Of a stretch of DNA of 64,000 nt, positions 1-64,000 are shown piece by piece; positions within the stretch are counted from its first letter, which is position 1, and each line of letters opens with the position of its first letter. The translations under genes and the position numbers were made by a program. The notes beneath the pieces were generated by a model that saw only the letters and a list, made by a program, of their open reading frames with translations, made no database searches and had not been told where the DNA came from. This DNA comes from a bacterium (GTDB lineage Bacteria; UBA8248), in the NCBI GenBank assembly GCA_965221165.1, contig CBDCRP010000002.1, positions 608,001 through 672,000 of the forward strand. Reading direction: 5' to 3'.

Positions 1-653
1 ACTTCCACGTTCGCCAGGAAAAGCTCGGCGGTGTTCGAACTGCGAAGCCCCAGCTTTCCGTGCATCGTCTTCGCCTCAAAGCCGGGCAGGCCGGTTTCGA
101 CTAAAAAAGCCGCCATCTTCCGGGGATTCTCGCGATCGGTCTGCGCGATCACCAACGCCAGTTGCGCAACGCCGCCGTTGCTGATCCATATCTTCTGCCC
201 GCTCAGCTTCCATCCACCCGGCGTCTTTTCCGCAAAGGTCTTCAAATGCTGCGCATCCGAGCCCACGTCCGGCTCCGTCAAGCCGAAACACCCAATCCAT
301 TCCGCCGCGCAGAGTTTCGGCAGATACTTTCTCTTCTGCGCCTCACTCCCCCATTTCAGGAGCGTGGTGGCGACGAGAGAGAGTTGCACCGACAAAACGG
401 TGCGCACCGAACTGCACGCCTTGCTTATTTCTTCATTCATGATGGCGTAGGAGATGTAGTCGAGGCCCGCGCCGCCGTATTCCTCAGGCACAGGCCCGCC
501 GAACATCCCCAACTCGCCCATTTCGGCGACGATATCGGCCGGGTACCTTTCTTTCTCGTCGTTCTCCCGGGCCACGGGCACGATTCGCCTCCGGGCGAAG
601 TCCGCCGCCGTCTCCTTGATCAGCCGCTGGGTTTCGTTGAGTTCAAAATCCAC
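1..653 (-). CDS. acyl-CoA dehydrogenase (runs off window start)
   Basis: Read manually on the minus strand from GTG at 653: MDFELNETQRLIKETAADFARRRIVP...GCFGLTEPDVGSD...LSGQKIWISNG...GKLGLRSSNTAEL; typical ACAD motifs; not in ORF track. Confidence 0.92.
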   Translation of the reverse strand, partial: MDFELNETQRLIKETAADFARRRIVPVARENDEKERYPADIVAEMGELGMFGGPVPEEYGGAGLDYISYAIMNEEISKACSSVRTVLSVQLSLVATTLLKWGSEAQKRKYLPKLCAAEWIGCFGLTEPDVGSDAQHLKTFAEKTPGGWKLSGQKIWISNGGVAQLALVIAQTDRENPRKMAAFLVETGLPGFEAKTMHGKLGLRSSNTAELFLANVE

Positions 654-674
654 TGTTGTCTCAGGATTTAGGCT

Positions 675-1532
675 TTAGGATTCATACGTGAAGAAACCGC
701 GGCCCGTCTTGCGGCCCAGGTGGCCCGCCCTGACCATCTTGCGCAACAAGAAGTTGGGCCGGTAGCGCGTATCACCCAGTTCGCGGTAGAGCGTCTCCGT
801 CTTGGCGAGGTGGATATCCACGCCGATCAAATCGATGAGCTCCAAAGGCCCCATGGGCAGGCCTGCGCCCATCTTCATCGCCTTGTCGATGTCCTCGGCC
901 GACGCCAGACCTCCTGCATAGACTTCCACCGCTTCGTTCAGCATCCCCGCCAGCACGCGGCTCCCGATGCCCGCCGGGCTGTCGAAATTCGCCATGACGG
1001 GCACCTTGCCGAGCCGCTCGGCGAGGTTGCGCACAGCCTCCACCGTCTCTTTCGAGGTGCCAAGGCCCGGCATGATCTCCACGAGCTTCATGACCACGGG
1101 CGGGTTGAAGAAATGAACGCCCACTACCTTCTCCGGCCTCGAGGTGGCCGCCGCCATCTCGGTGATGGATAGAGAGGTCGTATTCGATGCGAAAATCGCG
1201 CGCTCGGGCGCCGCTTCATCGAGAGCGGCCAATACTTCTTTTTTAATATCCATGTCCTCGAAAACCGCCTCGACGACGATGTCCACGTCCGAGGCCTTCG
1301 CATAACCCGCTCCCGGCGTGATGCGCGAGAAAATGGCGTCTTTATCCTCCGCGCTCATCTTCCCCTGCGCAACGCGCCTGGCGGCGCGCGATTCTAGACC
1401 CCCGAGAGCCTTCACCACCATCTCTTCGCTCAAGTCCGTCAAAACCACCGGAATCTCGTTTTGCGCAAAAATCTGGGCGATTCCCGCACCCATCGTGCCG
1501 GCGCCCACCACCATTGCTTTTTCTATTCCCAT
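675..1532 (-). CDS. hbd: 3-hydroxybutyryl-CoA / 3-hydroxyacyl-CoA dehydrogenase
   Basis: GAGTMGAG Rossmann motif, ASNTTSLS, GVHFFNPP, GRKTGRGFF. Confidence 0.9.
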   Translation of the reverse strand: MGIEKAMVVGAGTMGAGIAQIFAQNEIPVVLTDLSEEMVVKALGGLESRAARRVAQGKMSAEDKDAIFSRITPGAGYAKASDVDIVVEAVFEDMDIKKEVLAALDEAAPERAIFASNTTSLSITEMAAATSRPEKVVGVHFFNPPVVMKLVEIMPGLGTSKETVEAVRNLAERLGKVPVMANFDSPAGIGSRVLAGMLNEAVEVYAGGLASAEDIDKAMKMGAGLPMGPLELIDLIGVDIHLAKTETLYRELGDTRYRPNFLLRKMVRAGHLGRKTGRGFFTYES

Positions 1533-1572
1533 CTCACCCTCTAGTATTACCGAATCTTCAAGAAATTAGAGC

Positions 1573-2757
1573 CTACGCGACGCGCTCCAAAACGACGGCC
1601 ACTCCCTGGCCCCCGCCGATGCAGGCGCTGACGACGCCGAACCGCTCGCCCCTTTGCTCGAGCGCGCTCAGACAGGTGGCGATAATCTTTCCGCCCGTGG
1701 CGCCCACCGGATGACCGAGCGCAATGGCGCCGCCGTGCACGTTCAGTTTTTTTCTGTCCCACTCAAGTTCGCGCTCGCAAGCGATGACCTGGGCGGCGAA
1801 CGCCTCGTTCACCTCGATCAAATCCATGTCCGCAAGCGAAAGCCCCGCGCGTTCGAGGGCTTTGGGAATCGCGGTGACGGGGCCCAGCCCCATGTAGCGA
1901 GGCTCCACGCCCGTAGAAGCGTAACCGCGCAGGACGGCGATGGGTTTCGCGCCCAACTCGTCCGCCCTCTCCTTCGACGCCAGCACGAGGGCGGAGGCCG
2001 CATCCGCCTGACAGCACGAATTACCGGGGGTGACGGAACCGTTTTTATCGAAAACGGGCTTGAGCCTGCCGAGTTTTTCCATCGACATGCCGCTGCGCGG
2101 CGTCTCGTCCTTATCGAACACGTTCACCTCGCCTTTGCGCCCCTTGAGTTCGACCGGCACGATCTCCTGGGCGAACTTTCCGCCTTCGATGGCCGCCACG
2201 GCCTTCTCCTGGCTTTCGAGCGCGTACTCGTCCTGCTCCTCGCGGCTCAAGTTATATTTTTCCACCAGGTTCTCCGCCGTTACGCCCATGAGTTGTCCCG
2301 AAAGCGGATCCTCATAGCCGTCCTTGTAAATCAGATCCAGAAACTGCGCGTGCCCGAAGCGGTTCCCCCACCTCGCGCCCGGGTTCACGAAAGGCACGTT
2401 GGTCGTGCTTTCGGTGCCTCCGGCCAGGACGACATCCGCATCGCCCGCGCGAATCGCCTGCGCGGCCAGGGCGGCGGCCTTGATGCTCGAGCCGCAGCGC
2501 TTGTTGATCGTGTAGGCCGGCGTCTCCTTGGGAAGGCCCGCGCCCACCGAGATGAGCCGCGCGGAATTGGGCCCCACGCCCGCCTGCCAGCCGTGGCCGA
2601 TGATGGTCTCATCGAAATGTTCCGGCTCCACGCCCGATCTCTGAATGGCCTCTTTCGCAATGCGAACGCCCAACTCCGGGGCGGTCATACCTTTGAGCGC
2701 GCCGCCGAAGGCCCCGCCCGGAGAACGAACGCTGCTGAGAATGACGACGTCTTTCAT
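1573..2757 (-). CDS. acetyl-CoA C-acyltransferase (thiolase)
   Basis: NKRCGSS active Cys, NEAFAAQ, GGAIALGHPVGATG, CIGGGQG; start MKDVVI chosen. Confidence 0.93.
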   Translation of the reverse strand: MKDVVILSSVRSPGGAFGGALKGMTAPELGVRIAKEAIQRSGVEPEHFDETIIGHGWQAGVGPNSARLISVGAGLPKETPAYTINKRCGSSIKAAALAAQAIRAGDADVVLAGGTESTTNVPFVNPGARWGNRFGHAQFLDLIYKDGYEDPLSGQLMGVTAENLVEKYNLSREEQDEYALESQEKAVAAIEGGKFAQEIVPVELKGRKGEVNVFDKDETPRSGMSMEKLGRLKPVFDKNGSVTPGNSCCQADAASALVLASKERADELGAKPIAVLRGYASTGVEPRYMGLGPVTAIPKALERAGLSLADMDLIEVNEAFAAQVIACERELEWDRKKLNVHGGAIALGHPVGATGGKIIATCLSALEQRGERFGVVSACIGGGQGVAVVLERVA

Positions 2758-2964
2758 ATAAACCCTCAATTTTCAAAGAGATAGATTTCTCTTCCCTCAA
2801 AAGGCTCAAAACCCAGGAAAGAGAAGTCAAATTTCAGAAATGGTATTTCCATCCGTCAGGGGTTCTTATGGCATATCTCGAACGCGATAGGCAAGGAATG
2901 ATGTGCCTTGGGACCAAGTGACGTCTGACGGGGCCTGGGATTGAAACATCTGAAAGCAATCTTG

Positions 2965-3930
2965 TTACTGACGCAAATCTTCAAGCAGTCCCAAAAAATC
3001 CGCAGGGAGTTCGGCCACCAACTCCCGCTCATCTCCTCGGGTGGGATGGCGGAAACACAACCTGTGCGCATGGAGCGCCTGCCTGTCGATAAGACTCGGG
3101 CGATTCGGTTTTGTTTTCTTGCGCGGCCCTCTCGGCAACCGGCCCGGGCCGTACACCGGGTCTCCCAATACGGGATGCCCGATGTGGCTCATGTGCACCC
3201 TGATCTGATGGGTTCTGCCCGTCTCCAGCGTGACGCCCAAAAGCGATGCCTCCCTGAGCACCTCGCGCACCGCGTAGTGAGTCACCGCGCGGCGGCCGCT
3301 CCCCACGACCGCCATGGCCGTTCGATGGGCCGGATGCCGGCCGATGGGGGCGTCTATCGTCCCCTCTCCCCGCGCGGGCACGCCCCGGACGATGGCCAGA
3401 TAGTGGCGGTGAATACGGCGCGCCTTTAAGTCGGCGGAGAGTTTTCTGTGCGCCGGGTCCGTTTTCGCCGCGATCAGAAGGCCCGACGTATCCTTGTCGA
3501 GCCGGTGAACGATACCCGGTCTCTCCACCCCGCCGATGCCCGAAAGCTGTCCCCTGCAGTGATGCAGAAGAGCTGCGGCCAGGGTCCCCTTGCGCCGACC
3601 GGCGCCCGGATGCACCACCATGCCGGGCGGCTTGTTGACCACGAGAAGATGCGCATCTTCGTATCGAACATCAAGCGGAATGTCTTCGGCCTCGATGTGG
3701 GAGGGTTCAGGCGGGGGGACCCTCACCAGAACGCGCGCTCCGCTTTCGATACCATGCGCCGTTTTCTTCTCCACCTTGTCATTGATGGAGACCATGCCGT
3801 CTCTGATGAGCCCCTGCACGCGGGAGCGGGAGAGTTCCTTGAGGTTTTTCGCCAGAAACGAATCGACCCGCTTGGCGCCCTCATGGCAGGTCAACGCATA
3901 GGTTTTCTCGCCCCCGTCTCCCATACTCAT
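2965..3930 (-). CDS. rluD: RluA-family 23S rRNA pseudouridine synthase with S4 domain
   Basis: VNKPPGMVVHPG, GIVHRLDKDTSG, LETGRTHQIRVH, QALHA; ATGA overlap with upstream stop. Confidence 0.9.
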   Translation of the reverse strand: MSMGDGGEKTYALTCHEGAKRVDSFLAKNLKELSRSRVQGLIRDGMVSINDKVEKKTAHGIESGARVLVRVPPPEPSHIEAEDIPLDVRYEDAHLLVVNKPPGMVVHPGAGRRKGTLAAALLHHCRGQLSGIGGVERPGIVHRLDKDTSGLLIAAKTDPAHRKLSADLKARRIHRHYLAIVRGVPARGEGTIDAPIGRHPAHRTAMAVVGSGRRAVTHYAVREVLREASLLGVTLETGRTHQIRVHMSHIGHPVLGDPVYGPGRLPRGPRKKTKPNRPSLIDRQALHAHRLCFRHPTRGDERELVAELPADFLGLLEDLRQ

Positions 3931-4475
3931 ACCTTGAGGAGAGTGCCGATGAGGCGCGTTCTGGGATAGAGCGTTCCCCGAACCTGATCGCCCGGAGCCA
4001 GGAGGTCGTGATAGCCCCGCGCGGCCAGAAACCAACCTTCCTTAACGATTTTTCCGCTCCCCAGAGTCAGCGGGCGCATCCCCACGCCGCGAACGATTTT
4101 GAGATAATACTTCTCTTCCAGGAAAGCCAGTTTGTTCCAGAAGATATAAGAGGCTTTGGACGCCACCCGGCCCTCGAAGCTCACGGGTTCGCCCATCAGA
4201 TCTCTGAGCGCGCGCGAGGTTCTCCAGAACGTATAGGCGAGAAAAGCGCCCAGAACCGAAACAGCGGCGTAGAAAATCGCCTCCTGCTCGATGGGACGCT
4301 GCGCGACCAGAAACCCCAAGCCCGCAATACACGCCAGAGAAACCACGCCCCAGAAGACAGACGTGTTCCACAAATAATGGCGCGCATAGCCGCGCGCTCT
4401 TGTCGCCGAACCTATCGAGGGATTGTTTTGGCTCGAATGGGAGCCCGAAAACGAGAAAGGGCCCAGCATCTCCAC
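3927..4475 (-). CDS. hypothetical membrane protein (2 TM)
   Basis: 182-aa ORF with two hydrophobic segments, in operon position between lspA and rluD with stop/start overlap. Confidence 0.6.
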   Translation of the reverse strand: MEMLGPFSFSGSHSSQNNPSIGSATRARGYARHYLWNTSVFWGVVSLACIAGLGFLVAQRPIEQEAIFYAAVSVLGAFLAYTFWRTSRALRDLMGEPVSFEGRVASKASYIFWNKLAFLEEKYYLKIVRGVGMRPLTLGSGKIVKEGWFLAARGYHDLLAPGDQVRGTLYPRTRLIGTLLKV

Positions 4476-4514
4476 CCCTCCAGAAAAAATCGACCGGCGC
4501 GCGCAATGCCTCGC

Positions 4515-5024
4515 CTATCCGCCCTTCCCCGTCGATGCGGGTTCAGCCGGACCCCGAAGCAAGTCGACTATCATCAGTCCGACCCCGACCGTGATGCCTG
4601 AATCCGCGAGGTTGAACGCAGGCCAATGGTATTGCCCGTAATAAAAGAGTAGATAATCGATCACCTCGCCATAGGCGACCCTGTCGACCAGGTTTCCCAG
4701 ACCGCCGCCGAAAACGAGAAAAAGACCCGCTCTCCCCCAGGGACTCGCCAGCTGATGATGCCGATACAGATAGAACACGAACAACAAAGCCGCCAAAGTG
4801 GCGCAGATGAAAAACAGGCGCCCCCACAGGGGAGGCAGGCCGTCGAGAATGCTGAACGCACCGCCGGAATTTCTGAGATATATGAGGCTAAAAAAACCCG
4901 GAACCACGGTGAGCGACTCGCCGAGACTGAGCGTTTTATCGACTATTTGTTTGATCGCCTGATCGGCCAAGGCGAAAAAGGCGGCGAAGAGAAAAAACGG
5001 CTTGAGCCCCCGCCTTTGGCTCAC
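4515..5024 (-). CDS. lspA: signal peptidase II
   Basis: [35 protein letters not shown]; GTGA overlap with ileS stop. Confidence 0.93.
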
Positions 5025-7876
5025 AAAAGCACCTTCTCGGCGATGCGGGCGCAACGCGCCGAAAGATCGGGGAAGCGGGGGTCCGAACCCACGTCTTCTG
5101 AAACTTTCCACGACATGGCGCACTTCGCCCCACGCGCCTCGCTCACCTCGACGGCCAGGCCCTCTACCTCCTCGCTGCGGTAGGCATCGCCTAAAGGCGC
5201 CTCACCTTCACCTGCGAGCGCGGCGCCCGAGACGATGAATACGTCTTCCATCTCGGGCTCCAAGGCCACGAGCTTCTCGCGCATCTTCTCCTCAGCGAAG
5301 AGCCTCACGCTGAAATTGAGCGAACTTCCCTTGCCCTTTTCCTGATTCTGGCGGACGAGTTCGAGCGCCTTGAGCACCTCGCCCCTCGCGCGCATGAGCG
5401 GCTCCCACTTCTCCTCCAGCATCTCGTCGCGCCGCGCGGCGTCGACTTCGGGCAAAGAGGCCAGGTGAACGCTCTCGCCGTGTAATTTCGGCGTGAGCAG
5501 ATACGCTTCTTCCGCCGTGAAGGGCAGAAGCGGGGCCATCATCCGGAGCAGCGCATCCAGAACCTCGTGCATGGTGCTCAAGCCCGATATTCTGTCCACA
5601 TCATCGGGCAGCGAGATGTAGAGCCTGTCTTTAAGCACGTCGAGATAGAACGAAGACAAATCGACCGCGCAGAAGTTGTTGAGCGCGTGGTAGACGGCGT
5701 GAAACTCATAATCGGCATACGCCGTGCGCACGCGCTCGACGAGCTTGTCCAGGCGGCTGATGATGAGCCTGTCGATCTCCATGCGCTGGGGCAGCGGAAC
5801 CGCGTCTTTCCCGGGGTCGAAACTCTCATAGTCCCTCAAATTGCCCAGCAGGAAGCGGCACGTATTTCTTATCCGGCGGTAGGCCTCGGCCATGCGGTCC
5901 AGAATTTGCGGGGAAATACGGATGTCTTCCCTGTAATTCTCTCCCGCCACCCAAAGCCTTAGGATTTCAGCGCCGTATTTCTCGATGATCTGCTCGGGCG
6001 CAATCGTGTTGCCCAGGGATTTGCTCATCTTCTTGCCCTTGCCGTCCACCACGTAGCCGTGGGTGAGCACCTCCCGGTAGGGCGCGGCGTCGCGCACGCC
6101 CACGGCGGCGAGCAAGGAGCTGTGGAACCACCCCCGATGCTGATCGCTGCCTTCTAAATACATATCCGCAGGCCACGTGAGTTCTTCTCTTTTTTCCATG
6201 ACGGCCGCCTGGCTCACGCCCGAGTCGAACCACACGTCGAGAATGTCGGTCTCTTTCCTGAAAGAGGCACCTCCGCATTCGGGACACTTGTAATCAGGCG
6301 GCAGCAGTACGCCCGATTGTTTTTCGAACCATACGTCCGCGCCGCCATCTTCCATCAAATCCGCCACCCGGTGCGCTACCTCCGCATCCACGACAACGTG
6401 CGCGCAACCCTCGCAATGAAAGGCCACGATGGGTACCCCCCAGGAGCGCTGGCGCGAGATGCACCAATCCGGCCTGTTCTCCACCATCCCGTAGATGCGC
6501 TCCTCACCCCAGGGCGGCACCCAGGCGACTTTACGAATCTCCTCGAGCGAGCGTTTTCTCAAGTCGTCATGCTCCATCGAGATGAACCACTGGGGCGTCG
6601 CGCGGAAGATGGTCGGCCTGTGGCTGCGCCAATCGTGCGGATAGGGGTGGGTGTAATCCTCCACCGTGAACAAGCGATCCAAATCGCGCAGATGCTCAAT
6701 GATGTTCGGGTCCGCGTCGAAGACGAACTGGCCGGCGAAATGCGCCACGTCGTCGGTGAATTTTCCGTCATCCGCTATGGGGCTGTAGACTTCGAGGCCG
6801 TATTTGAGACCGGTCTCATAGTCCTCGCGTCCGTGGCCGGGGGCGGTGTGCACGACACCCGTTCCCTGCTCGAGGGTCACATAATCGGCCACCACGACGA
6901 GCGAGTCGCGCTCCACCCAGGGATGCCGCGCGCGCAAGCCCTCGATCTGCCCCCCCTGAAAGCTCGCCACCTTCTCGAACGAGGCGCTCGCCCCCTCTTT
7001 TTCCGCCAACTCCTTGAGCCGGGGCAGGAAATACTCATGGAATATGAGGAGTTCGTCCCCATGGCGGAATACGCCGTATTCCAAAGACTCACCGAACGCC
7101 AGCGCCAGGTTGGCGGGCAGCGTCCAGGGCGTCGTCGTCCAGATGAGAACGTTTACTTGCGAACCTTCGGCGGCCCCGCCCAAACCGGGGATCTTCTCCG
7201 CCCAACCCGGGAATTGATCCTCGGCAATGGGAAATTTCACATAGATGCTCGGCGTGGTGACGTCCTCATACTCGACTTCCGCCTCGGCCAGCGCCGTTCT
7301 CAGGCCCGGCGCCCAGTGCACGGGTTTTAAGCCCAGATACACGCCGCCTCGCTCGATGAAGCGCGCCAGTTCGCGCACGGTGGCGGCCTCGTAGTCGTAG
7401 CTCATGGTGAGGTATGGCCGCTCCCAGTCACCGAAAACGCCCAGGCGCTTGAACTCATCCCGTTGGATGTCGATGTATTTTTCGGCGTATTCGCGGCACA
7501 TCTTGCGCTTTTGCACCGCGTCGATCTCGAAGCGCTTGCGGCCGAGTTCCTTGTCCACTTGGTGTTCGATCGGCAGTCCGTGGCAATCCCATCCCGGCAC
7601 GTAGACGGCGTCGAAACCGGCCATCTGCTTCGATTTCACCACGACGTCCTTCAGAATCTTGTTCAGCACCGTGCCCAGATGAATATGCCCGTTCGCATAG
7701 GGGGGGCCGTCGTGCAGAATGTATTTCGTCCGGCCCTGCGATGCGTCTCTTATCTTCGCGTAAATGTCCTGCTCCTCCCAGGCGTCGAGCATCTGCGGCT
7801 CGCGCCGGGGCAGGTTCCCCTTCATGGGAAACGAGGTTTTGGGCAGGTTCAACAGTTCCTTGTAATTCGTCGCCAT
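5021..7876 (-). CDS. ileS: isoleucine--tRNA ligase
   Basis: [14 protein letters not shown] (HIGH), [20 protein letters not shown]. Confidence 0.97.
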
Positions 7877-7891
7877 TCTCTCATCCAACCT

Positions 7892-8929
7892 TTACGATTT
7901 TTTCACTGCCGATACGGGCGCTGCGGGGAATCCCGCCGCCTCCCTCACCAAACGCATCGTTGTTTGCGCTTCCGCCCTGGCCTTTGCGCCGCCTTCGGCC
8001 AGAACGTCTTCTACATAGTCAATATCCTGTTCCAGGCGTTTTCTTTCCTCCCGGTAAGGCGCAAAATACGCATCCATCTTCTCGAAGAGAATCTGCTTCG
8101 CGTTGCCGTAGCCGAACCCGGGCGTGCGGTATTTGTCTCGCAATTCTTCTTGCTCCGCCTCGTCTGAAAACAACTGAAAAAGGGAGAACACATGGCAGGC
8201 GTCGGGGTCTTTGGGTACTTCGAGCGGCGTGGAGTCGGTGACGATAGACATCACGCGTTTTCTAAGGCGTTTGCCCTCCTCGAAAATCTCTATCGTGTTG
8301 TCGTAGCTCTTGCTCATCTTCTGGCCGTCGAGGCCCGGCACCTTGGCCCCCGCATCGAGCCTGACGGTGGGCAGGGGGAAGATTTCCCCATAGGTGTTGT
8401 TGAACGCCAGGGCCATGTCCCTGGTCATTTCGAGATGCTGAACCTGGTCTTCTCCCACGGGAACGATGGTGGAGCGGTAGATCAGGATGTCGGCGGCCAT
8501 GAGCATCGGATAATAGTAAAGCCCCATCGAGGGGGTGATGCCTCTCGACACCTTGTCCTTGAAGGAAGTGGCGCGATCCAAAAGCCCCTTTCCCGTGACG
8601 GCGGAGAGCATCCAGGCCAGTTCGTTCACCTCGGGCACGTCGGATTGGCGGAAGAAAACCGCCTTTTTCGGGTCGAGTCCCAGGGCGAGGTAGTCCATCG
8701 CCACGGCAAGCGTCTGCTCCGCCAACAAGTCCTTGTCCTGCACCGTCGTCATGGCGTGGTAGTTCGCGATGAAGTAGAACGCTTCGGCCTCTTCCTGAAG
8801 TGCGATGTGCTGTTTGAGCGCGCCGAAATAGTTGCCCAGGTGCAGTTTTCCCGAAGGCTGCACGCCGGAGAGAAACCGCGTGGGTCGGCTTTTCTGCTCT
8901 TGACTATCCGTCATCTGAGTGTCCTTCAT
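7892..8929 (-). CDS. trpS: tryptophan--tRNA ligase
   Basis: SGVQPSGKLHLGNY, YPMLMAADIL, VPVGEDQ, KMSKS. Confidence 0.96.
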   Translation of the reverse strand: MKDTQMTDSQEQKSRPTRFLSGVQPSGKLHLGNYFGALKQHIALQEEAEAFYFIANYHAMTTVQDKDLLAEQTLAVAMDYLALGLDPKKAVFFRQSDVPEVNELAWMLSAVTGKGLLDRATSFKDKVSRGITPSMGLYYYPMLMAADILIYRSTIVPVGEDQVQHLEMTRDMALAFNNTYGEIFPLPTVRLDAGAKVPGLDGQKMSKSYDNTIEIFEEGKRLRKRVMSIVTDSTPLEVPKDPDACHVFSLFQLFSDEAEQEELRDKYRTPGFGYGNAKQILFEKMDAYFAPYREERKRLEQDIDYVEDVLAEGGAKARAEAQTTMRLVREAAGFPAAPVSAVKKS

Positions 8930-8951
8930 CCGTATGCCGGCAAGAAACCCT

Positions 8952-9623
8952 CTACGCCAAACCGAAGATTCTGAGAAGATTTATCACAAAAACCTGCTCG
9001 GCCGTAGCCAGAGCGATGAAAATCGGCATCATGATCTTGTGCAGCCATCCCAGCAACAACAAACCCAGCACGATGAAAAAACCGAACGGCTCCATGCGCG
9101 AGTATTGCCACGCCATGCGCCTCGGCAGCAGCCCCGTCACGATCCTTCCCCCGTCGAAGGGAAGGATGGGAATCAGGTTGAACGCCGCGAGCGCGGTGTT
9201 GATGGTGAAGCTCGCTCGCAGCACGAGCAGGAGCGGCTCGCCCACGAAGCTCGCGCCCAGTCCCCAGCGGCGCATAAGATGAAACAGAAAAGCGCTCAAG
9301 ATGGCCAATATGAAATTCGCCGCCGGCCCCGCAAGCGCCACCCACATCATCGCGCGCCTCGGGTGCCGGAAATTGCGCGGATTCACCGGCACAGGCTTCG
9401 CCCAACCGAAGCCCACGCCCCCCACCATGGAGATGACGAAGGCGAGCGTTCCCATCGGGTCGAGATGGACGATGGGATTTAAGTTCAGGCGGCCCAGCAT
9501 GCGCGCGGTGTCGTCGCCCAGCTTGTCGGCCACCCAGCCGTGGGCCACCTCGTGGAAGGTGAGCGCAAGCAAAATGGCCGGTATCGCAATCAGCAACTGC
9601 TGAATGAAATCGGATGAGAACAA
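8952..9623 (-). CDS. site-2 protease family (M50) membrane metallopeptidase
   Basis: HEVAH zinc motif, FGWAKPVPVN, FNLIPILPFDG. Confidence 0.92.
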   Translation of the reverse strand: MFSSDFIQQLLIAIPAILLALTFHEVAHGWVADKLGDDTARMLGRLNLNPIVHLDPMGTLAFVISMVGGVGFGWAKPVPVNPRNFRHPRRAMMWVALAGPAANFILAILSAFLFHLMRRWGLGASFVGEPLLLVLRASFTINTALAAFNLIPILPFDGGRIVTGLLPRRMAWQYSRMEPFGFFIVLGLLLLGWLHKIMMPIFIALATAEQVFVINLLRIFGLA

Positions 9624-9805
9624 GACAGTCCCTTACCGCGCCAAGAGAATCGACAGTGAAGCAGGCGACACGAACCCGGAAATTTCCGGCGGCGGGCGTA
9701 ACCCCGGAAACTTCCGGCGGCGAAAGTTTCACCCCGCAAACCCGCTGGATTCTATGGGCTTGGGCGGAGAGGGTCAAACGCGAAACGCGCCGTGAAACAT
9801 CAGCT

Positions 9806-10366
9806 TTAAGACTTTCCCGCCTTGCCGAATTCATCCCGGAAGAAAATCTCGGCGGGGTCTTTGCGCGCGGGCGGCTTGTTGTCCTTCGCCTGCACGTCGG
9901 GATGTAAATCCTCGGTCTTGCCCGGATAGCCCACGGCGAACAAGGCCGCGACGCGAAACGGCTCCGGAATGCCGAAGTTATCGAGCACCTTCGGCTCATC
10001 CCACCCCGCCATCGCGTGAACGGTCAAGCCGAAATCACTGCCCTGGAGCAGGAGATTCTCGAGCGCCATGCCGACGTCGAGCAGGTAGCGATCCTGCCCG
10101 AAGCGCTCTGGCTGTTCTTCGGGGTTTCCGATGATGATCATCTTGAGCGGGGCCGCGGTCGCCCACTGGCGGTTTCCTTCGTTCAGGCATTCGTTGAACT
10201 TCGCTTGCGCCTCTTCGGATTCCACGACGATGACGCGCCAGGGCTGGCGATTGTTCGAGGACGGCGCCCAGCGGAACGCCTCGAGCATGGCTTCGAGCTT
10301 TTCCGCCTCGGGCGGCACGCCGTTGAAAGCGCGCAGGCTCCTGCGGTTCTTGATGAGTGGGTGCAT
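9806..10366 (-). CDS. nitroreductase family protein
   Basis: RRSLRAF, WAPSSNNRQPW; AGGAGG RBS before MHPLIK. Confidence 0.9.
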   Translation of the reverse strand: MHPLIKNRRSLRAFNGVPPEAEKLEAMLEAFRWAPSSNNRQPWRVIVVESEEAQAKFNECLNEGNRQWATAAPLKMIIIGNPEEQPERFGQDRYLLDVGMALENLLLQGSDFGLTVHAMAGWDEPKVLDNFGIPEPFRVAALFAVGYPGKTEDLHPDVQAKDNKPPARKDPAEIFFRDEFGKAGKS

Positions 10367-10447
10367 CTGTTGACTTCCTCCTGAATGAATAAAAAAGACC
10401 AAAACAAAAAGGAACTATACACAACATTGCTCACGAAGTGCTGTAAC

Positions 10448-10936
10448 TTAGTTAGCCTTTAACTTCAGCCACTTAATGGATTGAAGTTTCTCGAATTTCG
10501 CTTTGGCAGCATCTAGAGACATCTCTGTTGTAGGCCACAGTCCATCAGGAAGAACAATATATACCGCTTTCCCATTGTTTTTGATGGCCTGGAGCGAATT
10601 CGTATGATACCAATCTAAAGCATCGAATATTTCCTTCTTGTGGTCATGGGATAAATCCAACATCCACTTTTCCAAAGCGACCCCCAATTTCTTTATCATG
10701 TTGTTGTACTGTGCGGCACGGAGAGCGTTTGCAGAAGACGTTGCATTCATGCCCTTGTGGAATGTATCCGTAGCCTCCATTACACGTTTCCTTCCTTCTA
10801 TCAATACCTCCCGTATGTATTTCACATCTTGACGCCTTGCCCACCACTGGCGAATGCACTTCGCAATACCTAGGATAGCTGTAGCCGTCAGAGCAGCAAT
10901 CACACCAGCGAAGGCACTCTGTACTATTGATTCCAT
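10448..10936 (-). CDS. hypothetical protein with N-terminal TM helix, AT-rich
   Basis: Open frame in a visibly AT-richer patch; GGAG RBS before MESIVQ (alternative start 11008). Confidence 0.6.
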   Translation of the reverse strand: MESIVQSAFAGVIAALTATAILGIAKCIRQWWARRQDVKYIREVLIEGRKRVMEATDTFHKGMNATSSANALRAAQYNNMIKKLGVALEKWMLDLSHDHKKEIFDALDWYHTNSLQAIKNNGKAVYIVLPDGLWPTTEMSLDAAKAKFEKLQSIKWLKLKAN

Positions 10937-11108
10937 TTGTTTCTCCGTAGTCGTGCTACTCACTACTAATGACACGATGGCATGGATGCTATTGTATATA
11001 ATTCCCATAAAAAACCTCTTGCAAATAGTAACGTCTATATGGGAGCGTCCGGCTTGATACCACTATCCGCGGTGCATGGTAGCCGCATCGGGATTTCGTC
11101 GGAAGTAT

Positions 11109-11936
11109 CTACTCTGGATTCTCGAACCTGGCGTCGCGCCATGCCACGGCGGCGCGCAAGCCTTCCGTTCGCGCAATCTCGAGGAAGCGGGCCTTATCCC
11201 CGGTTCCCCTGCCCTCGATCATCAGGTCGATGTCGAGCGCGGCTTCGAGCGCGCGGCCCATCCCCATGATCTCAAAGCTGCGGTTCAGCGCCAGCTTGGT
11301 CGCGCGCAGGAGGCTCTGATCCATCGGCGTCATTTTCTCCGCCAAGGACATGGCGGTATCGAGCACCTCCGCCTCTGGAACCACCCGGTTCACCAGCCCT
11401 ATGCGATGGGCCTCAGCCGTCGGGATGCCGTCCTCTCCGGTGAGGATTATCTCCTTTGCCAGCTTGGGGTTCGTGAGCCAGGGGAGCAGCATGACGACGA
11501 TGCCTGCGCCGAACTTGAGTTCCGGCTCGCCGAACACGGCGTCTTCCGCCGCCACGGTGATGTCGCACGCCAGCGCAAGCTCACACCCTCCCGCCAGGGC
11601 GTGTCCGCAAACGGCGGCGACCGTGGGTTTGGAGAGGTTCCAAAAGCGCATGACGGCGTCGAAATCCTGCCTAAGCGCGCGCCTCCATTCCGTGAAACCG
11701 ACCGGCGTGTTTTCCGCCTGTTCTTTGAGATCAAAGCCGGAAGAGAATGATTTTCCCTCCCCCGTGAGAACGGCGACGAATATGGAATCATCCGCTTCTA
11801 TCAAGTCGCACGCCTCGTTCAACTCACGCAGCATCGTGCGGTTCATGGCGTTTAGCCGCTCGGGGCGGTTCAGGCTCACGAGCGCGACGTGTCCGCGCAC
11901 CTCGAACAATAGCGTCTCGAAAACGGGCGCGTTCAT
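11109..11936 (-). CDS. enoyl-CoA hydratase/isomerase family
   Basis: LNRPERLNAM, FSSGFDL, AGGCELALACD, FGEPE. Confidence 0.9.
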   Translation of the reverse strand: MNAPVFETLLFEVRGHVALVSLNRPERLNAMNRTMLRELNEACDLIEADDSIFVAVLTGEGKSFSSGFDLKEQAENTPVGFTEWRRALRQDFDAVMRFWNLSKPTVAAVCGHALAGGCELALACDITVAAEDAVFGEPELKFGAGIVVMLLPWLTNPKLAKEIILTGEDGIPTAEAHRIGLVNRVVPEAEVLDTAMSLAEKMTPMDQSLLRATKLALNRSFEIMGMGRALEAALDIDLMIEGRGTGDKARFLEIARTEGLRAAVAWRDARFENPE

Positions 11937-12757
11937 GGGGACTTATGCCTCTTCAAAAATGCCAGAATCGCCGCAGCCGAGGCTTCGGGGCGTTCGGAAT
12001 AGAAATGATGGCCCGTGTTCTCGACGACGACCAGTTCCGCCCCCGGAATTCTCCCGGCCATGCGCCTGGAATTCTCCGTCGGCACGAGAACGTCGGCCTC
12101 GCCCGAGATGACGAGCGTGGGCACTCGCAAAGTCCCGATCTCCTCAGAAACATCAAATTCCGCCATCCCCTTGTTGCGCCTTTCGATTTCTTCTTTGCTG
12201 ATGGGGAAGCGGCGCTTGAAGCCGTCGTAGAAAGCGACCACCTCGGGTCTTTGGTCTATCGTGTGGGGATGGAAAATGGTCTCCAAAGCCGCCCGGCGCT
12301 CTTGTTCGGTCGCCTCGGGCGCGCCGCCGCGCGCGCGCGTTTCCCGGACGCCCGGTGCGGCCGCGACCTTCTCCTCTCCTCCGAAATGAGAGCACGCGAC
12401 GATGAGGCTCTTGAGTCTGGAGGCATGTTCGACGGCGAATGAGAGAGCGATAGTCCCGCCGTAAGAGCCGCCCATGAGGTGAAAAGAATCGAGACCCAGG
12501 CCATCGACCAGCCCCAGGAGGTCTTCCGCCATGCGCGCAGGCGCGCGGTCGCCATCATCGGCATGCGCCTTCGTTCTGCCCGTCCCCCGGTTGTCCGGCA
12601 TGACGAGGCGGTATTTTGCCGCGAGAAGGGGCCGGAGATTCCCCCAGACCTCCACCGTGGCCGTCAAGCCGCCGACCATCACCAGCGGCTCGCCCGCACC
12701 CTCTTCCTCGTAGTAGACCTCGATTTTTCCCCTGTTCTCGATTTCCAGCGTCGCCAC
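11933..12757 (-). CDS. alpha/beta hydrolase
   Basis: DNRGTG, GGSYGG nucleophile elbow, GEAD acid, GHH base. Confidence 0.88.
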   Translation of the reverse strand: MATLEIENRGKIEVYYEEEGAGEPLVMVGGLTATVEVWGNLRPLLAAKYRLVMPDNRGTGRTKAHADDGDRAPARMAEDLLGLVDGLGLDSFHLMGGSYGGTIALSFAVEHASRLKSLIVACSHFGGEEKVAAAPGVRETRARGGAPEATEQERRAALETIFHPHTIDQRPEVVAFYDGFKRRFPISKEEIERRNKGMAEFDVSEEIGTLRVPTLVISGEADVLVPTENSRRMAGRIPGAELVVVENTGHHFYSERPEASAAAILAFLKRHKSP

Positions 12758-12776
12758 TTGAAACTCCTATCAGGCC

Positions 12777-13955
12777 TTACGCGCCCAGTTTTTCGGCCAT
12801 CCAGTCCGCCATGTGACCCACGACGGGCGCGATGTAGTCCATGTGGCAATGCTGGGAGCCGCCGTCTGTCCCCTGGTAGACCCGGAGCGTCTTATCCCTG
12901 GAACCCGCCGCCTTGTAGAGCGATTTTGCATCCGCGAGCGGTATTTGCTGATCGTCTTCCCCGTGCACCAACAGGAAGGGGCACTTCATCTTCTGCACCA
13001 CGCCGTCGAGCCGGAAGCCCTCGAGCTTTTCCAAGCCCTCCTCCGCCGTCTTGACGTTAAAACTCCAAGCCAGATGGTTACCCGGCGAGGGGAGCTGAAT
13101 CTTGAACGCCGCGTCGATGCGCCTTTTCCAGATCGCGTGGTAGTCCCATATTGCGCCGTGGGCGACGCAAGCCTTGAATCGGCGCTCCATGCCGGCGGTT
13201 CTGGGCGCGTAATATCCCCCCAGACTCGACGCCATGATGCCTGCGCGCTTCGCGTTCACGTCTTTACGCTTCTCCAACCAGTCGAGAATGGCGGAACCCG
13301 CCACCTCGTAGTCGTGCCTCAAATAGATCTTGCGAAAGCGGATGGCCTCGCCCACTCCGGGGGTGTCGGGCACCACCACGCTCATGCCGCGCCGGGCGAG
13401 TTCCATCGCCGAGATGATCACGGGCGATTCCTTGGTGCCGTCGAAGCCGGTATAGAGCACGACCACGGGCGGCTTGGATTTGCGCGTGTTTTCCGCGTGG
13501 ATGAAATAGCCGGGCAGCGATTTGCCCCCCTCATAGGGAATCTCGACAATCTCCGTCTTGGGCCTGTCGATCAGGCGGACGTAGCGCTTGAAGCTGTCGA
13601 TGGATTTCCGGTACACGCCCTGCGATACCTTATCCTTCGGGAAGCGAAACCGATCGGCCATCTGATGATAGGTGGCGGAACGGCAAAAATGGCCCGCCGC
13701 CGTCAAGTTATGGCCGCGCCGCAAGGCAGCCATCCCCATCGCGCGCAAGCGATCGCCCATGTGGGCCCACTCCTCGAACCAGTGCTTGTCGCTGCCGGGG
13801 TTTTTCTCGAGATTTCTGCAGACCTCAAAGATTTCCGCCGTGTCGGCCCCGCCGCCCGCCACGCGCATCAGGCCGATGGAGACGATGAACGACCAGCGAT
13901 AGTTATCGGGAAAGTATGTGAACCATGGAATATTGCGTACCGCGTTGACGACCAT
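12777..13955 (-). CDS. alpha/beta hydrolase, 2,6-dihydroxypseudooxynicotine-hydrolase-like
   Basis: VEIPYEG, GFDGTKE, ASSLGGYYAPR, HGEDD, QHCH. Confidence 0.8.
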   Translation of the reverse strand: MVVNAVRNIPWFTYFPDNYRWSFIVSIGLMRVAGGGADTAEIFEVCRNLEKNPGSDKHWFEEWAHMGDRLRAMGMAALRRGHNLTAAGHFCRSATYHQMADRFRFPKDKVSQGVYRKSIDSFKRYVRLIDRPKTEIVEIPYEGGKSLPGYFIHAENTRKSKPPVVVLYTGFDGTKESPVIISAMELARRGMSVVVPDTPGVGEAIRFRKIYLRHDYEVAGSAILDWLEKRKDVNAKRAGIMASSLGGYYAPRTAGMERRFKACVAHGAIWDYHAIWKRRIDAAFKIQLPSPGNHLAWSFNVKTAEEGLEKLEGFRLDGVVQKMKCPFLLVHGEDDQQIPLADAKSLYKAAGSRDKTLRVYQGTDGGSQHCHMDYIAPVVGHMADWMAEKLGA

Positions 13956-14113
13956 GCGCGCTCTCCTTAAATGCCAAAATCTGGAATAAAACAACTTTCA
14001 TAGATGATGAAAGTATACGCGAGATGACGCTTTTCTTGGAATCGGGTTATGATTTCCCAATCAAAACAAAGAACACCTTTCCGCAATCCATCATTTTGAC
14101 AGGAGAGTCATAC

Positions 14114-14530
14114 ATGCCTTTTTACCGCACCGAAACCATCGAGAACGTACAGCTCAGCACGGGAAACCCGGGTGAGTACAAGCTCCTCGGCGGGGAGTTC
14201 ATGAAGGCGGGCGTCGTCACCTACCGTAAGGGCACGGGCTCCAAACCCCACTGGCACAACAACGAGGAGCAGTACGTCTACATCATCGAGGGCAAGCGAT
14301 ACATGCGACTGGGCGATGAGGAGCGAATCATCGGCCCCGGCGACATCCTCCACATTCCCCGGGGAACGCTCCACGGCGGCAGGACGCTCACCGAAAAGGC
14401 GGTGATGTTCGTGTCGAAATCACCCGCCGAAGACCCCGACCTGGGCGCGGACCACCACTATCCGGACGATCTGGCGGACATCATCGCGCACTTAAACGCC
14501 AAGGCCGAGGAACTCTACGGTAAGGTGTAG
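14114..14530 (+). CDS. cupin domain protein
   Basis: PHWHNNEEQ and HIPRGTLHG cupin motifs; AGGAG RBS. Confidence 0.88.
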   Translation: MPFYRTETIENVQLSTGNPGEYKLLGGEFMKAGVVTYRKGTGSKPHWHNNEEQYVYIIEGKRYMRLGDEERIIGPGDILHIPRGTLHGGRTLTEKAVMFVSKSPAEDPDLGADHHYPDDLADIIAHLNAKAEELYGKV

Positions 14531-14649
14531 TGGCTTTCCTTCCTCGGGACTGCCCAACAATTCGCGACCTGTCCCTACCGTGAGTTCTCCCTGGTGACGT
14601 TTGGCGCGGGTGGAGGTGGTGTCCGCCACTGAATAAGCGTGATGCTAGT

Positions 14650-14808
14650 GTAGGGGCCGCATACATGCGGCCCACGGTTTGATATTCACAGATTTCGTAA
14701 GAACGCGCCGCAACACGGGAGGAAGAATTGCGACGCCCGTGGTCTTCGCCCCCTCCGGGAGGGTCGCATATATGGGTGGGGCGGTCCCAAGGAGGGACCG
14801 CCACCTAC
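14650..14808. repeat. GTAG-type REP / REPIN-like element
   Basis: GTAG-GGGCCGCATACATGCGGCCC hairpin at 14650 and inverted GGCGGTCCC-aagga-GGGACCGCC-ac-CTAC ending 14808, between convergent cupin genes. Confidence 0.6.
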
Positions 14809-14831
14809 GATGCAGGCGGCAATCACTTCCC

Positions 14832-15212
14832 CTAGAACGGATCGTCCGCAGGCGGCGCATCGGGCGCGGCTTCGCCCGCGGCCACGCCTTTCAGGCTCCA
14901 GGTGGTGTCCTTGACGTAGATGGCTTCGACCTCTTCGACGATCTCCGCCGCGTGTACCTCGTTCGCAGGCACGTGGATGACGTCGCCCGGCCCCAAATCG
15001 TATTCCTCTCCCCCCATCGTGAACTTCTGCCTTCCGCGCATGATGTAGATGAACTGCTCGCAGGCGTGGTAATGGGGCTTCGCCTCGGTGCCCGCCTCCC
15101 AAATGCGGTGGCAGAAATACATCTTCTCCCCCTTGATGGTCTCGCCGTGGCCCGAGGAGAGGCCGGGGTTCTGGTGCACGTCCTTCAAGTTTTCGAATCT
15201 GTATATGGGCAT
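14832..15212 (-). CDS. cupin domain protein
   Basis: PHYHACEQ and HVPANEVH motifs; AGGAG RBS. Confidence 0.88.
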   Translation of the reverse strand: MPIYRFENLKDVHQNPGLSSGHGETIKGEKMYFCHRIWEAGTEAKPHYHACEQFIYIMRGRQKFTMGGEEYDLGPGDVIHVPANEVHAAEIVEEVEAIYVKDTTWSLKGVAAGEAAPDAPPADDPF

Positions 15213-15316
15213 TTCATACTCCTGCATATAAGGCCTCTCGCCGAAAATGCGAGAGGAACTCAAAAACGATACTGAAAATGGGCCTTGCATACTTCTTCGT
15301 TTTCAACCCCCGCGCG

Positions 15317-16201
15317 TCACCCCCGCACCTTGCGGATAAACCGCGCCACCGCTTGGCCAATCTCGTCGGGGCAATCCTCCTGCCCGTAGTGGCGCGTCGG
15401 GATGGTTATCTCCTCCTGATTCGGCCACTCCCGGCAAAACGAGCGCGCGGCCCCGGCCAGCGCGTGGCCGTACTCGCAGTTGATGAAGAGTTTCGGCAAA
15501 TCCTCGCTCGCGCGCAGATATTCGCTGTATCGCTTCACGATCTCGTAGTTATCTTGAGGCTCGCCCTCGAAGGGAATCTCACAGGCCCACTGGTGGGTCT
15601 GCCTTCTTTTCTGGGGATCCTCGGTGGGCGCGCGGTACGCCTCTTTTTCCGCCTCGCTCAAATCGCGCACGACCCCGCGTTTGAGGAGCATGGTCTCCAC
15701 GAAGAAATTCTCCTCCATGACCATCTGAAGCCCCGCCTCGCCGCGCAGCGTCTTGAACTGCGCCACCCTGTCTTCGGGCATGTCGGTCCAAAGGCGCGGC
15801 CGCACCATGGACTCCATATAGGAGAGGCCGACCACCTGTTCGGGATACCGGGAGACGCGGTTGAACCCGAGCGCGGCCCCCCAGTCGTGCAGCACCAAAA
15901 ACGCATTTTTAGTCGCTCCCACGGCCTCGAACCACGCATCCATAAAGGGAATGTGATCCGCATACCGGCAGCCGCCGCCGGGAATGTTGTCCGACGCCCC
16001 GCTGTTCATGAGGTCGGGCGCCAGGCATCGCCCCAGGCCTTCCAAATGGGGGATCACGTTTCGCCACAGATAAGAAGTCGCCGGATTCCCGTGCAAGAGC
16101 ACGATGGGCGCGCCTTCTCCGGCTTCGATATACGCCATCTCCGCGTCGAGCACTTTCACGCGCTTTCTCTCATAGGGATCATCGGGGGAGACGGGACTCA
16201 T
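15317..16201 (-). CDS. haloalkane dehalogenase (DhaA/LinB-like)
   Basis: LLHGNPATSYLWRN, LHDWG nucleophile, YMES acid, HYGQED base. Confidence 0.9.
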   Translation of the reverse strand: MSPVSPDDPYERKRVKVLDAEMAYIEAGEGAPIVLLHGNPATSYLWRNVIPHLEGLGRCLAPDLMNSGASDNIPGGGCRYADHIPFMDAWFEAVGATKNAFLVLHDWGAALGFNRVSRYPEQVVGLSYMESMVRPRLWTDMPEDRVAQFKTLRGEAGLQMVMEENFFVETMLLKRGVVRDLSEAEKEAYRAPTEDPQKRRQTHQWACEIPFEGEPQDNYEIVKRYSEYLRASEDLPKLFINCEYGHALAGAARSFCREWPNQEEITIPTRHYGQEDCPDEIGQAVARFIRKVRG

Positions 16202-16255
16202 GGACGACTCCAAAATCAAGAATCATGATTAGAGAGGGCGCGCATCGCGCCCGCT

Positions 16256-16627
16256 TCAGTTGGGCGCGCCCTCTTCCTGCCTGGGCTCGATGAGTTCCAG
16301 CCGCGCGTCGCCCTCCAGCATCCCCACCCTATAGAGGGTGTGCGCCAGAGACTGCGGGGATTTTAATACGCGCACCCTTTGAGAGCCGCTCAACAGCAGC
16401 CGGACCAGATCTACCATGCGGGCGACGGCGGCGCCGTCGAGCAATTCCAGTTCTTCTAAATCCAAGTGTGATAGCTCAGCACCCAGAACCTGGCTTTCCA
16501 TCGCCTCCAGGACGCGGGCCGCTCCACCGGCGTCCAAGTCTCCTGCGAGTATGAAGCGCGCGCCCGAGACGGATTTTCTGAGTTCATAGTGAGGATGCGA
16601 AAGCAGGGTTTGTTGCTTGGAGTTCAC
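16256..16627 (-). CDS. STAS-like domain hypothetical protein
   Basis: LAGDLDA...LDLEELELLDG pattern resembling STAS/anti-sigma antagonist fold. Confidence 0.5.
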   Translation of the reverse strand: MNSKQQTLLSHPHYELRKSVSGARFILAGDLDAGGAARVLEAMESQVLGAELSHLDLEELELLDGAAVARMVDLVRLLLSGSQRVRVLKSPQSLAHTLYRVGMLEGDARLELIEPRQEEGAPN

Positions 16628-16639
16628 CGCGAATGGGAC

Positions 16640-17728
16640 TTAATGGGAATGGGCGTTCGTGAGCGGGAAATCTATGGGCCGGTTTTCTTTCGCGCTGTGC
16701 TCTATAGCCAGCGTCACTTCGAGCACCGTGCGGGCGTGTTCGGGCAGGGCGAGGGAAACGCTCCTGCCCATCGTCACTCTTTCCAGGAAAAGCCTGGTCT
16801 CATCGCGCATCGGCCCCCAGAAATCGCCCACCAGCCAGTCGCCCGCCATCATCGACTCCAAAAAGACGACGTCGGACGTCATGCCGTCCACGTAGGGCGA
16901 GGGAACGCCCTTGTTCGTCGCCATGATGGCGTTTTTGTGCGAATCGTCTATCGCGATGGCCCCCTCGGTGCCCATGACCTCGAGATCGATGGAGGTGATG
17001 TTCGCAGGCCAGTTGTCCGGCAGAATCCAGGAGCAGCCGAAGTTCACGGTGCCGCCGTCCTCGAACGTGAGGATCGCCCACGCCCAATCGCCGCAGCCCA
17101 TGGGATGATGCGGGAACACCTTGCTGCCCCCCTGGGCGTATACGCGCTTGGGTTTTCTGCCCTCGAAATACCAGAGACAAATATCCACCATGTAGGTGAG
17201 CGTATCGGTGACGGGGCCCGCGTGGGCGGCGCGCTTGTATATCTCCGCCCCGTTGGTGGTGACGTTATACAGCGTGGCGCGCGCGGTCTGCAGATGCCCG
17301 AGCCGTCCCCTCTGGATCTGCTCCTTGGCGTTTAAGAAACGGCGTCTTTGCCGCTGCGTGTAGCCGATGAAAAGCTCCGCGCTTGATTTCTCATACGCCG
17401 CGAGAATCCTGTCCGCATCATCCAGAGACAGGGATATCGGTTTTTCGCACAGCACGGGCTTTCCGAGTTCCAGCGCCCGGCAGACGGCGTCGGCATGGTC
17501 GAACTCAGGGGTCGAGACGATGAGGGCGTCCACGTCGGGATGCGCGATTACCGCCTCGTTGTCGCCCGAATGAAAATCGGCCTGCGTCTCTCCTGCGATG
17601 AGCGCAGCGCGTTCGGGGTCTCTGTCCGATAAGGCGAGAAATTTCACCTCCGGCGAACCGGACGCAAGATGCGCGCGCAGCCGCCCCATGCGTCCCGAAC
17701 CTATGATGCCCAATCCGATTTGCTTCAC
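16640..17728 (-). CDS. Gfo/Idh/MocA family oxidoreductase (paralogue 1)
   Basis: GSGRMG, STPEFDH, VLCEKP. Confidence 0.9.
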   Translation of the reverse strand: MKQIGLGIIGSGRMGRLRAHLASGSPEVKFLALSDRDPERAALIAGETQADFHSGDNEAVIAHPDVDALIVSTPEFDHADAVCRALELGKPVLCEKPISLSLDDADRILAAYEKSSAELFIGYTQRQRRRFLNAKEQIQRGRLGHLQTARATLYNVTTNGAEIYKRAAHAGPVTDTLTYMVDICLWYFEGRKPKRVYAQGGSKVFPHHPMGCGDWAWAILTFEDGGTVNFGCSWILPDNWPANITSIDLEVMGTEGAIAIDDSHKNAIMATNKGVPSPYVDGMTSDVVFLESMMAGDWLVGDFWGPMRDETRLFLERVTMGRSVSLALPEHARTVLEVTLAIEHSAKENRPIDFPLTNAHSH

Positions 17729-17786
17729 CTTTTCATCCTTTTAGGTATATAGAGCTAGTTTCAACAACCGGAAAAAAATTTTATCT

Positions 17787-17889
17787 TATTGATATCATTA
17801 CAAATAACTGTTTTCATCAATTTTGTCTCGAATCCGCCTTCCAAAATATGCAATCAAAGCGAAAGCGGATTGATTAAAACTCCTGCGCA
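17787..17889 (+). repeat. ~100-bp imperfect direct repeat, copy 1 (copy 2 at 36417-36518)
   Basis: Both copies run tattgatat...ttttcat...gaatcc...atg(c/t)aatcaaa(g/a)cgaaagcggatt..ttaaaac(t/c)cctgcgca. Confidence 0.75.
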
Positions 17890-17970
17890 AACCGGCGCGT
17901 CCGTGTCGGACGATTGTACAACCCTCCTTCAAAGTACGGCTCGCCTCAGATTCTTTACGTTTATGCTCCT

Positions 17971-18090
17971 AGGCAACCCGGCTCCGATGGACGGCGCATC
18001 CAGAAAGCGCGTCTGCGAAAGACCCTACGGGGCTTTACGCCGATACCGCCACGTGCGACCGCAGGGGAGACGAGCCGGAACGGTCTGCCC
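17971..18090 (-). ncRNA. candidate degenerate c-di-GMP-I (GEMM-I)-like riboswitch
   Basis: Minus strand GGGCAGACCG...CGGU..GGCGUAAAGCCC..GGGUCU...AGCCGGGUUGCC has GEMM-I landmarks in order; no GNRA tetraloop. Confidence 0.35.
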
Positions 18091-18721
18091 ATCATGTCAA
18101 GCAGCAATATATATCATGAACGAAATGCCGGAAAGACCCTTCGCAAATCCACAACAGGAGGAAACACTCGTATCATCCTGGCATAGTCCCGGCGCGGTTA
18201 ATTTGATGGGGACGGGATGGACGTCGGGCAGGTTCGAAAGAAGCAGCGCGATTGAATGAAGGCGCCACCAGACCAAGCCTGCGGCGCAGTCGACAACAGC
18301 GACGATGACCTTCCGAGCAGGACGACGGGCTTGTGGGGATGAGATTGCGTGTCCGGTGACGGAAGCCTAAAATATCTGGCATCCTGTGTAAAGTTTTTCA
18401 GATGGATGAAAAAAGGGTTGGCATGATCATCGATCACCACTTGCCGGAGGGCGTTATAAATGACCTGTTCACAGGGCGGTTCGGGCGGGCGTCACCTTCG
18501 CCTATTTCGGCTTTCCCGAAAACCCGGCCAATTCGGTGGTTCACCGGGTGCCGGACCCCCTGACCAACCGCTATCGCTATAAGCTGGGCAAGGGGAAGTT
18601 GAAGAAGATTGGAGAATCTCCGCACAAGCATTCCCTGACGAGTCTTAGTTTCGTTCCCCGGACGCTTTGATGGAGATGGATGCTTACAAACCCGTAGAAC
18701 CGTGAGGGAGGTTGAAAACGA

Positions 18722-19102
18722 ATGACTCGATCGAGAAGCTTTTTCATCTGCGCCATCGGCGTACTCGGAATGGCGATCTTTTTCTGGTCCTCTAATGACG
18801 GCGTCGCTCAGCAAAAAGGCGACGCTGCGGCCGGCAAGGTCAAATACCAGCAGCTTTGCGCCTCCTGCCACGGGGCGAAGGGCAAGGGCGACGGTCCCGC
18901 TGCCGGTGCGCTCAACCCGAAACCCAGAAATCACACGGACGCCAAATATATGAAGACCATATCGGATGAGTATATCGCCAAGATCACCAAGCTAGGCGGC
19001 GTCGCGGTAGGGAAATCGCCGTTGATGCCCCCCTGGGGCGGAGTTCTTTCGGACCCGGACGTCCGAAACGTAGTCGCATTCATTCGCTCCCTGGCGAAAT
19101 AG
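18722..19102 (+). CDS. monoheme class I cytochrome c
   Basis: Signal peptide, CASCH, distal Met in SPLMPPWG. Confidence 0.93.
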   Translation: MTRSRSFFICAIGVLGMAIFFWSSNDGVAQQKGDAAAGKVKYQQLCASCHGAKGKGDGPAAGALNPKPRNHTDAKYMKTISDEYIAKITKLGGVAVGKSPLMPPWGGVLSDPDVRNVVAFIRSLAK

Positions 19103-19336
19103 GAGCATGGGGATGGATTCAGGGAATCGGGATACTCTCCCCCCCGAGCGCTCCTTTCGGGTCGAGTTGCCCCATTGACTTTTCGACTGCTCACGCCTAT
19201 CTTTTTTTATAGGCGCGAGCTAAGCGCATCGTTGGACCCACGAAATTAGACCCCCGTTCGGGGGGAGGAGAAAGGAGCCCAGGCAAAGTTCGTCCCGCCG
19301 ACATAGGAGCAGAGACTGTTCGAGAGGAGAACACTT

Positions 19337-20077
19337 ATGAAAAAGTGGCGCTCATCCTTGGTACTCGTCGGTTTTCTCCTCACTTCTTTGCTCATCGTCA
19401 CATTCCTTTTCCCCACCGAAACCAAGGCTTTTGAGCGGGATTCCAAATGGGATTCCGTCTATTCGAAGGGTAGCCGGCTCTACCTGACACACTGCGCGGC
19501 CTGCCACGGGAAGGACGGCGAAGGGGGCGTGGGTCTCCCCCTGAACCTGCAAAGCTTCCTGTCCGTCGCGCCCGAAGGGTACATCCGCCGCTCCATCTTC
19601 TACGGGCGGTTGCCGCGTCATATGCTCCCGTTTGGGATTTTCCTGAAGAAGGAAGACATCGAAGCCATCGCCTCCTACGTGCGAAGCTGGCAGCTCCGCG
19701 ACTATGCGGGGATCGATCAAAACCGGGTGGCGGGCTCCGTTTCCCGCGGAAAGCTCTTCTTCGACGGGATGTGCTCCGGTTGCCATGGGCGGGACGGTCT
19801 CGGCGGCCCCCATGTGGGTGGAGGGCACGTGACCAATGCCATGGCGGGTTACGCCGGACCCGCCCTGAATAACCAGGGTTTTCTGAAATCCGCCACCGAC
19901 GGCTACATCAAGGCGACGATGATGCAGGGCCGGGTCGGTACGCCGATGGGCGCCTACCTCAAAGGAAAGCAAGGGATGGTGGAACTGACCGAGGAAGAGA
20001 TTAACGACATCGTCGCTTACATCCGCACCTGGGAAAAGCACGATTCGGGACCCGTAGACCCCTGGAGGGCCAAGTGA
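19337..20077 (+). CDS. diheme class I cytochrome c (His/Met)
   Basis: N-terminal hydrophobic segment; CAACH...HMLPF and CSGCH...TPMGAY. Confidence 0.92.
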   Translation: MKKWRSSLVLVGFLLTSLLIVTFLFPTETKAFERDSKWDSVYSKGSRLYLTHCAACHGKDGEGGVGLPLNLQSFLSVAPEGYIRRSIFYGRLPRHMLPFGIFLKKEDIEAIASYVRSWQLRDYAGIDQNRVAGSVSRGKLFFDGMCSGCHGRDGLGGPHVGGGHVTNAMAGYAGPALNNQGFLKSATDGYIKATMMQGRVGTPMGAYLKGKQGMVELTEEEINDIVAYIRTWEKHDSGPVDPWRAK

Positions 20078-22713
20078 TGCCGAGGTTTAATCGCCGTACG
20101 TTTCTGCAGTCGTCCACTGCCCTGGCCACCGGACTCGCCATGGGCGGAACCCTGACCCGCGACAAGGAGTTGTTTCAACTCGTCGGAGCAGCGGAAGGCG
20201 CCCAGGACACGCGAAAGCTGGTCCCCACGCAATGCCCCTACTGCGGAGTGGGATGCCACACCTACTACGTCGTCGAGAATGAAAAGATCGTGGCGTGCAT
20301 CCCGGACAAGGACTCCCCCGTCAACCTGGGTCTGCAGTGCATCAAGGGTCTCACGGCCGCGGAGTCCCTCTACGTCGACCGGTTGGACAAAATCCTGATC
20401 CGCAAGGACATGTCCAACCCGCTGACCGGGCACGTCTCCAAGACGAAAGGGCGTTTCGATGACGATGTCTTCCGGGTCGGCACGTGGGAAGAAGGCATGG
20501 ACATCGTCTCCAGCATGGTCGTCGGGATCGTGAAGAAACACGGGGGAAACTCCGTCGGGATCTATCAGTCCGGCCAGCTGACCATGGAGGAGCAATGGCT
20601 GGACAACATCCTCTACAAGGGCGTTCTCCAGTCGAATACCATCGAGGCCAACGCCCGGATGTGCATGACCTCGGCCGTGACGGGCTACATTCACAGCCTC
20701 GGAAGCGACCATCCACCGGGGAACTATTCCGATATCGAAGATGCCGACTTCATCAATCACTGGGGACATAACGCGCGCGGGTCGCACCCCGTCCTCTTCT
20801 GGCGCGTGGCCGCCACCAAGGAAAAACGGAACATCCCGACCATGGTGGTCGACCCGCGCTATACCGGGACCATGGACGGCTACGCCCAGGTCAACCGCAA
20901 CAACAGCCTCTCGATCACCCTTCGTCCCAACGGCGACCTCTCCCTTCAGAACGCCATCGCCCACACCCTGATGAAGGAGTTCCCCCAGGCCGTGGACGAG
21001 GCCTTCATCCGGGGGCACACGGACGGGTTCGACGATTACCGCGAGGGCATCATGGCCCGGTACAGCCCGGAGCAGGTCATCGATCGAACGGGGATCGCCC
21101 CCTCCGTGGTCAGGCGGATCGCCTCGATCTGGGCGGACGCCACCCTGAAGGGGCGGCGGCGCAAGAAAGGCGGCGTCCTCTCTTTCTGGGGGATCGGGTA
21201 CAACCAGTCGATCCATGGACAGCACCGCACCATCAACCTCATCAACCTCCATCTGCTGACCGGAAACATCGGCCGGCCGGGAGCCGGCCCGTTCTCCATG
21301 ACGGGACAGCCCAACGCCATGAGCGAACGCCTCATGGGCGGCCTGACCGGACGGCTTCCGTTCAACGAGGGCATCAAGAATGCCGAGCACCGCCGGAAGA
21401 TAAACGAGGCCTGGGGTCTCCCTCCGGGACGGCTCGACGTCACCGCCGCCGCCCCGAACAAGGGCATGACCATCGGCATGTTCGAGCGCGCCTTCAAGGG
21501 TGAAGTCAAGGTGATGCAGTTCGCCTACGCCACCCACGTGGATCTGCCGGAGGTGGAAACCCTCATCCGGCCCGCCATCACCAAGACGTTTACCTACATG
21601 GTGGAGGCCTACCGGCACGCCCCGAATCTTCTCTACGGCGATGTCATCTTCCCCGCCGCCACCCACGGGGAGAAATGGGGGGTGTACCAGAACAGCGAAC
21701 GAAAGATGTACGTCACGGACAAGGCCATGGAGCCGCCCAAAAACTGCAGGCCCGATCTGGACGTCATCATCGACGAGGGCAAGTCCATCGCCAAGAAGCT
21801 CGGCCTGAACGCGGAGAAGATATTCCCCTATGAGAGGAAGGCGGATGGTTTCTATGACCCCGAGGAGGTCTATCGGGACATCTGCCGGGCCAGCAAGGGA
21901 ACGGATGCGGATTTGACGGGAATCGTGGAGGTGGAAAAGCGGGACAAGCTCTCTCCCTATGAGCAGCTTCGAAAGCGCAAGGGAATCTTTTATCCCGCCC
22001 CCACGTATGAGATCGCCAAAGAGGGAGGGGTCGCGCGCAAGTACATGGCGCAGGAGAAGGGCTGGAAGGACAAGCCCTACAGCGCCTTCCGCCGCAAGAA
22101 CGGCAGGGCGAAGTTCAAGCTCACCGAGCAGGACTATTCACGCGCCAAAGAGCTGACGGATATCTTCGCGAAAGCGGGCAAAGACCCGAATTTCTACGCC
22201 GTTGACCATTACGACGTCCTGATCCAGATGCGCGACAACGGGTTGACGCCGGAACTTCCGGATTTCGACTACTACGGAAAATCCATGGCGGAGATTCAGA
22301 AAGCCGACAAGTACCCGTTCTGGCTGAGCCTGGGAGTCGTCTTCGAGCACTTCCACACCACCAAGACGATCCGGGCGCCCACCACCCGCCGACTGGTGCC
22401 GGAACAGTATCTCGAATTGAATCCCCGCGACGCTCGAAAACTGGGAATCGAAGACGGGGAATGGGTCCGGGTCGTAACGCCGCGGGGCAGTTACGAGGCG
22501 CGAGCCAGCATCGGCACGAAGAGCAAGGTCAAACCCGCGCGCAACAAGGTCATGCCGGGGCAGCTGTTCTCCCCGTGGAACCTATCCGTCGCGGACAGCG
22601 CCGACCCGAAGAAGAACCGCTGGCTCGTCAACGCGGTCACGCATCGGGCCTTTGATCCGGTATCCGGCCAAGTGGACTTTAAGCACGTAAAAGCAAGGAT
22701 CGAGAAGATATGA
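20074..22713 (+). CDS. Tat-exported molybdopterin oxidoreductase, NapA/NasA-like catalytic subunit
   Basis: RRTFLQ Tat motif; CPYCGVGC...C 4Fe-4S; SGQ; NARMCMTSA Mo-ligand Cys; GQPNAM; C-terminal DPVSGQVDFK. Confidence 0.88.
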   Translation: MMPRFNRRTFLQSSTALATGLAMGGTLTRDKELFQLVGAAEGAQDTRKLVPTQCPYCGVGCHTYYVVENEKIVACIPDKDSPVNLGLQCIKGLTAAESLYVDRLDKILIRKDMSNPLTGHVSKTKGRFDDDVFRVGTWEEGMDIVSSMVVGIVKKHGGNSVGIYQSGQLTMEEQWLDNILYKGVLQSNTIEANARMCMTSAVTGYIHSLGSDHPPGNYSDIEDADFINHWGHNARGSHPVLFWRVAATKEKRNIPTMVVDPRYTGTMDGYAQVNRNNSLSITLRPNGDLSLQNAIAHTLMKEFPQAVDEAFIRGHTDGFDDYREGIMARYSPEQVIDRTGIAPSVVRRIASIWADATLKGRRRKKGGVLSFWGIGYNQSIHGQHRTINLINLHLLTGNIGRPGAGPFSMTGQPNAMSERLMGGLTGRLPFNEGIKNAEHRRKINEAWGLPPGRLDVTAAAPNKGMTIGMFERAFKGEVKVMQFAYATHVDLPEVETLIRPAITKTFTYMVEAYRHAPNLLYGDVIFPAATHGEKWGVYQNSERKMYVTDKAMEPPKNCRPDLDVIIDEGKSIAKKLGLNAEKIFPYERKADGFYDPEEVYRDICRASKGTDADLTGIVEVEKRDKLSPYEQLRKRKGIFYPAPTYEIAKEGGVARKYMAQEKGWKDKPYSAFRRKNGRAKFKLTEQDYSRAKELTDIFAKAGKDPNFYAVDHYDVLIQMRDNGLTPELPDFDYYGKSMAEIQKADKYPFWLSLGVVFEHFHTTKTIRAPTTRRLVPEQYLELNPRDARKLGIEDGEWVRVVTPRGSYEARASIGTKSKVKPARNKVMPGQLFSPWNLSVADSADPKKNRWLVNAVTHRAFDPVSGQVDFKHVKARIEKI

Positions 22714-22794
22714 ATCCTCGATGAAACGAGAGGGATGGGGAGGGGACTCTCGCCTTCCTCATCTTTCCGGGCTTGGAGTTTTGGAGGTGGTAGA

Positions 22795-23385
22795 ATGGGC
22801 CTAAACAGACGGAGGTTCCTCCTCGCGGGGGCGCTGGCGCTATCCGGCGTCGCCTCCTGGGTCGCGGCCGGACGGAGGGGTTTCGCGAGTGCCAAAACGC
22901 GTTTCCGCCGTCTCCTTCGCCCGCCCGGGGCTCTGAGCGAGCAAGAGTTCCTCGATCGGTGCATTCGCTGCGCGAGGTGCGCCGCCGTCTGTCCGAACAC
23001 CGCCATTCAGATGGCCGGGTTCGGGGAGGGCCTTCGAAACCTCAACACACCCTACATCGTCCCCCGCGAACAGGCTTGCATGCTTTGTATGAAGTGCACC
23101 GAAGTCTGCCCGACGGGGGCCTTGACCCAAATCGCCCCGGACGCCGCCGCCGTCCTCTCTCAGGTCAAGATGGGTCGCGCGGTGGTGGATCAATCCATGT
23201 GCTACTCGTACCAGAAGCGCACCTGCGGGGTGTGCATTCGCGCCTGTCCTTTTCCCGGGGTGGCCATGAAGACCGGAATGTACGAGCAGCCCATCGTGAC
23301 GGACGCCTGCGTGGGCTGCGGGCTCTGCGAGCGCGCCTGCATCCACGTCCCGCAGGCGATCCGGATCGTCCCGGTGGAGTCCTGA
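22795..23385 (+). CDS. NapG/MauM-like polyferredoxin
   Basis: NRRRFL, LRPPGA, four Cys clusters; GGAGG RBS. Confidence 0.88.
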   Translation: MGLNRRRFLLAGALALSGVASWVAAGRRGFASAKTRFRRLLRPPGALSEQEFLDRCIRCARCAAVCPNTAIQMAGFGEGLRNLNTPYIVPREQACMLCMKCTEVCPTGALTQIAPDAAAVLSQVKMGRAVVDQSMCYSYQKRTCGVCIRACPFPGVAMKTGMYEQPIVTDACVGCGLCERACIHVPQAIRIVPVES

Positions 23386-23389
23386 TACC

Positions 23390-24913
23390 GTGGTTCGCTG
23401 GCTTCGAAGAGGGATTCAGCTGGGGGCCCTCGGTCTTCTCCTGGCCGTCCCCGCCCTCAATTACGGGGGGATCCTCTACCAGCAGTACGGCAAGAACGGC
23501 TACCACAAGATCTCCCTGACGGGAACCGTCTTCGAACAATGGCTCTACCACCTGTTTTCGGTCACGGTCGGGCGCCTGGCGGACCCCGCCGTCCGCTCGA
23601 TGGACTGGGTGGGCAATTTCGGGTCGTTCTCCGTGTTCGGGTTCCCGATTCTCGATCCGGTGGTTGCGGCGGAGACCGTGATCCGCACCCCGGGCGTCTG
23701 GCCGGCTCTCCTGGCGGGGGCCGCGCTCCCGGTTGTTGTGGCCGTCGCCCTCGGGCGGATCTTCTGCGGGTGGGTCTGCCCGGTGAACACCCTCCTGGAG
23801 GGATTCGACCTCCTGAGACGGCGCGCGCTGCCGAAGATCGGCATCCGTCCGCCGGACCTCGTCGTTCCCCGGTGGGCCAAGTGGCTCCTGCTCGTCGTCG
23901 GGCTGAGCGCGGCGGTCGTCTTCGACATCGCCCTCTGGGCGAACCTCCTCCCCCACGTTCAGATCGGGCGGGACGTGTTTTCTCTGATGGTGTTCGGCGT
24001 CACCAACGGCGGCGTCCTGGTTTTCTCGGCGATCATTCTGGCCGAGTTGCTCCTTTCCCGCCGGGCGTGGTGCCGCTCCCTCTGCCCGACCGGCGCGGTT
24101 CTAGGCCTCTTCGGCTCCGTGGCCCCCTTTCGGGTGCGAAAAGCCGAGCGTTCCTGCATCGACGGTTGCACGGCCTGTGCGAGAGCCTGTCCCATGGGGG
24201 TCAATCCGGCGAAGCCGTTCTCCCCGGCCGAATGCTACAACTGCGGGGTCTGTACGACCGCGTGCCCCGTCGACCTCCTGACCCTGGGACTCGCTCCCTC
24301 CCGCAGACGCTTTCCGGCCAGGCTCCTCTCGCGCCTGAGAAAGGGCGTCTCCCTGGGGTTGGGGGTGGCTCTGCTCCTGATACCGGTCGCCGCCTCCGGC
24401 CATCATATGCGGGGAAAGCCCCATTACGGCTATGCCGAGAATTACCCCCAGATCCCCACGCGCGAAACGCGCGTCCGGGTCGGCCGTTACGACATCACCG
24501 TGGTGAGCTATTTTTTCGAGGGGCTGCGCCGCCAAACTTCGGACACGCCGGACGACGTGCAGTTCTACGTCAGCCTCACGGACTCTCGGACCGGCCAAAG
24601 CTACACGGGCCCCCTGACCATCGAGGTGCGCCGGGGGGAGACCCGGCTTGCGGTCTTCCAGCACGACCGGCCTCTCGAGGAAGCCGTGTACCGGGTCCGC
24701 CAGTCGGTGCCGGGAACGGGGCTTTATAACCTCAGGCTCGTCGCCGACGGGTTTCAGGGGTCCGTCTCGGTCGAAGTCCGGGGCGATACCGTCTCCTGGA
24801 TGCCGTACGCGGCATCGGGCGGGGTCCTGCTGTTCGTCTTGCTCCTCTTTTTCCACCGGAGGCGAGCCCGGGCGGCCCGCCGAAGGAAGACTCATGCGGC
24901 ACCTGGCGCGTAA
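23390..24913 (+). CDS. NapH/MauN-like membrane polyferredoxin fused to an extra C-terminal domain
   Basis: GRIFCGWVCP, RAWCRSLCPTG, two CxxCxxCxxxCP, then TM + HHMRGKPHYGYAENYPQIP domain + terminal TM. Confidence 0.85.
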   Translation: MVRWLRRGIQLGALGLLLAVPALNYGGILYQQYGKNGYHKISLTGTVFEQWLYHLFSVTVGRLADPAVRSMDWVGNFGSFSVFGFPILDPVVAAETVIRTPGVWPALLAGAALPVVVAVALGRIFCGWVCPVNTLLEGFDLLRRRALPKIGIRPPDLVVPRWAKWLLLVVGLSAAVVFDIALWANLLPHVQIGRDVFSLMVFGVTNGGVLVFSAIILAELLLSRRAWCRSLCPTGAVLGLFGSVAPFRVRKAERSCIDGCTACARACPMGVNPAKPFSPAECYNCGVCTTACPVDLLTLGLAPSRRRFPARLLSRLRKGVSLGLGVALLLIPVAASGHHMRGKPHYGYAENYPQIPTRETRVRVGRYDITVVSYFFEGLRRQTSDTPDDVQFYVSLTDSRTGQSYTGPLTIEVRRGETRLAVFQHDRPLEEAVYRVRQSVPGTGLYNLRLVADGFQGSVSVEVRGDTVSWMPYAASGGVLLFVLLLFFHRRRARAARRRKTHAAPGA

Positions 24914-25027
24914 GACAACCCATATCCTCGCCGGGACGCCGTGGGCCCTTCGCCTGGGCGACTGGACCCTCGATGAGCCGCTGAACGCCCTAGGGGCGCT
25001 GGCCGGCCGCCGGCCTGAGGATGCGCG

Positions 25028-25606
25028 ATGAAGCCGATCGAATTCGACCGACGGACCTTCCTGCAAAAGGGGCCTTTCGCCTTTCTCCAGGCGGTCCTCT
25101 CCGGGTCTTCAACCGCTAGCGCCGATCCGCCCCGACCGCCGCTCCGGCCGCCGGGCGCCGCACCGGAGGAGGAATTCCTCGAGCTGTGCTGCGGCGTCGG
25201 CGCGTGCGCGGAGGTCTGCCCGGCCGAAGCCATCCGGCTGGTCCCCAGGACGGACGATTCAGGAGCCCTCCACCCGATCATCGTCCCCCAGGAGGCCGCC
25301 TGTATCGTCTGTGAGGACCTCGCCTGCATGAAGGCCTGCCCGAGCGGCGCCCTCACCCTGGTGTCCCGCGAGGAGATCCGGATCGGGCTCGCGCAGGTGA
25401 ACCCCGACCGCTGCCTCGCGTGGAGCGGGACGGACCCGGGCTGTGATTATTGTGTGGACCGGTGCCCGCTCGGGACACAAGCCATCCGATTCGAGCGCGC
25501 CGGATCGGTTCGGGGCCCCGTAGTCGAGAAAGGGTGTATCGGGTGCGGCGTCTGTGAGCATTTCTGCCCGACGCAACCTTCCGCCATCCGGGTGTACGGC
25601 TGCTGA
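25028..25606 (+). CDS. NapF/NapG-like polyferredoxin
   Basis: DRRTFLQ, LRPPGA, multiple Cys clusters. Confidence 0.85.
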   Translation: MKPIEFDRRTFLQKGPFAFLQAVLSGSSTASADPPRPPLRPPGAAPEEEFLELCCGVGACAEVCPAEAIRLVPRTDDSGALHPIIVPQEAACIVCEDLACMKACPSGALTLVSREEIRIGLAQVNPDRCLAWSGTDPGCDYCVDRCPLGTQAIRFERAGSVRGPVVEKGCIGCGVCEHFCPTQPSAIRVYGC

Positions 25607-25624
25607 ATCCCGCCTGAAATCTCC
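25571..25624 (+). repeat. 54-bp direct repeat (3' end of the ferredoxin gene), copy 1; copy 2 at 42091-42144
   Basis: 51/54 identical, core tccgccatccgggtgtacggctgctgaatcccgcctgaaa exact. Confidence 0.9.
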
Positions 25625-25912
25625 TAAACCATTTGGCCGGGGATTTCTCAGGGATTGTCCGGAGATCGGAGGATGGCGGCGGTAGCACTCGGGTGCTGAA
25701 GATGCCGATCCAAGAGCTGATTTTCTTGCAACTCATTATATTTCAACAGGACATATGATTTTTTTGTTCCAAAACATCTCCGGAATGCAATCCGTTTACG
25801 TGAAATATCGACCCGATAATGAAAATAATCGTGCCCAAACCATATGGCGGGCCCGGCATGCAGATGGAACATGAGGAGGTGTTTCGCCCCGTTTAAGGGC
25901 TGTTTTCCCGAG

Positions 25913-25940
25913 CCTTTGTAATTATTTTTGTCCGGCTACA
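25913..25940 (-). mobile_element. Tn7-like transposon end (terminal TGT at 25940, interior to the left)
   Basis: Minus strand TGTAGCCG-GACAAAAATAATTACAAAGG; same layout as Tn7 ends TGTGGGCG-GACAA(A/T)A. Confidence 0.6.
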
Positions 25941-26244
25941 CGCTCGGACCCAGAGAGCGCTCGAGCGCCTTGAGGCGCCTGCCCCGGTGGAAGTAAAAGC
26001 ATCCGTACATTATTCTTCGCCGGGGGTAACAGATCCGCCCGGAAACTCCGCTCTGCCGGCAGCTCCCGGAAGTGGTTTTTTCCCACGAGAGCAGGACTTG
26101 CGCCTCGCGCCGTTTGCCCATCATTTGCTCTGGTCGGTGCGCTTCCCGGGCAATTGCCCCATCGCTGAGAATCCACGAACGGAAAATATCTCGAACATCC
26201 TCTCACGCGGCCAGGATTCGTTGTTGGGACAAGCCAATTTTTGG

Positions 26245-26273
26245 TTGACAATGACGGGAACAAGACCTACATT
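26245..26273 (+). promoter_or_regulatory. sigma70-like promoter of the IclR gene
   Basis: TTGACA-17bp-TACATT, 42 bp before the ATG, followed by an AT-rich imperfect palindrome. Confidence 0.6.
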
Positions 26274-26315
26274 ATTAAGAAATAAGAATAAATTTCTTTA
26301 TATTTGAGAAATTAA

Positions 26316-27095
26316 ATGTCTACCTCTTCCCTGAAGACGATAGACAAAGCAATAGATCTCCTCTGGGCGATAGCCTATGGATCCGGCTCTTCTTCGGTGG
26401 AAGAGCTCTCCTCCGAGGTCCAACTGCCCATAAGTACGACATACCGATTCCTCAAGACCCTCCAAACCAGGGGCTTCGTGGACGCTTCCGCCGAATACGG
26501 AAAATACCGATTGGGGTCTTCCCTCTCCCTCCTCTCGAAAAACATTTCTCAGAACGGACAAAATGTAACCCTTTGCGAACTCGCGCTTCCCGTCATGAGA
26601 AGGCTCACCTCGGAAACGGGGGAAACAACTTTCTTGTGCATCAAATCGGGTCGGGAAACCATTTGCATAGAGTGCATAGAAAGTCGCCAATCGATCATCG
26701 CTCGTTTTTTTGTGGGAGAGGTGCGGCCTTTGCACGTTGGGGCGGCGTCGAAAGCCCTGCTCGCCTTTTTGCCGGATCAGGACATCGAGACGATCATGCA
26801 GCAGAAACTATCGAGGGTGACAAAAAACACGAACATCGATCCCGTCAAATTAAAAAAAGAACTCAAGGGGATTCGTGAAAAGGGCCACGCGTACAGCGAC
26901 CAGGAGTTCATTGTTGGGGCCAGGGCAATTTCCGCACCGGTGTTTGATGAGCGGGGCGCCGTTGCGGCTTCCTTGACGCTCTCGGCTCCAGTTCACCGAA
27001 TCGAAGACTCGAACCGGAAAATCCTTGCCGCCCATGTCGTCGGAGCCGCTCGGGAGGTTTCGGCGTCCCTGGGTTGGAAGGAAGCTGAAGCATAG
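26316..27095 (+). CDS. IclR family transcriptional regulator
   Basis: N-terminal HTH (LPISTTYRFLKTL), GAASKALLA, AISAPVFD. Confidence 0.93.
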   Translation: MSTSSLKTIDKAIDLLWAIAYGSGSSSVEELSSEVQLPISTTYRFLKTLQTRGFVDASAEYGKYRLGSSLSLLSKNISQNGQNVTLCELALPVMRRLTSETGETTFLCIKSGRETICIECIESRQSIIARFFVGEVRPLHVGAASKALLAFLPDQDIETIMQQKLSRVTKNTNIDPVKLKKELKGIREKGHAYSDQEFIVGARAISAPVFDERGAVAASLTLSAPVHRIEDSNRKILAAHVVGAAREVSASLGWKEAEA

Positions 27096-27214
27096 AAATC
27101 CTGTTTTCGGGAAATCTGTGCGAATCCTCGTGATATGGAGTCTCGTCGTTGCTTGATCATCCATCCGGGAAGTCAAGAAAGGTTCTTTGTCTACCCAACC
27201 AAGGAGGGCAGAAA

Positions 27215-28183
27215 ATGATGCGCGCAACAAAGACGTTCATCAGGTTCGCAGTGCTGGTCATCGCCTTTTGGGCGATGACGATTTCCTCCGTCCAGGCTGC
27301 CGCGAAGTTCATTACCATCGCCGGCGGCGCTTCGGGCGGAACGTACATCGTGGTCGCAACCGGAATGGCCAAGATATTGTCCAAATACGTTTCGGGGATG
27401 CGGGCGAACGCCGAGGTCACGGGAGGTGGTTTCGGCAATACGCGCCTCATCGGAACCAAGAGAGCCGATTTTGGCCTGACGACACCGGACGCCGCCTACT
27501 TTGCGGTGCAGGGAGGCGGGCGATTCAAGCCGGGAGAAAAATACAAGCTCCGCGCTCTGATGAGCGGCCACGCCAGCATCCAACATTTCGTGACGCTTAG
27601 GAAGTCGGGAATCAAGAGTTTGTATGACTATCGAGGAAAGCGGATCTCCATCGGCCAGCCGGGAAGCTCCACGGCGGCGATGGGTGTGGCAATGCTGGAG
27701 GTCCTGGGGATCAGCACCAAACAGTTCGCCCGAACGGATCATTTGACCCAAACCGAAGCCGTTGCGGCGCTGAAGGACGGAACCGTAGACGCAACCATTC
27801 AGCTCGCCGGAATTCCGGGCGGTGCGGTAAAAGATATCACCACGACGCATGACGTGAGATTGGTCTCCATCTCCATGGAAGACATGAAGAAAATCAACAA
27901 GATGCATCCATACTGGACACCTTCCCACATTCCCAAGGGCATGTACGGCGGCATGAAGGGTGACGTCGGGGCGATGGCGTCGGCGACCATCATCATCACC
28001 CACGCGGATACGGACAACGCGACGGTCTACGCAGTGACAAAAACGGTCCTTGAGCACACCGATGAACTCGCCGCCATTCACCGCGCCGGGTTGAAGTACA
28101 AACTTCCCGGCTCCGCCGGGAACATTCCCATTCCCATTCATCCCGGCGCCGCGCGTTACTTCAAGGAAAAAGGCATTAAGTAA
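27215..28183 (+). CDS. TAXI-family TRAP transporter solute receptor
   Basis: Signal peptide, GGASGGTY, GQPGSS, PIPIHPGAARYFKE. Confidence 0.93.
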   Translation: MMRATKTFIRFAVLVIAFWAMTISSVQAAAKFITIAGGASGGTYIVVATGMAKILSKYVSGMRANAEVTGGGFGNTRLIGTKRADFGLTTPDAAYFAVQGGGRFKPGEKYKLRALMSGHASIQHFVTLRKSGIKSLYDYRGKRISIGQPGSSTAAMGVAMLEVLGISTKQFARTDHLTQTEAVAALKDGTVDATIQLAGIPGGAVKDITTTHDVRLVSISMEDMKKINKMHPYWTPSHIPKGMYGGMKGDVGAMASATIIITHADTDNATVYAVTKTVLEHTDELAAIHRAGLKYKLPGSAGNIPIPIHPGAARYFKEKGIK

Positions 28184-28200
28184 CTTGCCGTACGGGCACT

Positions 28201-28232
28201 TCGGCGCCCCCGCCTGAGGGCGGGGGCGCCGA
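28201..28232 (+). terminator. GC-rich hairpin between solute receptor and permease genes
   Basis: tcggcgcccccgcc-tgag-ggcgggggcgccga perfect 14-bp stem; no U-tract, so more likely an mRNA stabiliser. Confidence 0.5.
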
Positions 28233-28253
28233 CCACCTCAAGGGAGTCGCGCA

Positions 28254-30260
28254 GTGAACGCGAATGGCGATCCGAAGCAATCGCCGGATCCGGAAGAGGC
28301 GGGGGTGATCGTTCACGGCCGGGCCCGCCCGGACAACGCCTTCGAGCGTTTTCTCAACCCGATCATCACCTGGTTGGCCATCGCGCTGGCGGTTTTCCAC
28401 CTGTACACGGGTTTCGCCGGCGCCTACGGAGCGCTCATTCAACGTTCGATTCATTTAAGTCCGATCCTGGTACTCACATACCTTCTTTACCCAACTGCAA
28501 CGAAAGATCGGTTCTATATTTTCGGTCGACTTCTCGATACCCTTTTCATTATCGGAAGCGTCACCATAGGCCTTTACATTATCGATCAATACCATGTTCT
28601 CACCTTTCGAGACGGGAATCCGAATTTGCCGGATATGCTCCTCGGAATCCTCGCAATCATCTTGGTTCTCGAAGCAACCCGGAGGGTCATCGGCTGGACG
28701 TTGCCGTTGGTTGCCGTAGCATTCGTGATCTACGCCTATTGGGGCCCGAACATGCCGGGCGTCTTCGGGCACCGCGGTTACGACTGGGGGCGGATTTTGC
28801 AGCACGCCTACACCAGCACGGAAGGTATTTACGGGCTGCCAATCGGAGTTTCGGCGACATTCGTCATTCTGTTCATCATTTTCGGGGCTTTTCTTCAAGA
28901 GACCGGAGCGGGTCGATTTTTCATCGATCTCGCTTTCGCGCTTTTCGGTCGAGTGCGAGGCGGGCCAGCAAAAGTCGCGGTTGTGGGGAGCACTCTTTTC
29001 GGCACGATCTCAGGTAGCGCCACGGCCAACGTCGTGGGCACAGGGACATTCACCATACCGATGATGAAGCGTCTCGGGTACCAACCCACCTTTGCCGCTG
29101 CGGTCGAGGCGGTGGCGTCGACCGGCGGCCAGTTCATGCCCCCCATCATGGGTGCGGCCGTTTTCGTCATGATTGAGATGATCCACGTCACTTATAGAGA
29201 GATTATCGTCATGGCGCTGCTGCCCGCCATCCTCTATTACGTCGCGGTGTTCATCGCCGTAGACCTCGAAGCCGTGCGCCTGGGGCTTCGCGGGATGGAT
29301 CGATCGGAGCTCCCCAAGCCGGTGCGACTCCTCGCGGAAGGCTGGCCCTTTCTCGCCCCCCCTGTCATTCTCGTATTCATGTTGATGTACATGCATTGGT
29401 CCCCGACAAAAGCGGGTTTTTGGGCGATTGTGTCTACGGTTGCCGTCAGCTCCTTGAAAGCCAGCAGTCGGTTGACGCCCCGGCAGATTCTCGACGCGCT
29501 TCGTGCGGGAACAATGTCCACGTTGCAAGTCGCGCTCGCCTGCGCGTGTGCGGGAGTCGTGGTGAGCGTCTTCACGCTGACGGGCCTGGGGGCGAAGGTT
29601 TCTTTCGCTCTCCTTGAACTGGCCCATGAAGCTTTGCTTCCGATGCTGGTGATCGGCATGGTGACCAGCATTCTGCTCGGGATGGGGATGCCCACGATGC
29701 CGGCCTACATTATTCTGGCGGTGCTGATTGCCCCTTCCTTGGTCAAGGCCGGAGTGCCCAAGATATCGGCGCACCTCTTCGTCTTGTATTCCGGCATTAT
29801 CTCGGCGATCACGCCACCGGTCGCATTAGCCGCGTACGCAGGCGCCGCCATAGCCAAAGCGCCTCCGCTGCGGACGGGATTCCTGGCGATACGTATCGGG
29901 CTGGCGGCGTTCATCGTCCCGTTCATGTTCGTATACAGCCCCGGCCTCGTTTTTCTCGGAAGCCCTTGGGAAGTGGTTTACTCGATTGGGACTTCTCTCC
30001 TGGGGATCTTGGCCATCACTTATGGTGTACAGGGAAGAATGTTGCGGGAGCTCAACATCGTGGAGCGCATGTTTTTGGTGGTCTCCGGGCTTTTGTTTAT
30101 CCCTTACTCGATTTCAGCGAACGGAATCGGCCTCTTCCTGTTCCTGGCCTTGGTCGCATGGCAACGCTGGATATCCGTAGATGTTTCCTTACGTCTTCGG
30201 CGCGGAGCGGGAGCGGAGGAGGTTACGTCTTCTTACCCATCACGAGAGGAACAGCGATGA
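28254..30260 (+). CDS. TRAP transporter 4TM/12TM fusion permease
   Basis: GGPAKVAV, ASTGGQFMPPIMGA, ITPPVALAAY. Confidence 0.93.
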   Translation: MNANGDPKQSPDPEEAGVIVHGRARPDNAFERFLNPIITWLAIALAVFHLYTGFAGAYGALIQRSIHLSPILVLTYLLYPTATKDRFYIFGRLLDTLFIIGSVTIGLYIIDQYHVLTFRDGNPNLPDMLLGILAIILVLEATRRVIGWTLPLVAVAFVIYAYWGPNMPGVFGHRGYDWGRILQHAYTSTEGIYGLPIGVSATFVILFIIFGAFLQETGAGRFFIDLAFALFGRVRGGPAKVAVVGSTLFGTISGSATANVVGTGTFTIPMMKRLGYQPTFAAAVEAVASTGGQFMPPIMGAAVFVMIEMIHVTYREIIVMALLPAILYYVAVFIAVDLEAVRLGLRGMDRSELPKPVRLLAEGWPFLAPPVILVFMLMYMHWSPTKAGFWAIVSTVAVSSLKASSRLTPRQILDALRAGTMSTLQVALACACAGVVVSVFTLTGLGAKVSFALLELAHEALLPMLVIGMVTSILLGMGMPTMPAYIILAVLIAPSLVKAGVPKISAHLFVLYSGIISAITPPVALAAYAGAAIAKAPPLRTGFLAIRIGLAAFIVPFMFVYSPGLVFLGSPWEVVYSIGTSLLGILAITYGVQGRMLRELNIVERMFLVVSGLLFIPYSISANGIGLFLFLALVAWQRWISVDVSLRLRRGAGAEEVTSSYPSREEQR

Positions 30261-31642
30261 CGCCCCAAGACGTAAATCGCGATTACAACTTGATGAACGC
30301 AAAAGTTGTGACGCCCGAAGAGATTCGCCACGCCAACGTGGCTCTGCGCGACGGGCAGATTGCTTCAGTCGAAGAAGGCCCTCTTCCCGGGAGAAGCGCG
30401 AAGGAGATCGATCTCGGGGGAAAATTCCTTCTGCCGGGAATCATCGACCCCCACGTACACCTGCGCGACATGGGGGAATCCGAAAAGGAAGACTTCACCA
30501 CCGCAACCGCCTGCGCCGCCGTCGGCGGAGTGACGACGGTGATGCAAATGCCCAACGGCATACCTGATGTTCTCACGGCCGAGGATTTTCGCGAACGAAA
30601 GTCGCTCATCGAAAATCGTACGTACGCGGATATCGCCCTCTATGCCTGGGCTTGCGATCAGAACCGAAAAGAGCTCCATCACTTCCGAGAGTTGGGCGCC
30701 ATCGGTTACAAGATTTTCACCGCTGTAACGGGGGCCTTCAAAAAAGACTTCGAGGATTACATTACAGTCGACATAGACAAGCTCTTCCTCCTGTTCGAAG
30801 AAATCGCGGGCTTCGATGGACAGATTGGAATCCACGCCGAATCAAATCCGATTCTCGATCTCTTCACCGAGCGATGCAAGGAAAATATGAAACCGGACAT
30901 CGACGCCTGGCGTCTGAGTCGGCCGAATTTCGCCGAGGACCTCGCGGTCTTCGATGCCCTCACCCTATCCACGGCTACGGGGGCCCGTTTGCATATTTGT
31001 CATGTCATCGGCGCCGAGGCGGTTCAACTCATCCGCAACGCGAAGAAAAAAAATCCGAAGATCACCTCCGAGGTGGCGCCGTGCAATCTGCTCTTGTGCG
31101 ACGAGGACCTTCACGCGGTGGGTTCATGGGGAAAATTCAGCCCGCCCGTCAAGACGGCCGCCGATCGCGAAGCCCTCCGTGAAGGGTTCCTGGACGGGAC
31201 CATCGACACCATGGGAACCGACCACGCCCCCCAGATTAACGAGCTGAAGAACAACGAAAATATATGGATCGCCCCTCCCGGCGGACCCGGCCTCGAAATT
31301 TTTCTGCCTTCGATGCTGAACGAAGTGAATCAAGGTCTCCTGACGCTCCCGACGCTTGTTGCGCGTTTGTGCGAGGCGCCGGCGAGGATTTTCCGCCTTT
31401 TCCCGAGAAAGGGGACGATCCGCGCGGGAGCGGACGCCGATCTCGTGGTGGTCGATATGGAGCGGACCGTGCTCGTCGATCCGGCGAAGGGGAAAAGCAA
31501 AGGAAAGTACACGGCCTTCGCCGACAGAACTTTTGTGGGAGCGCCGGTGATGACCTTTCTGCGCGGGGAGCTGATCGCCAAGGACGGAGACTTGGTGGTC
31601 CCGCCGGGCAGCGGCCGTTTTGCTCAACCATCGCTGGATTAA
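30257..31642 (+). CDS. cyclic amidohydrolase (dihydroorotase/allantoinase family)
   Basis: IDPHVHLRD, GYKIF, IHAES, LHICHV, GTDHAP; ATGA overlap with permease stop. Confidence 0.88.
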   Translation: MTPQDVNRDYNLMNAKVVTPEEIRHANVALRDGQIASVEEGPLPGRSAKEIDLGGKFLLPGIIDPHVHLRDMGESEKEDFTTATACAAVGGVTTVMQMPNGIPDVLTAEDFRERKSLIENRTYADIALYAWACDQNRKELHHFRELGAIGYKIFTAVTGAFKKDFEDYITVDIDKLFLLFEEIAGFDGQIGIHAESNPILDLFTERCKENMKPDIDAWRLSRPNFAEDLAVFDALTLSTATGARLHICHVIGAEAVQLIRNAKKKNPKITSEVAPCNLLLCDEDLHAVGSWGKFSPPVKTAADREALREGFLDGTIDTMGTDHAPQINELKNNENIWIAPPGGPGLEIFLPSMLNEVNQGLLTLPTLVARLCEAPARIFRLFPRKGTIRAGADADLVVVDMERTVLVDPAKGKSKGKYTAFADRTFVGAPVMTFLRGELIAKDGDLVVPPGSGRFAQPSLD

Positions 31643-31692
31643 GCTCCTGATTCCATTCATTCCTCCAAACAACGGAAAACCGCGGAGAAGAT

Positions 31693-33093
31693 ATGAAAGA
31701 TCAGTGCCTGTTGCTTCGTGATTATTACGCCACGCCCGAGATGCGGACTATCTGGACCGAAGAGAACATGGTCCAAAAATGGCTCGACGTGGAGGCGGCC
31801 ATCGCCTGGGCGCAAGGGGAACTGAAGATGATTCCGAAATGGGCGTCCAAGGCCATCGTGCGCGGTTGCGACGTGAAGAAGGTCACTCCCCTTCTCGTCT
31901 TCAGCGAGTTCGAGAAGGCGCGCCACTGGATCGTCTCGCTGGTTCATGCTTTCGCGAAGGTGGCGGGGCCGGAAGGGGAATATTTCCATCTCGGAACGAC
32001 GACCCAGGACATCCTGGACGGCGGTCTGACGCTGCAGATCCGCGAGTCTTACGTCCTCCTTCTCACCGAGCTTCGAGAGCTCGAATCCATCCTCGTCCGT
32101 CTGGCCCGACGTCATCGCGCCACCGTCATGGCCGGTCGAACGGAGGGTCAGCAGGCCTCTCCCGTCACATACGGCCAGAAGATCGCGATTCTTTGCAGCG
32201 AGATCCGGGATCACATCGAGCGACTGAAGGAGTGCAGCAAGCGGCTTTTTTACGCGAACGTCTCCTCTGGAACCGGCGCTCAGTCCACTTTCGTCTACCT
32301 GAGCGACCTTCACACCACCCGGCGGCTGGAAACGTTGGTGGCCAAGCGGTTGGCTCTCCATGTTCCCTACATCAGCATGCACCATCGGACGGATCGCTTT
32401 GCGGAATTGCTCAACATTCTCGCGCTGATCAATTCAACACTGGGGGAAGCGGGGATGGATATTCGCGACCTCCAGCGGACCGAAGTGGCCGAAGTGGCGG
32501 AGCCCTGGGACATCGAACACCAGCACAGCAGCAGCACCTTCCCCCACAAACGCAATCCCGAGACAAGTGAATGGCAGGAAGGACTCGCCAAGCTCTCACG
32601 GACGAACGCACTTGCCATGATGGACGTCCAGCAGCAGCACGAGCGTGACGCGAGCCGCTACGCCGTGGAATTCTCGCGAATTGCCGAGAGCTTCGGTTTG
32701 GCGTCATCCGCTGTCGCGGCGGCCAAGCATATTTACGGCGGCCTTTTCGTCGACAAGAAAGCGATGCGACGCAATCTCGAGCTTCAACGAGAGTTCACAA
32801 TGACCGAGGCGGTGATGCTGCGCCTGTACCAGAAGACGAAGCGAAAGGTCGAAGCGCATACCATCTGCCATGACGCCGCCCAGCAGGCGAGGGAAGAGGG
32901 ACGCTCGCTGAAGGAGTGCCTCCTCGCGTATCCGGTCGCGCGAAAACATCTCACCGTCGAGGAAATCGACGAGGTCACAAAACCGGAAAACTACATCGGC
33001 ACCTGCCCGCAGCAAGTAGACCGGGCGCTGAGGCGAATCGCCCAACTCAGGCGCACGGACGGGCGGTACCTGCGGATGGGAAAGAAGGGATGA
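31693..33093 (+). CDS. adenylosuccinate lyase / fumarase-aspartase superfamily lyase (atypical)
   Basis: HLGTTTQDI, GRTEGQ, SSTFPHKRNP signature variant. Confidence 0.85.
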   Translation: MKDQCLLLRDYYATPEMRTIWTEENMVQKWLDVEAAIAWAQGELKMIPKWASKAIVRGCDVKKVTPLLVFSEFEKARHWIVSLVHAFAKVAGPEGEYFHLGTTTQDILDGGLTLQIRESYVLLLTELRELESILVRLARRHRATVMAGRTEGQQASPVTYGQKIAILCSEIRDHIERLKECSKRLFYANVSSGTGAQSTFVYLSDLHTTRRLETLVAKRLALHVPYISMHHRTDRFAELLNILALINSTLGEAGMDIRDLQRTEVAEVAEPWDIEHQHSSSTFPHKRNPETSEWQEGLAKLSRTNALAMMDVQQQHERDASRYAVEFSRIAESFGLASSAVAAAKHIYGGLFVDKKAMRRNLELQREFTMTEAVMLRLYQKTKRKVEAHTICHDAAQQAREEGRSLKECLLAYPVARKHLTVEEIDEVTKPENYIGTCPQQVDRALRRIAQLRRTDGRYLRMGKKG

Positions 33094-34163
33094 GCGCAGC
33101 CGATGCGATCACTTTGGCCGTCGTGGGAGACTTTTGGGCCAACCGCCCGCTCCCCCGAGATGAACCCCGCCTTGAAATGGTCCTCGATAAGCTCCGAGCG
33201 GCGGATCTTTCGGTGTGCGTTTTAGAGATGCCGCTCTCGCGGCGGGGCGCGCCGGCCGAAAAGATCGTCCGCATGCGGGCGCCGCCGGAGCGCGTGGAAG
33301 ATCTGCATCACCTGGGGGTCGATTGCGTCACGATTGCGAACAACCACATGCTCGACTACGGTCCCGACGCCCTCCTGGACACCCTGGACATTCTGCGAAG
33401 CGAAGGAATCCCCTTCGTGGGGGCGGGCCGGGACATCGAAGAAGCGTCGCGTCCGTTGGTTCTCGAGGCGCAGGGCATCCACGTGGCTTTTCTTGCGTGC
33501 GCGGCCACACTTCCTCTGGGAAGCGCTGCGGGAGAAGACAGGCCGGGCGTGAATCCACTGCACGTCTTCACGGCCTGGGTGGTCGAGTCGAGCGCACGGA
33601 CCCAAGAGCAGCCGGGCACTCCGCCTCCCGTTATGACTTTCTCCTCCCCCGAGGACATCCAGACCCTCCAGAACGCGGTGCGCGAGGCGAAAATCTCCTC
33701 CGATATCGTGGTCGTCCTGCCCCACTGGGGGTTGCCGAACGTGAGCGCCCTCATGGATTACCAACGCGACGCCGGACACGCTCTCGCCGCGGCGGGTGCA
33801 GACCTCATCGTCGGCCACCACGCACATTGCATCCAACCGTTGGAGATGGTCGAGAGCACGCCGATTGTCTACGGCGTGAGCAATTTCCTGTTTCACGAGC
33901 TTCCCGGCGGCATGTCCAGGAACGTGTACGATTTCATGTCGAAAGACGAACTCCTGGTGGTAGCCCGTCTCGGGGCGGAGGGAGTGCGCGAGCTGGCGCT
34001 CGTGCCGCTCGTTTTGAACTCGTCCGGACACCCACGCCTCGCCGAGCCGGAGGAAACGATGCGGATCGTGGGAGAAGTTTCCGACTTGTCGGCGAAATAC
34101 GGAACGGTGATCGAGCTCGCCGGCAGCCGTGGCCTGGTCAGGCTCGGAGAACAGGCGGCCTGA
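33090..34163 (+). CDS. CapA (PGA_cap) family metallophosphoesterase-fold protein 1
   Basis: VGD, ANNHMLDYG, PHWG, GHHAH, YGVSNF; no signal peptide. Confidence 0.88.
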   Translation: MSAADAITLAVVGDFWANRPLPRDEPRLEMVLDKLRAADLSVCVLEMPLSRRGAPAEKIVRMRAPPERVEDLHHLGVDCVTIANNHMLDYGPDALLDTLDILRSEGIPFVGAGRDIEEASRPLVLEAQGIHVAFLACAATLPLGSAAGEDRPGVNPLHVFTAWVVESSARTQEQPGTPPPVMTFSSPEDIQTLQNAVREAKISSDIVVVLPHWGLPNVSALMDYQRDAGHALAAAGADLIVGHHAHCIQPLEMVESTPIVYGVSNFLFHELPGGMSRNVYDFMSKDELLVVARLGAEGVRELALVPLVLNSSGHPRLAEPEETMRIVGEVSDLSAKYGTVIELAGSRGLVRLGEQAA

Positions 34164-34187
34164 TTGATGCAAAAGGAGTGAGACAGG

Positions 34188-35294
34188 ATGTCAAAAGAAG
34201 GGATGGTTTCCATCGCGTTGGCCGGGGACGTGTTCATCGGCAAGAAGCTTCCTCGTCCGGGAGAGCCGGGAGCGGAACCCGTGCGCGCCCTTTTCGAGCG
34301 CATGGCGGGGGCCGACGTGACGTTCATCAACCTGGAGAGCCCGTATTCCGAAAGGGGCTATCCGGCCGAGAAATACACGTTTCTACGGTCCCACCCTTCC
34401 CTGATAGACGAGTTGGACGAAATGGGGGTGGACGTCGTCACCCTCGCCAACAATCACATGCTCGACTACGGCTACGACGCGCTTTTCGACACCCTGTCTC
34501 TTCTCGACGCGAAGGGGGTTCGGCGCGTGGGAGCAGGCCGGAATCTGCAGGAGGCGTACGCGCCGGCCATCATTCAGAAGGCCGGGGTCCGCGTGGCTTT
34601 CCTGGGTTTCGCCTCCACCCTTCCGCTCGGCTGCTCCGCAGGCGAGGAGCGTCCCGGCCTCGCACCCATCCATATCTTTTCCGCTTTCGTCCTGGAGCCG
34701 AGCCCGAGAACCCAGGAACAACCCGGGACGCCGCCTCCCGTGAAGACTTTTCCGCTCCAGGCCGATCTCACGCGCATGCAAAACGTCGTGGCGGCGGCGA
34801 AGCGGGAGGCGGACATTGTGATCGTCGCCGGTCATTGGGGGCTGGCGAGCCGCCACGACCTGGCGGAATACCAGACGTGTGTCGGTCGCGCGCTCGTGGA
34901 TGCGGGCGCGGATGTGGTTCTGGGGCATCACTCCCACACGCTTCAGGCGGTCGAAATCTACAAAGGAAAGCCGATCCTCTACGGAGTAGGGAATTTCATC
35001 TTCCACGAACTGCCCGATGTCGGAAACTCCGAACTGTCCTACGGCGGCGTGATGACGCCGAAACTCATTAAAACGCGCATGCCGCGGGAGACGGCTCTCT
35101 TTGAACTCACGGTCGAAAAGGATGGGGTGGCGGACTTAGGCTTCGTTCCAGTTTCGATTGACGATTCAGGCAATCCCGGCTTCGTCGAAGGCGAGAGAGC
35201 CGAAGGGGTGATCGACCTCGTGGAGAGGCTCTCGGCGGAGTTCACTACCCGAATCACTCGGAAGGACGGCATGGGGAAATTCGTTCTGGAATAG
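34188..35294 (+). CDS. CapA (PGA_cap) family metallophosphoesterase-fold protein 2
   Basis: AGD, NLES, ANNHMLDYG, GHWG, GHHSH, YGVGNF. Confidence 0.88.
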   Translation: MSKEGMVSIALAGDVFIGKKLPRPGEPGAEPVRALFERMAGADVTFINLESPYSERGYPAEKYTFLRSHPSLIDELDEMGVDVVTLANNHMLDYGYDALFDTLSLLDAKGVRRVGAGRNLQEAYAPAIIQKAGVRVAFLGFASTLPLGCSAGEERPGLAPIHIFSAFVLEPSPRTQEQPGTPPPVKTFPLQADLTRMQNVVAAAKREADIVIVAGHWGLASRHDLAEYQTCVGRALVDAGADVVLGHHSHTLQAVEIYKGKPILYGVGNFIFHELPDVGNSELSYGGVMTPKLIKTRMPRETALFELTVEKDGVADLGFVPVSIDDSGNPGFVEGERAEGVIDLVERLSAEFTTRITRKDGMGKFVLE

Positions 35295-35453
35295 AAGGCT
35301 TTGCGGGATATTCGCCGCATTGACTCCCACCCGGGGGAACGCACTCCAGGGGGCCGGCGCCGCATCGTCGACCCGGGCGCTTGCATCAAGAGTCGCCCTG
35401 CATCTTCCATCGGAAGAAAAAGATAGTTCATTCATGAGCGATGAGGATTGGCA

Positions 35454-36242
35454 ATGGACATGGCCCTGGAGGGGAAGGTTGCTCTCGTCACCGGAGGGAC
35501 GAGCGGCATTGGAAAGGCGACGGTATTGGCCTTTGCGGACCAAGGCGCGAAGGTCGCCTTCTGCGGTCGGGATCAAGCCCGCCTGGACACCGCACTTGAG
35601 GCGGTCGAGGAGCGGGGCGGTGTGGGTCTCTCTCTTCGTGCGGACATCAGCGTGGAGGAACAAGCGTCGGAGCTTGCGTCTCGTGTGGTCGAGTCTTTCG
35701 GGCGGCTGGACATCCTCGTGAACAACGCCGGACGCGCGGCGCCGAGTTCGCTTCCCTCGCTGACGCCGGTGCAGATTCGGAAGACAGTGGACACGAAGAT
35801 CGTCGGTTATCTCGTGGTCACGCGCGAGGCGGCGCATTTCATGCAAAAGCAACATGGCGGACGGATCATCAACATGGTCGGAGGAACCGGCAAAGAACCC
35901 CTGCCCGGCGTTCTGGGAGGAAGCACGACGAACGCCGCGCTTTTGGGTCTGAGCAAAGGACTCTCCCAAGCCCTGGCCAAAGACGATATCCTGGTGAACA
36001 CGATCTGTTTGGGCCAGATCGATACGCCCATGCAGGACTGGATGACGGAGCAACTCGCCAAAGAACGAGGGATATCGATCGACGAAATGCGGCGGGCCCG
36101 TGAATCACAAATTCCCCTCGGACGATTCGGCTCTCCCGAAGAAGTGGCGGGGCTGGCGGTGTTTCTGGCGTCGGTTCACGCGGGCTACATCACGGGAGCA
36201 ACGATCAACGTCGACGGCGGAAAATTCCATTCGATCGTCTGA
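35454..36242 (+). CDS. SDR family oxidoreductase (atypical active site)
   Basis: TGGTSGIG, NNAG, YITG..INVDGG; GSTTN where YxxxK is expected. Confidence 0.88.
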   Translation: MDMALEGKVALVTGGTSGIGKATVLAFADQGAKVAFCGRDQARLDTALEAVEERGGVGLSLRADISVEEQASELASRVVESFGRLDILVNNAGRAAPSSLPSLTPVQIRKTVDTKIVGYLVVTREAAHFMQKQHGGRIINMVGGTGKEPLPGVLGGSTTNAALLGLSKGLSQALAKDDILVNTICLGQIDTPMQDWMTEQLAKERGISIDEMRRARESQIPLGRFGSPEEVAGLAVFLASVHAGYITGATINVDGGKFHSIV

Positions 36243-36254
36243 ACATTCGCGCGC

Positions 36255-36302
36255 CGTAGCCGGACAATAACTATTGCAAATCGAGACAAAATAATTGCAA
36301 AT
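36255..36302 (+). mobile_element. Tn7-like transposon end with tandem TnsB-like sites (interior to the right)
   Basis: cGTAGCCG-GACAATAACTATTGCAAA-tcga-GACAAAATAATTGCAAA; sites 22 bp apart; inverted relative to 25913-25940; terminal T is C. Confidence 0.62.
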
Positions 36303-36416
36303 AGTCTGGAAAATCCCTCGAGTTTCCGGCCGTTTTTTGGCCGGAAGATTTTGCCCAGTTTTGATCCCGTTTTGATATATCAAGCCGTTTCCATCGGTTG
36401 CGAAATGTTCATATGC

Positions 36417-36518
36417 TATTGATATTATTTAGAATATCTATTTTCATTGCTCGCATTTAGAATCCATTTTCCCAGCATGTAATCAAAACGAAAGCGGATT
36501 CGTTAAAACCCCTGCGCA
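36417..36518 (+). repeat. ~100-bp imperfect direct repeat, copy 2
   Basis: Aligns with 17787-17889. Confidence 0.75.
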
Positions 36519-36567
36519 TGTGGGCGTCTCCCTGTCTCCGGGGGAGTATGGATTCAGAAGGGTCGGG

Positions 36568-37371
36568 CTATCCCCCGTACTCGGATGCCCCCTCGAATAC
36601 CTTCGTACTCTCCTTTGCGATGAGGTCCAGGCACCTCGCCTTGGTCTCCATGAAGGCCTGGGAAGTCAGCATCGTCCGCACCCGCGGCCGCTGCAGAGGC
36701 ACTTTGAGCTCCTGGATGATTCTCCCCGGCTGCACCCCCATCACGAAGATTCGGTCCGCCATCAAAATTGCTTCGTCCACATCGTGGGTGATGAAGAGCA
36801 TGCTCATCTGGTGCTCTTCCCAGAGCTTGAGCAGCCACTCCTGCATGAGGAGACGGGTCTGGGCGTCGAGCGCCGCGAAAGGCTCGTCCATGAGGAGGAT
36901 CTCCGGATTGTTGATGAGAACACGGGCGATGGAGACGCGCTGTCGCATCCCTCCCGAGAGTTCGTCCGGGTGGTGGCGCTCAAAACCCGTGAGCCCCACG
37001 CGCTTGACGAATTCGTGCGCCCGGGGCAGGAATTCCCTCCTGGGCACTCCCTGGATCTTCAGCGCGAAGGCGATGTTGTCTTCCACGGTAAGCCAGTGGA
37101 ACAGGAAGTGCTCCTGGAAAACGACGCCGCGCTCCGGGCCGGGTTTTGTGATGGGACGCCCTTCGAGCAGCGCCTTCCCCTCGGAGGGCAGGATGAACCC
37201 CGCGATGATGTTCAAGATGGTGGTTTTGCCGCACCCGCTCGGGCCCAGGAGGGCGACGGTCTCCCGGTCTTCGATGCCGAAGGAGACATCCCTCAGGGCC
37301 ACCGTCTCCCGTCCTTTTCTGGGGTCTTCGAAGATTTTGGTAACTCTCTCGAGCCGAACTTTTTCCGTCAT
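36568..37371 (-). CDS. ABC transporter ATP-binding protein (TauB/SsuB type)
   Basis: GPSGCGKT, LSGGMRQR, LMDEPFAALD. Confidence 0.93.
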   Translation of the reverse strand: MTEKVRLERVTKIFEDPRKGRETVALRDVSFGIEDRETVALLGPSGCGKTTILNIIAGFILPSEGKALLEGRPITKPGPERGVVFQEHFLFHWLTVEDNIAFALKIQGVPRREFLPRAHEFVKRVGLTGFERHHPDELSGGMRQRVSIARVLINNPEILLMDEPFAALDAQTRLLMQEWLLKLWEEHQMSMLFITHDVDEAILMADRIFVMGVQPGRIIQELKVPLQRPRVRTMLTSQAFMETKARCLDLIAKESTKVFEGASEYGG

Positions 37372-37507
37372 CTGTGCAAGATTCCTAATCGAGCGTCTTC
37401 AGGCGCCCCGCGACGAGCTGCGAGCGGCGGCAACGTGGATTTCGGATACGCGCCCCCATCCTCCTTCCCCCGTCTTTTCCGAAGAAACGCCTCTCTCTCC
37501 TTTTGCA

Positions 37508-38260
37508 TCACACCACCCTGTAGTGGACGAACATGCGGCGGGAGAGGGCGTGAACGGAGCGATCCAGGCAGAAGCCCATCAAGCTGAGGGTGACGAAGGC
37601 GACGAACATCCGCTCCGTCTTGGTATAGATCTGGGCATCCCAGATCATGAAGCCGACCCCCGATTTCGCGGCAAGCATCTCCGCCGCCACGATGGTCATG
37701 AAGGCGTTGCTGAGGGCCAACTGCAAGCCGGTGACCATGTAGGGAACCGTCTCGGGGACGACGATCCGGAAAAGGACCTGGGTCCCGGTGGCGCCGAGGC
37801 TCCGGGCGGCCCGGATGGCGCCCTCCCGCACCGAGGCGGCCCCCGCCATGGTGTTCACCACCACGATGAAGACCGCCGTGTAGAAGATCAGGACGATTTT
37901 CGATTCTTCGCCGAAGCCGAACCAGATGATGAACAACGTGACCAGGGTCACGGGCGGGACGAAGCGGAAGTATTCCAAAACGGGAAGAGCGAGCGCCCGC
38001 ACCCAGGGGAGCCGTCCCATGATGATGCCAAGAAAAGAACCGACGACGCCCCCGAGCACCCATCCCGAGAGAACCCGGAACAAGCTCATCACGATATTCC
38101 AGGGCAACTCGCCGGTGCGTGTAATTTCGATGGCCTTCAGTATGGTGGCCAAGGGGGAAGGGAGGAAGATCGGGGGATACACAAAGGTAAAACCCCACCA
38201 GGCCACCAGGAAAATGGCCACAGAAAGGGTGTAAATCGCGATGGCTCCCTCGATCCTCAA
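37508..38260 (-). CDS. ABC transporter permease (TauC/SsuC type)
   Basis: AARSLGA EAA loop, AAEMLAA. Confidence 0.92.
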   Translation of the reverse strand: MRIEGAIAIYTLSVAIFLVAWWGFTFVYPPIFLPSPLATILKAIEITRTGELPWNIVMSLFRVLSGWVLGGVVGSFLGIIMGRLPWVRALALPVLEYFRFVPPVTLVTLFIIWFGFGEESKIVLIFYTAVFIVVVNTMAGAASVREGAIRAARSLGATGTQVLFRIVVPETVPYMVTGLQLALSNAFMTIVAAEMLAAKSGVGFMIWDAQIYTKTERMFVAFVTLSLMGFCLDRSVHALSRRMFVHYRVV

Positions 38261-38291
38261 ATCTCCCTTTCCCCCTTTCGCCCGCTTCGTT

Positions 38292-39290
38292 CTAGTACGG
38301 GAAGTCCGTCACCCTGGAGGCGTCCACCGCCCGGAGGAAGCTCGGGTCGATGATGTTCTTCCAGTTCGGAGCCTGCTTGATGTGGCCCAGCTTCTTCTTG
38401 AACGCGGAAACCTCCTGAAGGGTATCGAAGTAACTCTTGTCGAGCCAGATTTTCAGTTTGTAGTCGTTCAGCGCCGCCTTGGCGTCCGCCGCGCTGGAGC
38501 GGGTGACCTTCTGGAACACGGCCGCCGCCGCTCCGGGATCCGCGTTGGCCATATCCGTCGCCTCGATCAGAGCCCGCAGGAAGCGCTTCAGGGTTTTGGG
38601 CTTCTCCTTGGCGAAACCTCGGCGGACCGTCAAGTGGAAGTTGGGCTCGTAATCGCTGGACTTGCTTGCCGCCAGAATGTGAAGGGCATCCCCCTTGATC
38701 TTCATCACCTTGCGCGGCCAGGGTTCCCAGAACCACATGGCCTCCACGGCGCCCTTCACCATGGTGGGAGCGGCTTCGGGCGGAGGGAGGTTGACGTGAT
38801 CCAGCTTCTTGTAGTCGATGCCCCTGTTTGCGAGGAACTTGATGAACCCGAACTCTCCGCCGGTTCCGCCCATCCAGGTCACTTTCTTTCCGATGAGGTC
38901 CCGGGGGCTTTTGATCGACTTTTTGGCCACCAGCTTCATGCTCTCGTTGCCCTGCGCCGTCGCGGCCACGATGATGGCGTCGATCCCCTTGGCGATGTTC
39001 GAGATGGTGGGCGGATCGCTCTGAAAGGAGATGTCCAATTGGCCGCTGCCGATGGCCCGCAGGCCCACCAAAGCGGTGTGGCCCATGGTGTTGGTGGTCT
39101 TGAGTCCGTGCTTCTTGAAAATCCCCTTGTCCTCGGCCAGCCAGTAGGGTATCCCCAGCGAAGTGGGCTCGCTCGAAAAGCGAACCACTCCGTCGTCGGC
39201 CGCCCCCGCAGGCCCGAGACCGACCCCAAGGAAGAACGCCAACACGGCAACTCCCACAATTTCCCGTATCCAGCTTCTTTCACGCATCAT
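38292..39290 (-). CDS. ABC transporter substrate-binding protein (SsuA/TauA/NMT1 type)
   Basis: Signal peptide, GIFKKHGL, DLIGKKV, WEPW. Confidence 0.9.
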   Translation of the reverse strand: MMRERSWIREIVGVAVLAFFLGVGLGPAGAADDGVVRFSSEPTSLGIPYWLAEDKGIFKKHGLKTTNTMGHTALVGLRAIGSGQLDISFQSDPPTISNIAKGIDAIIVAATAQGNESMKLVAKKSIKSPRDLIGKKVTWMGGTGGEFGFIKFLANRGIDYKKLDHVNLPPPEAAPTMVKGAVEAMWFWEPWPRKVMKIKGDALHILAASKSSDYEPNFHLTVRRGFAKEKPKTLKRFLRALIEATDMANADPGAAAAVFQKVTRSSAADAKAALNDYKLKIWLDKSYFDTLQEVSAFKKKLGHIKQAPNWKNIIDPSFLRAVDASRVTDFPY

Positions 39291-39485
39291 AGGTCATTCT
39301 CCTCTTTTCACTGGGTGAAGTTCCATGAGGCAACGCATCGCGATTGAAACCCGGCGCATCCGTTTGCGCCTGTGCTGGAGGTGAGTGGATTCGAGAACCC
39401 GGTTCGGGTTCGTGAGCGAAGTGCGGAAGGGTTTCGGAACGAAATCATTCTTAGCCCTTTCATCCAGACCGGCAGTTGTTCCGGT

Positions 39486-40241
39486 TCACACCACCCGGTA
39501 GTGGGAAAGAAACCGGTAGGCGAAGAACCGGAACACCCGATCGGTGGCCAGCCCCAACAGGCCCAGGCCGAGAAAGCCGACAAAAATCTGATCGGTCAGC
39601 ATGAAGTTTCTTGCAGACCAAATAAGGTATCCCATTCCGGAACGGGCAGCAAGCATTTCCGCCGCCGCGATAACGATGAACGCGTTTCCCATGGCCATCC
39701 GCATGCCCGTCACGATGTAGGGCACCGTTTCGGGCACGACCACCTGGAGCAGGACCTGGGTTTCCGTCGCTCCCAGGCTTCGGGCGGCGCGCAGGACCCC
39801 CGGGGGTGCGCTCAAGGTTCCGGCCATGGTGTTGATCACGATCACGAAAAACGAGGTGTAGAAAACGAGCATGATCTTCGAGGCTTCGCCGAGCCCGAAC
39901 CAGACGATGAAGATGCCCACGAACGAAATAGGCGGAATGTAGCGCAATCCCTGGATGTAGGGGGTGGCGAAGGCGCGAACGCCGGGCAGCCAGCCCATGA
40001 GCAGGCCCAGGGGAACTCCCAACGCGCACCCCAGAAGCCAGCCGCCCATGATCCGGCCCAGGCTCATCAGGATGGATTCTTGGAGAAAGCCCGTGCGCGC
40101 CAACTCGATGGCCGTCATGACGGTGAGCCAGGGCGAGGGAACAAAGAGTGGATGGGAGAACGCCGCCACTATCCACCAGGCGCAGATGAAGAGCGAAAAT
40201 CCCAAGACGGAGAGCATCCCCGACCATTGTTTGCCCCGCAT
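39486..40241 (-). CDS. ABC transporter permease (TauC/SsuC type)
   Basis: AARSLGATETQ, AAEMLAARSGMG; paralogue of 37508-38260. Confidence 0.92.
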   Translation of the reverse strand: MRGKQWSGMLSVLGFSLFICAWWIVAAFSHPLFVPSPWLTVMTAIELARTGFLQESILMSLGRIMGGWLLGCALGVPLGLLMGWLPGVRAFATPYIQGLRYIPPISFVGIFIVWFGLGEASKIMLVFYTSFFVIVINTMAGTLSAPPGVLRAARSLGATETQVLLQVVVPETVPYIVTGMRMAMGNAFIVIAAAEMLAARSGMGYLIWSARNFMLTDQIFVGFLGLGLLGLATDRVFRFFAYRFLSHYRVV

Positions 40242-40574
40242 GCTCTCCTGCCCCCAAGCTTCGCGCCCCGTGTGACAAGACGGCTTCCGCAATTTGGATG
40301 AGGATAATAAATGTAGTATGCAACCAAATGTATCATATTCAACCGATTGGAGAAATCCGCTAGAATGGGAGGAGCGATGCCGTCTCGGCTCCGGGGCGAA
40401 TGGGGATGCCCTTGTTTTTCAGGCCATTGCGATCTGCGACTTCACTCGGGCGGCGCGCCCGCGACGCCTCGCCGGGTATACCTTCGCCGGCCGGAGAACC
40501 GGAGCGAAAATGAAGGCCCGGCCCGACAGCATTCGATTCCATTTCGGAAGGCGTTTCACCGAAGGGGGGATAGC

Positions 40575-41339
40575 ATGGATTCATTCCTGAACTTTGAGGG
40601 GCAGGACGTCATCGTGACCGGCGGAGCGACAGGGGTGGGGGAGGCGAGCGCGCGCCTATTCGCCGAGCGGGGCGCTTCCGTCGCCATCCTCGACATCAAC
40701 GGCGAGGGAGCGGAGAGCGTCGCCGCCGACATTCGAAGGGGCGGAGGAGACGCGCAGGCATTCGAGGTGGATCTCACCGATTGGGACGCCACCCGCTCCG
40801 CCGTCGAGGCGGCCCATAACCGGCATGGGCGTATCGACGTGCTCGCGCACGTGGCCGGCGGATTCCCGGAATTCTTCGGCCTTCTCGACTGTCCGCTGGA
40901 GACGTGGGATCCGATGGTGGCGAGCAACCTGAAATCGATGTTCATTCTGCTCAAGGCGGTCGCGCCTTACATGATCGAGGCGCGCTACGGCCGCGTCGTA
41001 TGCTTTTCCAGCCTGGCCGCCCGCAGTGCGGTCAACCCGAACCCGCCCCACTACACCGCGGCGAAAGCCGGCGTTCTCGGCCTTGCGCGTCAAGTGGCGG
41101 GCGAGCTGGGTCCCCACGGCATCACCGTAAACGCGATCGCGCCCGCCAACGTGGCCACCCCGAGCACCATGGCCATACGCAAACCCGAGCGCATTCGGCA
41201 TATCGAGCAGGTGACGCCCGTCGGCCGCCTGTGCCAACCCGAAGAGGTCGCGGCGGCGGTCATATTCCTATGCAGCCGGGAGGCCGGCTACATCACAGGC
41301 GTCACGCTCGACGTGAACGGCGGGGCGACGATGATATAA
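40575..41339 (+). CDS. SDR family oxidoreductase
   Basis: TGGATGVG, YTAAK catalytic motif. Confidence 0.92.
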   Translation: MDSFLNFEGQDVIVTGGATGVGEASARLFAERGASVAILDINGEGAESVAADIRRGGGDAQAFEVDLTDWDATRSAVEAAHNRHGRIDVLAHVAGGFPEFFGLLDCPLETWDPMVASNLKSMFILLKAVAPYMIEARYGRVVCFSSLAARSAVNPNPPHYTAAKAGVLGLARQVAGELGPHGITVNAIAPANVATPSTMAIRKPERIRHIEQVTPVGRLCQPEEVAAAVIFLCSREAGYITGVTLDVNGGATMI

Positions 41340-41542
41340 CGTCATCCGGACTTTCCGGCGCGGTAAGAGAGCCGGAACGTCCGGGCCCTCGACAACACAG
41401 GAGCACGTAACCGCCCGGCTCGTAGCTATTGGATACGCTTCTTCTATAGTCTTGTTGTTTCGAATACTGGACGGCGGCGCATGGAACGATTGGCGGATTG
41501 CTTCGCAAAATCGCGTTCCTTTATTTTGAAAGGGAAAGGCAT

Positions 41543-41935
41543 ATGACAGTCAAGATCATCAATTCACCCAGGATCAAAAGTCTCGGCGTCTACAATCAGG
41601 CCATCCAGGTGACCGGCGGCTCACTCCTCTTCGTGAGCGGCTGCGTCTCCGTGGACGGCGAGGGAAACCTGGTGGGCAAGGGAGATCCGGCTGCGCAGAT
41701 GCGCCAGATCCTCACGAATATCCGGACCATTCTCGAAGAAGCCGGCGCGGGGCTCGAAAACGTCGTCAAGATCATGGTCTTCAGCGCGGATCTGAACAAT
41801 CGCAAGGTGATGAACGAAGTCCGCCAAGAAATGTTCGGCGGGCATCTCCCGGCCAGCTCCCATGTACAGGTGGCCCGCCTCATCGACCCCGACTGGCTCG
41901 CCGAGGTCGAGTGCGTAGCCGCGCTGCCCGCCTGA
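41543..41935 (+). CDS. RidA/YjgF/UK114 superfamily protein
   Basis: YNQAI, LLFVSG, ENVVK, LPASSHVQV, AEVECVA. Confidence 0.9.
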   Translation: MTVKIINSPRIKSLGVYNQAIQVTGGSLLFVSGCVSVDGEGNLVGKGDPAAQMRQILTNIRTILEEAGAGLENVVKIMVFSADLNNRKVMNEVRQEMFGGHLPASSHVQVARLIDPDWLAEVECVAALPA

Positions 41936-41974
41936 GCGCGCCCGGCGTCCCTCGGGAAATCCGCAACCGATCCG

Positions 41975-42090
41975 AATCGATGAGGGCTTCCGCCTCGATC
42001 TCCACCACCATGTCGGGGTGGGCGAGCCGGCTCACGCCGAGCAGGGTGTTCGTGGGTAGGAGATTGTTGAACACCTTGTAGCGCTCCTCC
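41975..42090 (-). pseudogene. C-terminal remnant of a second Rid-family gene
   Basis: ERYKVFNNLLPTNTLLGVSRLAHPDMVVEIEAEA; 5' part replaced at the 42091 repeat. Confidence 0.7.
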
Positions 42091-42144
42091 ACGCAGCCCT
42101 CCGCCATCCGGGTGTACGGCTGCTGAATCCCGCCTGAAACCTCC
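42091..42144 (+). repeat. 54-bp direct repeat copy 2 (orphan 3' tail of the ferredoxin gene)
   Basis: Encodes TQPSAIRVYGC*, same as the end of 25028-25606. Confidence 0.9.
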
Positions 42145-42255
42145 GGTTCCGCCAGTTGCACGGCGGAGAATGGATTGACGGAACAAAGTCCCCTGCCTTT
42201 CGATACGTAACGGAAAATTCCCGTACATTCTCGATTCAGCCCATTACAGATTTCA

Positions 42256-43344
42256 TCACTTGAACGGCAGTTCGATGACCTCGCCGCCCCGGCGCACGCT
42301 CTCTTCCATCGCCAGCGTGAGTTCGAGCACCGAGCGCGCCGTTTCCGCGTCGCAAAGCGGCACGTCCTTTCCGGTCGTCACTCGCTCCAGGAAAAGCCTG
42401 GTCTCATCGCGCATCGGCCCCACGAAATCCCCCACGGCCCAATCCCCCGGCATGGCGGAGCCCAGAAAGGCGACTTCCACCGAGGAGTCGGGCGCATAGG
42501 GCGAGGGGACGCGCTCGTTGCCCACCATCATCACGTCCTTGTGGCCGTCGTCGATGCGGATAGCGCCCTCGCTCCCGAAAATGTCCATGCTGATTGTCGC
42601 CACCGTGGCGGGCCAATGCTCGGGCAACGCCCAGTTGCCGCCCAGACACGCCGCCGCCCCGTCGTCGAAGGTGACGACCGCCCAGCCGTAATCCCCCATC
42701 CCATCTGGATGATCGTGAAACACCTCGCTTCCCGCCTGCGCGTAGACGCGCACCGGCTTTCTCGGCTGAAAGAACCAAAGCGCCATATCGGCCATGTAGG
42801 TGATCTCATCCGTGAAGGGATTCGCATGCGGGGCGCGCAGGTAGACCTGCCGCGCCGTGGGCCGCGTGTTGTAGATCGTCATGCGCGCGGTCATCACCTC
42901 GCCGAGCCTGCCCGCGTCGATGTGTTCTTTTATCGCCAGGAATTTCCTCCTGATCCGCTGCGTGTAGCCGATGTAAAGCTCCGCGTCGCCTTTGGCTTTC
43001 GCCTCCAGAATCTTGTCCGCATCGGCGAGCGTCAGCGCGATGGGCTTTTCCACCAGCACGGGTTTTCCGGCTTCCAGCGCCATGCAGATGGCTTCGGTGT
43101 GCTCGCCCTCAGGGGTGGAGACGATGAGCGCATCCACCTGGGGGTGCTCTATGACTTCGCGGTTGTCCGAGGTATGGAAGGCCGCCTCGTTCTGCTGGGC
43201 CACGGCTCGTGCGCGCTCGGGGTCGATGTCCGATATGGCGAAAAAATTCACCACAGGCGAGGTCGCCGCCAGATGCGCGCGAAGCGAGCCGATCTTGCCC
43301 GCGCCGATCAGACCGATCCCTACCTCTTTCTTGCGAATCACCAT
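42256..43344 (-). CDS. Gfo/Idh/MocA family oxidoreductase (paralogue 2)
   Basis: GAGKIG, STPEGEH, VLVEKP; shares GPMRDETRLFLERVT with 16640-17728. Confidence 0.9.
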   Translation of the reverse strand: MVIRKKEVGIGLIGAGKIGSLRAHLAATSPVVNFFAISDIDPERARAVAQQNEAAFHTSDNREVIEHPQVDALIVSTPEGEHTEAICMALEAGKPVLVEKPIALTLADADKILEAKAKGDAELYIGYTQRIRRKFLAIKEHIDAGRLGEVMTARMTIYNTRPTARQVYLRAPHANPFTDEITYMADMALWFFQPRKPVRVYAQAGSEVFHDHPDGMGDYGWAVVTFDDGAAACLGGNWALPEHWPATVATISMDIFGSEGAIRIDDGHKDVMMVGNERVPSPYAPDSSVEVAFLGSAMPGDWAVGDFVGPMRDETRLFLERVTTGKDVPLCDAETARSVLELTLAMEESVRRGGEVIELPFK

Positions 43345-43569
43345 ACGTGTCTCTCCTTCAGGGTCGGCGAATCCTACAATCCCGACCCGCGCTCCGCAAG
43401 GCGCGCAGGGCTCCTCCGGTGAAACCGGTGAGAAGACATCGGCAATAGAACGAAAAACAAGGGATGGGGAAACCGCGGGAGACTCCCTCCTCTGGCGAAG
43501 CGCAGGATAAAACCTTATAGTGCGTCGCCAAATCGCCGAAAACTGAAAATCACCACCGGAGGATTTCCC

Positions 43570-44619
43570 TTGAGCGCGCAAAATTCACTCGCCGCCCTTT
43601 TGCATGAACCCGGACGCCTCGAACTCGTGGAGCGTCCCGCACCCGAACCCGGCCCCGGCGATGTGCTCGTCGAAGTCGGCGCCTGCGCGATATGCGGCAG
43701 CGATTTTCACCTGATAGACGGCCACGTGCGGCGCGCGAAATATCCCGTGGTGCCGGGCCATGAACTCATGGGCGTGGTGAGCGCGCTGGGTCCGGGCGTT
43801 GAGGGCGTAGCGCTCGGCGCGCGGGCCTGCATCGAGAACCACGTGCACTGCGGAGAATGTTATTTCTGCAAGATGGGCCGGGTGAACCTGTGCAACGACT
43901 CGCGCTCCATCGGCATGAACGCCGACGGCGGCTACAGCCGGCACGTAATTGCGCCTGCAAAGTCCGTGCTGCCCCTGCCGGATGCGCTGGACGACGCCAC
44001 GGCATCGGTGATGCAGACGCTGAGCACGGGCTATCACGTGGTGATGAACCGCGCGCGCGCAGAGGCGGGCGAGACCGTGGCCGTCATCGGCATGGGGCCG
44101 GTGGGCATGTGCGCGCTGGCTTGCGCGAAATACGCGGGATGCCGCGTCATCGCCATCGACGCGGTGGCTGAGAGGCTCGAAGTCGCAAGGGAGATGGGCG
44201 CGGATGAGACGATAGACGCCCGCGAGCACGAGTCGGTTTCCGCAGTTCAAGACCTCACGGGAGGACACGGGGCGGATGCCGTTCTCGAAGTGGTGGGCGG
44301 GGCGCAGTACAAGACGATGATCCAAGCTTTCGAGATGGCGCGCAAGGGCGGGCGCATCGTGGTCGTGGGCGCGTTCTCGGTGGATGCGCCTATTCCGCTC
44401 GAACACCTCCAGCATCTCGAAAAAGAGATCATCGGCTCGCGCGGACACCCCGACACGTTCGAGGTCTGCATCGACCTCGCCGCCCGGGGGGAGTTGAACG
44501 TAAAGCCCATGATCACGCACCAGATACCTCTTTCCATGGTGCACCAAGGAATCGAGATGATGCGCGAGCGAAAAGACGGGGCCATCAAGGTGGTGCTCAT
44601 TCCTCGCGAGGGAAGCTGA
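43570..44619 (+). CDS. zinc-binding alcohol dehydrogenase (MDR family)
   Basis: CGSD, GHE, CGECYFC..C, GMGPVG. Confidence 0.93.
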   Translation: MSAQNSLAALLHEPGRLELVERPAPEPGPGDVLVEVGACAICGSDFHLIDGHVRRAKYPVVPGHELMGVVSALGPGVEGVALGARACIENHVHCGECYFCKMGRVNLCNDSRSIGMNADGGYSRHVIAPAKSVLPLPDALDDATASVMQTLSTGYHVVMNRARAEAGETVAVIGMGPVGMCALACAKYAGCRVIAIDAVAERLEVAREMGADETIDAREHESVSAVQDLTGGHGADAVLEVVGGAQYKTMIQAFEMARKGGRIVVVGAFSVDAPIPLEHLQHLEKEIIGSRGHPDTFEVCIDLAARGELNVKPMITHQIPLSMVHQGIEMMRERKDGAIKVVLIPREGS

Positions 44620-44723
44620 ATTTCATACTTTCCGGCTGCCTTGAAATCCTGACAATGTTTCACCAATGAAAAAACCACCGACACAACCATTAAAAACATC
44701 GGCGCAAGGAGAGAGAAGCGAAC

Positions 44724-45614
44724 ATGAACATACAAGAAACCATCGGCTTCATCGGTCTGGGCCTCATGGGCCGGGCGTTTTCCAGGAATCTGATCGAGGA
44801 CGGCTACCGCCTCGTGGGGGCGGACCCGGTTCCGGCGGCGCAGGAGGAATTAAAGAGCATGGGCGGCGAGGCGCTCCCCTCGCCCAAAGACGTGGCCGAG
44901 GCGGCTGATTTCGTATTCATCTCGGTGCCCAACTCGAAAATATCCCTGGAATGCGCGAGGGGTACGGATGGATATTTGTCCGCCAATCCTGCGAAAAAGC
45001 CTAAAACCGTCATCGACACGACCACCTCGGACCCGGAAGACACGCGCGAGATGGCCAGGCTGTGCGCTGCGCGCGGCTTCGACTTCATGGAGGCGTGCGT
45101 GAGCGGCAACAGCGAAAACGTGAAAAACCGGGTGGGTCTTTTCCTGGTCGGCGGGGAGGAGCGAACGCACGGCCTCGTGAAGGATATCTTCGCGCGCCTG
45201 CTTTCGGATCAGATCCACTGCGGCGCGGCAGGGGATGGCGCTACGATGAAGGTGCTCATCAACTACCTCACCTGTCTCGAACGATGCGCCATCGCCGAGA
45301 CGCTCAGAATGGGCCTGAGAGCCGGTGTCAAAGGAGAACTGCTGCTCGACGCCTTCACCCGAAGCGCCGCCGACAGCAGGCAGCTCAGAAACCGCGGCCC
45401 CAGGATGATAAACGGAGATTTCAGGAATCCCGTGAGCACGCTCGACGTGCTGACGAAAGACATCAAGCTGGGCTTGAGTTTAGGCGAAAGCGTGAGCGCC
45501 AACATGCCCCTGGGCGAGCTTTGCGCCCCCTTTTTCACCCAAGGACAGGAACTGGGCTTCGGTACTCTCGACAGCGCGGCGGTGTATAAGGTGTTCGAGG
45601 CGAGGGAGGGCTAG
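44724..45614 (+). CDS. NAD(P)-dependent beta-hydroxyacid dehydrogenase (3-hydroxyisobutyrate DH family)
   Basis: GFIGLGLMG, DTTT, EACVSG, MKVLIN, KDIKLG. Confidence 0.88.
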   Translation: MNIQETIGFIGLGLMGRAFSRNLIEDGYRLVGADPVPAAQEELKSMGGEALPSPKDVAEAADFVFISVPNSKISLECARGTDGYLSANPAKKPKTVIDTTTSDPEDTREMARLCAARGFDFMEACVSGNSENVKNRVGLFLVGGEERTHGLVKDIFARLLSDQIHCGAAGDGATMKVLINYLTCLERCAIAETLRMGLRAGVKGELLLDAFTRSAADSRQLRNRGPRMINGDFRNPVSTLDVLTKDIKLGLSLGESVSANMPLGELCAPFFTQGQELGFGTLDSAAVYKVFEAREG

Positions 45615-45636
45615 GTACGGGTATGGATGGGGTGTT

Positions 45637-45660
45637 GTAGGGGCGGCTCGCGAGCCGACC
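45637..45660 (+). repeat. GTAG-type REP element
   Basis: GTAG-GGGCGGCTCGCGAGCCGACC hairpin. Confidence 0.55.
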
Positions 45661-45697
45661 TTGCTGTGGACTTGCATTTTTCCGGTCGTCTCGTTGT

Positions 45698-45916
45698 AAA
45701 GGCAAACGTCGCCTTTGTGTGCGGCCCGAAGAGTGGCCTAGCCGTCCGGACGAAGGCCATTTTCGAATCACAGAGGGAGAGTGGCTTTTCGAAACCGAAA
45801 GTGAGAAAGAATACCAGAGGGATGTGCCAGCAGCGGGAGTTTCTGCTATTTTGATGCCTGTGTGAGAAGTTGAAATGGTGGAATTCTTAAGTGTTGCTTC
45901 TTCTGAAGAAATATAG
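45698..45916 (+). pseudogene. 3' remnant of a near-identical copy of 46138-46746
   Basis: Near-identical to ~46522-46720; 5' part absent; in-frame GGA>TGA change. Confidence 0.8.
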
Positions 45917-45925
45917 GAACAAATC

Positions 45926-46063
45926 ATGACTAAGGAACGAACACCGATCCCCTCAAAATCGCCGAAGGGTACTAAGCTGGTAACCGAAGGCGTGTCCCCT
46001 AAACCCAAAGGCGCCCTCAAACCTAAGCCGCCTCCCGCCCCGCTACCCAACAAAAGTGGTTAG
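45926..46063 (+). CDS. 45-aa Pro/Lys-rich micropeptide 1
   Basis: MTKERTPIPSKSPKGTKLVTEGVSPKPKGALKPKPPPAPLPNKSG; AGGA RBS; homologous to 46750-46878. Confidence 0.6.
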   Translation: MTKERTPIPSKSPKGTKLVTEGVSPKPKGALKPKPPPAPLPNKSG

Positions 46064-46137
46064 CATCTTATGGTATTGCCGGAAGCTGCGGGCAGGAAGC
46101 CGGTCCGCAATAGTCAAGTAATAGGGGTATACAGCGT

Positions 46138-46746
46138 ATGAATTGGGCATCAAGTGAAATAGTAGGCGCACTCAAATTTCTTCTGCCAGGATTCGTGTCA
46201 GCCGCCATATTTTATTCATTCACATCACATCCCAAACCCAGCGAGTTCGGCCTTGTAGTTCAAGCTCTGATTTTCACCATCGTCGGGGAGGCGATAATCG
46301 CTGCGCTCCTTTTGATTAACAACCTCAGTTGGATAAACGATTGGGGAGTTGCCGTACCCGTTCTGGTGGCGGTTTCGCTCGGGTTGATAGCCGCTTACGT
46401 TTCGAACAATGACACGGTACATAGACTCTTTCGCTGGCTGGGTATTACTCGGGAAACATCATATCCTTCAGAATGGTATTCCACTTTTACCCGTTCCGAT
46501 TGCTATGTTGTGCTACACTTGAAAGGTGAACGCCGCCTTTATGGATGGCCCGAAGAGTGGCCTAGCCGTCCGGACGAAGGCCATTTTCGAATCACCGAGG
46601 GAGAGTGGCTTTTCGAAACCGAAAGTGAGAAAGAATACCAGAGGGATGTGCCAGCAGCGGGAGTTTCTGCTATTTTGATACCTGTGGGAGAAGTTGAAAT
46701 GGTGGAATTCCTGAGTGCTTCGTCTGATGCAGAGCCGGAGGAATAA
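46138..46746 (+). CDS. 3-TM membrane protein with C-terminal beta domain, DUF6338-like
   Basis: FLLPGF, three hydrophobic helices, SEW, RRLYGWPEEWPS, ILIP..EVEMVEF; family name from recall. Confidence 0.7.
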   Translation: MNWASSEIVGALKFLLPGFVSAAIFYSFTSHPKPSEFGLVVQALIFTIVGEAIIAALLLINNLSWINDWGVAVPVLVAVSLGLIAAYVSNNDTVHRLFRWLGITRETSYPSEWYSTFTRSDCYVVLHLKGERRLYGWPEEWPSRPDEGHFRITEGEWLFETESEKEYQRDVPAAGVSAILIPVGEVEMVEFLSASSDAEPEE

Positions 46747-46749
46747 ATC

Positions 46750-46878
46750 ATGGCCAAAGAGCCGATACCACCGCCCTCTAAACGCTCAGTTCGGGTCGGT
46801 GATGGTGTTTCGTCTAAGCCCAAGAATTTCGTCAAACCTAAACCGCCTCCTGCCCCCCCACCTAAAAAGCGGGTCTAG
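46750..46878 (+). CDS. 42-aa Pro/Lys-rich micropeptide 2
   Basis: MAKEPIPPPSKRSVRVGDGVSSKPKNFVKPKPPPAPPPKKRV; GGAGG RBS; starts 3 nt after upstream stop. Confidence 0.65.
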   Translation: MAKEPIPPPSKRSVRVGDGVSSKPKNFVKPKPPPAPPPKKRV

Positions 46879-46930
46879 CGTTTAAACGACACAACAAGGT
46901 ATTGGGTTTCTAAGCCCTAGTGAATCTCAA

Positions 46931-46957
46931 GGGACGAACACATGCGCTCGCCCCTAC
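46931..46957 (-). repeat. GTAG-type REP element (inverted)
   Basis: GGGACGAACACATGCGCTCGCCC-CTAC imperfect hairpin. Confidence 0.5.
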
Positions 46958-47066
46958 GGAAGCGGTCTTTTTATCCTCACCAACATCCTCACAATCCGCA
47001 GCGCATTCGTCCATTTCGAGACGGGAGAATGATCGCTAATGACTTCCAAGAGCAGATCGACCGCGG

Positions 47067-47831
47067 TCACGCCGGTGGTTCCCAGACTCTCCCCCCGGCC
47101 CTGTGTTTCCAGAAAACAAGGAAGTAGGAATGGTTCTTCCGCGCGTGCACCTGCCTCACGGCGCGGCTCACGCCGGGTCGGTTGTTCCGAACTACGACGA
47201 ACAGATCCTCCGCGACGAATCCCGTCTCCTCATACGCCCCCATTATCTCGACGTGCGTGAACCTCTGGCGGTTCGAGCAGACCTCGTCCTGACACTTGAC
47301 GATGAAAACGCCGCGCTCGCGCAACACCCTGTGCGCCTCCTGCCCGGCGTCCAGATACAGGTCGAGAACCGCTTCGTGGTACTTGCTCTTGGTTCGATTA
47401 CCCGAGCCGTTGTTGCGGTAGTGATCCTCAAAGGGCGTCTGCGAGCGATGCGCCGTTCCACCCGGCGAGTGCATGTATGGAGGGTCCAGCACGACGCAAT
47501 CGATCTCCGCGTCCCCATAGGGAAGGGCGCGGCAATCGACGCCGTCTTGAATGTCGCTCGCCCGGAGGTCGTAGCGGCCATCGGGTACGTTGCGCCAGAA
47601 CACGCCCTTCCCGTACGTCACGTCGGCGACGATGCTGCCCGGCTTCACGTACAAGTCGAGGATGCGCGGAAAAACGCTGTCGTTTCTCTCCGTAGACGCG
47701 CTCCAGACGAGGTTGTTCGTCGCATCGCCGTTGCGAACGACGCGCTTTTGGGGCGGCGAGAGGACACGCGCGACTGCGCCGGGTTGTTCTTCAGGTGTTT
47801 TTCTAGTCCTCACCTGAGAATGTTTGTCCAT
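47067..47831 (-). CDS. orphan DNA amino-methyltransferase (m6A/m4C)
   Basis: ADVTYGKGVFW SAM-binding motif I followed by VLDPPY motif IV. Confidence 0.8.
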   Translation of the reverse strand: MDKHSQVRTRKTPEEQPGAVARVLSPPQKRVVRNGDATNNLVWSASTERNDSVFPRILDLYVKPGSIVADVTYGKGVFWRNVPDGRYDLRASDIQDGVDCRALPYGDAEIDCVVLDPPYMHSPGGTAHRSQTPFEDHYRNNGSGNRTKSKYHEAVLDLYLDAGQEAHRVLRERGVFIVKCQDEVCSNRQRFTHVEIMGAYEETGFVAEDLFVVVRNNRPGVSRAVRQVHARKNHSYFLVFWKHRAGGRVWEPPA

Positions 47832-47950
47832 AGGGCATTACCGACGTGAACGGGCGGGCGTGAACAAAGAACGAAACTGCATCCAACCTACCGCATGATT
47901 TCATCATCGTCAAGAACTCTCTTTTCATGGGTTTTGTTCGGGTCGTCAAC

Positions 47951-48159
47951 CGGATGGTGAGCGGAGATTTTTCGAATCCCGTGAGCACGCTCGACGCGCC
48001 GGCCAAGGACATCAAGCTCGGCCTCGCCCTGGGCGAAAGCGTGAGCGCGAACATGCCCCTGGGCGAGCTTTGCGCCCCCTTTTTCAGCGAAGGACAGGAA
48101 CTCGGTTTCGGTTCTCTCGACAGCGCGGCGGTTTATAAGGTGTTCGAGGCGAGGGAGGG
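47951..48159 (+). pseudogene. displaced duplicate of the 3' ~70 codons of 44724-45614
   Basis: RMVSGDFSNPVSTLD...DSAAVYKVFEAREG matches 45402-45611 with mostly synonymous differences. Confidence 0.85.
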
Positions 48160-48176
48160 GGTGGGCAGGTGGCATT

Positions 48177-48290
48177 GTAGGGGACGGAGCCCCTCCTCGG
48201 GGCCGTCCCACGCATACATGCGTCCCACACCTGAGAATGGAAGAGCCGGGCCGCATATATGTGTGGGCGGACACGCAGGTCCGCCCCTAC
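48177..48290. repeat. composite GTAG REP/REPIN element
   Basis: GTAG-GGGACGG...CCGTCCC, gcatacatgcg, gggccgcatatatg, GGGCGGAC-acgcag-GTCCGCCC-CTAC; same parts as 14650-14808. Confidence 0.6.
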
Positions 48291-48296
48291 AAAGGC

Positions 48297-48450
48297 GCAA
48301 ATCCTCCCTCACCGGTCGGCAAATCCTCCCTCACCGGTCGGCAAATCCTCCCTCACCGGTCGGCAAATCCTCCCTCACCGGTCGGCAAATCCTCCCTCAC
48401 CGGTCGGCAAATCCTCCCTCCCCGGTCGGCAAATCCTCCCTCCCCGGTCG
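48297..48450 (+). repeat. tandem repeat, 7 x 22 bp
   Basis: gcaaatcctccctc(a/c)ccggtcg; 5 identical copies then 2 with A>C; no spacers. Confidence 0.95.
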
Positions 48451-48881
48451 GATTTGACCCGCGAGAAGAGGGGTGCTCTCATGGATTCGGGAGCGATGAC
48501 GAGGAATAATGAAAGTAATCCAATTTTCTGAAAATATCTGAAAAAGGGTGAAAAAAGGTGAAAAATTCTAAAAATTTCCGAAAAATAATCGTGAGGACAA
48601 TAAAATAATAATACATTTTGTTTCATATATTTACGATATAATATTAAAGTAAAAAAGAAATTATTTTTGGCAATTTTCGCGTATAAAAAAAAATTTCGCC
48701 TCCCGCATTTCCCCGCATTTGCGGCGCAATGCCGCCCGCCTCACGCCCCCGCTTGCCGATGGCGTTCACCGTCGCCTGAACACCCGAAGCCACCCCGCGC
48801 GTTCAGGCAAGGCGTTTCCCGTTCATGGCCGGACGTGGTATATTCGGGCCATCTTGATACGTCTTGGGAGATGCGCCATAT

Positions 48882-51695
48882 ATGGACACGAATCCTCAGG
48901 AGATCGAGGAAGTACCGGCAGAAGAGAACGGCTCGTCCATATCGACGAACGGGACAACGAACAGGGCGAACCAGGGCGGGTCCGGCGATTCGAGGTATCT
49001 GCCCGACTCGGCGGGTGCGCCCGCTTCAGAGGGTGAAACCGAACTCGACGAGATAGAAACCGACGAATGGCTGGAATCGCTCGATTACGTTCTTCAAACC
49101 AGAGGCCCCGAGCGAACGAAGACCCTCCTTCGCCATTTGCAGGTTCACGCCGTGCGCGAAGGCGTCGTTCGTCCATTTTCCGCGAACACCCCGTATATCA
49201 ACACCATTCCCCTGCAAAAGCAGCCCCCATTCCCCGGAGATCGCAATATCGAGCGGCGGATCAAGAGTCTCGTCCGCTGGAACGCGATGGCCATGGTGGT
49301 GCGCGCCAACACGGAGGACGCCTCCATCGGCGGGCATATCTCCACCTTCGCCTCGGCCGCCACTCTGCTGGAAATCGGGTTCAACCACTTCTTCCGGGGG
49401 AAAGACCACCCATCCGGCGGCGACCTCATCTACTTCCAGGGCCACAGCGCGCCCGGCATCTACGCGCGGGCATTCCTGGAGGGCCGCCTGACGGAGAAAA
49501 ATCTCGAAAACTTCAGGCGAGAACTCAGAGACGGAGGCGGCCTCTCCTCATACCCCCACCCCTGGCTGATGCCCGATTTCTGGGAATATCCCACCGTATC
49601 GATGGGACTCTCCCCCCTGATGGCGATATATCAGGCGCGCTACCTGCACTACCTGGAAGACCGCGGCCTCAAGCCGGCGACGGGCCAGAAGGTATGGGCG
49701 TTCCTCGGCGACGGCGAGATGGATGAACCCGAATCCCTGGGCGCCATCACCCTCGCCGCGCGGGAAAAACTCGACAACCTGGTCTTCGTCATCAACTGCA
49801 ACTTACAGCGTCTCGACGGCCCGGTTCGAGGCAACGGCAAAATCATTCAGGAACTCGAGGCCGCATTCCGGGGCGCGAGGTGGAACGTCATCAAGGTCAT
49901 CTGGGGGGATGATTGGGACCCCCTCGTAGCGATCGACGATGAGGGCGCGCTGCTCGAGCGAATGAACGAGACGGTTGATGGCCAATACCAGAAATACAGC
50001 GTCGAGAAAGTCAAGGAGGGCAGCTACCTGCGCGAGCATTTCTTCGGCGGCGACGAGCGATTGAAGGCGATGGCCGACACCCTGTCCGACCACCAACTCA
50101 ACAGAATGCGGCGCGGGGGGCATGATCCCGAAAAAGTGTTCGCCGCCTACCAGGCCGCCATGGAATGCGAGGGGCGCCCCACGGTCATTCTCGCAAAGAC
50201 GGTGAAAGGATATGGCCTGGGCGAGGGGGGCGAGGGCAGGAACGTCACCCACCAGCAGAAAAAGCTCAACCAGGATGAACTCCAGGAATTCCGGACGCGC
50301 TTCGAAATTCCCATGTCCGATGAAGAAGTGGCCGAGGCGCCGTTTTACCGGCCGCCGGAAGATAGCCCCGAAATCAAATACCTGAAAGCAAAACGAGAAG
50401 GGCTCGGCGGGTATGTCCCCACCCGGCAGAGCGTGTCCACTCCGCTCAAGCCGCCGCCTAACGCCTTGTTCGAGGAGTTCCTGCAAGGCACGGACGAGCG
50501 TGAAGTCTCCACAACGATGGTGTTCGTCAGAATCCTGAACAAACTGCTCCGCGACGAGGCGTTGGGCAAGCTCATCGTTCCCATCGTACCCGATGAGGCC
50601 AGGACGTTCGGCATGGAAGCCCTCTTCCGGCAAGTGGGAATCTACTCCCACTCCGGTCAGTTGTATGAGCCCGTCGACCGCGACAGCCTTCTATATTACA
50701 AAGAAGCGCAAGACGGACAGATTCTCGAAGAAGGAATCACCGAAGCGGGTTCCATGGCCTCATTCATCGCCGCCGGAACCGCCTACGCCACACATGGGGT
50801 GAACACCATCCCCTTCTATATCTACTATTCGATGTTCGGCTTCCAGCGCATCGGCGATCTCATATGGGCAGCGGCGGACATGTGCACGCGGGGCTTTCTG
50901 ATCGGGGGAACGGCCGGCAGAACCACCCTGAACGGGGAAGGCCTCCAGCACCAAGACGGCAACAGCCACCACCTCGCATATCCTGTTCCCAACCTGCTCA
51001 CATACGACCCGGCTTTCGCCTTCGAGATGGCGACCATCATTCAGGACGGGATTCGCAGGATGTATCGAGAACAGGAGAAAATCTTCTACTACCTCACCGC
51101 CTACAACGAGAATTACGCCATGCCGGCGATGCCCGAGGGAGCGAAAGACGGGATATTGAAAGGCATGTACCTCTTCAGGCGGTCGGAGGCGAATTCCGGG
51201 CTCAAAGCGCAGCTACTGGGCAGCGGCACCATCATGAACGAAGTACTCAAGGCGCAGAAAATGTTGGAGGAGAACTATTCGATTTCAGCGGATGTATGGA
51301 GCGTCACGAGTTATAAGGAACTCAGGCGAGACGCCCTCGACGTCGAGCGATGGAACATGCTGCATCCCGATTCCGCGCCGAAAACGCCCTACGTGACCCA
51401 ATGCATCTCGCGCGCGCCCGGCGTTTGCGTGGCGGCCTCGGACTATGTGAAGGCCACGCCTGATTCCATTTCGAAATGGATTCCCAAGCCCATGATTTCA
51501 CTGGGAACCGAGGGGTTCGGCAGAAGTGAGTCGAGAGCATCCCTGAGAGATTTCTTTGAAATCGACGCGCGTTATATCGTGCTCGCCACTTTATATAGCC
51601 TGGCGCGCGAGAAGAAAATATACCCCGAACTCGTGAACAAGGCGATCAAAGACTTGGATATCGACCCGGAAAAAGCCAACCCGATGATTTCCTAA
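48882..51695 (+). CDS. aceE: pyruvate dehydrogenase E1, homodimeric type
   Basis: GGHISTFAS, YFQGHSAPG, GDGEMDEPES TPP motif, NCNLQRLDGPVRGNG, GEGLQHQDG. Confidence 0.96.
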   Translation: MDTNPQEIEEVPAEENGSSISTNGTTNRANQGGSGDSRYLPDSAGAPASEGETELDEIETDEWLESLDYVLQTRGPERTKTLLRHLQVHAVREGVVRPFSANTPYINTIPLQKQPPFPGDRNIERRIKSLVRWNAMAMVVRANTEDASIGGHISTFASAATLLEIGFNHFFRGKDHPSGGDLIYFQGHSAPGIYARAFLEGRLTEKNLENFRRELRDGGGLSSYPHPWLMPDFWEYPTVSMGLSPLMAIYQARYLHYLEDRGLKPATGQKVWAFLGDGEMDEPESLGAITLAAREKLDNLVFVINCNLQRLDGPVRGNGKIIQELEAAFRGARWNVIKVIWGDDWDPLVAIDDEGALLERMNETVDGQYQKYSVEKVKEGSYLREHFFGGDERLKAMADTLSDHQLNRMRRGGHDPEKVFAAYQAAMECEGRPTVILAKTVKGYGLGEGGEGRNVTHQQKKLNQDELQEFRTRFEIPMSDEEVAEAPFYRPPEDSPEIKYLKAKREGLGGYVPTRQSVSTPLKPPPNALFEEFLQGTDEREVSTTMVFVRILNKLLRDEALGKLIVPIVPDEARTFGMEALFRQVGIYSHSGQLYEPVDRDSLLYYKEAQDGQILEEGITEAGSMASFIAAGTAYATHGVNTIPFYIYYSMFGFQRIGDLIWAAADMCTRGFLIGGTAGRTTLNGEGLQHQDGNSHHLAYPVPNLLTYDPAFAFEMATIIQDGIRRMYREQEKIFYYLTAYNENYAMPAMPEGAKDGILKGMYLFRRSEANSGLKAQLLGSGTIMNEVLKAQKMLEENYSISADVWSVTSYKELRRDALDVERWNMLHPDSAPKTPYVTQCISRAPGVCVAASDYVKATPDSISKWIPKPMISLGTEGFGRSESRASLRDFFEIDARYIVLATLYSLAREKKIYPELVNKAIKDLDIDPEKANPMIS

Positions 51696-51716
51696 TTCAA
51701 ATCCCGAGGGAGTTCC

Positions 51717-53123
51717 ATGACCATCGAACTCAAACTTCCCGAGCTTGGGGAGAACATCAAGGCCGGAAAAGTGATCGCCGTTTTGGTGAACGTGGGAGAA
51801 ACCATAGCGGTGGATCAGTCGGTCATCGAAGTGGAGACCGACAAGGCGCTCATCGAAGTCCCCTCGTCCGTCGAGGGCATCATAACGGAAATACATCTCA
51901 AACCCGGTGACGACGCCGAGGTGGGAGAAACCATTCTCGTCATCGAAGAAAGCAGCGCGGGTACGGAGCCCGTTCTGGACGAAGAGACTGTTGGGGAAAT
52001 CTCGTCAGAAACGGCCGAACTGCCCGCCGCGTCAGAAAGCCAGCCCATGCTGATAGATGAATCTCCTGAACCTTCAGATACAAAGGCCGAGGATGCCGCC
52101 ACACTGGAGTCCGCGCCCTCCGGGTATTCGCTGGAACCCGCCGAGGAACCATCCGAGGCGCCTGCGCCGAAGACTCCTGAAACTCCCGCGCCGCAGAGCA
52201 AAACAGAGCCCGCGCCAGCGGCTCCCTCGGTGCGCAGAATAGCCCGCGAGGCGGGCGTCGACATACGCGATGTGCCGGGTAGCGGAATTGCAGGCAGAAT
52301 ATCCGCGGAAGACGTCAGGCAGTTCGTGGCGGCCCAAGGGGGCGCCGCCGTGCCGGATGCGCCTGCTCCCGCGCTGATGAGCGTGCCGGTTCAACTGCCC
52401 GACCTCGCCCGCTGGGGAGAGATTGAGCGCGCGCCGATGTCGGGAATCCGCCGCGCGACATCCGTGAATCTCGCCCGCGCGTGGACGAACATCCCCCACG
52501 TGACCCAGTGCGAAAAGGCGGACATTTCCGAGCTTGATAGTTTAAGAAAAAAATTCGCTCAAAAAGCGGAGGCCGCCGGTGGCAAGCTTACTCTCACCGC
52601 CATTCTCATAAAAGCCATCGCCTCCGCCCTCAAGGTCTTCCCGCAATTCAACGCGAGCGTCGATGCGGCGGCAGACGAGATCGTCTACAAGAACTATGTT
52701 CACGTAGGCGTTGCCGTAGATACCGAAAACGGTTTGCTCGTTCCGGTGATTCGCGATGCGGACAAGAAGAACATCGTCGAACTATCGGTGGAACTGGGTG
52801 AAGCCGCAGAACGCGCCCGCTCCCGAAAACTCGCCCCGGACGACATGCAGGGCGGCTCCATCACCATCACGAACCTCGGCGGCTTTGGAGGCACGTATTT
52901 CACCCCGATAGTGAACTGGCCCGAAGTCGCCATCCTGGGCGTCTCCCGAGCGCGCATCGAGCCGGTTTGGTCGCATGCCGAGGAAAAATTCGAACCGCGC
53001 CTCATGCTCCCCCTCATGGTTTCTTATGATCACCGCGTCATCGACGGAGCGGATGGCGTCAAATTTCTGAGTTGGGTGGCCGAGGCGCTCGAAGAACCCA
53101 TGCTCATGAGCCTCGAGGGTTAA
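51717..53123 (+). CDS. aceF: dihydrolipoamide acetyltransferase E2
   Basis: One lipoyl domain (VETDKA), PSBD (PSVRRIARE), DHRVIDGADG. Confidence 0.93.
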   Translation: MTIELKLPELGENIKAGKVIAVLVNVGETIAVDQSVIEVETDKALIEVPSSVEGIITEIHLKPGDDAEVGETILVIEESSAGTEPVLDEETVGEISSETAELPAASESQPMLIDESPEPSDTKAEDAATLESAPSGYSLEPAEEPSEAPAPKTPETPAPQSKTEPAPAAPSVRRIAREAGVDIRDVPGSGIAGRISAEDVRQFVAAQGGAAVPDAPAPALMSVPVQLPDLARWGEIERAPMSGIRRATSVNLARAWTNIPHVTQCEKADISELDSLRKKFAQKAEAAGGKLTLTAILIKAIASALKVFPQFNASVDAAADEIVYKNYVHVGVAVDTENGLLVPVIRDADKKNIVELSVELGEAAERARSRKLAPDDMQGGSITITNLGGFGGTYFTPIVNWPEVAILGVSRARIEPVWSHAEEKFEPRLMLPLMVSYDHRVIDGADGVKFLSWVAEALEEPMLMSLEG

Positions 53124-53262
53124 AAGCGCCTGACAGGGCATGCGGGGGAAACCCATCCCCAGCACTCCAGATTCAGCGCCTCCGCTCATCATCCAATGAA
53201 ACCTCCCGGGGCACTTCGGGAAGTTGTGGTTGCCCCCGATTTCTCCTTTGGATGCCTTTTCG

Positions 53263-53841
53263 ATGGCGAATCTCTTGGGCGATTGGAATTTTCTGCAATA
53301 CTGGTGGTGGAAACCCTACGTCAACCCCCTCATCGGTCTGGCCTGGTTTGCGGGCGTCATCGCCCTCGGGGCGATCATCTTTTTCGCCATCACGGGAAGC
53401 GCGAAGCTCTCTGAATACAGAGAAGCCGTCTTTCCGCCCAAAGAACCCGAGATTCCAGAGGACGAAGCGGCACTCGTCGAATTCATGGAGTCTTTCTTCC
53501 CGGAAGTGTCGGAGGAGGAAATACTCTTGATGGAGCAAATCCTCGACGATGTGATGAGGGAGGATATTCATCCGCAAATGGGGCGTGAAATCGAAGCCCG
53601 GGGCATACCCGTCCGGCTGTTGACGCTACCGCTTCCGGAAATCGTACGCGCAGTCGGAAACTACCCCGTGGCCGTGTGGATTCCTCGTCTGAACGCGATA
53701 GAGATATACGCATCGGTCGTCAAAAGTGAATGTCGGCGAGACCCCAGGCGCTACCGGGAGAAAATTGGCGATTTGCTGCTGCATGAAATCGGCCACGCCC
53801 TGGACCTGGATGAACCAAAAATCAAGGATTTCGGCGTGTAG
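53263..53841 (+). CDS. membrane-anchored zincin-like metallopeptidase
   Basis: N-terminal TM; C-terminal LLHEIGHALDLDE minimal zincin motif. Confidence 0.7.
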   Translation: MANLLGDWNFLQYWWWKPYVNPLIGLAWFAGVIALGAIIFFAITGSAKLSEYREAVFPPKEPEIPEDEAALVEFMESFFPEVSEEEILLMEQILDDVMREDIHPQMGREIEARGIPVRLLTLPLPEIVRAVGNYPVAVWIPRLNAIEIYASVVKSECRRDPRRYREKIGDLLLHEIGHALDLDEPKIKDFGV

Positions 53842-53846
53842 CGGCT

Positions 53847-55367
53847 CTATCCTCCCGCGCCATGCCCATCCAGTTCGGCGGGATCGTTCACTTCTATGCT
53901 CCCCTTGAGCCCGAATAGGCGCTGCATCTTCTTCCTGAAGGCCGGCGTAAAGAGTTTTTCGGCATAAAACCGGCCCGCCACCCTTTTGTTCACCTGCGCC
54001 AGGGTGGGATACACGTGAACCGTCTCCACCACTTCCTTGATGTGCATCTTCTTGCGGACGGCAAGCGCGAACTCGTGCAATATCTCTCCTGCCGCAGGCC
54101 CCACCAGATCAGCCCCCACGAGCCTGCCCTTCTCGTCGCACACCACCTTGCAAATACCCTCCGTTTCCCCATCCAGAACGGCGCGGTCCACCCGGCTCAT
54201 CGGGAAGCGAAATACTTGTATGCGATTCGCCCCCAAAGCCGCTTCGGCTTCCGCCTCGCTCAAGCCCACGTGCGCCGCCTCCGGCGTCGTGTAGATCGTC
54301 CAGGGGACGGCGTCATAGTTCGTTTTTTTCTTGAGAAACGGGAGCGGAACCCCGAAAGGCGCGCTGAAGAGCATGTTCCTGAGCGCCACGCCCGCCTCAT
54401 ACTCCGCCATGTGGGTGAAGAGATACTGACCCCTGACGTCACCGGCGGCGAAAATGCGCGGATTCGCCGTTTGAAGATACGTATCGGTCTCCACGCCGCG
54501 CGGGGTGTAGTTAACTCCCGCTTTCTCGAGGTCCATGCCAGCCACGTTGGGCGATCGGCCAGTCGCGATGAGCAGTTGATCGCAGACCCACTCCCTTTTC
54601 CCCGACGGCGTATCGGCTTCGAGGAAAATCTCATCGCCGCGCTTCTCGACTCTTTGCGTGTTCACGTTGAAATGGAGCCGGAGGCCGGATTCCGCCAAAG
54701 AATCGGCCAGAATCTCAGCCATCTCCTTATCGAGCCTCGGCAAGAGTTTCGGCGCGCTTTGCAGCACTTCCACCTCGGCGCCGAGTTGTTGAAACGCCTG
54801 GGATAATTCCAGGCCGATGGGTCCGGCTCCCAGGACTGCCAGGCGTCTCGGCAATTCCTCCAAATCGAAAACGGTTTCGTTCGTGAGGTAGGGCACGCTA
54901 TCGAGCCCGGCAATGGGCGGCACGAAGGGAGAGCTTCCCGTGGCCAGCAAAAACCGCTTGGCCCGCAGCGTTCTGTCTCCTACCTGAAACGTGTCGGGGC
55001 CCGTAAAAGCACCATCGCCAAAGATCACCTCGATCCCCATCCCCTCGAAACGCTCGGGCGCGTCGTGCTCGCCGATGTGGGTCTGGGCCGCCTTCATGCG
55101 TTTCATGACGCGGGGGAAATCTACTCGAACATCGCTCACGTCAATCCCGAACTCGGGCATCGAGCGCGCCTGCGCCGCCAGTCTCGCCGAGCGGATCAGG
55201 CCTTTCGAGGGCACACATCCATAGTTCAGGCAATCACCGCCGAGCTTCGTCTTCTCTACGAGCGCGGCTTTGGCGCCCAGTTGCGCCGCGCCCACCGAAG
55301 CCACCAGCCCACCGACGCCCCCCCCAATAGCCACCAAATCAAACACCGATTCTTTTTGCATGTTCAT
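53847..55367 (-). CDS. pyridine nucleotide-disulfide oxidoreductase (MerA/LpdA-like)
   Basis: GGGVGG, GGDCLNYGCVPSK, GAGPIG, HVYPT; no C-terminal Cys pair. Confidence 0.88.
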   Translation of the reverse strand: MNMQKESVFDLVAIGGGVGGLVASVGAAQLGAKAALVEKTKLGGDCLNYGCVPSKGLIRSARLAAQARSMPEFGIDVSDVRVDFPRVMKRMKAAQTHIGEHDAPERFEGMGIEVIFGDGAFTGPDTFQVGDRTLRAKRFLLATGSSPFVPPIAGLDSVPYLTNETVFDLEELPRRLAVLGAGPIGLELSQAFQQLGAEVEVLQSAPKLLPRLDKEMAEILADSLAESGLRLHFNVNTQRVEKRGDEIFLEADTPSGKREWVCDQLLIATGRSPNVAGMDLEKAGVNYTPRGVETDTYLQTANPRIFAAGDVRGQYLFTHMAEYEAGVALRNMLFSAPFGVPLPFLKKKTNYDAVPWTIYTTPEAAHVGLSEAEAEAALGANRIQVFRFPMSRVDRAVLDGETEGICKVVCDEKGRLVGADLVGPAAGEILHEFALAVRKKMHIKEVVETVHVYPTLAQVNKRVAGRFYAEKLFTPAFRKKMQRLFGLKGSIEVNDPAELDGHGAGG

Positions 55368-55422
55368 ACCCTCTCCAGATTGCGAAAATCGCCTATATCG
55401 CAACAAATGCGGGTCGGTGCGC

Positions 55423-56949
55423 TCAAGACGCTTTCTTCTTTGAAGGCGCGAGCGCGAACGCGAAAAACAGGACCGCGATGAGAAAATAACCAACAGCCAT
55501 GCCGGGAGCCGCCCCCCAGCCGAAGAAGCTGACGACGCCGCCGGGCGTGATTCGCCAGGCGTGTATGATCCCGAACCAACTCAAGAGCGCGCCGGCCAGC
55601 GCCCAGCCTCCCGCCTGTTTCGGCTCCTTATCCACCAGTTTCGCCACTATGGCTGTAATGATGACCGACGTAAAGAGAAAACCGCGCTCCAGGGTGATCA
55701 TCCCCACGAGGTGGAATCCCGTTTTGACGAATGCATCCTGTCCTATTTTCCACAAATTCGTGCCTGCCGCCCTAAGGGAGGATTCCACCATCAACAGGCC
55801 CCACGCGGCGACGGCGGGTATCAACCCGATGGCCACGGCCGGTCCGTGGCGCGCCGGCGACGCCTGAAACGCCTGGGTGAGCATCATCACCCCTATCCAG
55901 AGCATGAGGGCGAAGAGCGCCTCGCCCGGAATGATTTTCGAAAGCGCCGCAATCGATCCGGTCAAGCAGAGTACCGTCACCACGACCCCGTTCAAGGCGC
56001 TGTAGCCCGCGCGCGCCCCAACCGCCTTCCAGGCCGGATGCCCGATATACAAGGTGGTGGGAAAACAGCTGCCCAGACATGCCGCGAGAAGCGAGCCCGC
56101 ACCGTTTACTGCCAGGGAACTGCCCGTCTCGAACCTGTCGCCGGCCGCGGCCGCGCTCTCGAGGCACATCAAGCTGCCCACCAGCGTCATCAGGCCCATG
56201 GGGATGGAAACCGAGAGATAATCCCAGGCCAGCGGGCCGAAAAGAGCATCGGACAAAGGGCCGAGGGCCGAGGATGGGAGCGCCAGACCCACAGGCGCGG
56301 GAATCCCGCCCGGAAACCCCTTGATGAGGACGGATAGAACCACTCCCGCCGCCACCGCCACGAGGCCGCCCGGCACACCGAAGGGAAACCGGAATCCACC
56401 GAAATAATAGACCAGAATGATTCCAAGCGGCACCATGGCGATAAGCGGACTCTCCCAGATTCTGAACGCGAAATCCATGGCGATGAACGTGAGCGCGATG
56501 CCCCCCAGAGCGGAGAGCAAAGCGGCCCTCGGTGCGACTCGCCTGACCCGCTCGCCCACCAGCGAGCCGACGGTCTCGATCACCCCGCTCACGAAACAAG
56601 CCGCCAGACCCGCCTGCCAGGCCGCTTCGGCGCTTCCGGTCTTGAGCTTGACGGGCAGCATGACGAAGAAGATGAACGCAAAAAGCGTCACCGTGTTGAG
56701 GCCGTAGGGCATGGCGGTCACGTCGTCGCGGCCTTCGCGCGCGGCCAGACGCCTCGCCTGCCAGGAGTAGAAGAGGTTGCCGCCCACGATGCTCAGGGCC
56801 GCGGCGGGCAAAACGCGCCCGAAAATGAGCGAATCTGGAAACCCCAGCAGCCCTTTAAGGAAACTCACGATGAGCAGAAGATTGATGAGGTTGTCCATCC
56901 ACAGACCGAAGAAGCCATCGACATCACCCTTCACGAACCACCTGGTCAT
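55423..56949 (-). CDS. NCS2-family permease
   Basis: GDVDGFFGL, ESAAAAGD, FPTTLYIGHPAWK; many TM helices. Confidence 0.85.
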   Translation of the reverse strand: MTRWFVKGDVDGFFGLWMDNLINLLLIVSFLKGLLGFPDSLIFGRVLPAAALSIVGGNLFYSWQARRLAAREGRDDVTAMPYGLNTVTLFAFIFFVMLPVKLKTGSAEAAWQAGLAACFVSGVIETVGSLVGERVRRVAPRAALLSALGGIALTFIAMDFAFRIWESPLIAMVPLGIILVYYFGGFRFPFGVPGGLVAVAAGVVLSVLIKGFPGGIPAPVGLALPSSALGPLSDALFGPLAWDYLSVSIPMGLMTLVGSLMCLESAAAAGDRFETGSSLAVNGAGSLLAACLGSCFPTTLYIGHPAWKAVGARAGYSALNGVVVTVLCLTGSIAALSKIIPGEALFALMLWIGVMMLTQAFQASPARHGPAVAIGLIPAVAAWGLLMVESSLRAAGTNLWKIGQDAFVKTGFHLVGMITLERGFLFTSVIITAIVAKLVDKEPKQAGGWALAGALLSWFGIIHAWRITPGGVVSFFGWGAAPGMAVGYFLIAVLFFAFALAPSKKKAS

Positions 56950-57133
56950 CCCGAATCCCCATTATTCAAAACCGAACAAGCCACCGCACCCGGTCGGCAA
57001 GCGCTCCGACTCCCGGATAGTAAAGCACACGAACTTTAATGCCAAAACCTTCTGCTTCGTTTTCCTCATCCGCATCGTTTTGATATGATTCGTCCGCAAA
57101 CAATCACCTTCGTGCTCATTCGGGAGAGAAAAC

Positions 57134-57886
57134 ATGGAAGCTGTCAAAGTCTATACGCGGCACGGGTGATACACCTGCGCCCTTACGAGAGAGTTTCTCT
57201 CGTCCAGCGGTCTGGAAGTCATCAACAGAGACTGCACGAACGACGCAGATGCCCAGGCGGAACTCAAGGCGCTGGGCATCAAGTCCCTGCCCGTCGCCGT
57301 GCGCGGCGAAAACGTGGTGGTGGGCTACAACGTGGATGAGCTTCGAGATGCCTTTGATATCGAACAAGAAGGCGCTGGCCCGCTATCGTCAGAAAAAATG
57401 CTCCACTACTTCGAGATGGTCTTCGACGCCCTGCGCCGCGTGGTTCGCCAGATTCCGCAGGAAACGCTCGATTGGGTGTCTCCCGGCAGACCCCGCACGC
57501 TCCGCCAGCTCACCTGGCACAGCTTCGAGCGGCCCGACCTGGTGATGCAGGCCCACGCATCGGGGGAATACACCGAGGATATGGTGAGGGAATATGAAAC
57601 GGCGGCGAACAACTACCACACCCCGGAGGACATCTGCGCCTATGGCGATGAAATCCAGGCCAGGCTCGCCGATTTTCTCACAGACGGCGGCGAGGCGCTC
57701 GCCCAAAAAGTGTCGAGCTACATGGGGCCCATCACCATACATGAATTGATGATTCTCTCTCTCGGGCACGGGTTCCAGCATTTGCGGCAGACCTACCACT
57801 ACTTCGGCATGGTGGAGATTGAGCCGGAAAACCCCTTACGTCCCGAGGATTACGAGGAAGTGCCCATGCCCAAGGATCTTTTCTAG
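57134..57886 (+). CDS. putative selenoprotein: glutaredoxin/NrdH-like UxxC domain fused to DinB-like domain
   Basis: GGAG RBS, MEAVKVYTRHG-TGA-YTC in frame with track ORF 57299-57886; cis-Pro loop KSLPV, VVGYN; DinB His motifs LTWH and GHGFQH. Confidence 0.8.
57185..57203 (+). promoter_or_regulatory. bacterial SECIS-like hairpin
   Basis: ACGAGAGA-GUU-UCUCUCGU; G-initiated loop begins 23 nt after the UGA (57167-57169). Confidence 0.65.
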
Positions 57887-57917
57887 CCCAGCCTATCAGT
57901 TTTAAGGAGGCCGCCTG

Positions 57918-59195
57918 ATGCCCTCGAAAGACACCTTTCCCCTGCGCGCCAACCGCGCCCGCATGAGGCGTGAGTTCAACGCGCAGGCGCGAATCGGAAA
58001 ATTCGGGAAAACGGGTCTCGACCGCGTGGCCTTCACCCCGGTCTACAACGAGGTGCGCGATCTCGCCGAGGGCTGGATGAAGGAAGCGGGCCTCAAGACG
58101 CGCATCGACGCCGTGGGGAATCTCTACGGCACAAAAGAGGGCCGCATGCGTGGACTTCCCGCCGTGATGGCAGGCTCGCACCTCGATTCCCAAAGCCCGG
58201 GCGGGCGATTCGATGGCCCCGCAGGCGTCCTCACCGCCCTGGAAGCGGTTCGGCGCATCGCCGAGGCGGGCCTCGCCCATGATCACCCCATCGAGGTGGT
58301 GGCGTTCGTGGGGGAGGAATCCGCCTGCGGAATGACGGTGTTCGGCAGCAGCGTCGCCACGGGCGTCGTGGGCGTGAAGAATTTGAAGAACACGGTGCAT
58401 CCGCCCACCGGAAAATCCCTGTACGAGGCCATCGAAGCGGTGGGCGGAAACCCCGCGCGCGTGCGCTCCTGCCAGATCAAGAAGGGGTCGCTCAAGGCCT
58501 TTTTGGAGCTTCACATCGAACAGGGCCCGGTTCTGGAATCGAGCGAGACGCCCATCGGCATCGTGGACAGGGTGGTGGGATACACGAGGGGAGAAATTCA
58601 TTTCACGGGCGTGGCGGCGCACTCGGGCGGACAGCCCATGCCCTACCGCAAGGACGCAGGCATGGCGGCGGCTGACTTCATGGTGCGGATGGAGAGCTTC
58701 GTGAACCGCGCGCCCGATTCCCAGCGCATGACGATCACCTTCGGCGAAATGGAAGCGCACCCGGGGTGGGTGTCCATCGTGCCCGGAGGCGCGAGGCTTT
58801 CCTTCGACCTGAGGAGCAGAAGCCAGGCGGCGATGGAGCGCACCCTCGCGCGGATGGAGAAAACACTCGCCGCCATCGAGAAGGAGCGAGGCGTTGAGGG
58901 GCGCTTGTCCGGCGTGAATAAGCTGGCCGTCTGCCCCGCGTCCGCCAGGATCCAAAGGGTGCTCAGGCGCGCCTCCAAAGAGACGGGACACGCCTCGCTC
59001 GCGCTATCGAGCGGCGGGGTGCACGACGCCTGCCGCATGGCGGCGATATGCCCGATGGGCATGGTGTTCATCCCCTCGGTGGGAGGGCTCTCGCACACGC
59101 CCGAGGAGTTCACGCACTTCGACGACATGGTGAAGGGCGCTGAAATCCTCGCCTCCGCCATCGCGCACCTCTGCGACGAGAAGATGAAGGCGTAA
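57918..59195 (+). CDS. M20 Zn-dependent amidohydrolase (N-carbamoyl-amino acid / allantoate amidohydrolase)
   Basis: GSHLDS, GRFDG, GEES, ELHIEQGPVLE, SGGVHDA, GLSHTPEE. Confidence 0.92.
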   Translation: MPSKDTFPLRANRARMRREFNAQARIGKFGKTGLDRVAFTPVYNEVRDLAEGWMKEAGLKTRIDAVGNLYGTKEGRMRGLPAVMAGSHLDSQSPGGRFDGPAGVLTALEAVRRIAEAGLAHDHPIEVVAFVGEESACGMTVFGSSVATGVVGVKNLKNTVHPPTGKSLYEAIEAVGGNPARVRSCQIKKGSLKAFLELHIEQGPVLESSETPIGIVDRVVGYTRGEIHFTGVAAHSGGQPMPYRKDAGMAAADFMVRMESFVNRAPDSQRMTITFGEMEAHPGWVSIVPGGARLSFDLRSRSQAAMERTLARMEKTLAAIEKERGVEGRLSGVNKLAVCPASARIQRVLRRASKETGHASLALSSGGVHDACRMAAICPMGMVFIPSVGGLSHTPEEFTHFDDMVKGAEILASAIAHLCDEKMKA

Positions 59196-59478
59196 GAAAA
59201 AAACCAACAAGCGAAGCCTCTCCGAAATCATCTCTTCTTTACGGTGCCTAGCGGCCTTGCGCCTTTGATGGCCCTCCCGCCCCACGGACGTTCCTCGCAC
59301 ATCTGCGTTTTTAGCCTAATCCCGCTTTTCCCCTATTTGTGGGGCGATGTGTTTTGTGGTAAATTTCCGGCCTCTATATAAGGCAAAGGGCAAGTGTAAA
59401 TTTGTTGCCGCAGCTTCGTATGCGGCGTGGTGTCTCGAAACCAGAAACTCTACAGGCGCAATCGAGAGGGAGAAAAAA

Positions 59479-60738
59479 ATGAGCAGGATAATCAGACACG
59501 TCATTATCGGGTTCTTGCTGCTCCTCGCGGTGAGCATCGCCTTCACCCCCGCGGCGCGGGCGGCCAAGGAGGTCAAAATCGGATTCAGCATGGCGCTGAC
59601 CGGGCCACTCGGCCCCGCAGGCAAGGCGGCGCTGCTGGCCATTCAGATCTGGCGCGACGACGTGAACGCCAAGGGCGGATTGCTCGGCCGCAAGATCAAG
59701 CTGGTCTATTACGATGACCAGACCAAGCCCGCCAACGTCCCGGGCATCTACGCCAAGCTGCTCGACGTGGACAAGGTGGACTTCGCCGTCTCGGGCTACG
59801 GGACGAACCTCATCGTCCCCGCGCTGCCGATCATGATGGAGCGGGGCATGGTGTTCATGGGCCTGTTCGGCCTCGACGCGAACGCCAAGTTCAAATACGA
59901 CAACTACTTCCAGATCATGCCGGCCGGCCCCGACCCGGTGGTGGACTGGTCCCGCGGCTTCTTCGAGATCGCCGCGAAGCAAAAGCCCCGTCCCAAGACG
60001 ATAGCGCTGCTCTCGGCCGATTCGGAGTTCGCGCGCAACGCCGTCGCCGGCGCCCGGAGGAACGCGAAGAAATACGGCTTCAAGGTCGTCTACGACGAGC
60101 GCTACCCCTTCCCCGGCACGACCGACTTCACGCCAACTCTGCGCGCGGTCAAGGCCACCAACCCCGACCTGTTCTACGTGGGTTCCTACCCGGGCGGCTC
60201 GGTGGGCATCGTGAAGGCCGCTCACGAGATCGGCTTGAAGCCCAAGCTCTTCGGCGGCGGCATGGTCGGTCTGCAGTACACCGCCATCCAGATGAACCTC
60301 GGCAAACTGCTCAACGGCATCACGAACTACTGGTTCTGGGCGCCGGAGAAGACCCTGAAATTCCCGGGAATCGAAGCCTTCCTGGCGAAATACCAGAAAG
60401 AAGCGCCCGCCCAGAAGCTCGACCCGCTGGGCTACTATCTGCCGCCGTTCGCCTACGCCTACGTGCAGGTGCTCGGACAGGCGATTGAGGCCACCAAGAG
60501 CTTCGACCAGGCGAAGGTCGGCACCTACATCCGCAACAACACCCATTCCACCGTGGTCGGAGATGTGAAGTTCGGCAAAAACGGCGAGTGGGCGACCTCC
60601 CGGACGTTCCAGGTACAACTCCAGAACATCACGAGCAACAAGATGAGCGAGTTCAGCAAGGCCGGCAAGATGATCGTGCTGTACCCGGAGGAATTCAAGT
60701 CCGGAAACCTGATCTACCCTTACGAGAAAGCCAAGTAA
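59479..60738 (+). CDS. branched-chain amino acid-type ABC transporter substrate-binding protein
   Basis: Signal peptide, KIGFSMALTG, NAKGGLLGRKIKLVYYDD. Confidence 0.9.
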   Translation: MSRIIRHVIIGFLLLLAVSIAFTPAARAAKEVKIGFSMALTGPLGPAGKAALLAIQIWRDDVNAKGGLLGRKIKLVYYDDQTKPANVPGIYAKLLDVDKVDFAVSGYGTNLIVPALPIMMERGMVFMGLFGLDANAKFKYDNYFQIMPAGPDPVVDWSRGFFEIAAKQKPRPKTIALLSADSEFARNAVAGARRNAKKYGFKVVYDERYPFPGTTDFTPTLRAVKATNPDLFYVGSYPGGSVGIVKAAHEIGLKPKLFGGGMVGLQYTAIQMNLGKLLNGITNYWFWAPEKTLKFPGIEAFLAKYQKEAPAQKLDPLGYYLPPFAYAYVQVLGQAIEATKSFDQAKVGTYIRNNTHSTVVGDVKFGKNGEWATSRTFQVQLQNITSNKMSEFSKAGKMIVLYPEEFKSGNLIYPYEKAK

Positions 60739-60759
60739 CGAACCGGATATGATGCCGCG

Positions 60760-60782
60760 ACCGGGGGGACACACCCCCCGGT
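60760..60782 (+). terminator. hairpin after the substrate-binding protein gene
   Basis: accgggggg-acaca-ccccccggt; no U-tract. Confidence 0.4.
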
Positions 60783-60812
60783 CCGCGTCCGGAACGGGGG
60801 AGGAGAGCATCC

Positions 60813-61685
60813 ATGCTCAGTGTCGAATTTTTTCTGAACGCGCTCATGGCGGGCATCCTGCTGGGCGGTTTCTACGCCGCGATTAGCGTCGGGCTTTCGC
60901 TCTCCTTCGGTCTGCTGGACGTCGTGAACATCGCCCATCCGGCGTTCATCCTCTGCGGCTCCTACGTGACTTTTTACGTCAACGAACATTTCGGGGTCGA
61001 CCCGATAATCGCGGGCGTCGTTTTCGCCGTTCCCTTCTATTTCGTTGGCGTCGCGGTCTACCGGATCTACTACAACAGCTTCGAGAAGACGGGGGCCGAG
61101 TCCCTGCGCGGACTGGTGTTTTTCTTTGGTCTGTTTTTCCTCATAGAAGTCATCCTCATCATCACCTTCGGGGTGGACTACCGCCTCGTCCAGGCGTTCT
61201 ACATCGGCAAGTCCACGTCCATCGGCCCGGTGGGAATCGCCTATCGGCTGTTCGTGCCCTTCCTCGTGGGGGGGATACTCGCCACCGCCTTGTACCTGTT
61301 TCTCACCAAAACGTTTTTCGGGCGCGCGATCATGGGCGTGGCGCAGGACAGCCTCGCCGTCCAGCTCATGGGGGTCGACCCCATCCGGATCAAGACGGTC
61401 GCCTTCGGCATCGGCATCGCCACCGCCGTTATCGCCGGTTCCCTGCTCATCATCATCGGCCCGGTCGAGCCGACCATCGGCCGGGAATACATCGGCCGCG
61501 TGTTTGCGGTCACCGTTCTCGGCGGGCTGGGCAGCATGACGGGCACGCTCGTGGGCGCGCTCATCCTGGGCGTCGCGGAGAGCTTTACCTCCTCTTTCTT
61601 CGGCCCCTCGTGGGCCCTGGCCGTCTCGTTCGGCATTCTGCTCATCTGCCTGGCGGTCCGGCCGTCCGGCCTGTTCGGGAGGTAG
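60813..61685 (+). CDS. branched-chain amino acid ABC permease (LivH-like)
   Basis: GLSLSFGLLDVVNIAH, VLGGLGS, RPSGLFG. Confidence 0.92.
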   Translation: MLSVEFFLNALMAGILLGGFYAAISVGLSLSFGLLDVVNIAHPAFILCGSYVTFYVNEHFGVDPIIAGVVFAVPFYFVGVAVYRIYYNSFEKTGAESLRGLVFFFGLFFLIEVILIITFGVDYRLVQAFYIGKSTSIGPVGIAYRLFVPFLVGGILATALYLFLTKTFFGRAIMGVAQDSLAVQLMGVDPIRIKTVAFGIGIATAVIAGSLLIIIGPVEPTIGREYIGRVFAVTVLGGLGSMTGTLVGALILGVAESFTSSFFGPSWALAVSFGILLICLAVRPSGLFGR

Positions 61686-61689
61686 CTCC

Positions 61690-62649
61690 TTGAAGAACGG
61701 AAAGGGGCCTTTCCTGATCGTGGCCGCAGCGCTGATCGTGGGAGCGTTCCTCATCACCATCCAGATGGAGAACCGATTCTACTACAAGGCGGCCTACGTC
61801 GTTTTGCAGTACGTCGTCCTGGCCACCGCCTGGAACATCCTGGGCGGCTACACCGGCTACGTGAACTTCGGCACGGCGGCGTTCTTCGCCATGGGCGCCT
61901 ACACCGCCGTCGCGCTCATCAAAACCTGGAAGCCGCCCCTCTACGTGCTGCTCGTCGCCGGTGGTCTCGTCTCGGGTCTCCTGGGACTCGGAATCGGCTA
62001 CCTGACCTTGAGGCTCAAAGGCGTTTTCTTCTCCATCGCCACCCTGGCGCTCGCCATCGTGCTCCAGATGATCGTCTCGAACTGGGACTACGTGGGCGGG
62101 GGCGCGGGCACGCCCGTCCTCAAGCCGAGGAGCGTGCCGCTGTTCTCGAACTACGACGAGTTTCTGTTCTTCGTCATGGCGGCGCTCGCGGTGATTGCCG
62201 TGTCGACCGCCTGGCTCATCGAGAGCTCCTGGGTCGGCCGGGGAATGGCCGCCATCCGCGACAACGAGGAAGCGGCCGAGTGCATGGGCGTGCCCATCCT
62301 CAAGATCAAGCTGTTCGCCACCACGGTGAGCGGCGCCCTGATGGGTATAGCGGGCGCGCCGTTTTCCTATTTCGTCGTCTACATCGAACCCACCTCGGCC
62401 TTTCACCTCGATTACGCCGTGAACAGTCTGGCCATGCCCATGATCGGCGGCACCACCACCTGGCTCGGCCCGCTGGTCGGCGCGGTTCTCGTCGGCACGG
62501 CCCAGCAGATAGCCACCGTCACCCTCTCCTCGGAGATGAACCTGCTCATCGTGGGCAGCCTGCTCGTCGGCTTCGTGGTTTTCGCGCCCGACGGCCTCGT
62601 GGGCTTGTTTGGCAAAATCCGTGCGCGCCTCGCAGGGAGGGAGGCATGA
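61690..62649 (+). CDS. branched-chain amino acid ABC permease (LivM-like)
   Basis: WNILGGYTGYVNFG, LRLKGVFFSIATLA, AIRDNEEAA. Confidence 0.92.
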   Translation: MKNGKGPFLIVAAALIVGAFLITIQMENRFYYKAAYVVLQYVVLATAWNILGGYTGYVNFGTAAFFAMGAYTAVALIKTWKPPLYVLLVAGGLVSGLLGLGIGYLTLRLKGVFFSIATLALAIVLQMIVSNWDYVGGGAGTPVLKPRSVPLFSNYDEFLFFVMAALAVIAVSTAWLIESSWVGRGMAAIRDNEEAAECMGVPILKIKLFATTVSGALMGIAGAPFSYFVVYIEPTSAFHLDYAVNSLAMPMIGGTTTWLGPLVGAVLVGTAQQIATVTLSSEMNLLIVGSLLVGFVVFAPDGLVGLFGKIRARLAGREA

Positions 62650-63374
62650 TGAGCGACAATCTCCTCGACGTGCACGGCGTCACCAAGCGATTCGGCGGCT
62701 TCAGCGCGCTCACCAAAGTGGATTTGCACGTGAAGGAAAACGAGCGCTTCGGCCTCATCGGTCCCAACGGATCGGGCAAGACCACCCTGATCAACTGCAT
62801 CTCGGGCGCTCTCGCCAACGACGAGGGGGACATCGTCTTTTCCGGCCGGGACATCACCACCATGCCCGCCTACAAGCGAACCCGCATGGGCATCGCCCGC
62901 AGTTTCCAGATTCCCAAGCCGTTCGTCAGCATGACGGTGATCGAGAATCTCTGCATCCCGCTCGAATACGCCGCCCACCAGCACTCGCACGGGGTGGAGC
63001 TTCGCGGCGAGGCGATGGAGATACTCGAGATCATGAGCCTCGCGGACAAAGCCGAGGTGCGCACCGGGGGACTCACGCAGATCGAACTGCGCAAGCTCGA
63101 ACTCGCGCGCGCCATGGCGGCGAAGCCGAGGCTGCTCATATCGGACGAGGCCATGGCCGGCCTCTCCAACGCCGAGGTGGACGACATTCTCGAAATCCTC
63201 GTGCGCCTGAACGAGGAGGGCCTCACCATCATCATGATCGAGCACATCATGCGGGCGGTCATGAGCTTCTCGGAGCGCATCGTCGTCCTCGACGCGGGCG
63301 AGAAAATAGCCGAGGGCGCGCCCGATGAAATCGTCAACAACAAAGACGTGGAAAGGGCCTACCTTGGCGCATAG
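62646..63374 (+). CDS. ABC ATP-binding protein (LivG-like)
   Basis: GPNGSGKT, ARSFQIP, IEH, AYLG. Confidence 0.92.
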   Translation: MMSDNLLDVHGVTKRFGGFSALTKVDLHVKENERFGLIGPNGSGKTTLINCISGALANDEGDIVFSGRDITTMPAYKRTRMGIARSFQIPKPFVSMTVIENLCIPLEYAAHQHSHGVELRGEAMEILEIMSLADKAEVRTGGLTQIELRKLELARAMAAKPRLLISDEAMAGLSNAEVDDILEILVRLNEEGLTIIMIEHIMRAVMSFSERIVVLDAGEKIAEGAPDEIVNNKDVERAYLGA

Positions 63375-64000
63375 TATCGTCGTCGACAACGTCTCCGCAG
63401 GCTATGGGGCCGTGCGCGTGCTGCACGGGATCTCCATCGAGGTGAACGACGGGGAAACCGTCGTGCTCTTGGGCACCAACGGCAACGGCAAGAGCACCCT
63501 CATCAAGTGCATCATGGGCATGGTCCGGCCCGACGAGGGCGAGATATACCTGGAAGCCGACGGCGAGCGAATCAACCTGGCGGGCCGAAAACCCGAAGAG
63601 ATCGTGAACCTGGGCGTCACGCTCGTGCCCGAGGGCAGACGCCTCTTCCCGCGCCTGACGGTGGAAGAAAACCTCTTACTCGGCGCCTACCGCGAGGAGG
63701 CCCGCCGCGACATCGATCGCAACCTGGCCTTCTCCTTCGAGGCCTTCCCGGTTCTCGAGGAGCGCAAGAGCCAGCTCGCAGGCAGCATGAGCGGGGGCGA
63801 GCAGCAGATGCTGGCCGTGGCCCGCGCCTTGATGTCCGCTCCCCGTGTGCTTCTGGTGGATGAACCTTCCGTCGGCTTGGCGCCCATCCTCGTGAGCCGG
63901 GTGATCGCCAAAATCCGCGAACTCAAAGAGAAATACCAGCTCACCATCCTCATGGCCGAGCAGAACTTCAACCAGGCGGTCAAGATAGCCGACAGGGGCT
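63364..64000 (+). CDS. ABC ATP-binding protein (LivF-like), runs off window end
   Basis: Read manually from TTG at 63364: MAHSIVVDNVSAGYGAVRVLH...GTNGNGKST...MSGGEQQM...DEPSVGLAP...AEQN. Confidence 0.9.
   Translation, partial: MAHSIVVDNVSAGYGAVRVLHGISIEVNDGETVVLLGTNGNGKSTLIKCIMGMVRPDEGEIYLEADGERINLAGRKPEEIVNLGVTLVPEGRRLFPRLTVEENLLLGAYREEARRDIDRNLAFSFEAFPVLEERKSQLAGSMSGGEQQMLAVARALMSAPRVLLVDEPSVGLAPILVSRVIAKIRELKEKYQLTILMAEQNFNQAVKIADRG

Follow-up and report, generated by a model that had tools for sequence, protein, structure and literature searches.

Probable orphan half-copies of a genus-confined TnsB/MuA-type repeat in a patchwork of bacterial operons

The window analysed here, a stretch of 64,000 nucleotides from a metagenome bin (genome G000; completeness 96%, contamination 8.5%), carries two short motifs. 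As a whole, the region is probably best explained (with a rough probability of 0.7) as orphan half-copies of a genus-confined TnsB/MuA-type repeat lying within a patchwork of operons built by recombination. The motifs would be solo half-copies of a repeat constructed on the plan of a TnsB/MuA-type DDE transposon end. They do not bound cargo but point away from a 10-kb IclR/TRAP operon. The original prediction was different: two direct, decayed copies of a non-autonomous Tn7-like element, one (copy A, ~17.8-25.94 kb) with Nap-like cargo and the other (copy B, 36.26-~42.1 kb) with ABC/SDR/Rid cargo, with the transposase supplied in trans. Its end architecture, the repeat nature of the motif and the missing transposase have all stood, but the two direct copies with swappable cargo have not.

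The sequences, copy numbers, synteny and junctions given below are direct observations. C2 and C3 are contigs of G000, and the other G numbers are comparison genomes. G007, the nearest complete relative, served as the reference for island synteny. Pfam scans of the window covered 30 ORFs, and the read runs X20 and X21 were used for depth, variants and a check against Logan contigs.

The two ends and their repeat family

The two half elements are as follows.

25798-25940, minus strand: solo 'L-type' half element with terminus TGTAGCCG (25940-25933), a single 22-bp unit (25932-25911) and then ~110 bp of sub-terminal sequence
36255-36372, plus strand: solo 'R-type' half element with terminus cGTAGCCG (36255-36262), two abutting 22-bp units and hairpin modules

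Both ends, on the minus strand at 25940 and on the plus strand at 36255, are present and face outward as had been described. The minus strand of 25915-25940 reads TGTAGCCG-GACAAAAATAATTACAAA, while 36255-36306 consists of cGTAGCCG followed by GACAATAACTATTGCAAATCGA and GACAAAATAATTGCAAATAGTC, the abutting units occupying 36263-36284 and 36285-36306. A repeat search of the window also recovers the pair as inverted arms (25915-25939 and 36256-36280, 84% complementary). The termini flank the IclR/TRAP operon and the element interiors point outward, away from it. No further end occurs within 17-43 kb, including near 17.8 and 42.1 kb, which leaves the two-copy model without partner ends. The Tn7-type architecture (an 8-bp TGT terminus and abutting 22-bp units) is nevertheless genuine, and the motif is not a chance match: it is a repeated element, and the 12-mer GTAGCCGGACAA, at up to one mismatch, is found twice in the window compared with 0.18 times expected from shuffles (one of 100 shuffles reached two).

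In each copy of the repeat, the terminus TGTAGCCG is followed by between one and three abutting 22-bp GACAAAAATAATTGCRAA units and then by short hairpins. Three units abut in G007 (L016:7452), two at 36263-36306, and 25911-25932 is single. The exact pattern is present in five of the 41 genomes searched, all of one genus, and copy number among the species of this genus ranges from 0 to 25. At three mismatches or fewer there are five copies in G000, five in G007, three in G005, two in G022 and 25 in G008, with none for a reversed control pattern. In G007, G005 and G022, facing ends form mini elements (185-284 bp) that truncate a gene intact in G000, where the site is empty. The L and R half elements of the window match the corresponding halves of the G007 mini element (284 bp) at 85% and 80% identity, respectively. 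G000 also includes an 80-bp palindromic form (C3:1567866-1567945). Most G008 copies are one-ended; the flanks are unique up to the terminus in 26 of 26 copies, 16 of which begin TGT, and one copy takes the place of the final ~470 bp of a gene that four other genomes conserve. A 5-bp target duplication was seen at none of three facing-end loci (G000 C3:1567866-1567995, G007 L016:7451-7734 and G008 C10:816629-829660), a further point against the two-copy model. Searches of GTDB representatives, JGI metagenomes and IMG/VR gave neither the motif nor a parent element outside the genus, and no parent transposon with the same ends was found within it.

The 36255 end begins 13 bp past the stop codon of an SDR gene and is orthologous, in the same register, in nine of 12 aligned sequences. 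The site following the SDR gene is inverted in G004 and G010, absent in G021, and decays in G003, G002, G014 and G020. Since the end has passed down together with the SDR gene upstream of it throughout the genus, and is decaying in distant species, it is old; the right half-copy, at least, would have travelled with the IclR/TRAP operon since early in the genus. Its second 22-bp unit is absent from the paralogous copy at C2:780896, and the remaining end copies have no common target. In G007, G005 and G022, the same right end leads into other DNA and the ABC block is located elsewhere. The end is therefore not tied to the ABC/SDR/Rid genes. This counts against the two-copy model. In favour of that model, the multi-site end is nearest the SDR gene, as in Tn7 at glmS, its interior leads into ABC/SDR/Rid, and the Nap-like genes lie on the interior side of the 25940 end.

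Alternatively, the 22-bp units might be host-protein sites (for a regulator, a nucleoid protein or an operon-border factor, for example), maintained by selection and never transposon ends. Non-orthologous copies are near-identical (24-25 of 25 bases), which exceeds the expectation for a neutral relic and could reflect either recent activity of an unseen transposase or selection for host-protein binding. The sites are also intergenic, an inverted pair brackets the operon in the window, and neither a transposase nor a target duplication accompanies them. We consider this explanation unlikely given the sharp outer boundary, where the TGT terminus gives way directly to unique DNA in all 26 G008 copies, the truncation of genes intact in relatives, the free decay or absence of the site after the SDR gene, the variation in copy number within one genus and, on G008:C3, an end directly after a phage tail module. 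We infer instead that the repeats were formerly working ends of a transposon or of a transposable phage.

The mosaic island and its joins

The region surrounding the ends contains the following features.

17739-17990, plus strand: copy of a dispersed intergenic repeat identified with nhmmer (family length ~170-330 bp)
17764-42250, no strand: mosaic island of 24.5 kb between tandem GFO/IDH/MocA paralogs (16640-17728 and 42256-43581)
18476-19172, plus strand: 697-bp patch, 100% identical to C2:1002804-1003500
19173-25624, plus strand: Nap-like block, with a di-haem cytochrome c, a NapA/Fdh-family molybdoenzyme, and NapG-like, NapH-like and NapG-like proteins (Pfam)
25571-25624, plus strand: left copy of a 54-bp duplication, comprising the 3' end of the NapG-like ferredoxin gene and 18 bp
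25625-42090, no strand: composite insertion of 16.5 kb, comprising the L half element, IclR/TRAP block, R half element, family element and ABC/SDR/Rid block
25941-26201, plus strand: upstream region of the IclR operon, of a type seen in more distant species
26202-36356, plus strand: 10.15-kb operon block, with an IclR regulator, TAXI/TRAP binding protein, fused TRAP permease, cyclic amidohydrolase, lyase, two PGA_cap proteins and SDR (Pfam, NCBIfam)
36359-42097, minus strand: ABC/SDR/Rid block, with an ATPase, two TauC/SsuC-like permeases, NMT1 binding protein, SDR and Rid (Pfam, NCBIfam)
42091-42144, plus strand: right copy of the 54-bp duplication (three-way alignment)

The GFO/IDH/MocA paralogs that border the island are just 908 bp apart in G007. 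The island blocks are 96-97% identical to G007, where they lie elsewhere on the chromosome, compared with 87-92% for the backbone. The Nap-like block, whose NCBIfam matches are all under the curated cut-offs, is 97% identical to G007:2136558-2143012, which there runs on into 42145-42234; the IclR/TRAP block is 96-97% identical to G007:3802695-3812851, and the ABC/SDR/Rid block 96% identical, in inverted orientation, to G007:2019231-2013487. The 697-bp patch includes the 3' end of a molybdoenzyme gene and a complete small cytochrome c gene (18722-19102). Its copy at 1.0 Mb on C2 shares flanks with G007:2300415 and is therefore the source locus. The IclR/TRAP block has a second, inverted copy in G000 (C2:790905-780816, 95.5% identity, with the 36255 end included), and it is this other copy that is the syntenic ortholog. 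The duplicated segment is not copy A or copy B but the 10.15 kb between the ends, outside both. In front of the operon, 25975-26201 aligns at ~90% with the operon upstream region of G003 and G004, with no alignment in G007, G005, G022 or the second G000 copy.

Two similarities on which the two-copy model was built are real but have another meaning. The same ferredoxin 3' tail is indeed present at 25571 and 42091 (94.4% over 54 bp by BLAST; a repeat search gives 61 nt at 90%). It is not, however, the shared end of two units but a target duplication around the 16.5-kb insertion: in G007, G005, G003 and G004 the tail is single and continues straight into 42145-42234, and the insertion is absent. 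At the join with the ABC/SDR/Rid block there is a 7-bp microhomology, ACGCAGC (42091-42097). Similarly, 36417-36518 does recur at 17787-17889 (72% over 121 bp by BLAST for 17787-17907 and 36417-36536; 80% in an ungapped 60-nt core), but as part of an intergenic family of about 22 copies scattered through G000 (22 nhmmer hits), not as the sub-terminal part of two element copies. This family has no conserved ORF, consensus RNA structure or Rfam match. Elsewhere it is mostly not beside the ends: in nine loci from relatives with 25 site hits, one of four family copies directly follows an end. The ABC/SDR/Rid block carries its own family element (36359-36567) and is flanked by two in G007. The left edge of the mosaic (17763/17764) is ~25 bp inside the family copy at 17739-17990, and three breakpoints fall on one sharp edge of the family element, which looks more site-specific than plain homologous recombination.

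These observations suggest that 17764-42250 was put together from operon-sized blocks that passed between lineages, with recombination joining them at or next to dispersed repeats (the half elements and the edge of the family element) and, in one case, at the 7-bp microhomology. The latest visible event would be the entry of 16.5 kb into the 3' end of the ferredoxin gene, duplicating 54 bp. The island was probably built by recombination and not by transposition.

In a metagenome bin with 8.5% contamination, a mosaic of this kind might also be an assembly chimera in which pieces of a co-occurring strain closer to G007 have been joined at repeats. The identity of the blocks to G007 (96-97% versus 90-92% for the backbone), the variant letters that runs X20 and X21 show at roughly half depth in the Nap-like block, and the location of several joins at repeats would all fit. 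Against this, an independent Logan contig from run X20 spans 25590-27474 with no differences, covering three joins, so that at least three of nine junctions (25625, 25941 and 26202) are bridged; the microhomology join and a diverged (94%) 54-bp duplicate are unlike an assembler product; and depth is even in both runs except in paralog-rich bins. We regard a chimera as very unlikely, and recombination between lineages as the preferred origin of the island.

Transposase searches and possible supply in trans

As predicted, the Pfam scans of the 30 window ORFs are consistent with the absence of tnsABCD. Matches to rve were obtained in six of 23 genomes of the genus, and those among motif carriers are limited to the sole rve gene of G000, an IS3-type orfB, and a 158-aa fragment in G022; G005, G007 and G008 have none. 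A single TnsB-sized frame (616 aa) occurs in G015, where the motif pattern search gave nothing. No TnsB-like rve gene, of the kind that the two-copy model calls for, is present in any motif-carrying genome. Profile searches with TniQ, Mu-transpos_C and DDE_2 also gave no match, but these negatives are uninformative because the control genomes were equally silent. The repeat is now an orphan, with no matching transposase in G000 or its motif-carrying relatives. Already contradicted on its defining points, the two-copy cargo model is the least probable of the explanations considered here.

With G000 96% complete and 8.5% contaminated, an unassembled mobile element is possible. It is conceivable, if decidedly improbable, that the ends and the ~250-bp family elements are cis-sites of a still-active modular system which moves operon-sized metabolic cassettes of sponge-associated bacteria between sites and species, with the transposase acting in trans. 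The enzyme might come, for example, from an infecting Mu-like transposable phage that never takes up residence in the genomes assembled. If true, this would explain the near-identical non-orthologous ends, the burst to 25 copies and the block boundaries on sharp repeat edges.

Comparison with known systems

This region provides a worked example in which an end signature recognized in raw sequence led to the correct motif but to the wrong element. The genus carries orphan TnsB/MuA-type ends without a transposase, together with metabolic operons (Nap-like respiration and TRAP- or ABC-linked catabolism) whose position differs from species to species and whose identity between species exceeds that of the backbone. 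This makes it a candidate for studying the shuffling and exchange of operon modules in uncultured symbionts. The sequence TGTAGCCG-GACAAAAATAATTGC can serve as a query with which to search viromes for the transposon or transposable phage that is missing.

Tn7 ends have a terminal TGT in an 8-bp terminus followed by ~22-bp units starting GACAA and, at glmS, the multi-site end is that nearest the gene. The repeat shares the terminal TGT, the 8-bp terminus, the immediate ~22-bp GACAA units and an intergenic setting with Tn7 and Tn7-like elements, as well as the packing of units at one end (two or three abutting) with a single unit at the other. According to passages in PMC11406308, the right end of Tn7 has four 22-bp sites, in part overlapping, and the left end has spaced sites; passages in PMC8649781 give arrays of ~20-bp repeats as the unifying feature. 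Unlike Tn7, no tnsA/B/C/D or tniQ was found in cis or in the carrier genomes (the TniQ controls being silent), there is no 5-bp duplication, the ends in the window face outward with no inward pair enclosing cargo, and one-ended copies predominate in G008.

Mu ends have a TG terminus and 22-bp units, two of which abut on the tail-fibre side, and the repeat resembles Mu-like phages in all these features. In one case, on G008:C3, the end follows a tail module (J-like protein, 3.6e-79; tail fibre, 1.7e-104); the ~100 nt that are conserved in the inner part of the G008 repeat are the 3' end of a tail-fibre-assembly-like gene, and a Mu-type portal fragment is present in G008. In contrast to Mu-like phages, neither MuA nor MuB was found, although for two of the three models the controls gave no signal either. 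Nor was an intact two-ended prophage found; the motif is missing from IMG/VR relatives of the G008 portal, and homologs of the G008 tail genes are lacking in G000.

The 185-284 bp non-coding forms, with inverted termini, multiple copies and a presence varying between species, are like MITEs, but the repeat differs from these in having no target duplication, many single-ended copies and no parent found. According to passages in PMC11014353, cargo can survive as an island after the transposition genes and the ends have decayed. Finally, in contrast to other genomic islands, neither an integrase nor a tRNA target nor conjugation genes were seen in scans of 30 window ORFs. The region resembles islands assembled by recombination at dispersed repeats: its blocks are more similar between species than is the backbone, its joins lie at repeat edges or microhomology, and it includes a segmental duplicate.

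The island of operon blocks at 17764-42250

The original prediction placed in this part of the window two decayed direct copies of a non-autonomous Tn7-like element with swappable cargo (Nap-like genes in one, ABC/SDR/Rid genes in the other). All four sequence features that it claimed are present:

25915-25940, minus strand: left-type end, TGTAGCCG-GACAAAAATAATTACAAA
36255-36306, plus strand: right-type end, cGTAGCCG followed by GACAATAACTATTGCAAATCGA and GACAAAATAATTGCAAATAGTC, two abutting 22-bp units
17787-17907 and 36417-36536: similar segments, 72% identity over 121 bp
25571-25624 and 42091-42144: paired ferredoxin tails, 94% identity over 54 bp

We read these features differently and give a probability of about 0.7 to the following account: a TnsB/MuA-type element left the ends behind, as relics or as remnants dependent on factors in trans, and they have no present role in moving the genes of the window. 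The island would have arisen through exchange of operon blocks between lineages, which were joined at dispersed repeats and, once, by an illegitimate insertion at a microhomology. End architecture, copy numbers, the missing rve transposase, synteny, the contrast in identity and the sequences of the joins are direct observations, whereas past transposition, a phage origin and recombination at the joins are inferred.

Window positions 10001-17763 and 42251-50000 are collinear with positions 552098-568666 of G007, a single-contig relative, at 87-92% identity. The mosaic is flanked by two GFO/IDH/MocA paralogs (16640-17728 and 42256-43581; 68.6% DNA identity), which in G007 are 908 bp apart with one further gene between them. 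The blocks correspond to the following places in that genome.

Counterparts of the mosaic blocks in G007 (block; position; identity)
697-bp patch; 2.30 Mb
Nap-like block; 2.14 Mb; 97%
IclR/TRAP block; 3.80 Mb; 96-97%
ABC/SDR/Rid block, inverted; 2.02 Mb; 96%

Over another 15 kb, backbone identity to G007 and two other relatives, G005 and G022, is 90-92%. The blocks of the 24.5-kb mosaic are markedly closer to G007 than is the surrounding chromosome, and exchange between lineages is therefore indicated.

The IclR/TRAP block (26202-36356; 10.15 kb) has an inverted second copy, 95.5% identical, on contig C2 of the genome holding the window (G000), at C2:780816-790905. By synteny, this copy is orthologous to the only one in G007, and it contains the 36255-type end with one of its two 22-bp units missing. 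The segment that is duplicated is the 10.15 kb between the ends, with the 36255 end inside the copy, which is incompatible with the two-copy model. The region upstream of the IclR operon in the window (25975-26201) is found in G003 and G004, not in G007. In runs labelled sponge metagenome from other studies, the operon has long matching contigs of about 91-95% identity, one (run X1) covering 26230-36251 and stopping 4 bases short of the right-type end, the other (run X2) covering 26182-32057.

The ferredoxin tails had been taken as copy boundaries. A single tail continuing directly into the sequence of 42145-42234 occurs in G007, G005, G003 and G004; 25625-42090 is therefore an insertion, flanked by the tails, with 54 bp duplicated. 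Its right join carries a 7-bp microhomology, ACGCAGC (42091-42097).

The 697-bp patch (18476-19172) is 100% identical to C2:1002804-1003500 of G000 and is a copy placed upstream of the Nap-like cluster. It comprises the 3'-terminal ~64 codons of a molybdoenzyme gene and a whole 126-aa cytochrome c gene. This exact repeat was rejected as a mobile element, being a gene fragment and a gene copied from C2:1.0 Mb. Sites of the dif/Xer or integron attC type were also considered and dropped, with no evident resemblance to these forms. To the right of the mosaic are local direct repeats (45403-45610/47952-48159, 88%; 45698-45958/46522-46782, 86%) and, at 48253-48472, a 22-bp unit (GCAAATCCTCCCTCACCGGTCG) repeated seven to eight times in tandem. 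Related arrays occur at many other places in G000 (for example, C3:1061598-1061835 and C2:924361-924479).

The stretch is present in sequencing runs X20 and X21, which probably represent the source sample and are therefore not independent as samples. Some runs with only a small share of the stretch were left out as evidence. Among the matches listed, three joins (25625, 25941 and 26202) are crossed by contigs from both runs X20 and X21: a Logan contig from X20 (1,885 bases) covers 25590-27474 with 0 differences, and one from X21 covers 25591-26375. That the mosaic is an assembly chimera is very improbable.

The dispersed family element

The 100 bp shared by the two supposed copies belong to a dispersed intergenic family with 22 copies of ~170-330 bp in G000 (nhmmer), and the model of two direct copies with swappable cargo fails on this point. 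The copies are located as follows:

17739-17990: first copy in the window
36359-36567: second copy in the window
20 further places in G000

The family element has a sharp left edge (ATTTCGCCCG…), an invariant TTGA inside a TTGATAT core, and conserved stretches that include …GTAATCAAAACGAAAGCGGATTCATTAAAACTCCCGCGCATCC… and the core …GTAATCAAAACGAAAGCGGATTCATTAAAAC…. Several identities were considered and rejected. There is no conserved ORF, as would be expected of a coding sequence. For a structured RNA, RNAalifold gave 0 pairs in 19 copies folded on the given strand only, and the element has no match in Rfam. (The whole window gave no Rfam match at the gathering threshold, and 17650-18480 no meaningful match at E up to 10.) A promoter module was discarded as the orientation to neighbouring genes is not fixed. 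Finally, for the inner part of the same transposon end, only one of four family copies in the relatives (nine loci, 25 site hits) directly follows an end, besides those at the two operon copies of G000.

The left edge of a family element coincides with, or is within ~25 bp of, each of three breakpoints: 17763, 36356/36359 and position 2732 of the G007 locus L045. In G007 each block is edged by family elements. These joins may have been formed by recombination.

End motifs in the window and in related genomes

The two window ends are inverted arms, 84% complementary in a repeat search of the window. A 12-mer common to both occurs twice in the window, compared with 0.18 expected from shuffles (1 of 100 shuffles reached two). 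The motif is also present in G000 at C2:780896, C3:1566791, C3:1567868, C3:1567946, C3:1567994 and C3:1747928. All copies are built alike: unique flank, TGTAGCCG, one to three abutting 22-bp units and then hairpin modules CTGGAAAA…TTTTCCAG. A second type of site, TGTAG(T/C)CGGACAACC…, which runs into repeated TTGTCC/GGACAA words, occurs in G000 at C2:924216, C2:928544, C2:1079030, C3:670695 and C3:2047297 and may represent an end of a different family of elements.

The exact end pattern was found in 5 of 41 genomes (G000 and 40 relatives), all of one genus. At up to 3 mismatches there are 5 copies in G000, 5 in G007, 3 in G005, 2 in G022 and 25 in G008, and none of the reversed control pattern. 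G007, G005 and G022 share, at one orthologous place, a mini element of 185-284 bp composed of a right-type and a left-type end facing each other. It truncates an FAD-oxidoreductase gene, which is intact in G000. Window positions 36255-36372 match its right half (80% identity) and 25790-25941 its left half (85%); the window therefore contains two half elements.

The 3.1-Mb genome of G008 has 25-26 one-ended copies on its contigs C10 and C3 (loci L121-L140 and L018). All 26 end sharply at the terminus, 16 begin with TGT, and they have ~200 bp inward in common; a second inverted end was not found in these copies. At one locus, a gene that is conserved in four other genomes (G000, G019, G005 and G022) has its final ~470 bp replaced by the end unit. 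The sharp termini, gene truncation and mini elements fit the end of mobile DNA better than an operator site.

We aligned 12 sequences, ten of relatives and two of G000, over the DNA that follows the SDR stop codon. The right-type end occurs in the same register in 9 of the 12 and is progressively decayed in G003, G002, G014 and G020. Two relatives, G004 (L112) and G010 (L113), carry in its place an inverted site, TTTGCAATTATTCTTGTTTCCCCGCA, 3 bp after the stop codon and with the operon on its interior side; G021 has no end site here. The right-type end is old. In G007, G005 and G022, the ABC/SDR/Rid genes found behind it in the window are located elsewhere, and the proposed tie between this end and that cargo is abandoned.

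Non-orthologous ends are near-identical, which is poorly explained if they are relics. This leaves some room for a host-binding role, which we consider unlikely, and for hidden activity, which we consider slightly less likely still.

Transposases, a possible parent and known systems

The original prediction had proposed a search for a Tns-encoding element with these ends. None was found in the motif carriers, GTDB representatives, JGI metagenomes or IMG/VR, and its statement that the window has no tnsABCD is consistent with Pfam scans of 30 window ORFs. The only rve domain in G000 belongs to an IS3-type orfB (C2:1140471-1141400); rve is missing from G005, G007 and G008, and in G022 there is only a 158-aa fragment. 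Of 23 genomes of the genus, 6 gave rve matches. The sole TnsB-sized frame (616 aa) is in G015, together with two frames of >1,300 aa, and the end pattern is absent from that genome. Profiles for TniQ, Mu-transpos_C and DDE_2 gave no matches, a result without weight because the control genomes were also silent. A 5-bp duplication was found at none of three loci with facing ends. The GTDB representatives gave 44 stretches resembling the end motif, compared with ~35 estimated by chance, and the full end context only in records of this genus. There were 0 matches in JGI metagenomes, scanned with two patterns, and in IMG/VR.

Two candidates in G008 were rejected. The 13 kb between facing ends, a candidate autonomous element, have no transposase, their genes being metabolic apart from a restriction-modification pair, and two long ORFs of contig C3, candidate transposase genes, are wrong-frame artefacts. 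On this 22.5-kb contig, an end with two abutting units lies ~135 bp past the final gene of a phage tail module, which includes:

tape-measure gene
J-like central fibre gene (3.6e-79)
tail fibre gene (1.7e-104)
tail-fibre-assembly-like gene (last)

In the G008 repeat, the inner ~100 nt, which are conserved, are the 3' end of this last gene. G008 also has a Mu-type portal fragment (C10:2073520-2073969; 8.4e-43), with two end sites in its surroundings, a degenerate one at a distance of 3.3 kb and a good one at 9.3 kb. Three IMG/VR contigs contain relatives of the portal (48-49% identity), without the end motif at up to 3 mismatches. Homologs of the tail genes were not found in G000, nor was an intact element or phage with these ends. 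The phage genes are circumstantial evidence that the parent was a transposable phage of the Mu-like kind. MuA is related to TnsB, and the end layouts of the two are similar.

We found no description of the end repeat in the literature searched on Tn7-like and miniature inverted-repeat elements; its absence from print is not thereby established. Three of the tested features that define Tn7-like transposons are missing here: transposition genes, inward-facing ends and a 5-bp duplication. In function, the nearest known systems are Tn7-like ends, Mu-like ends and MITE or solo-end remnants.
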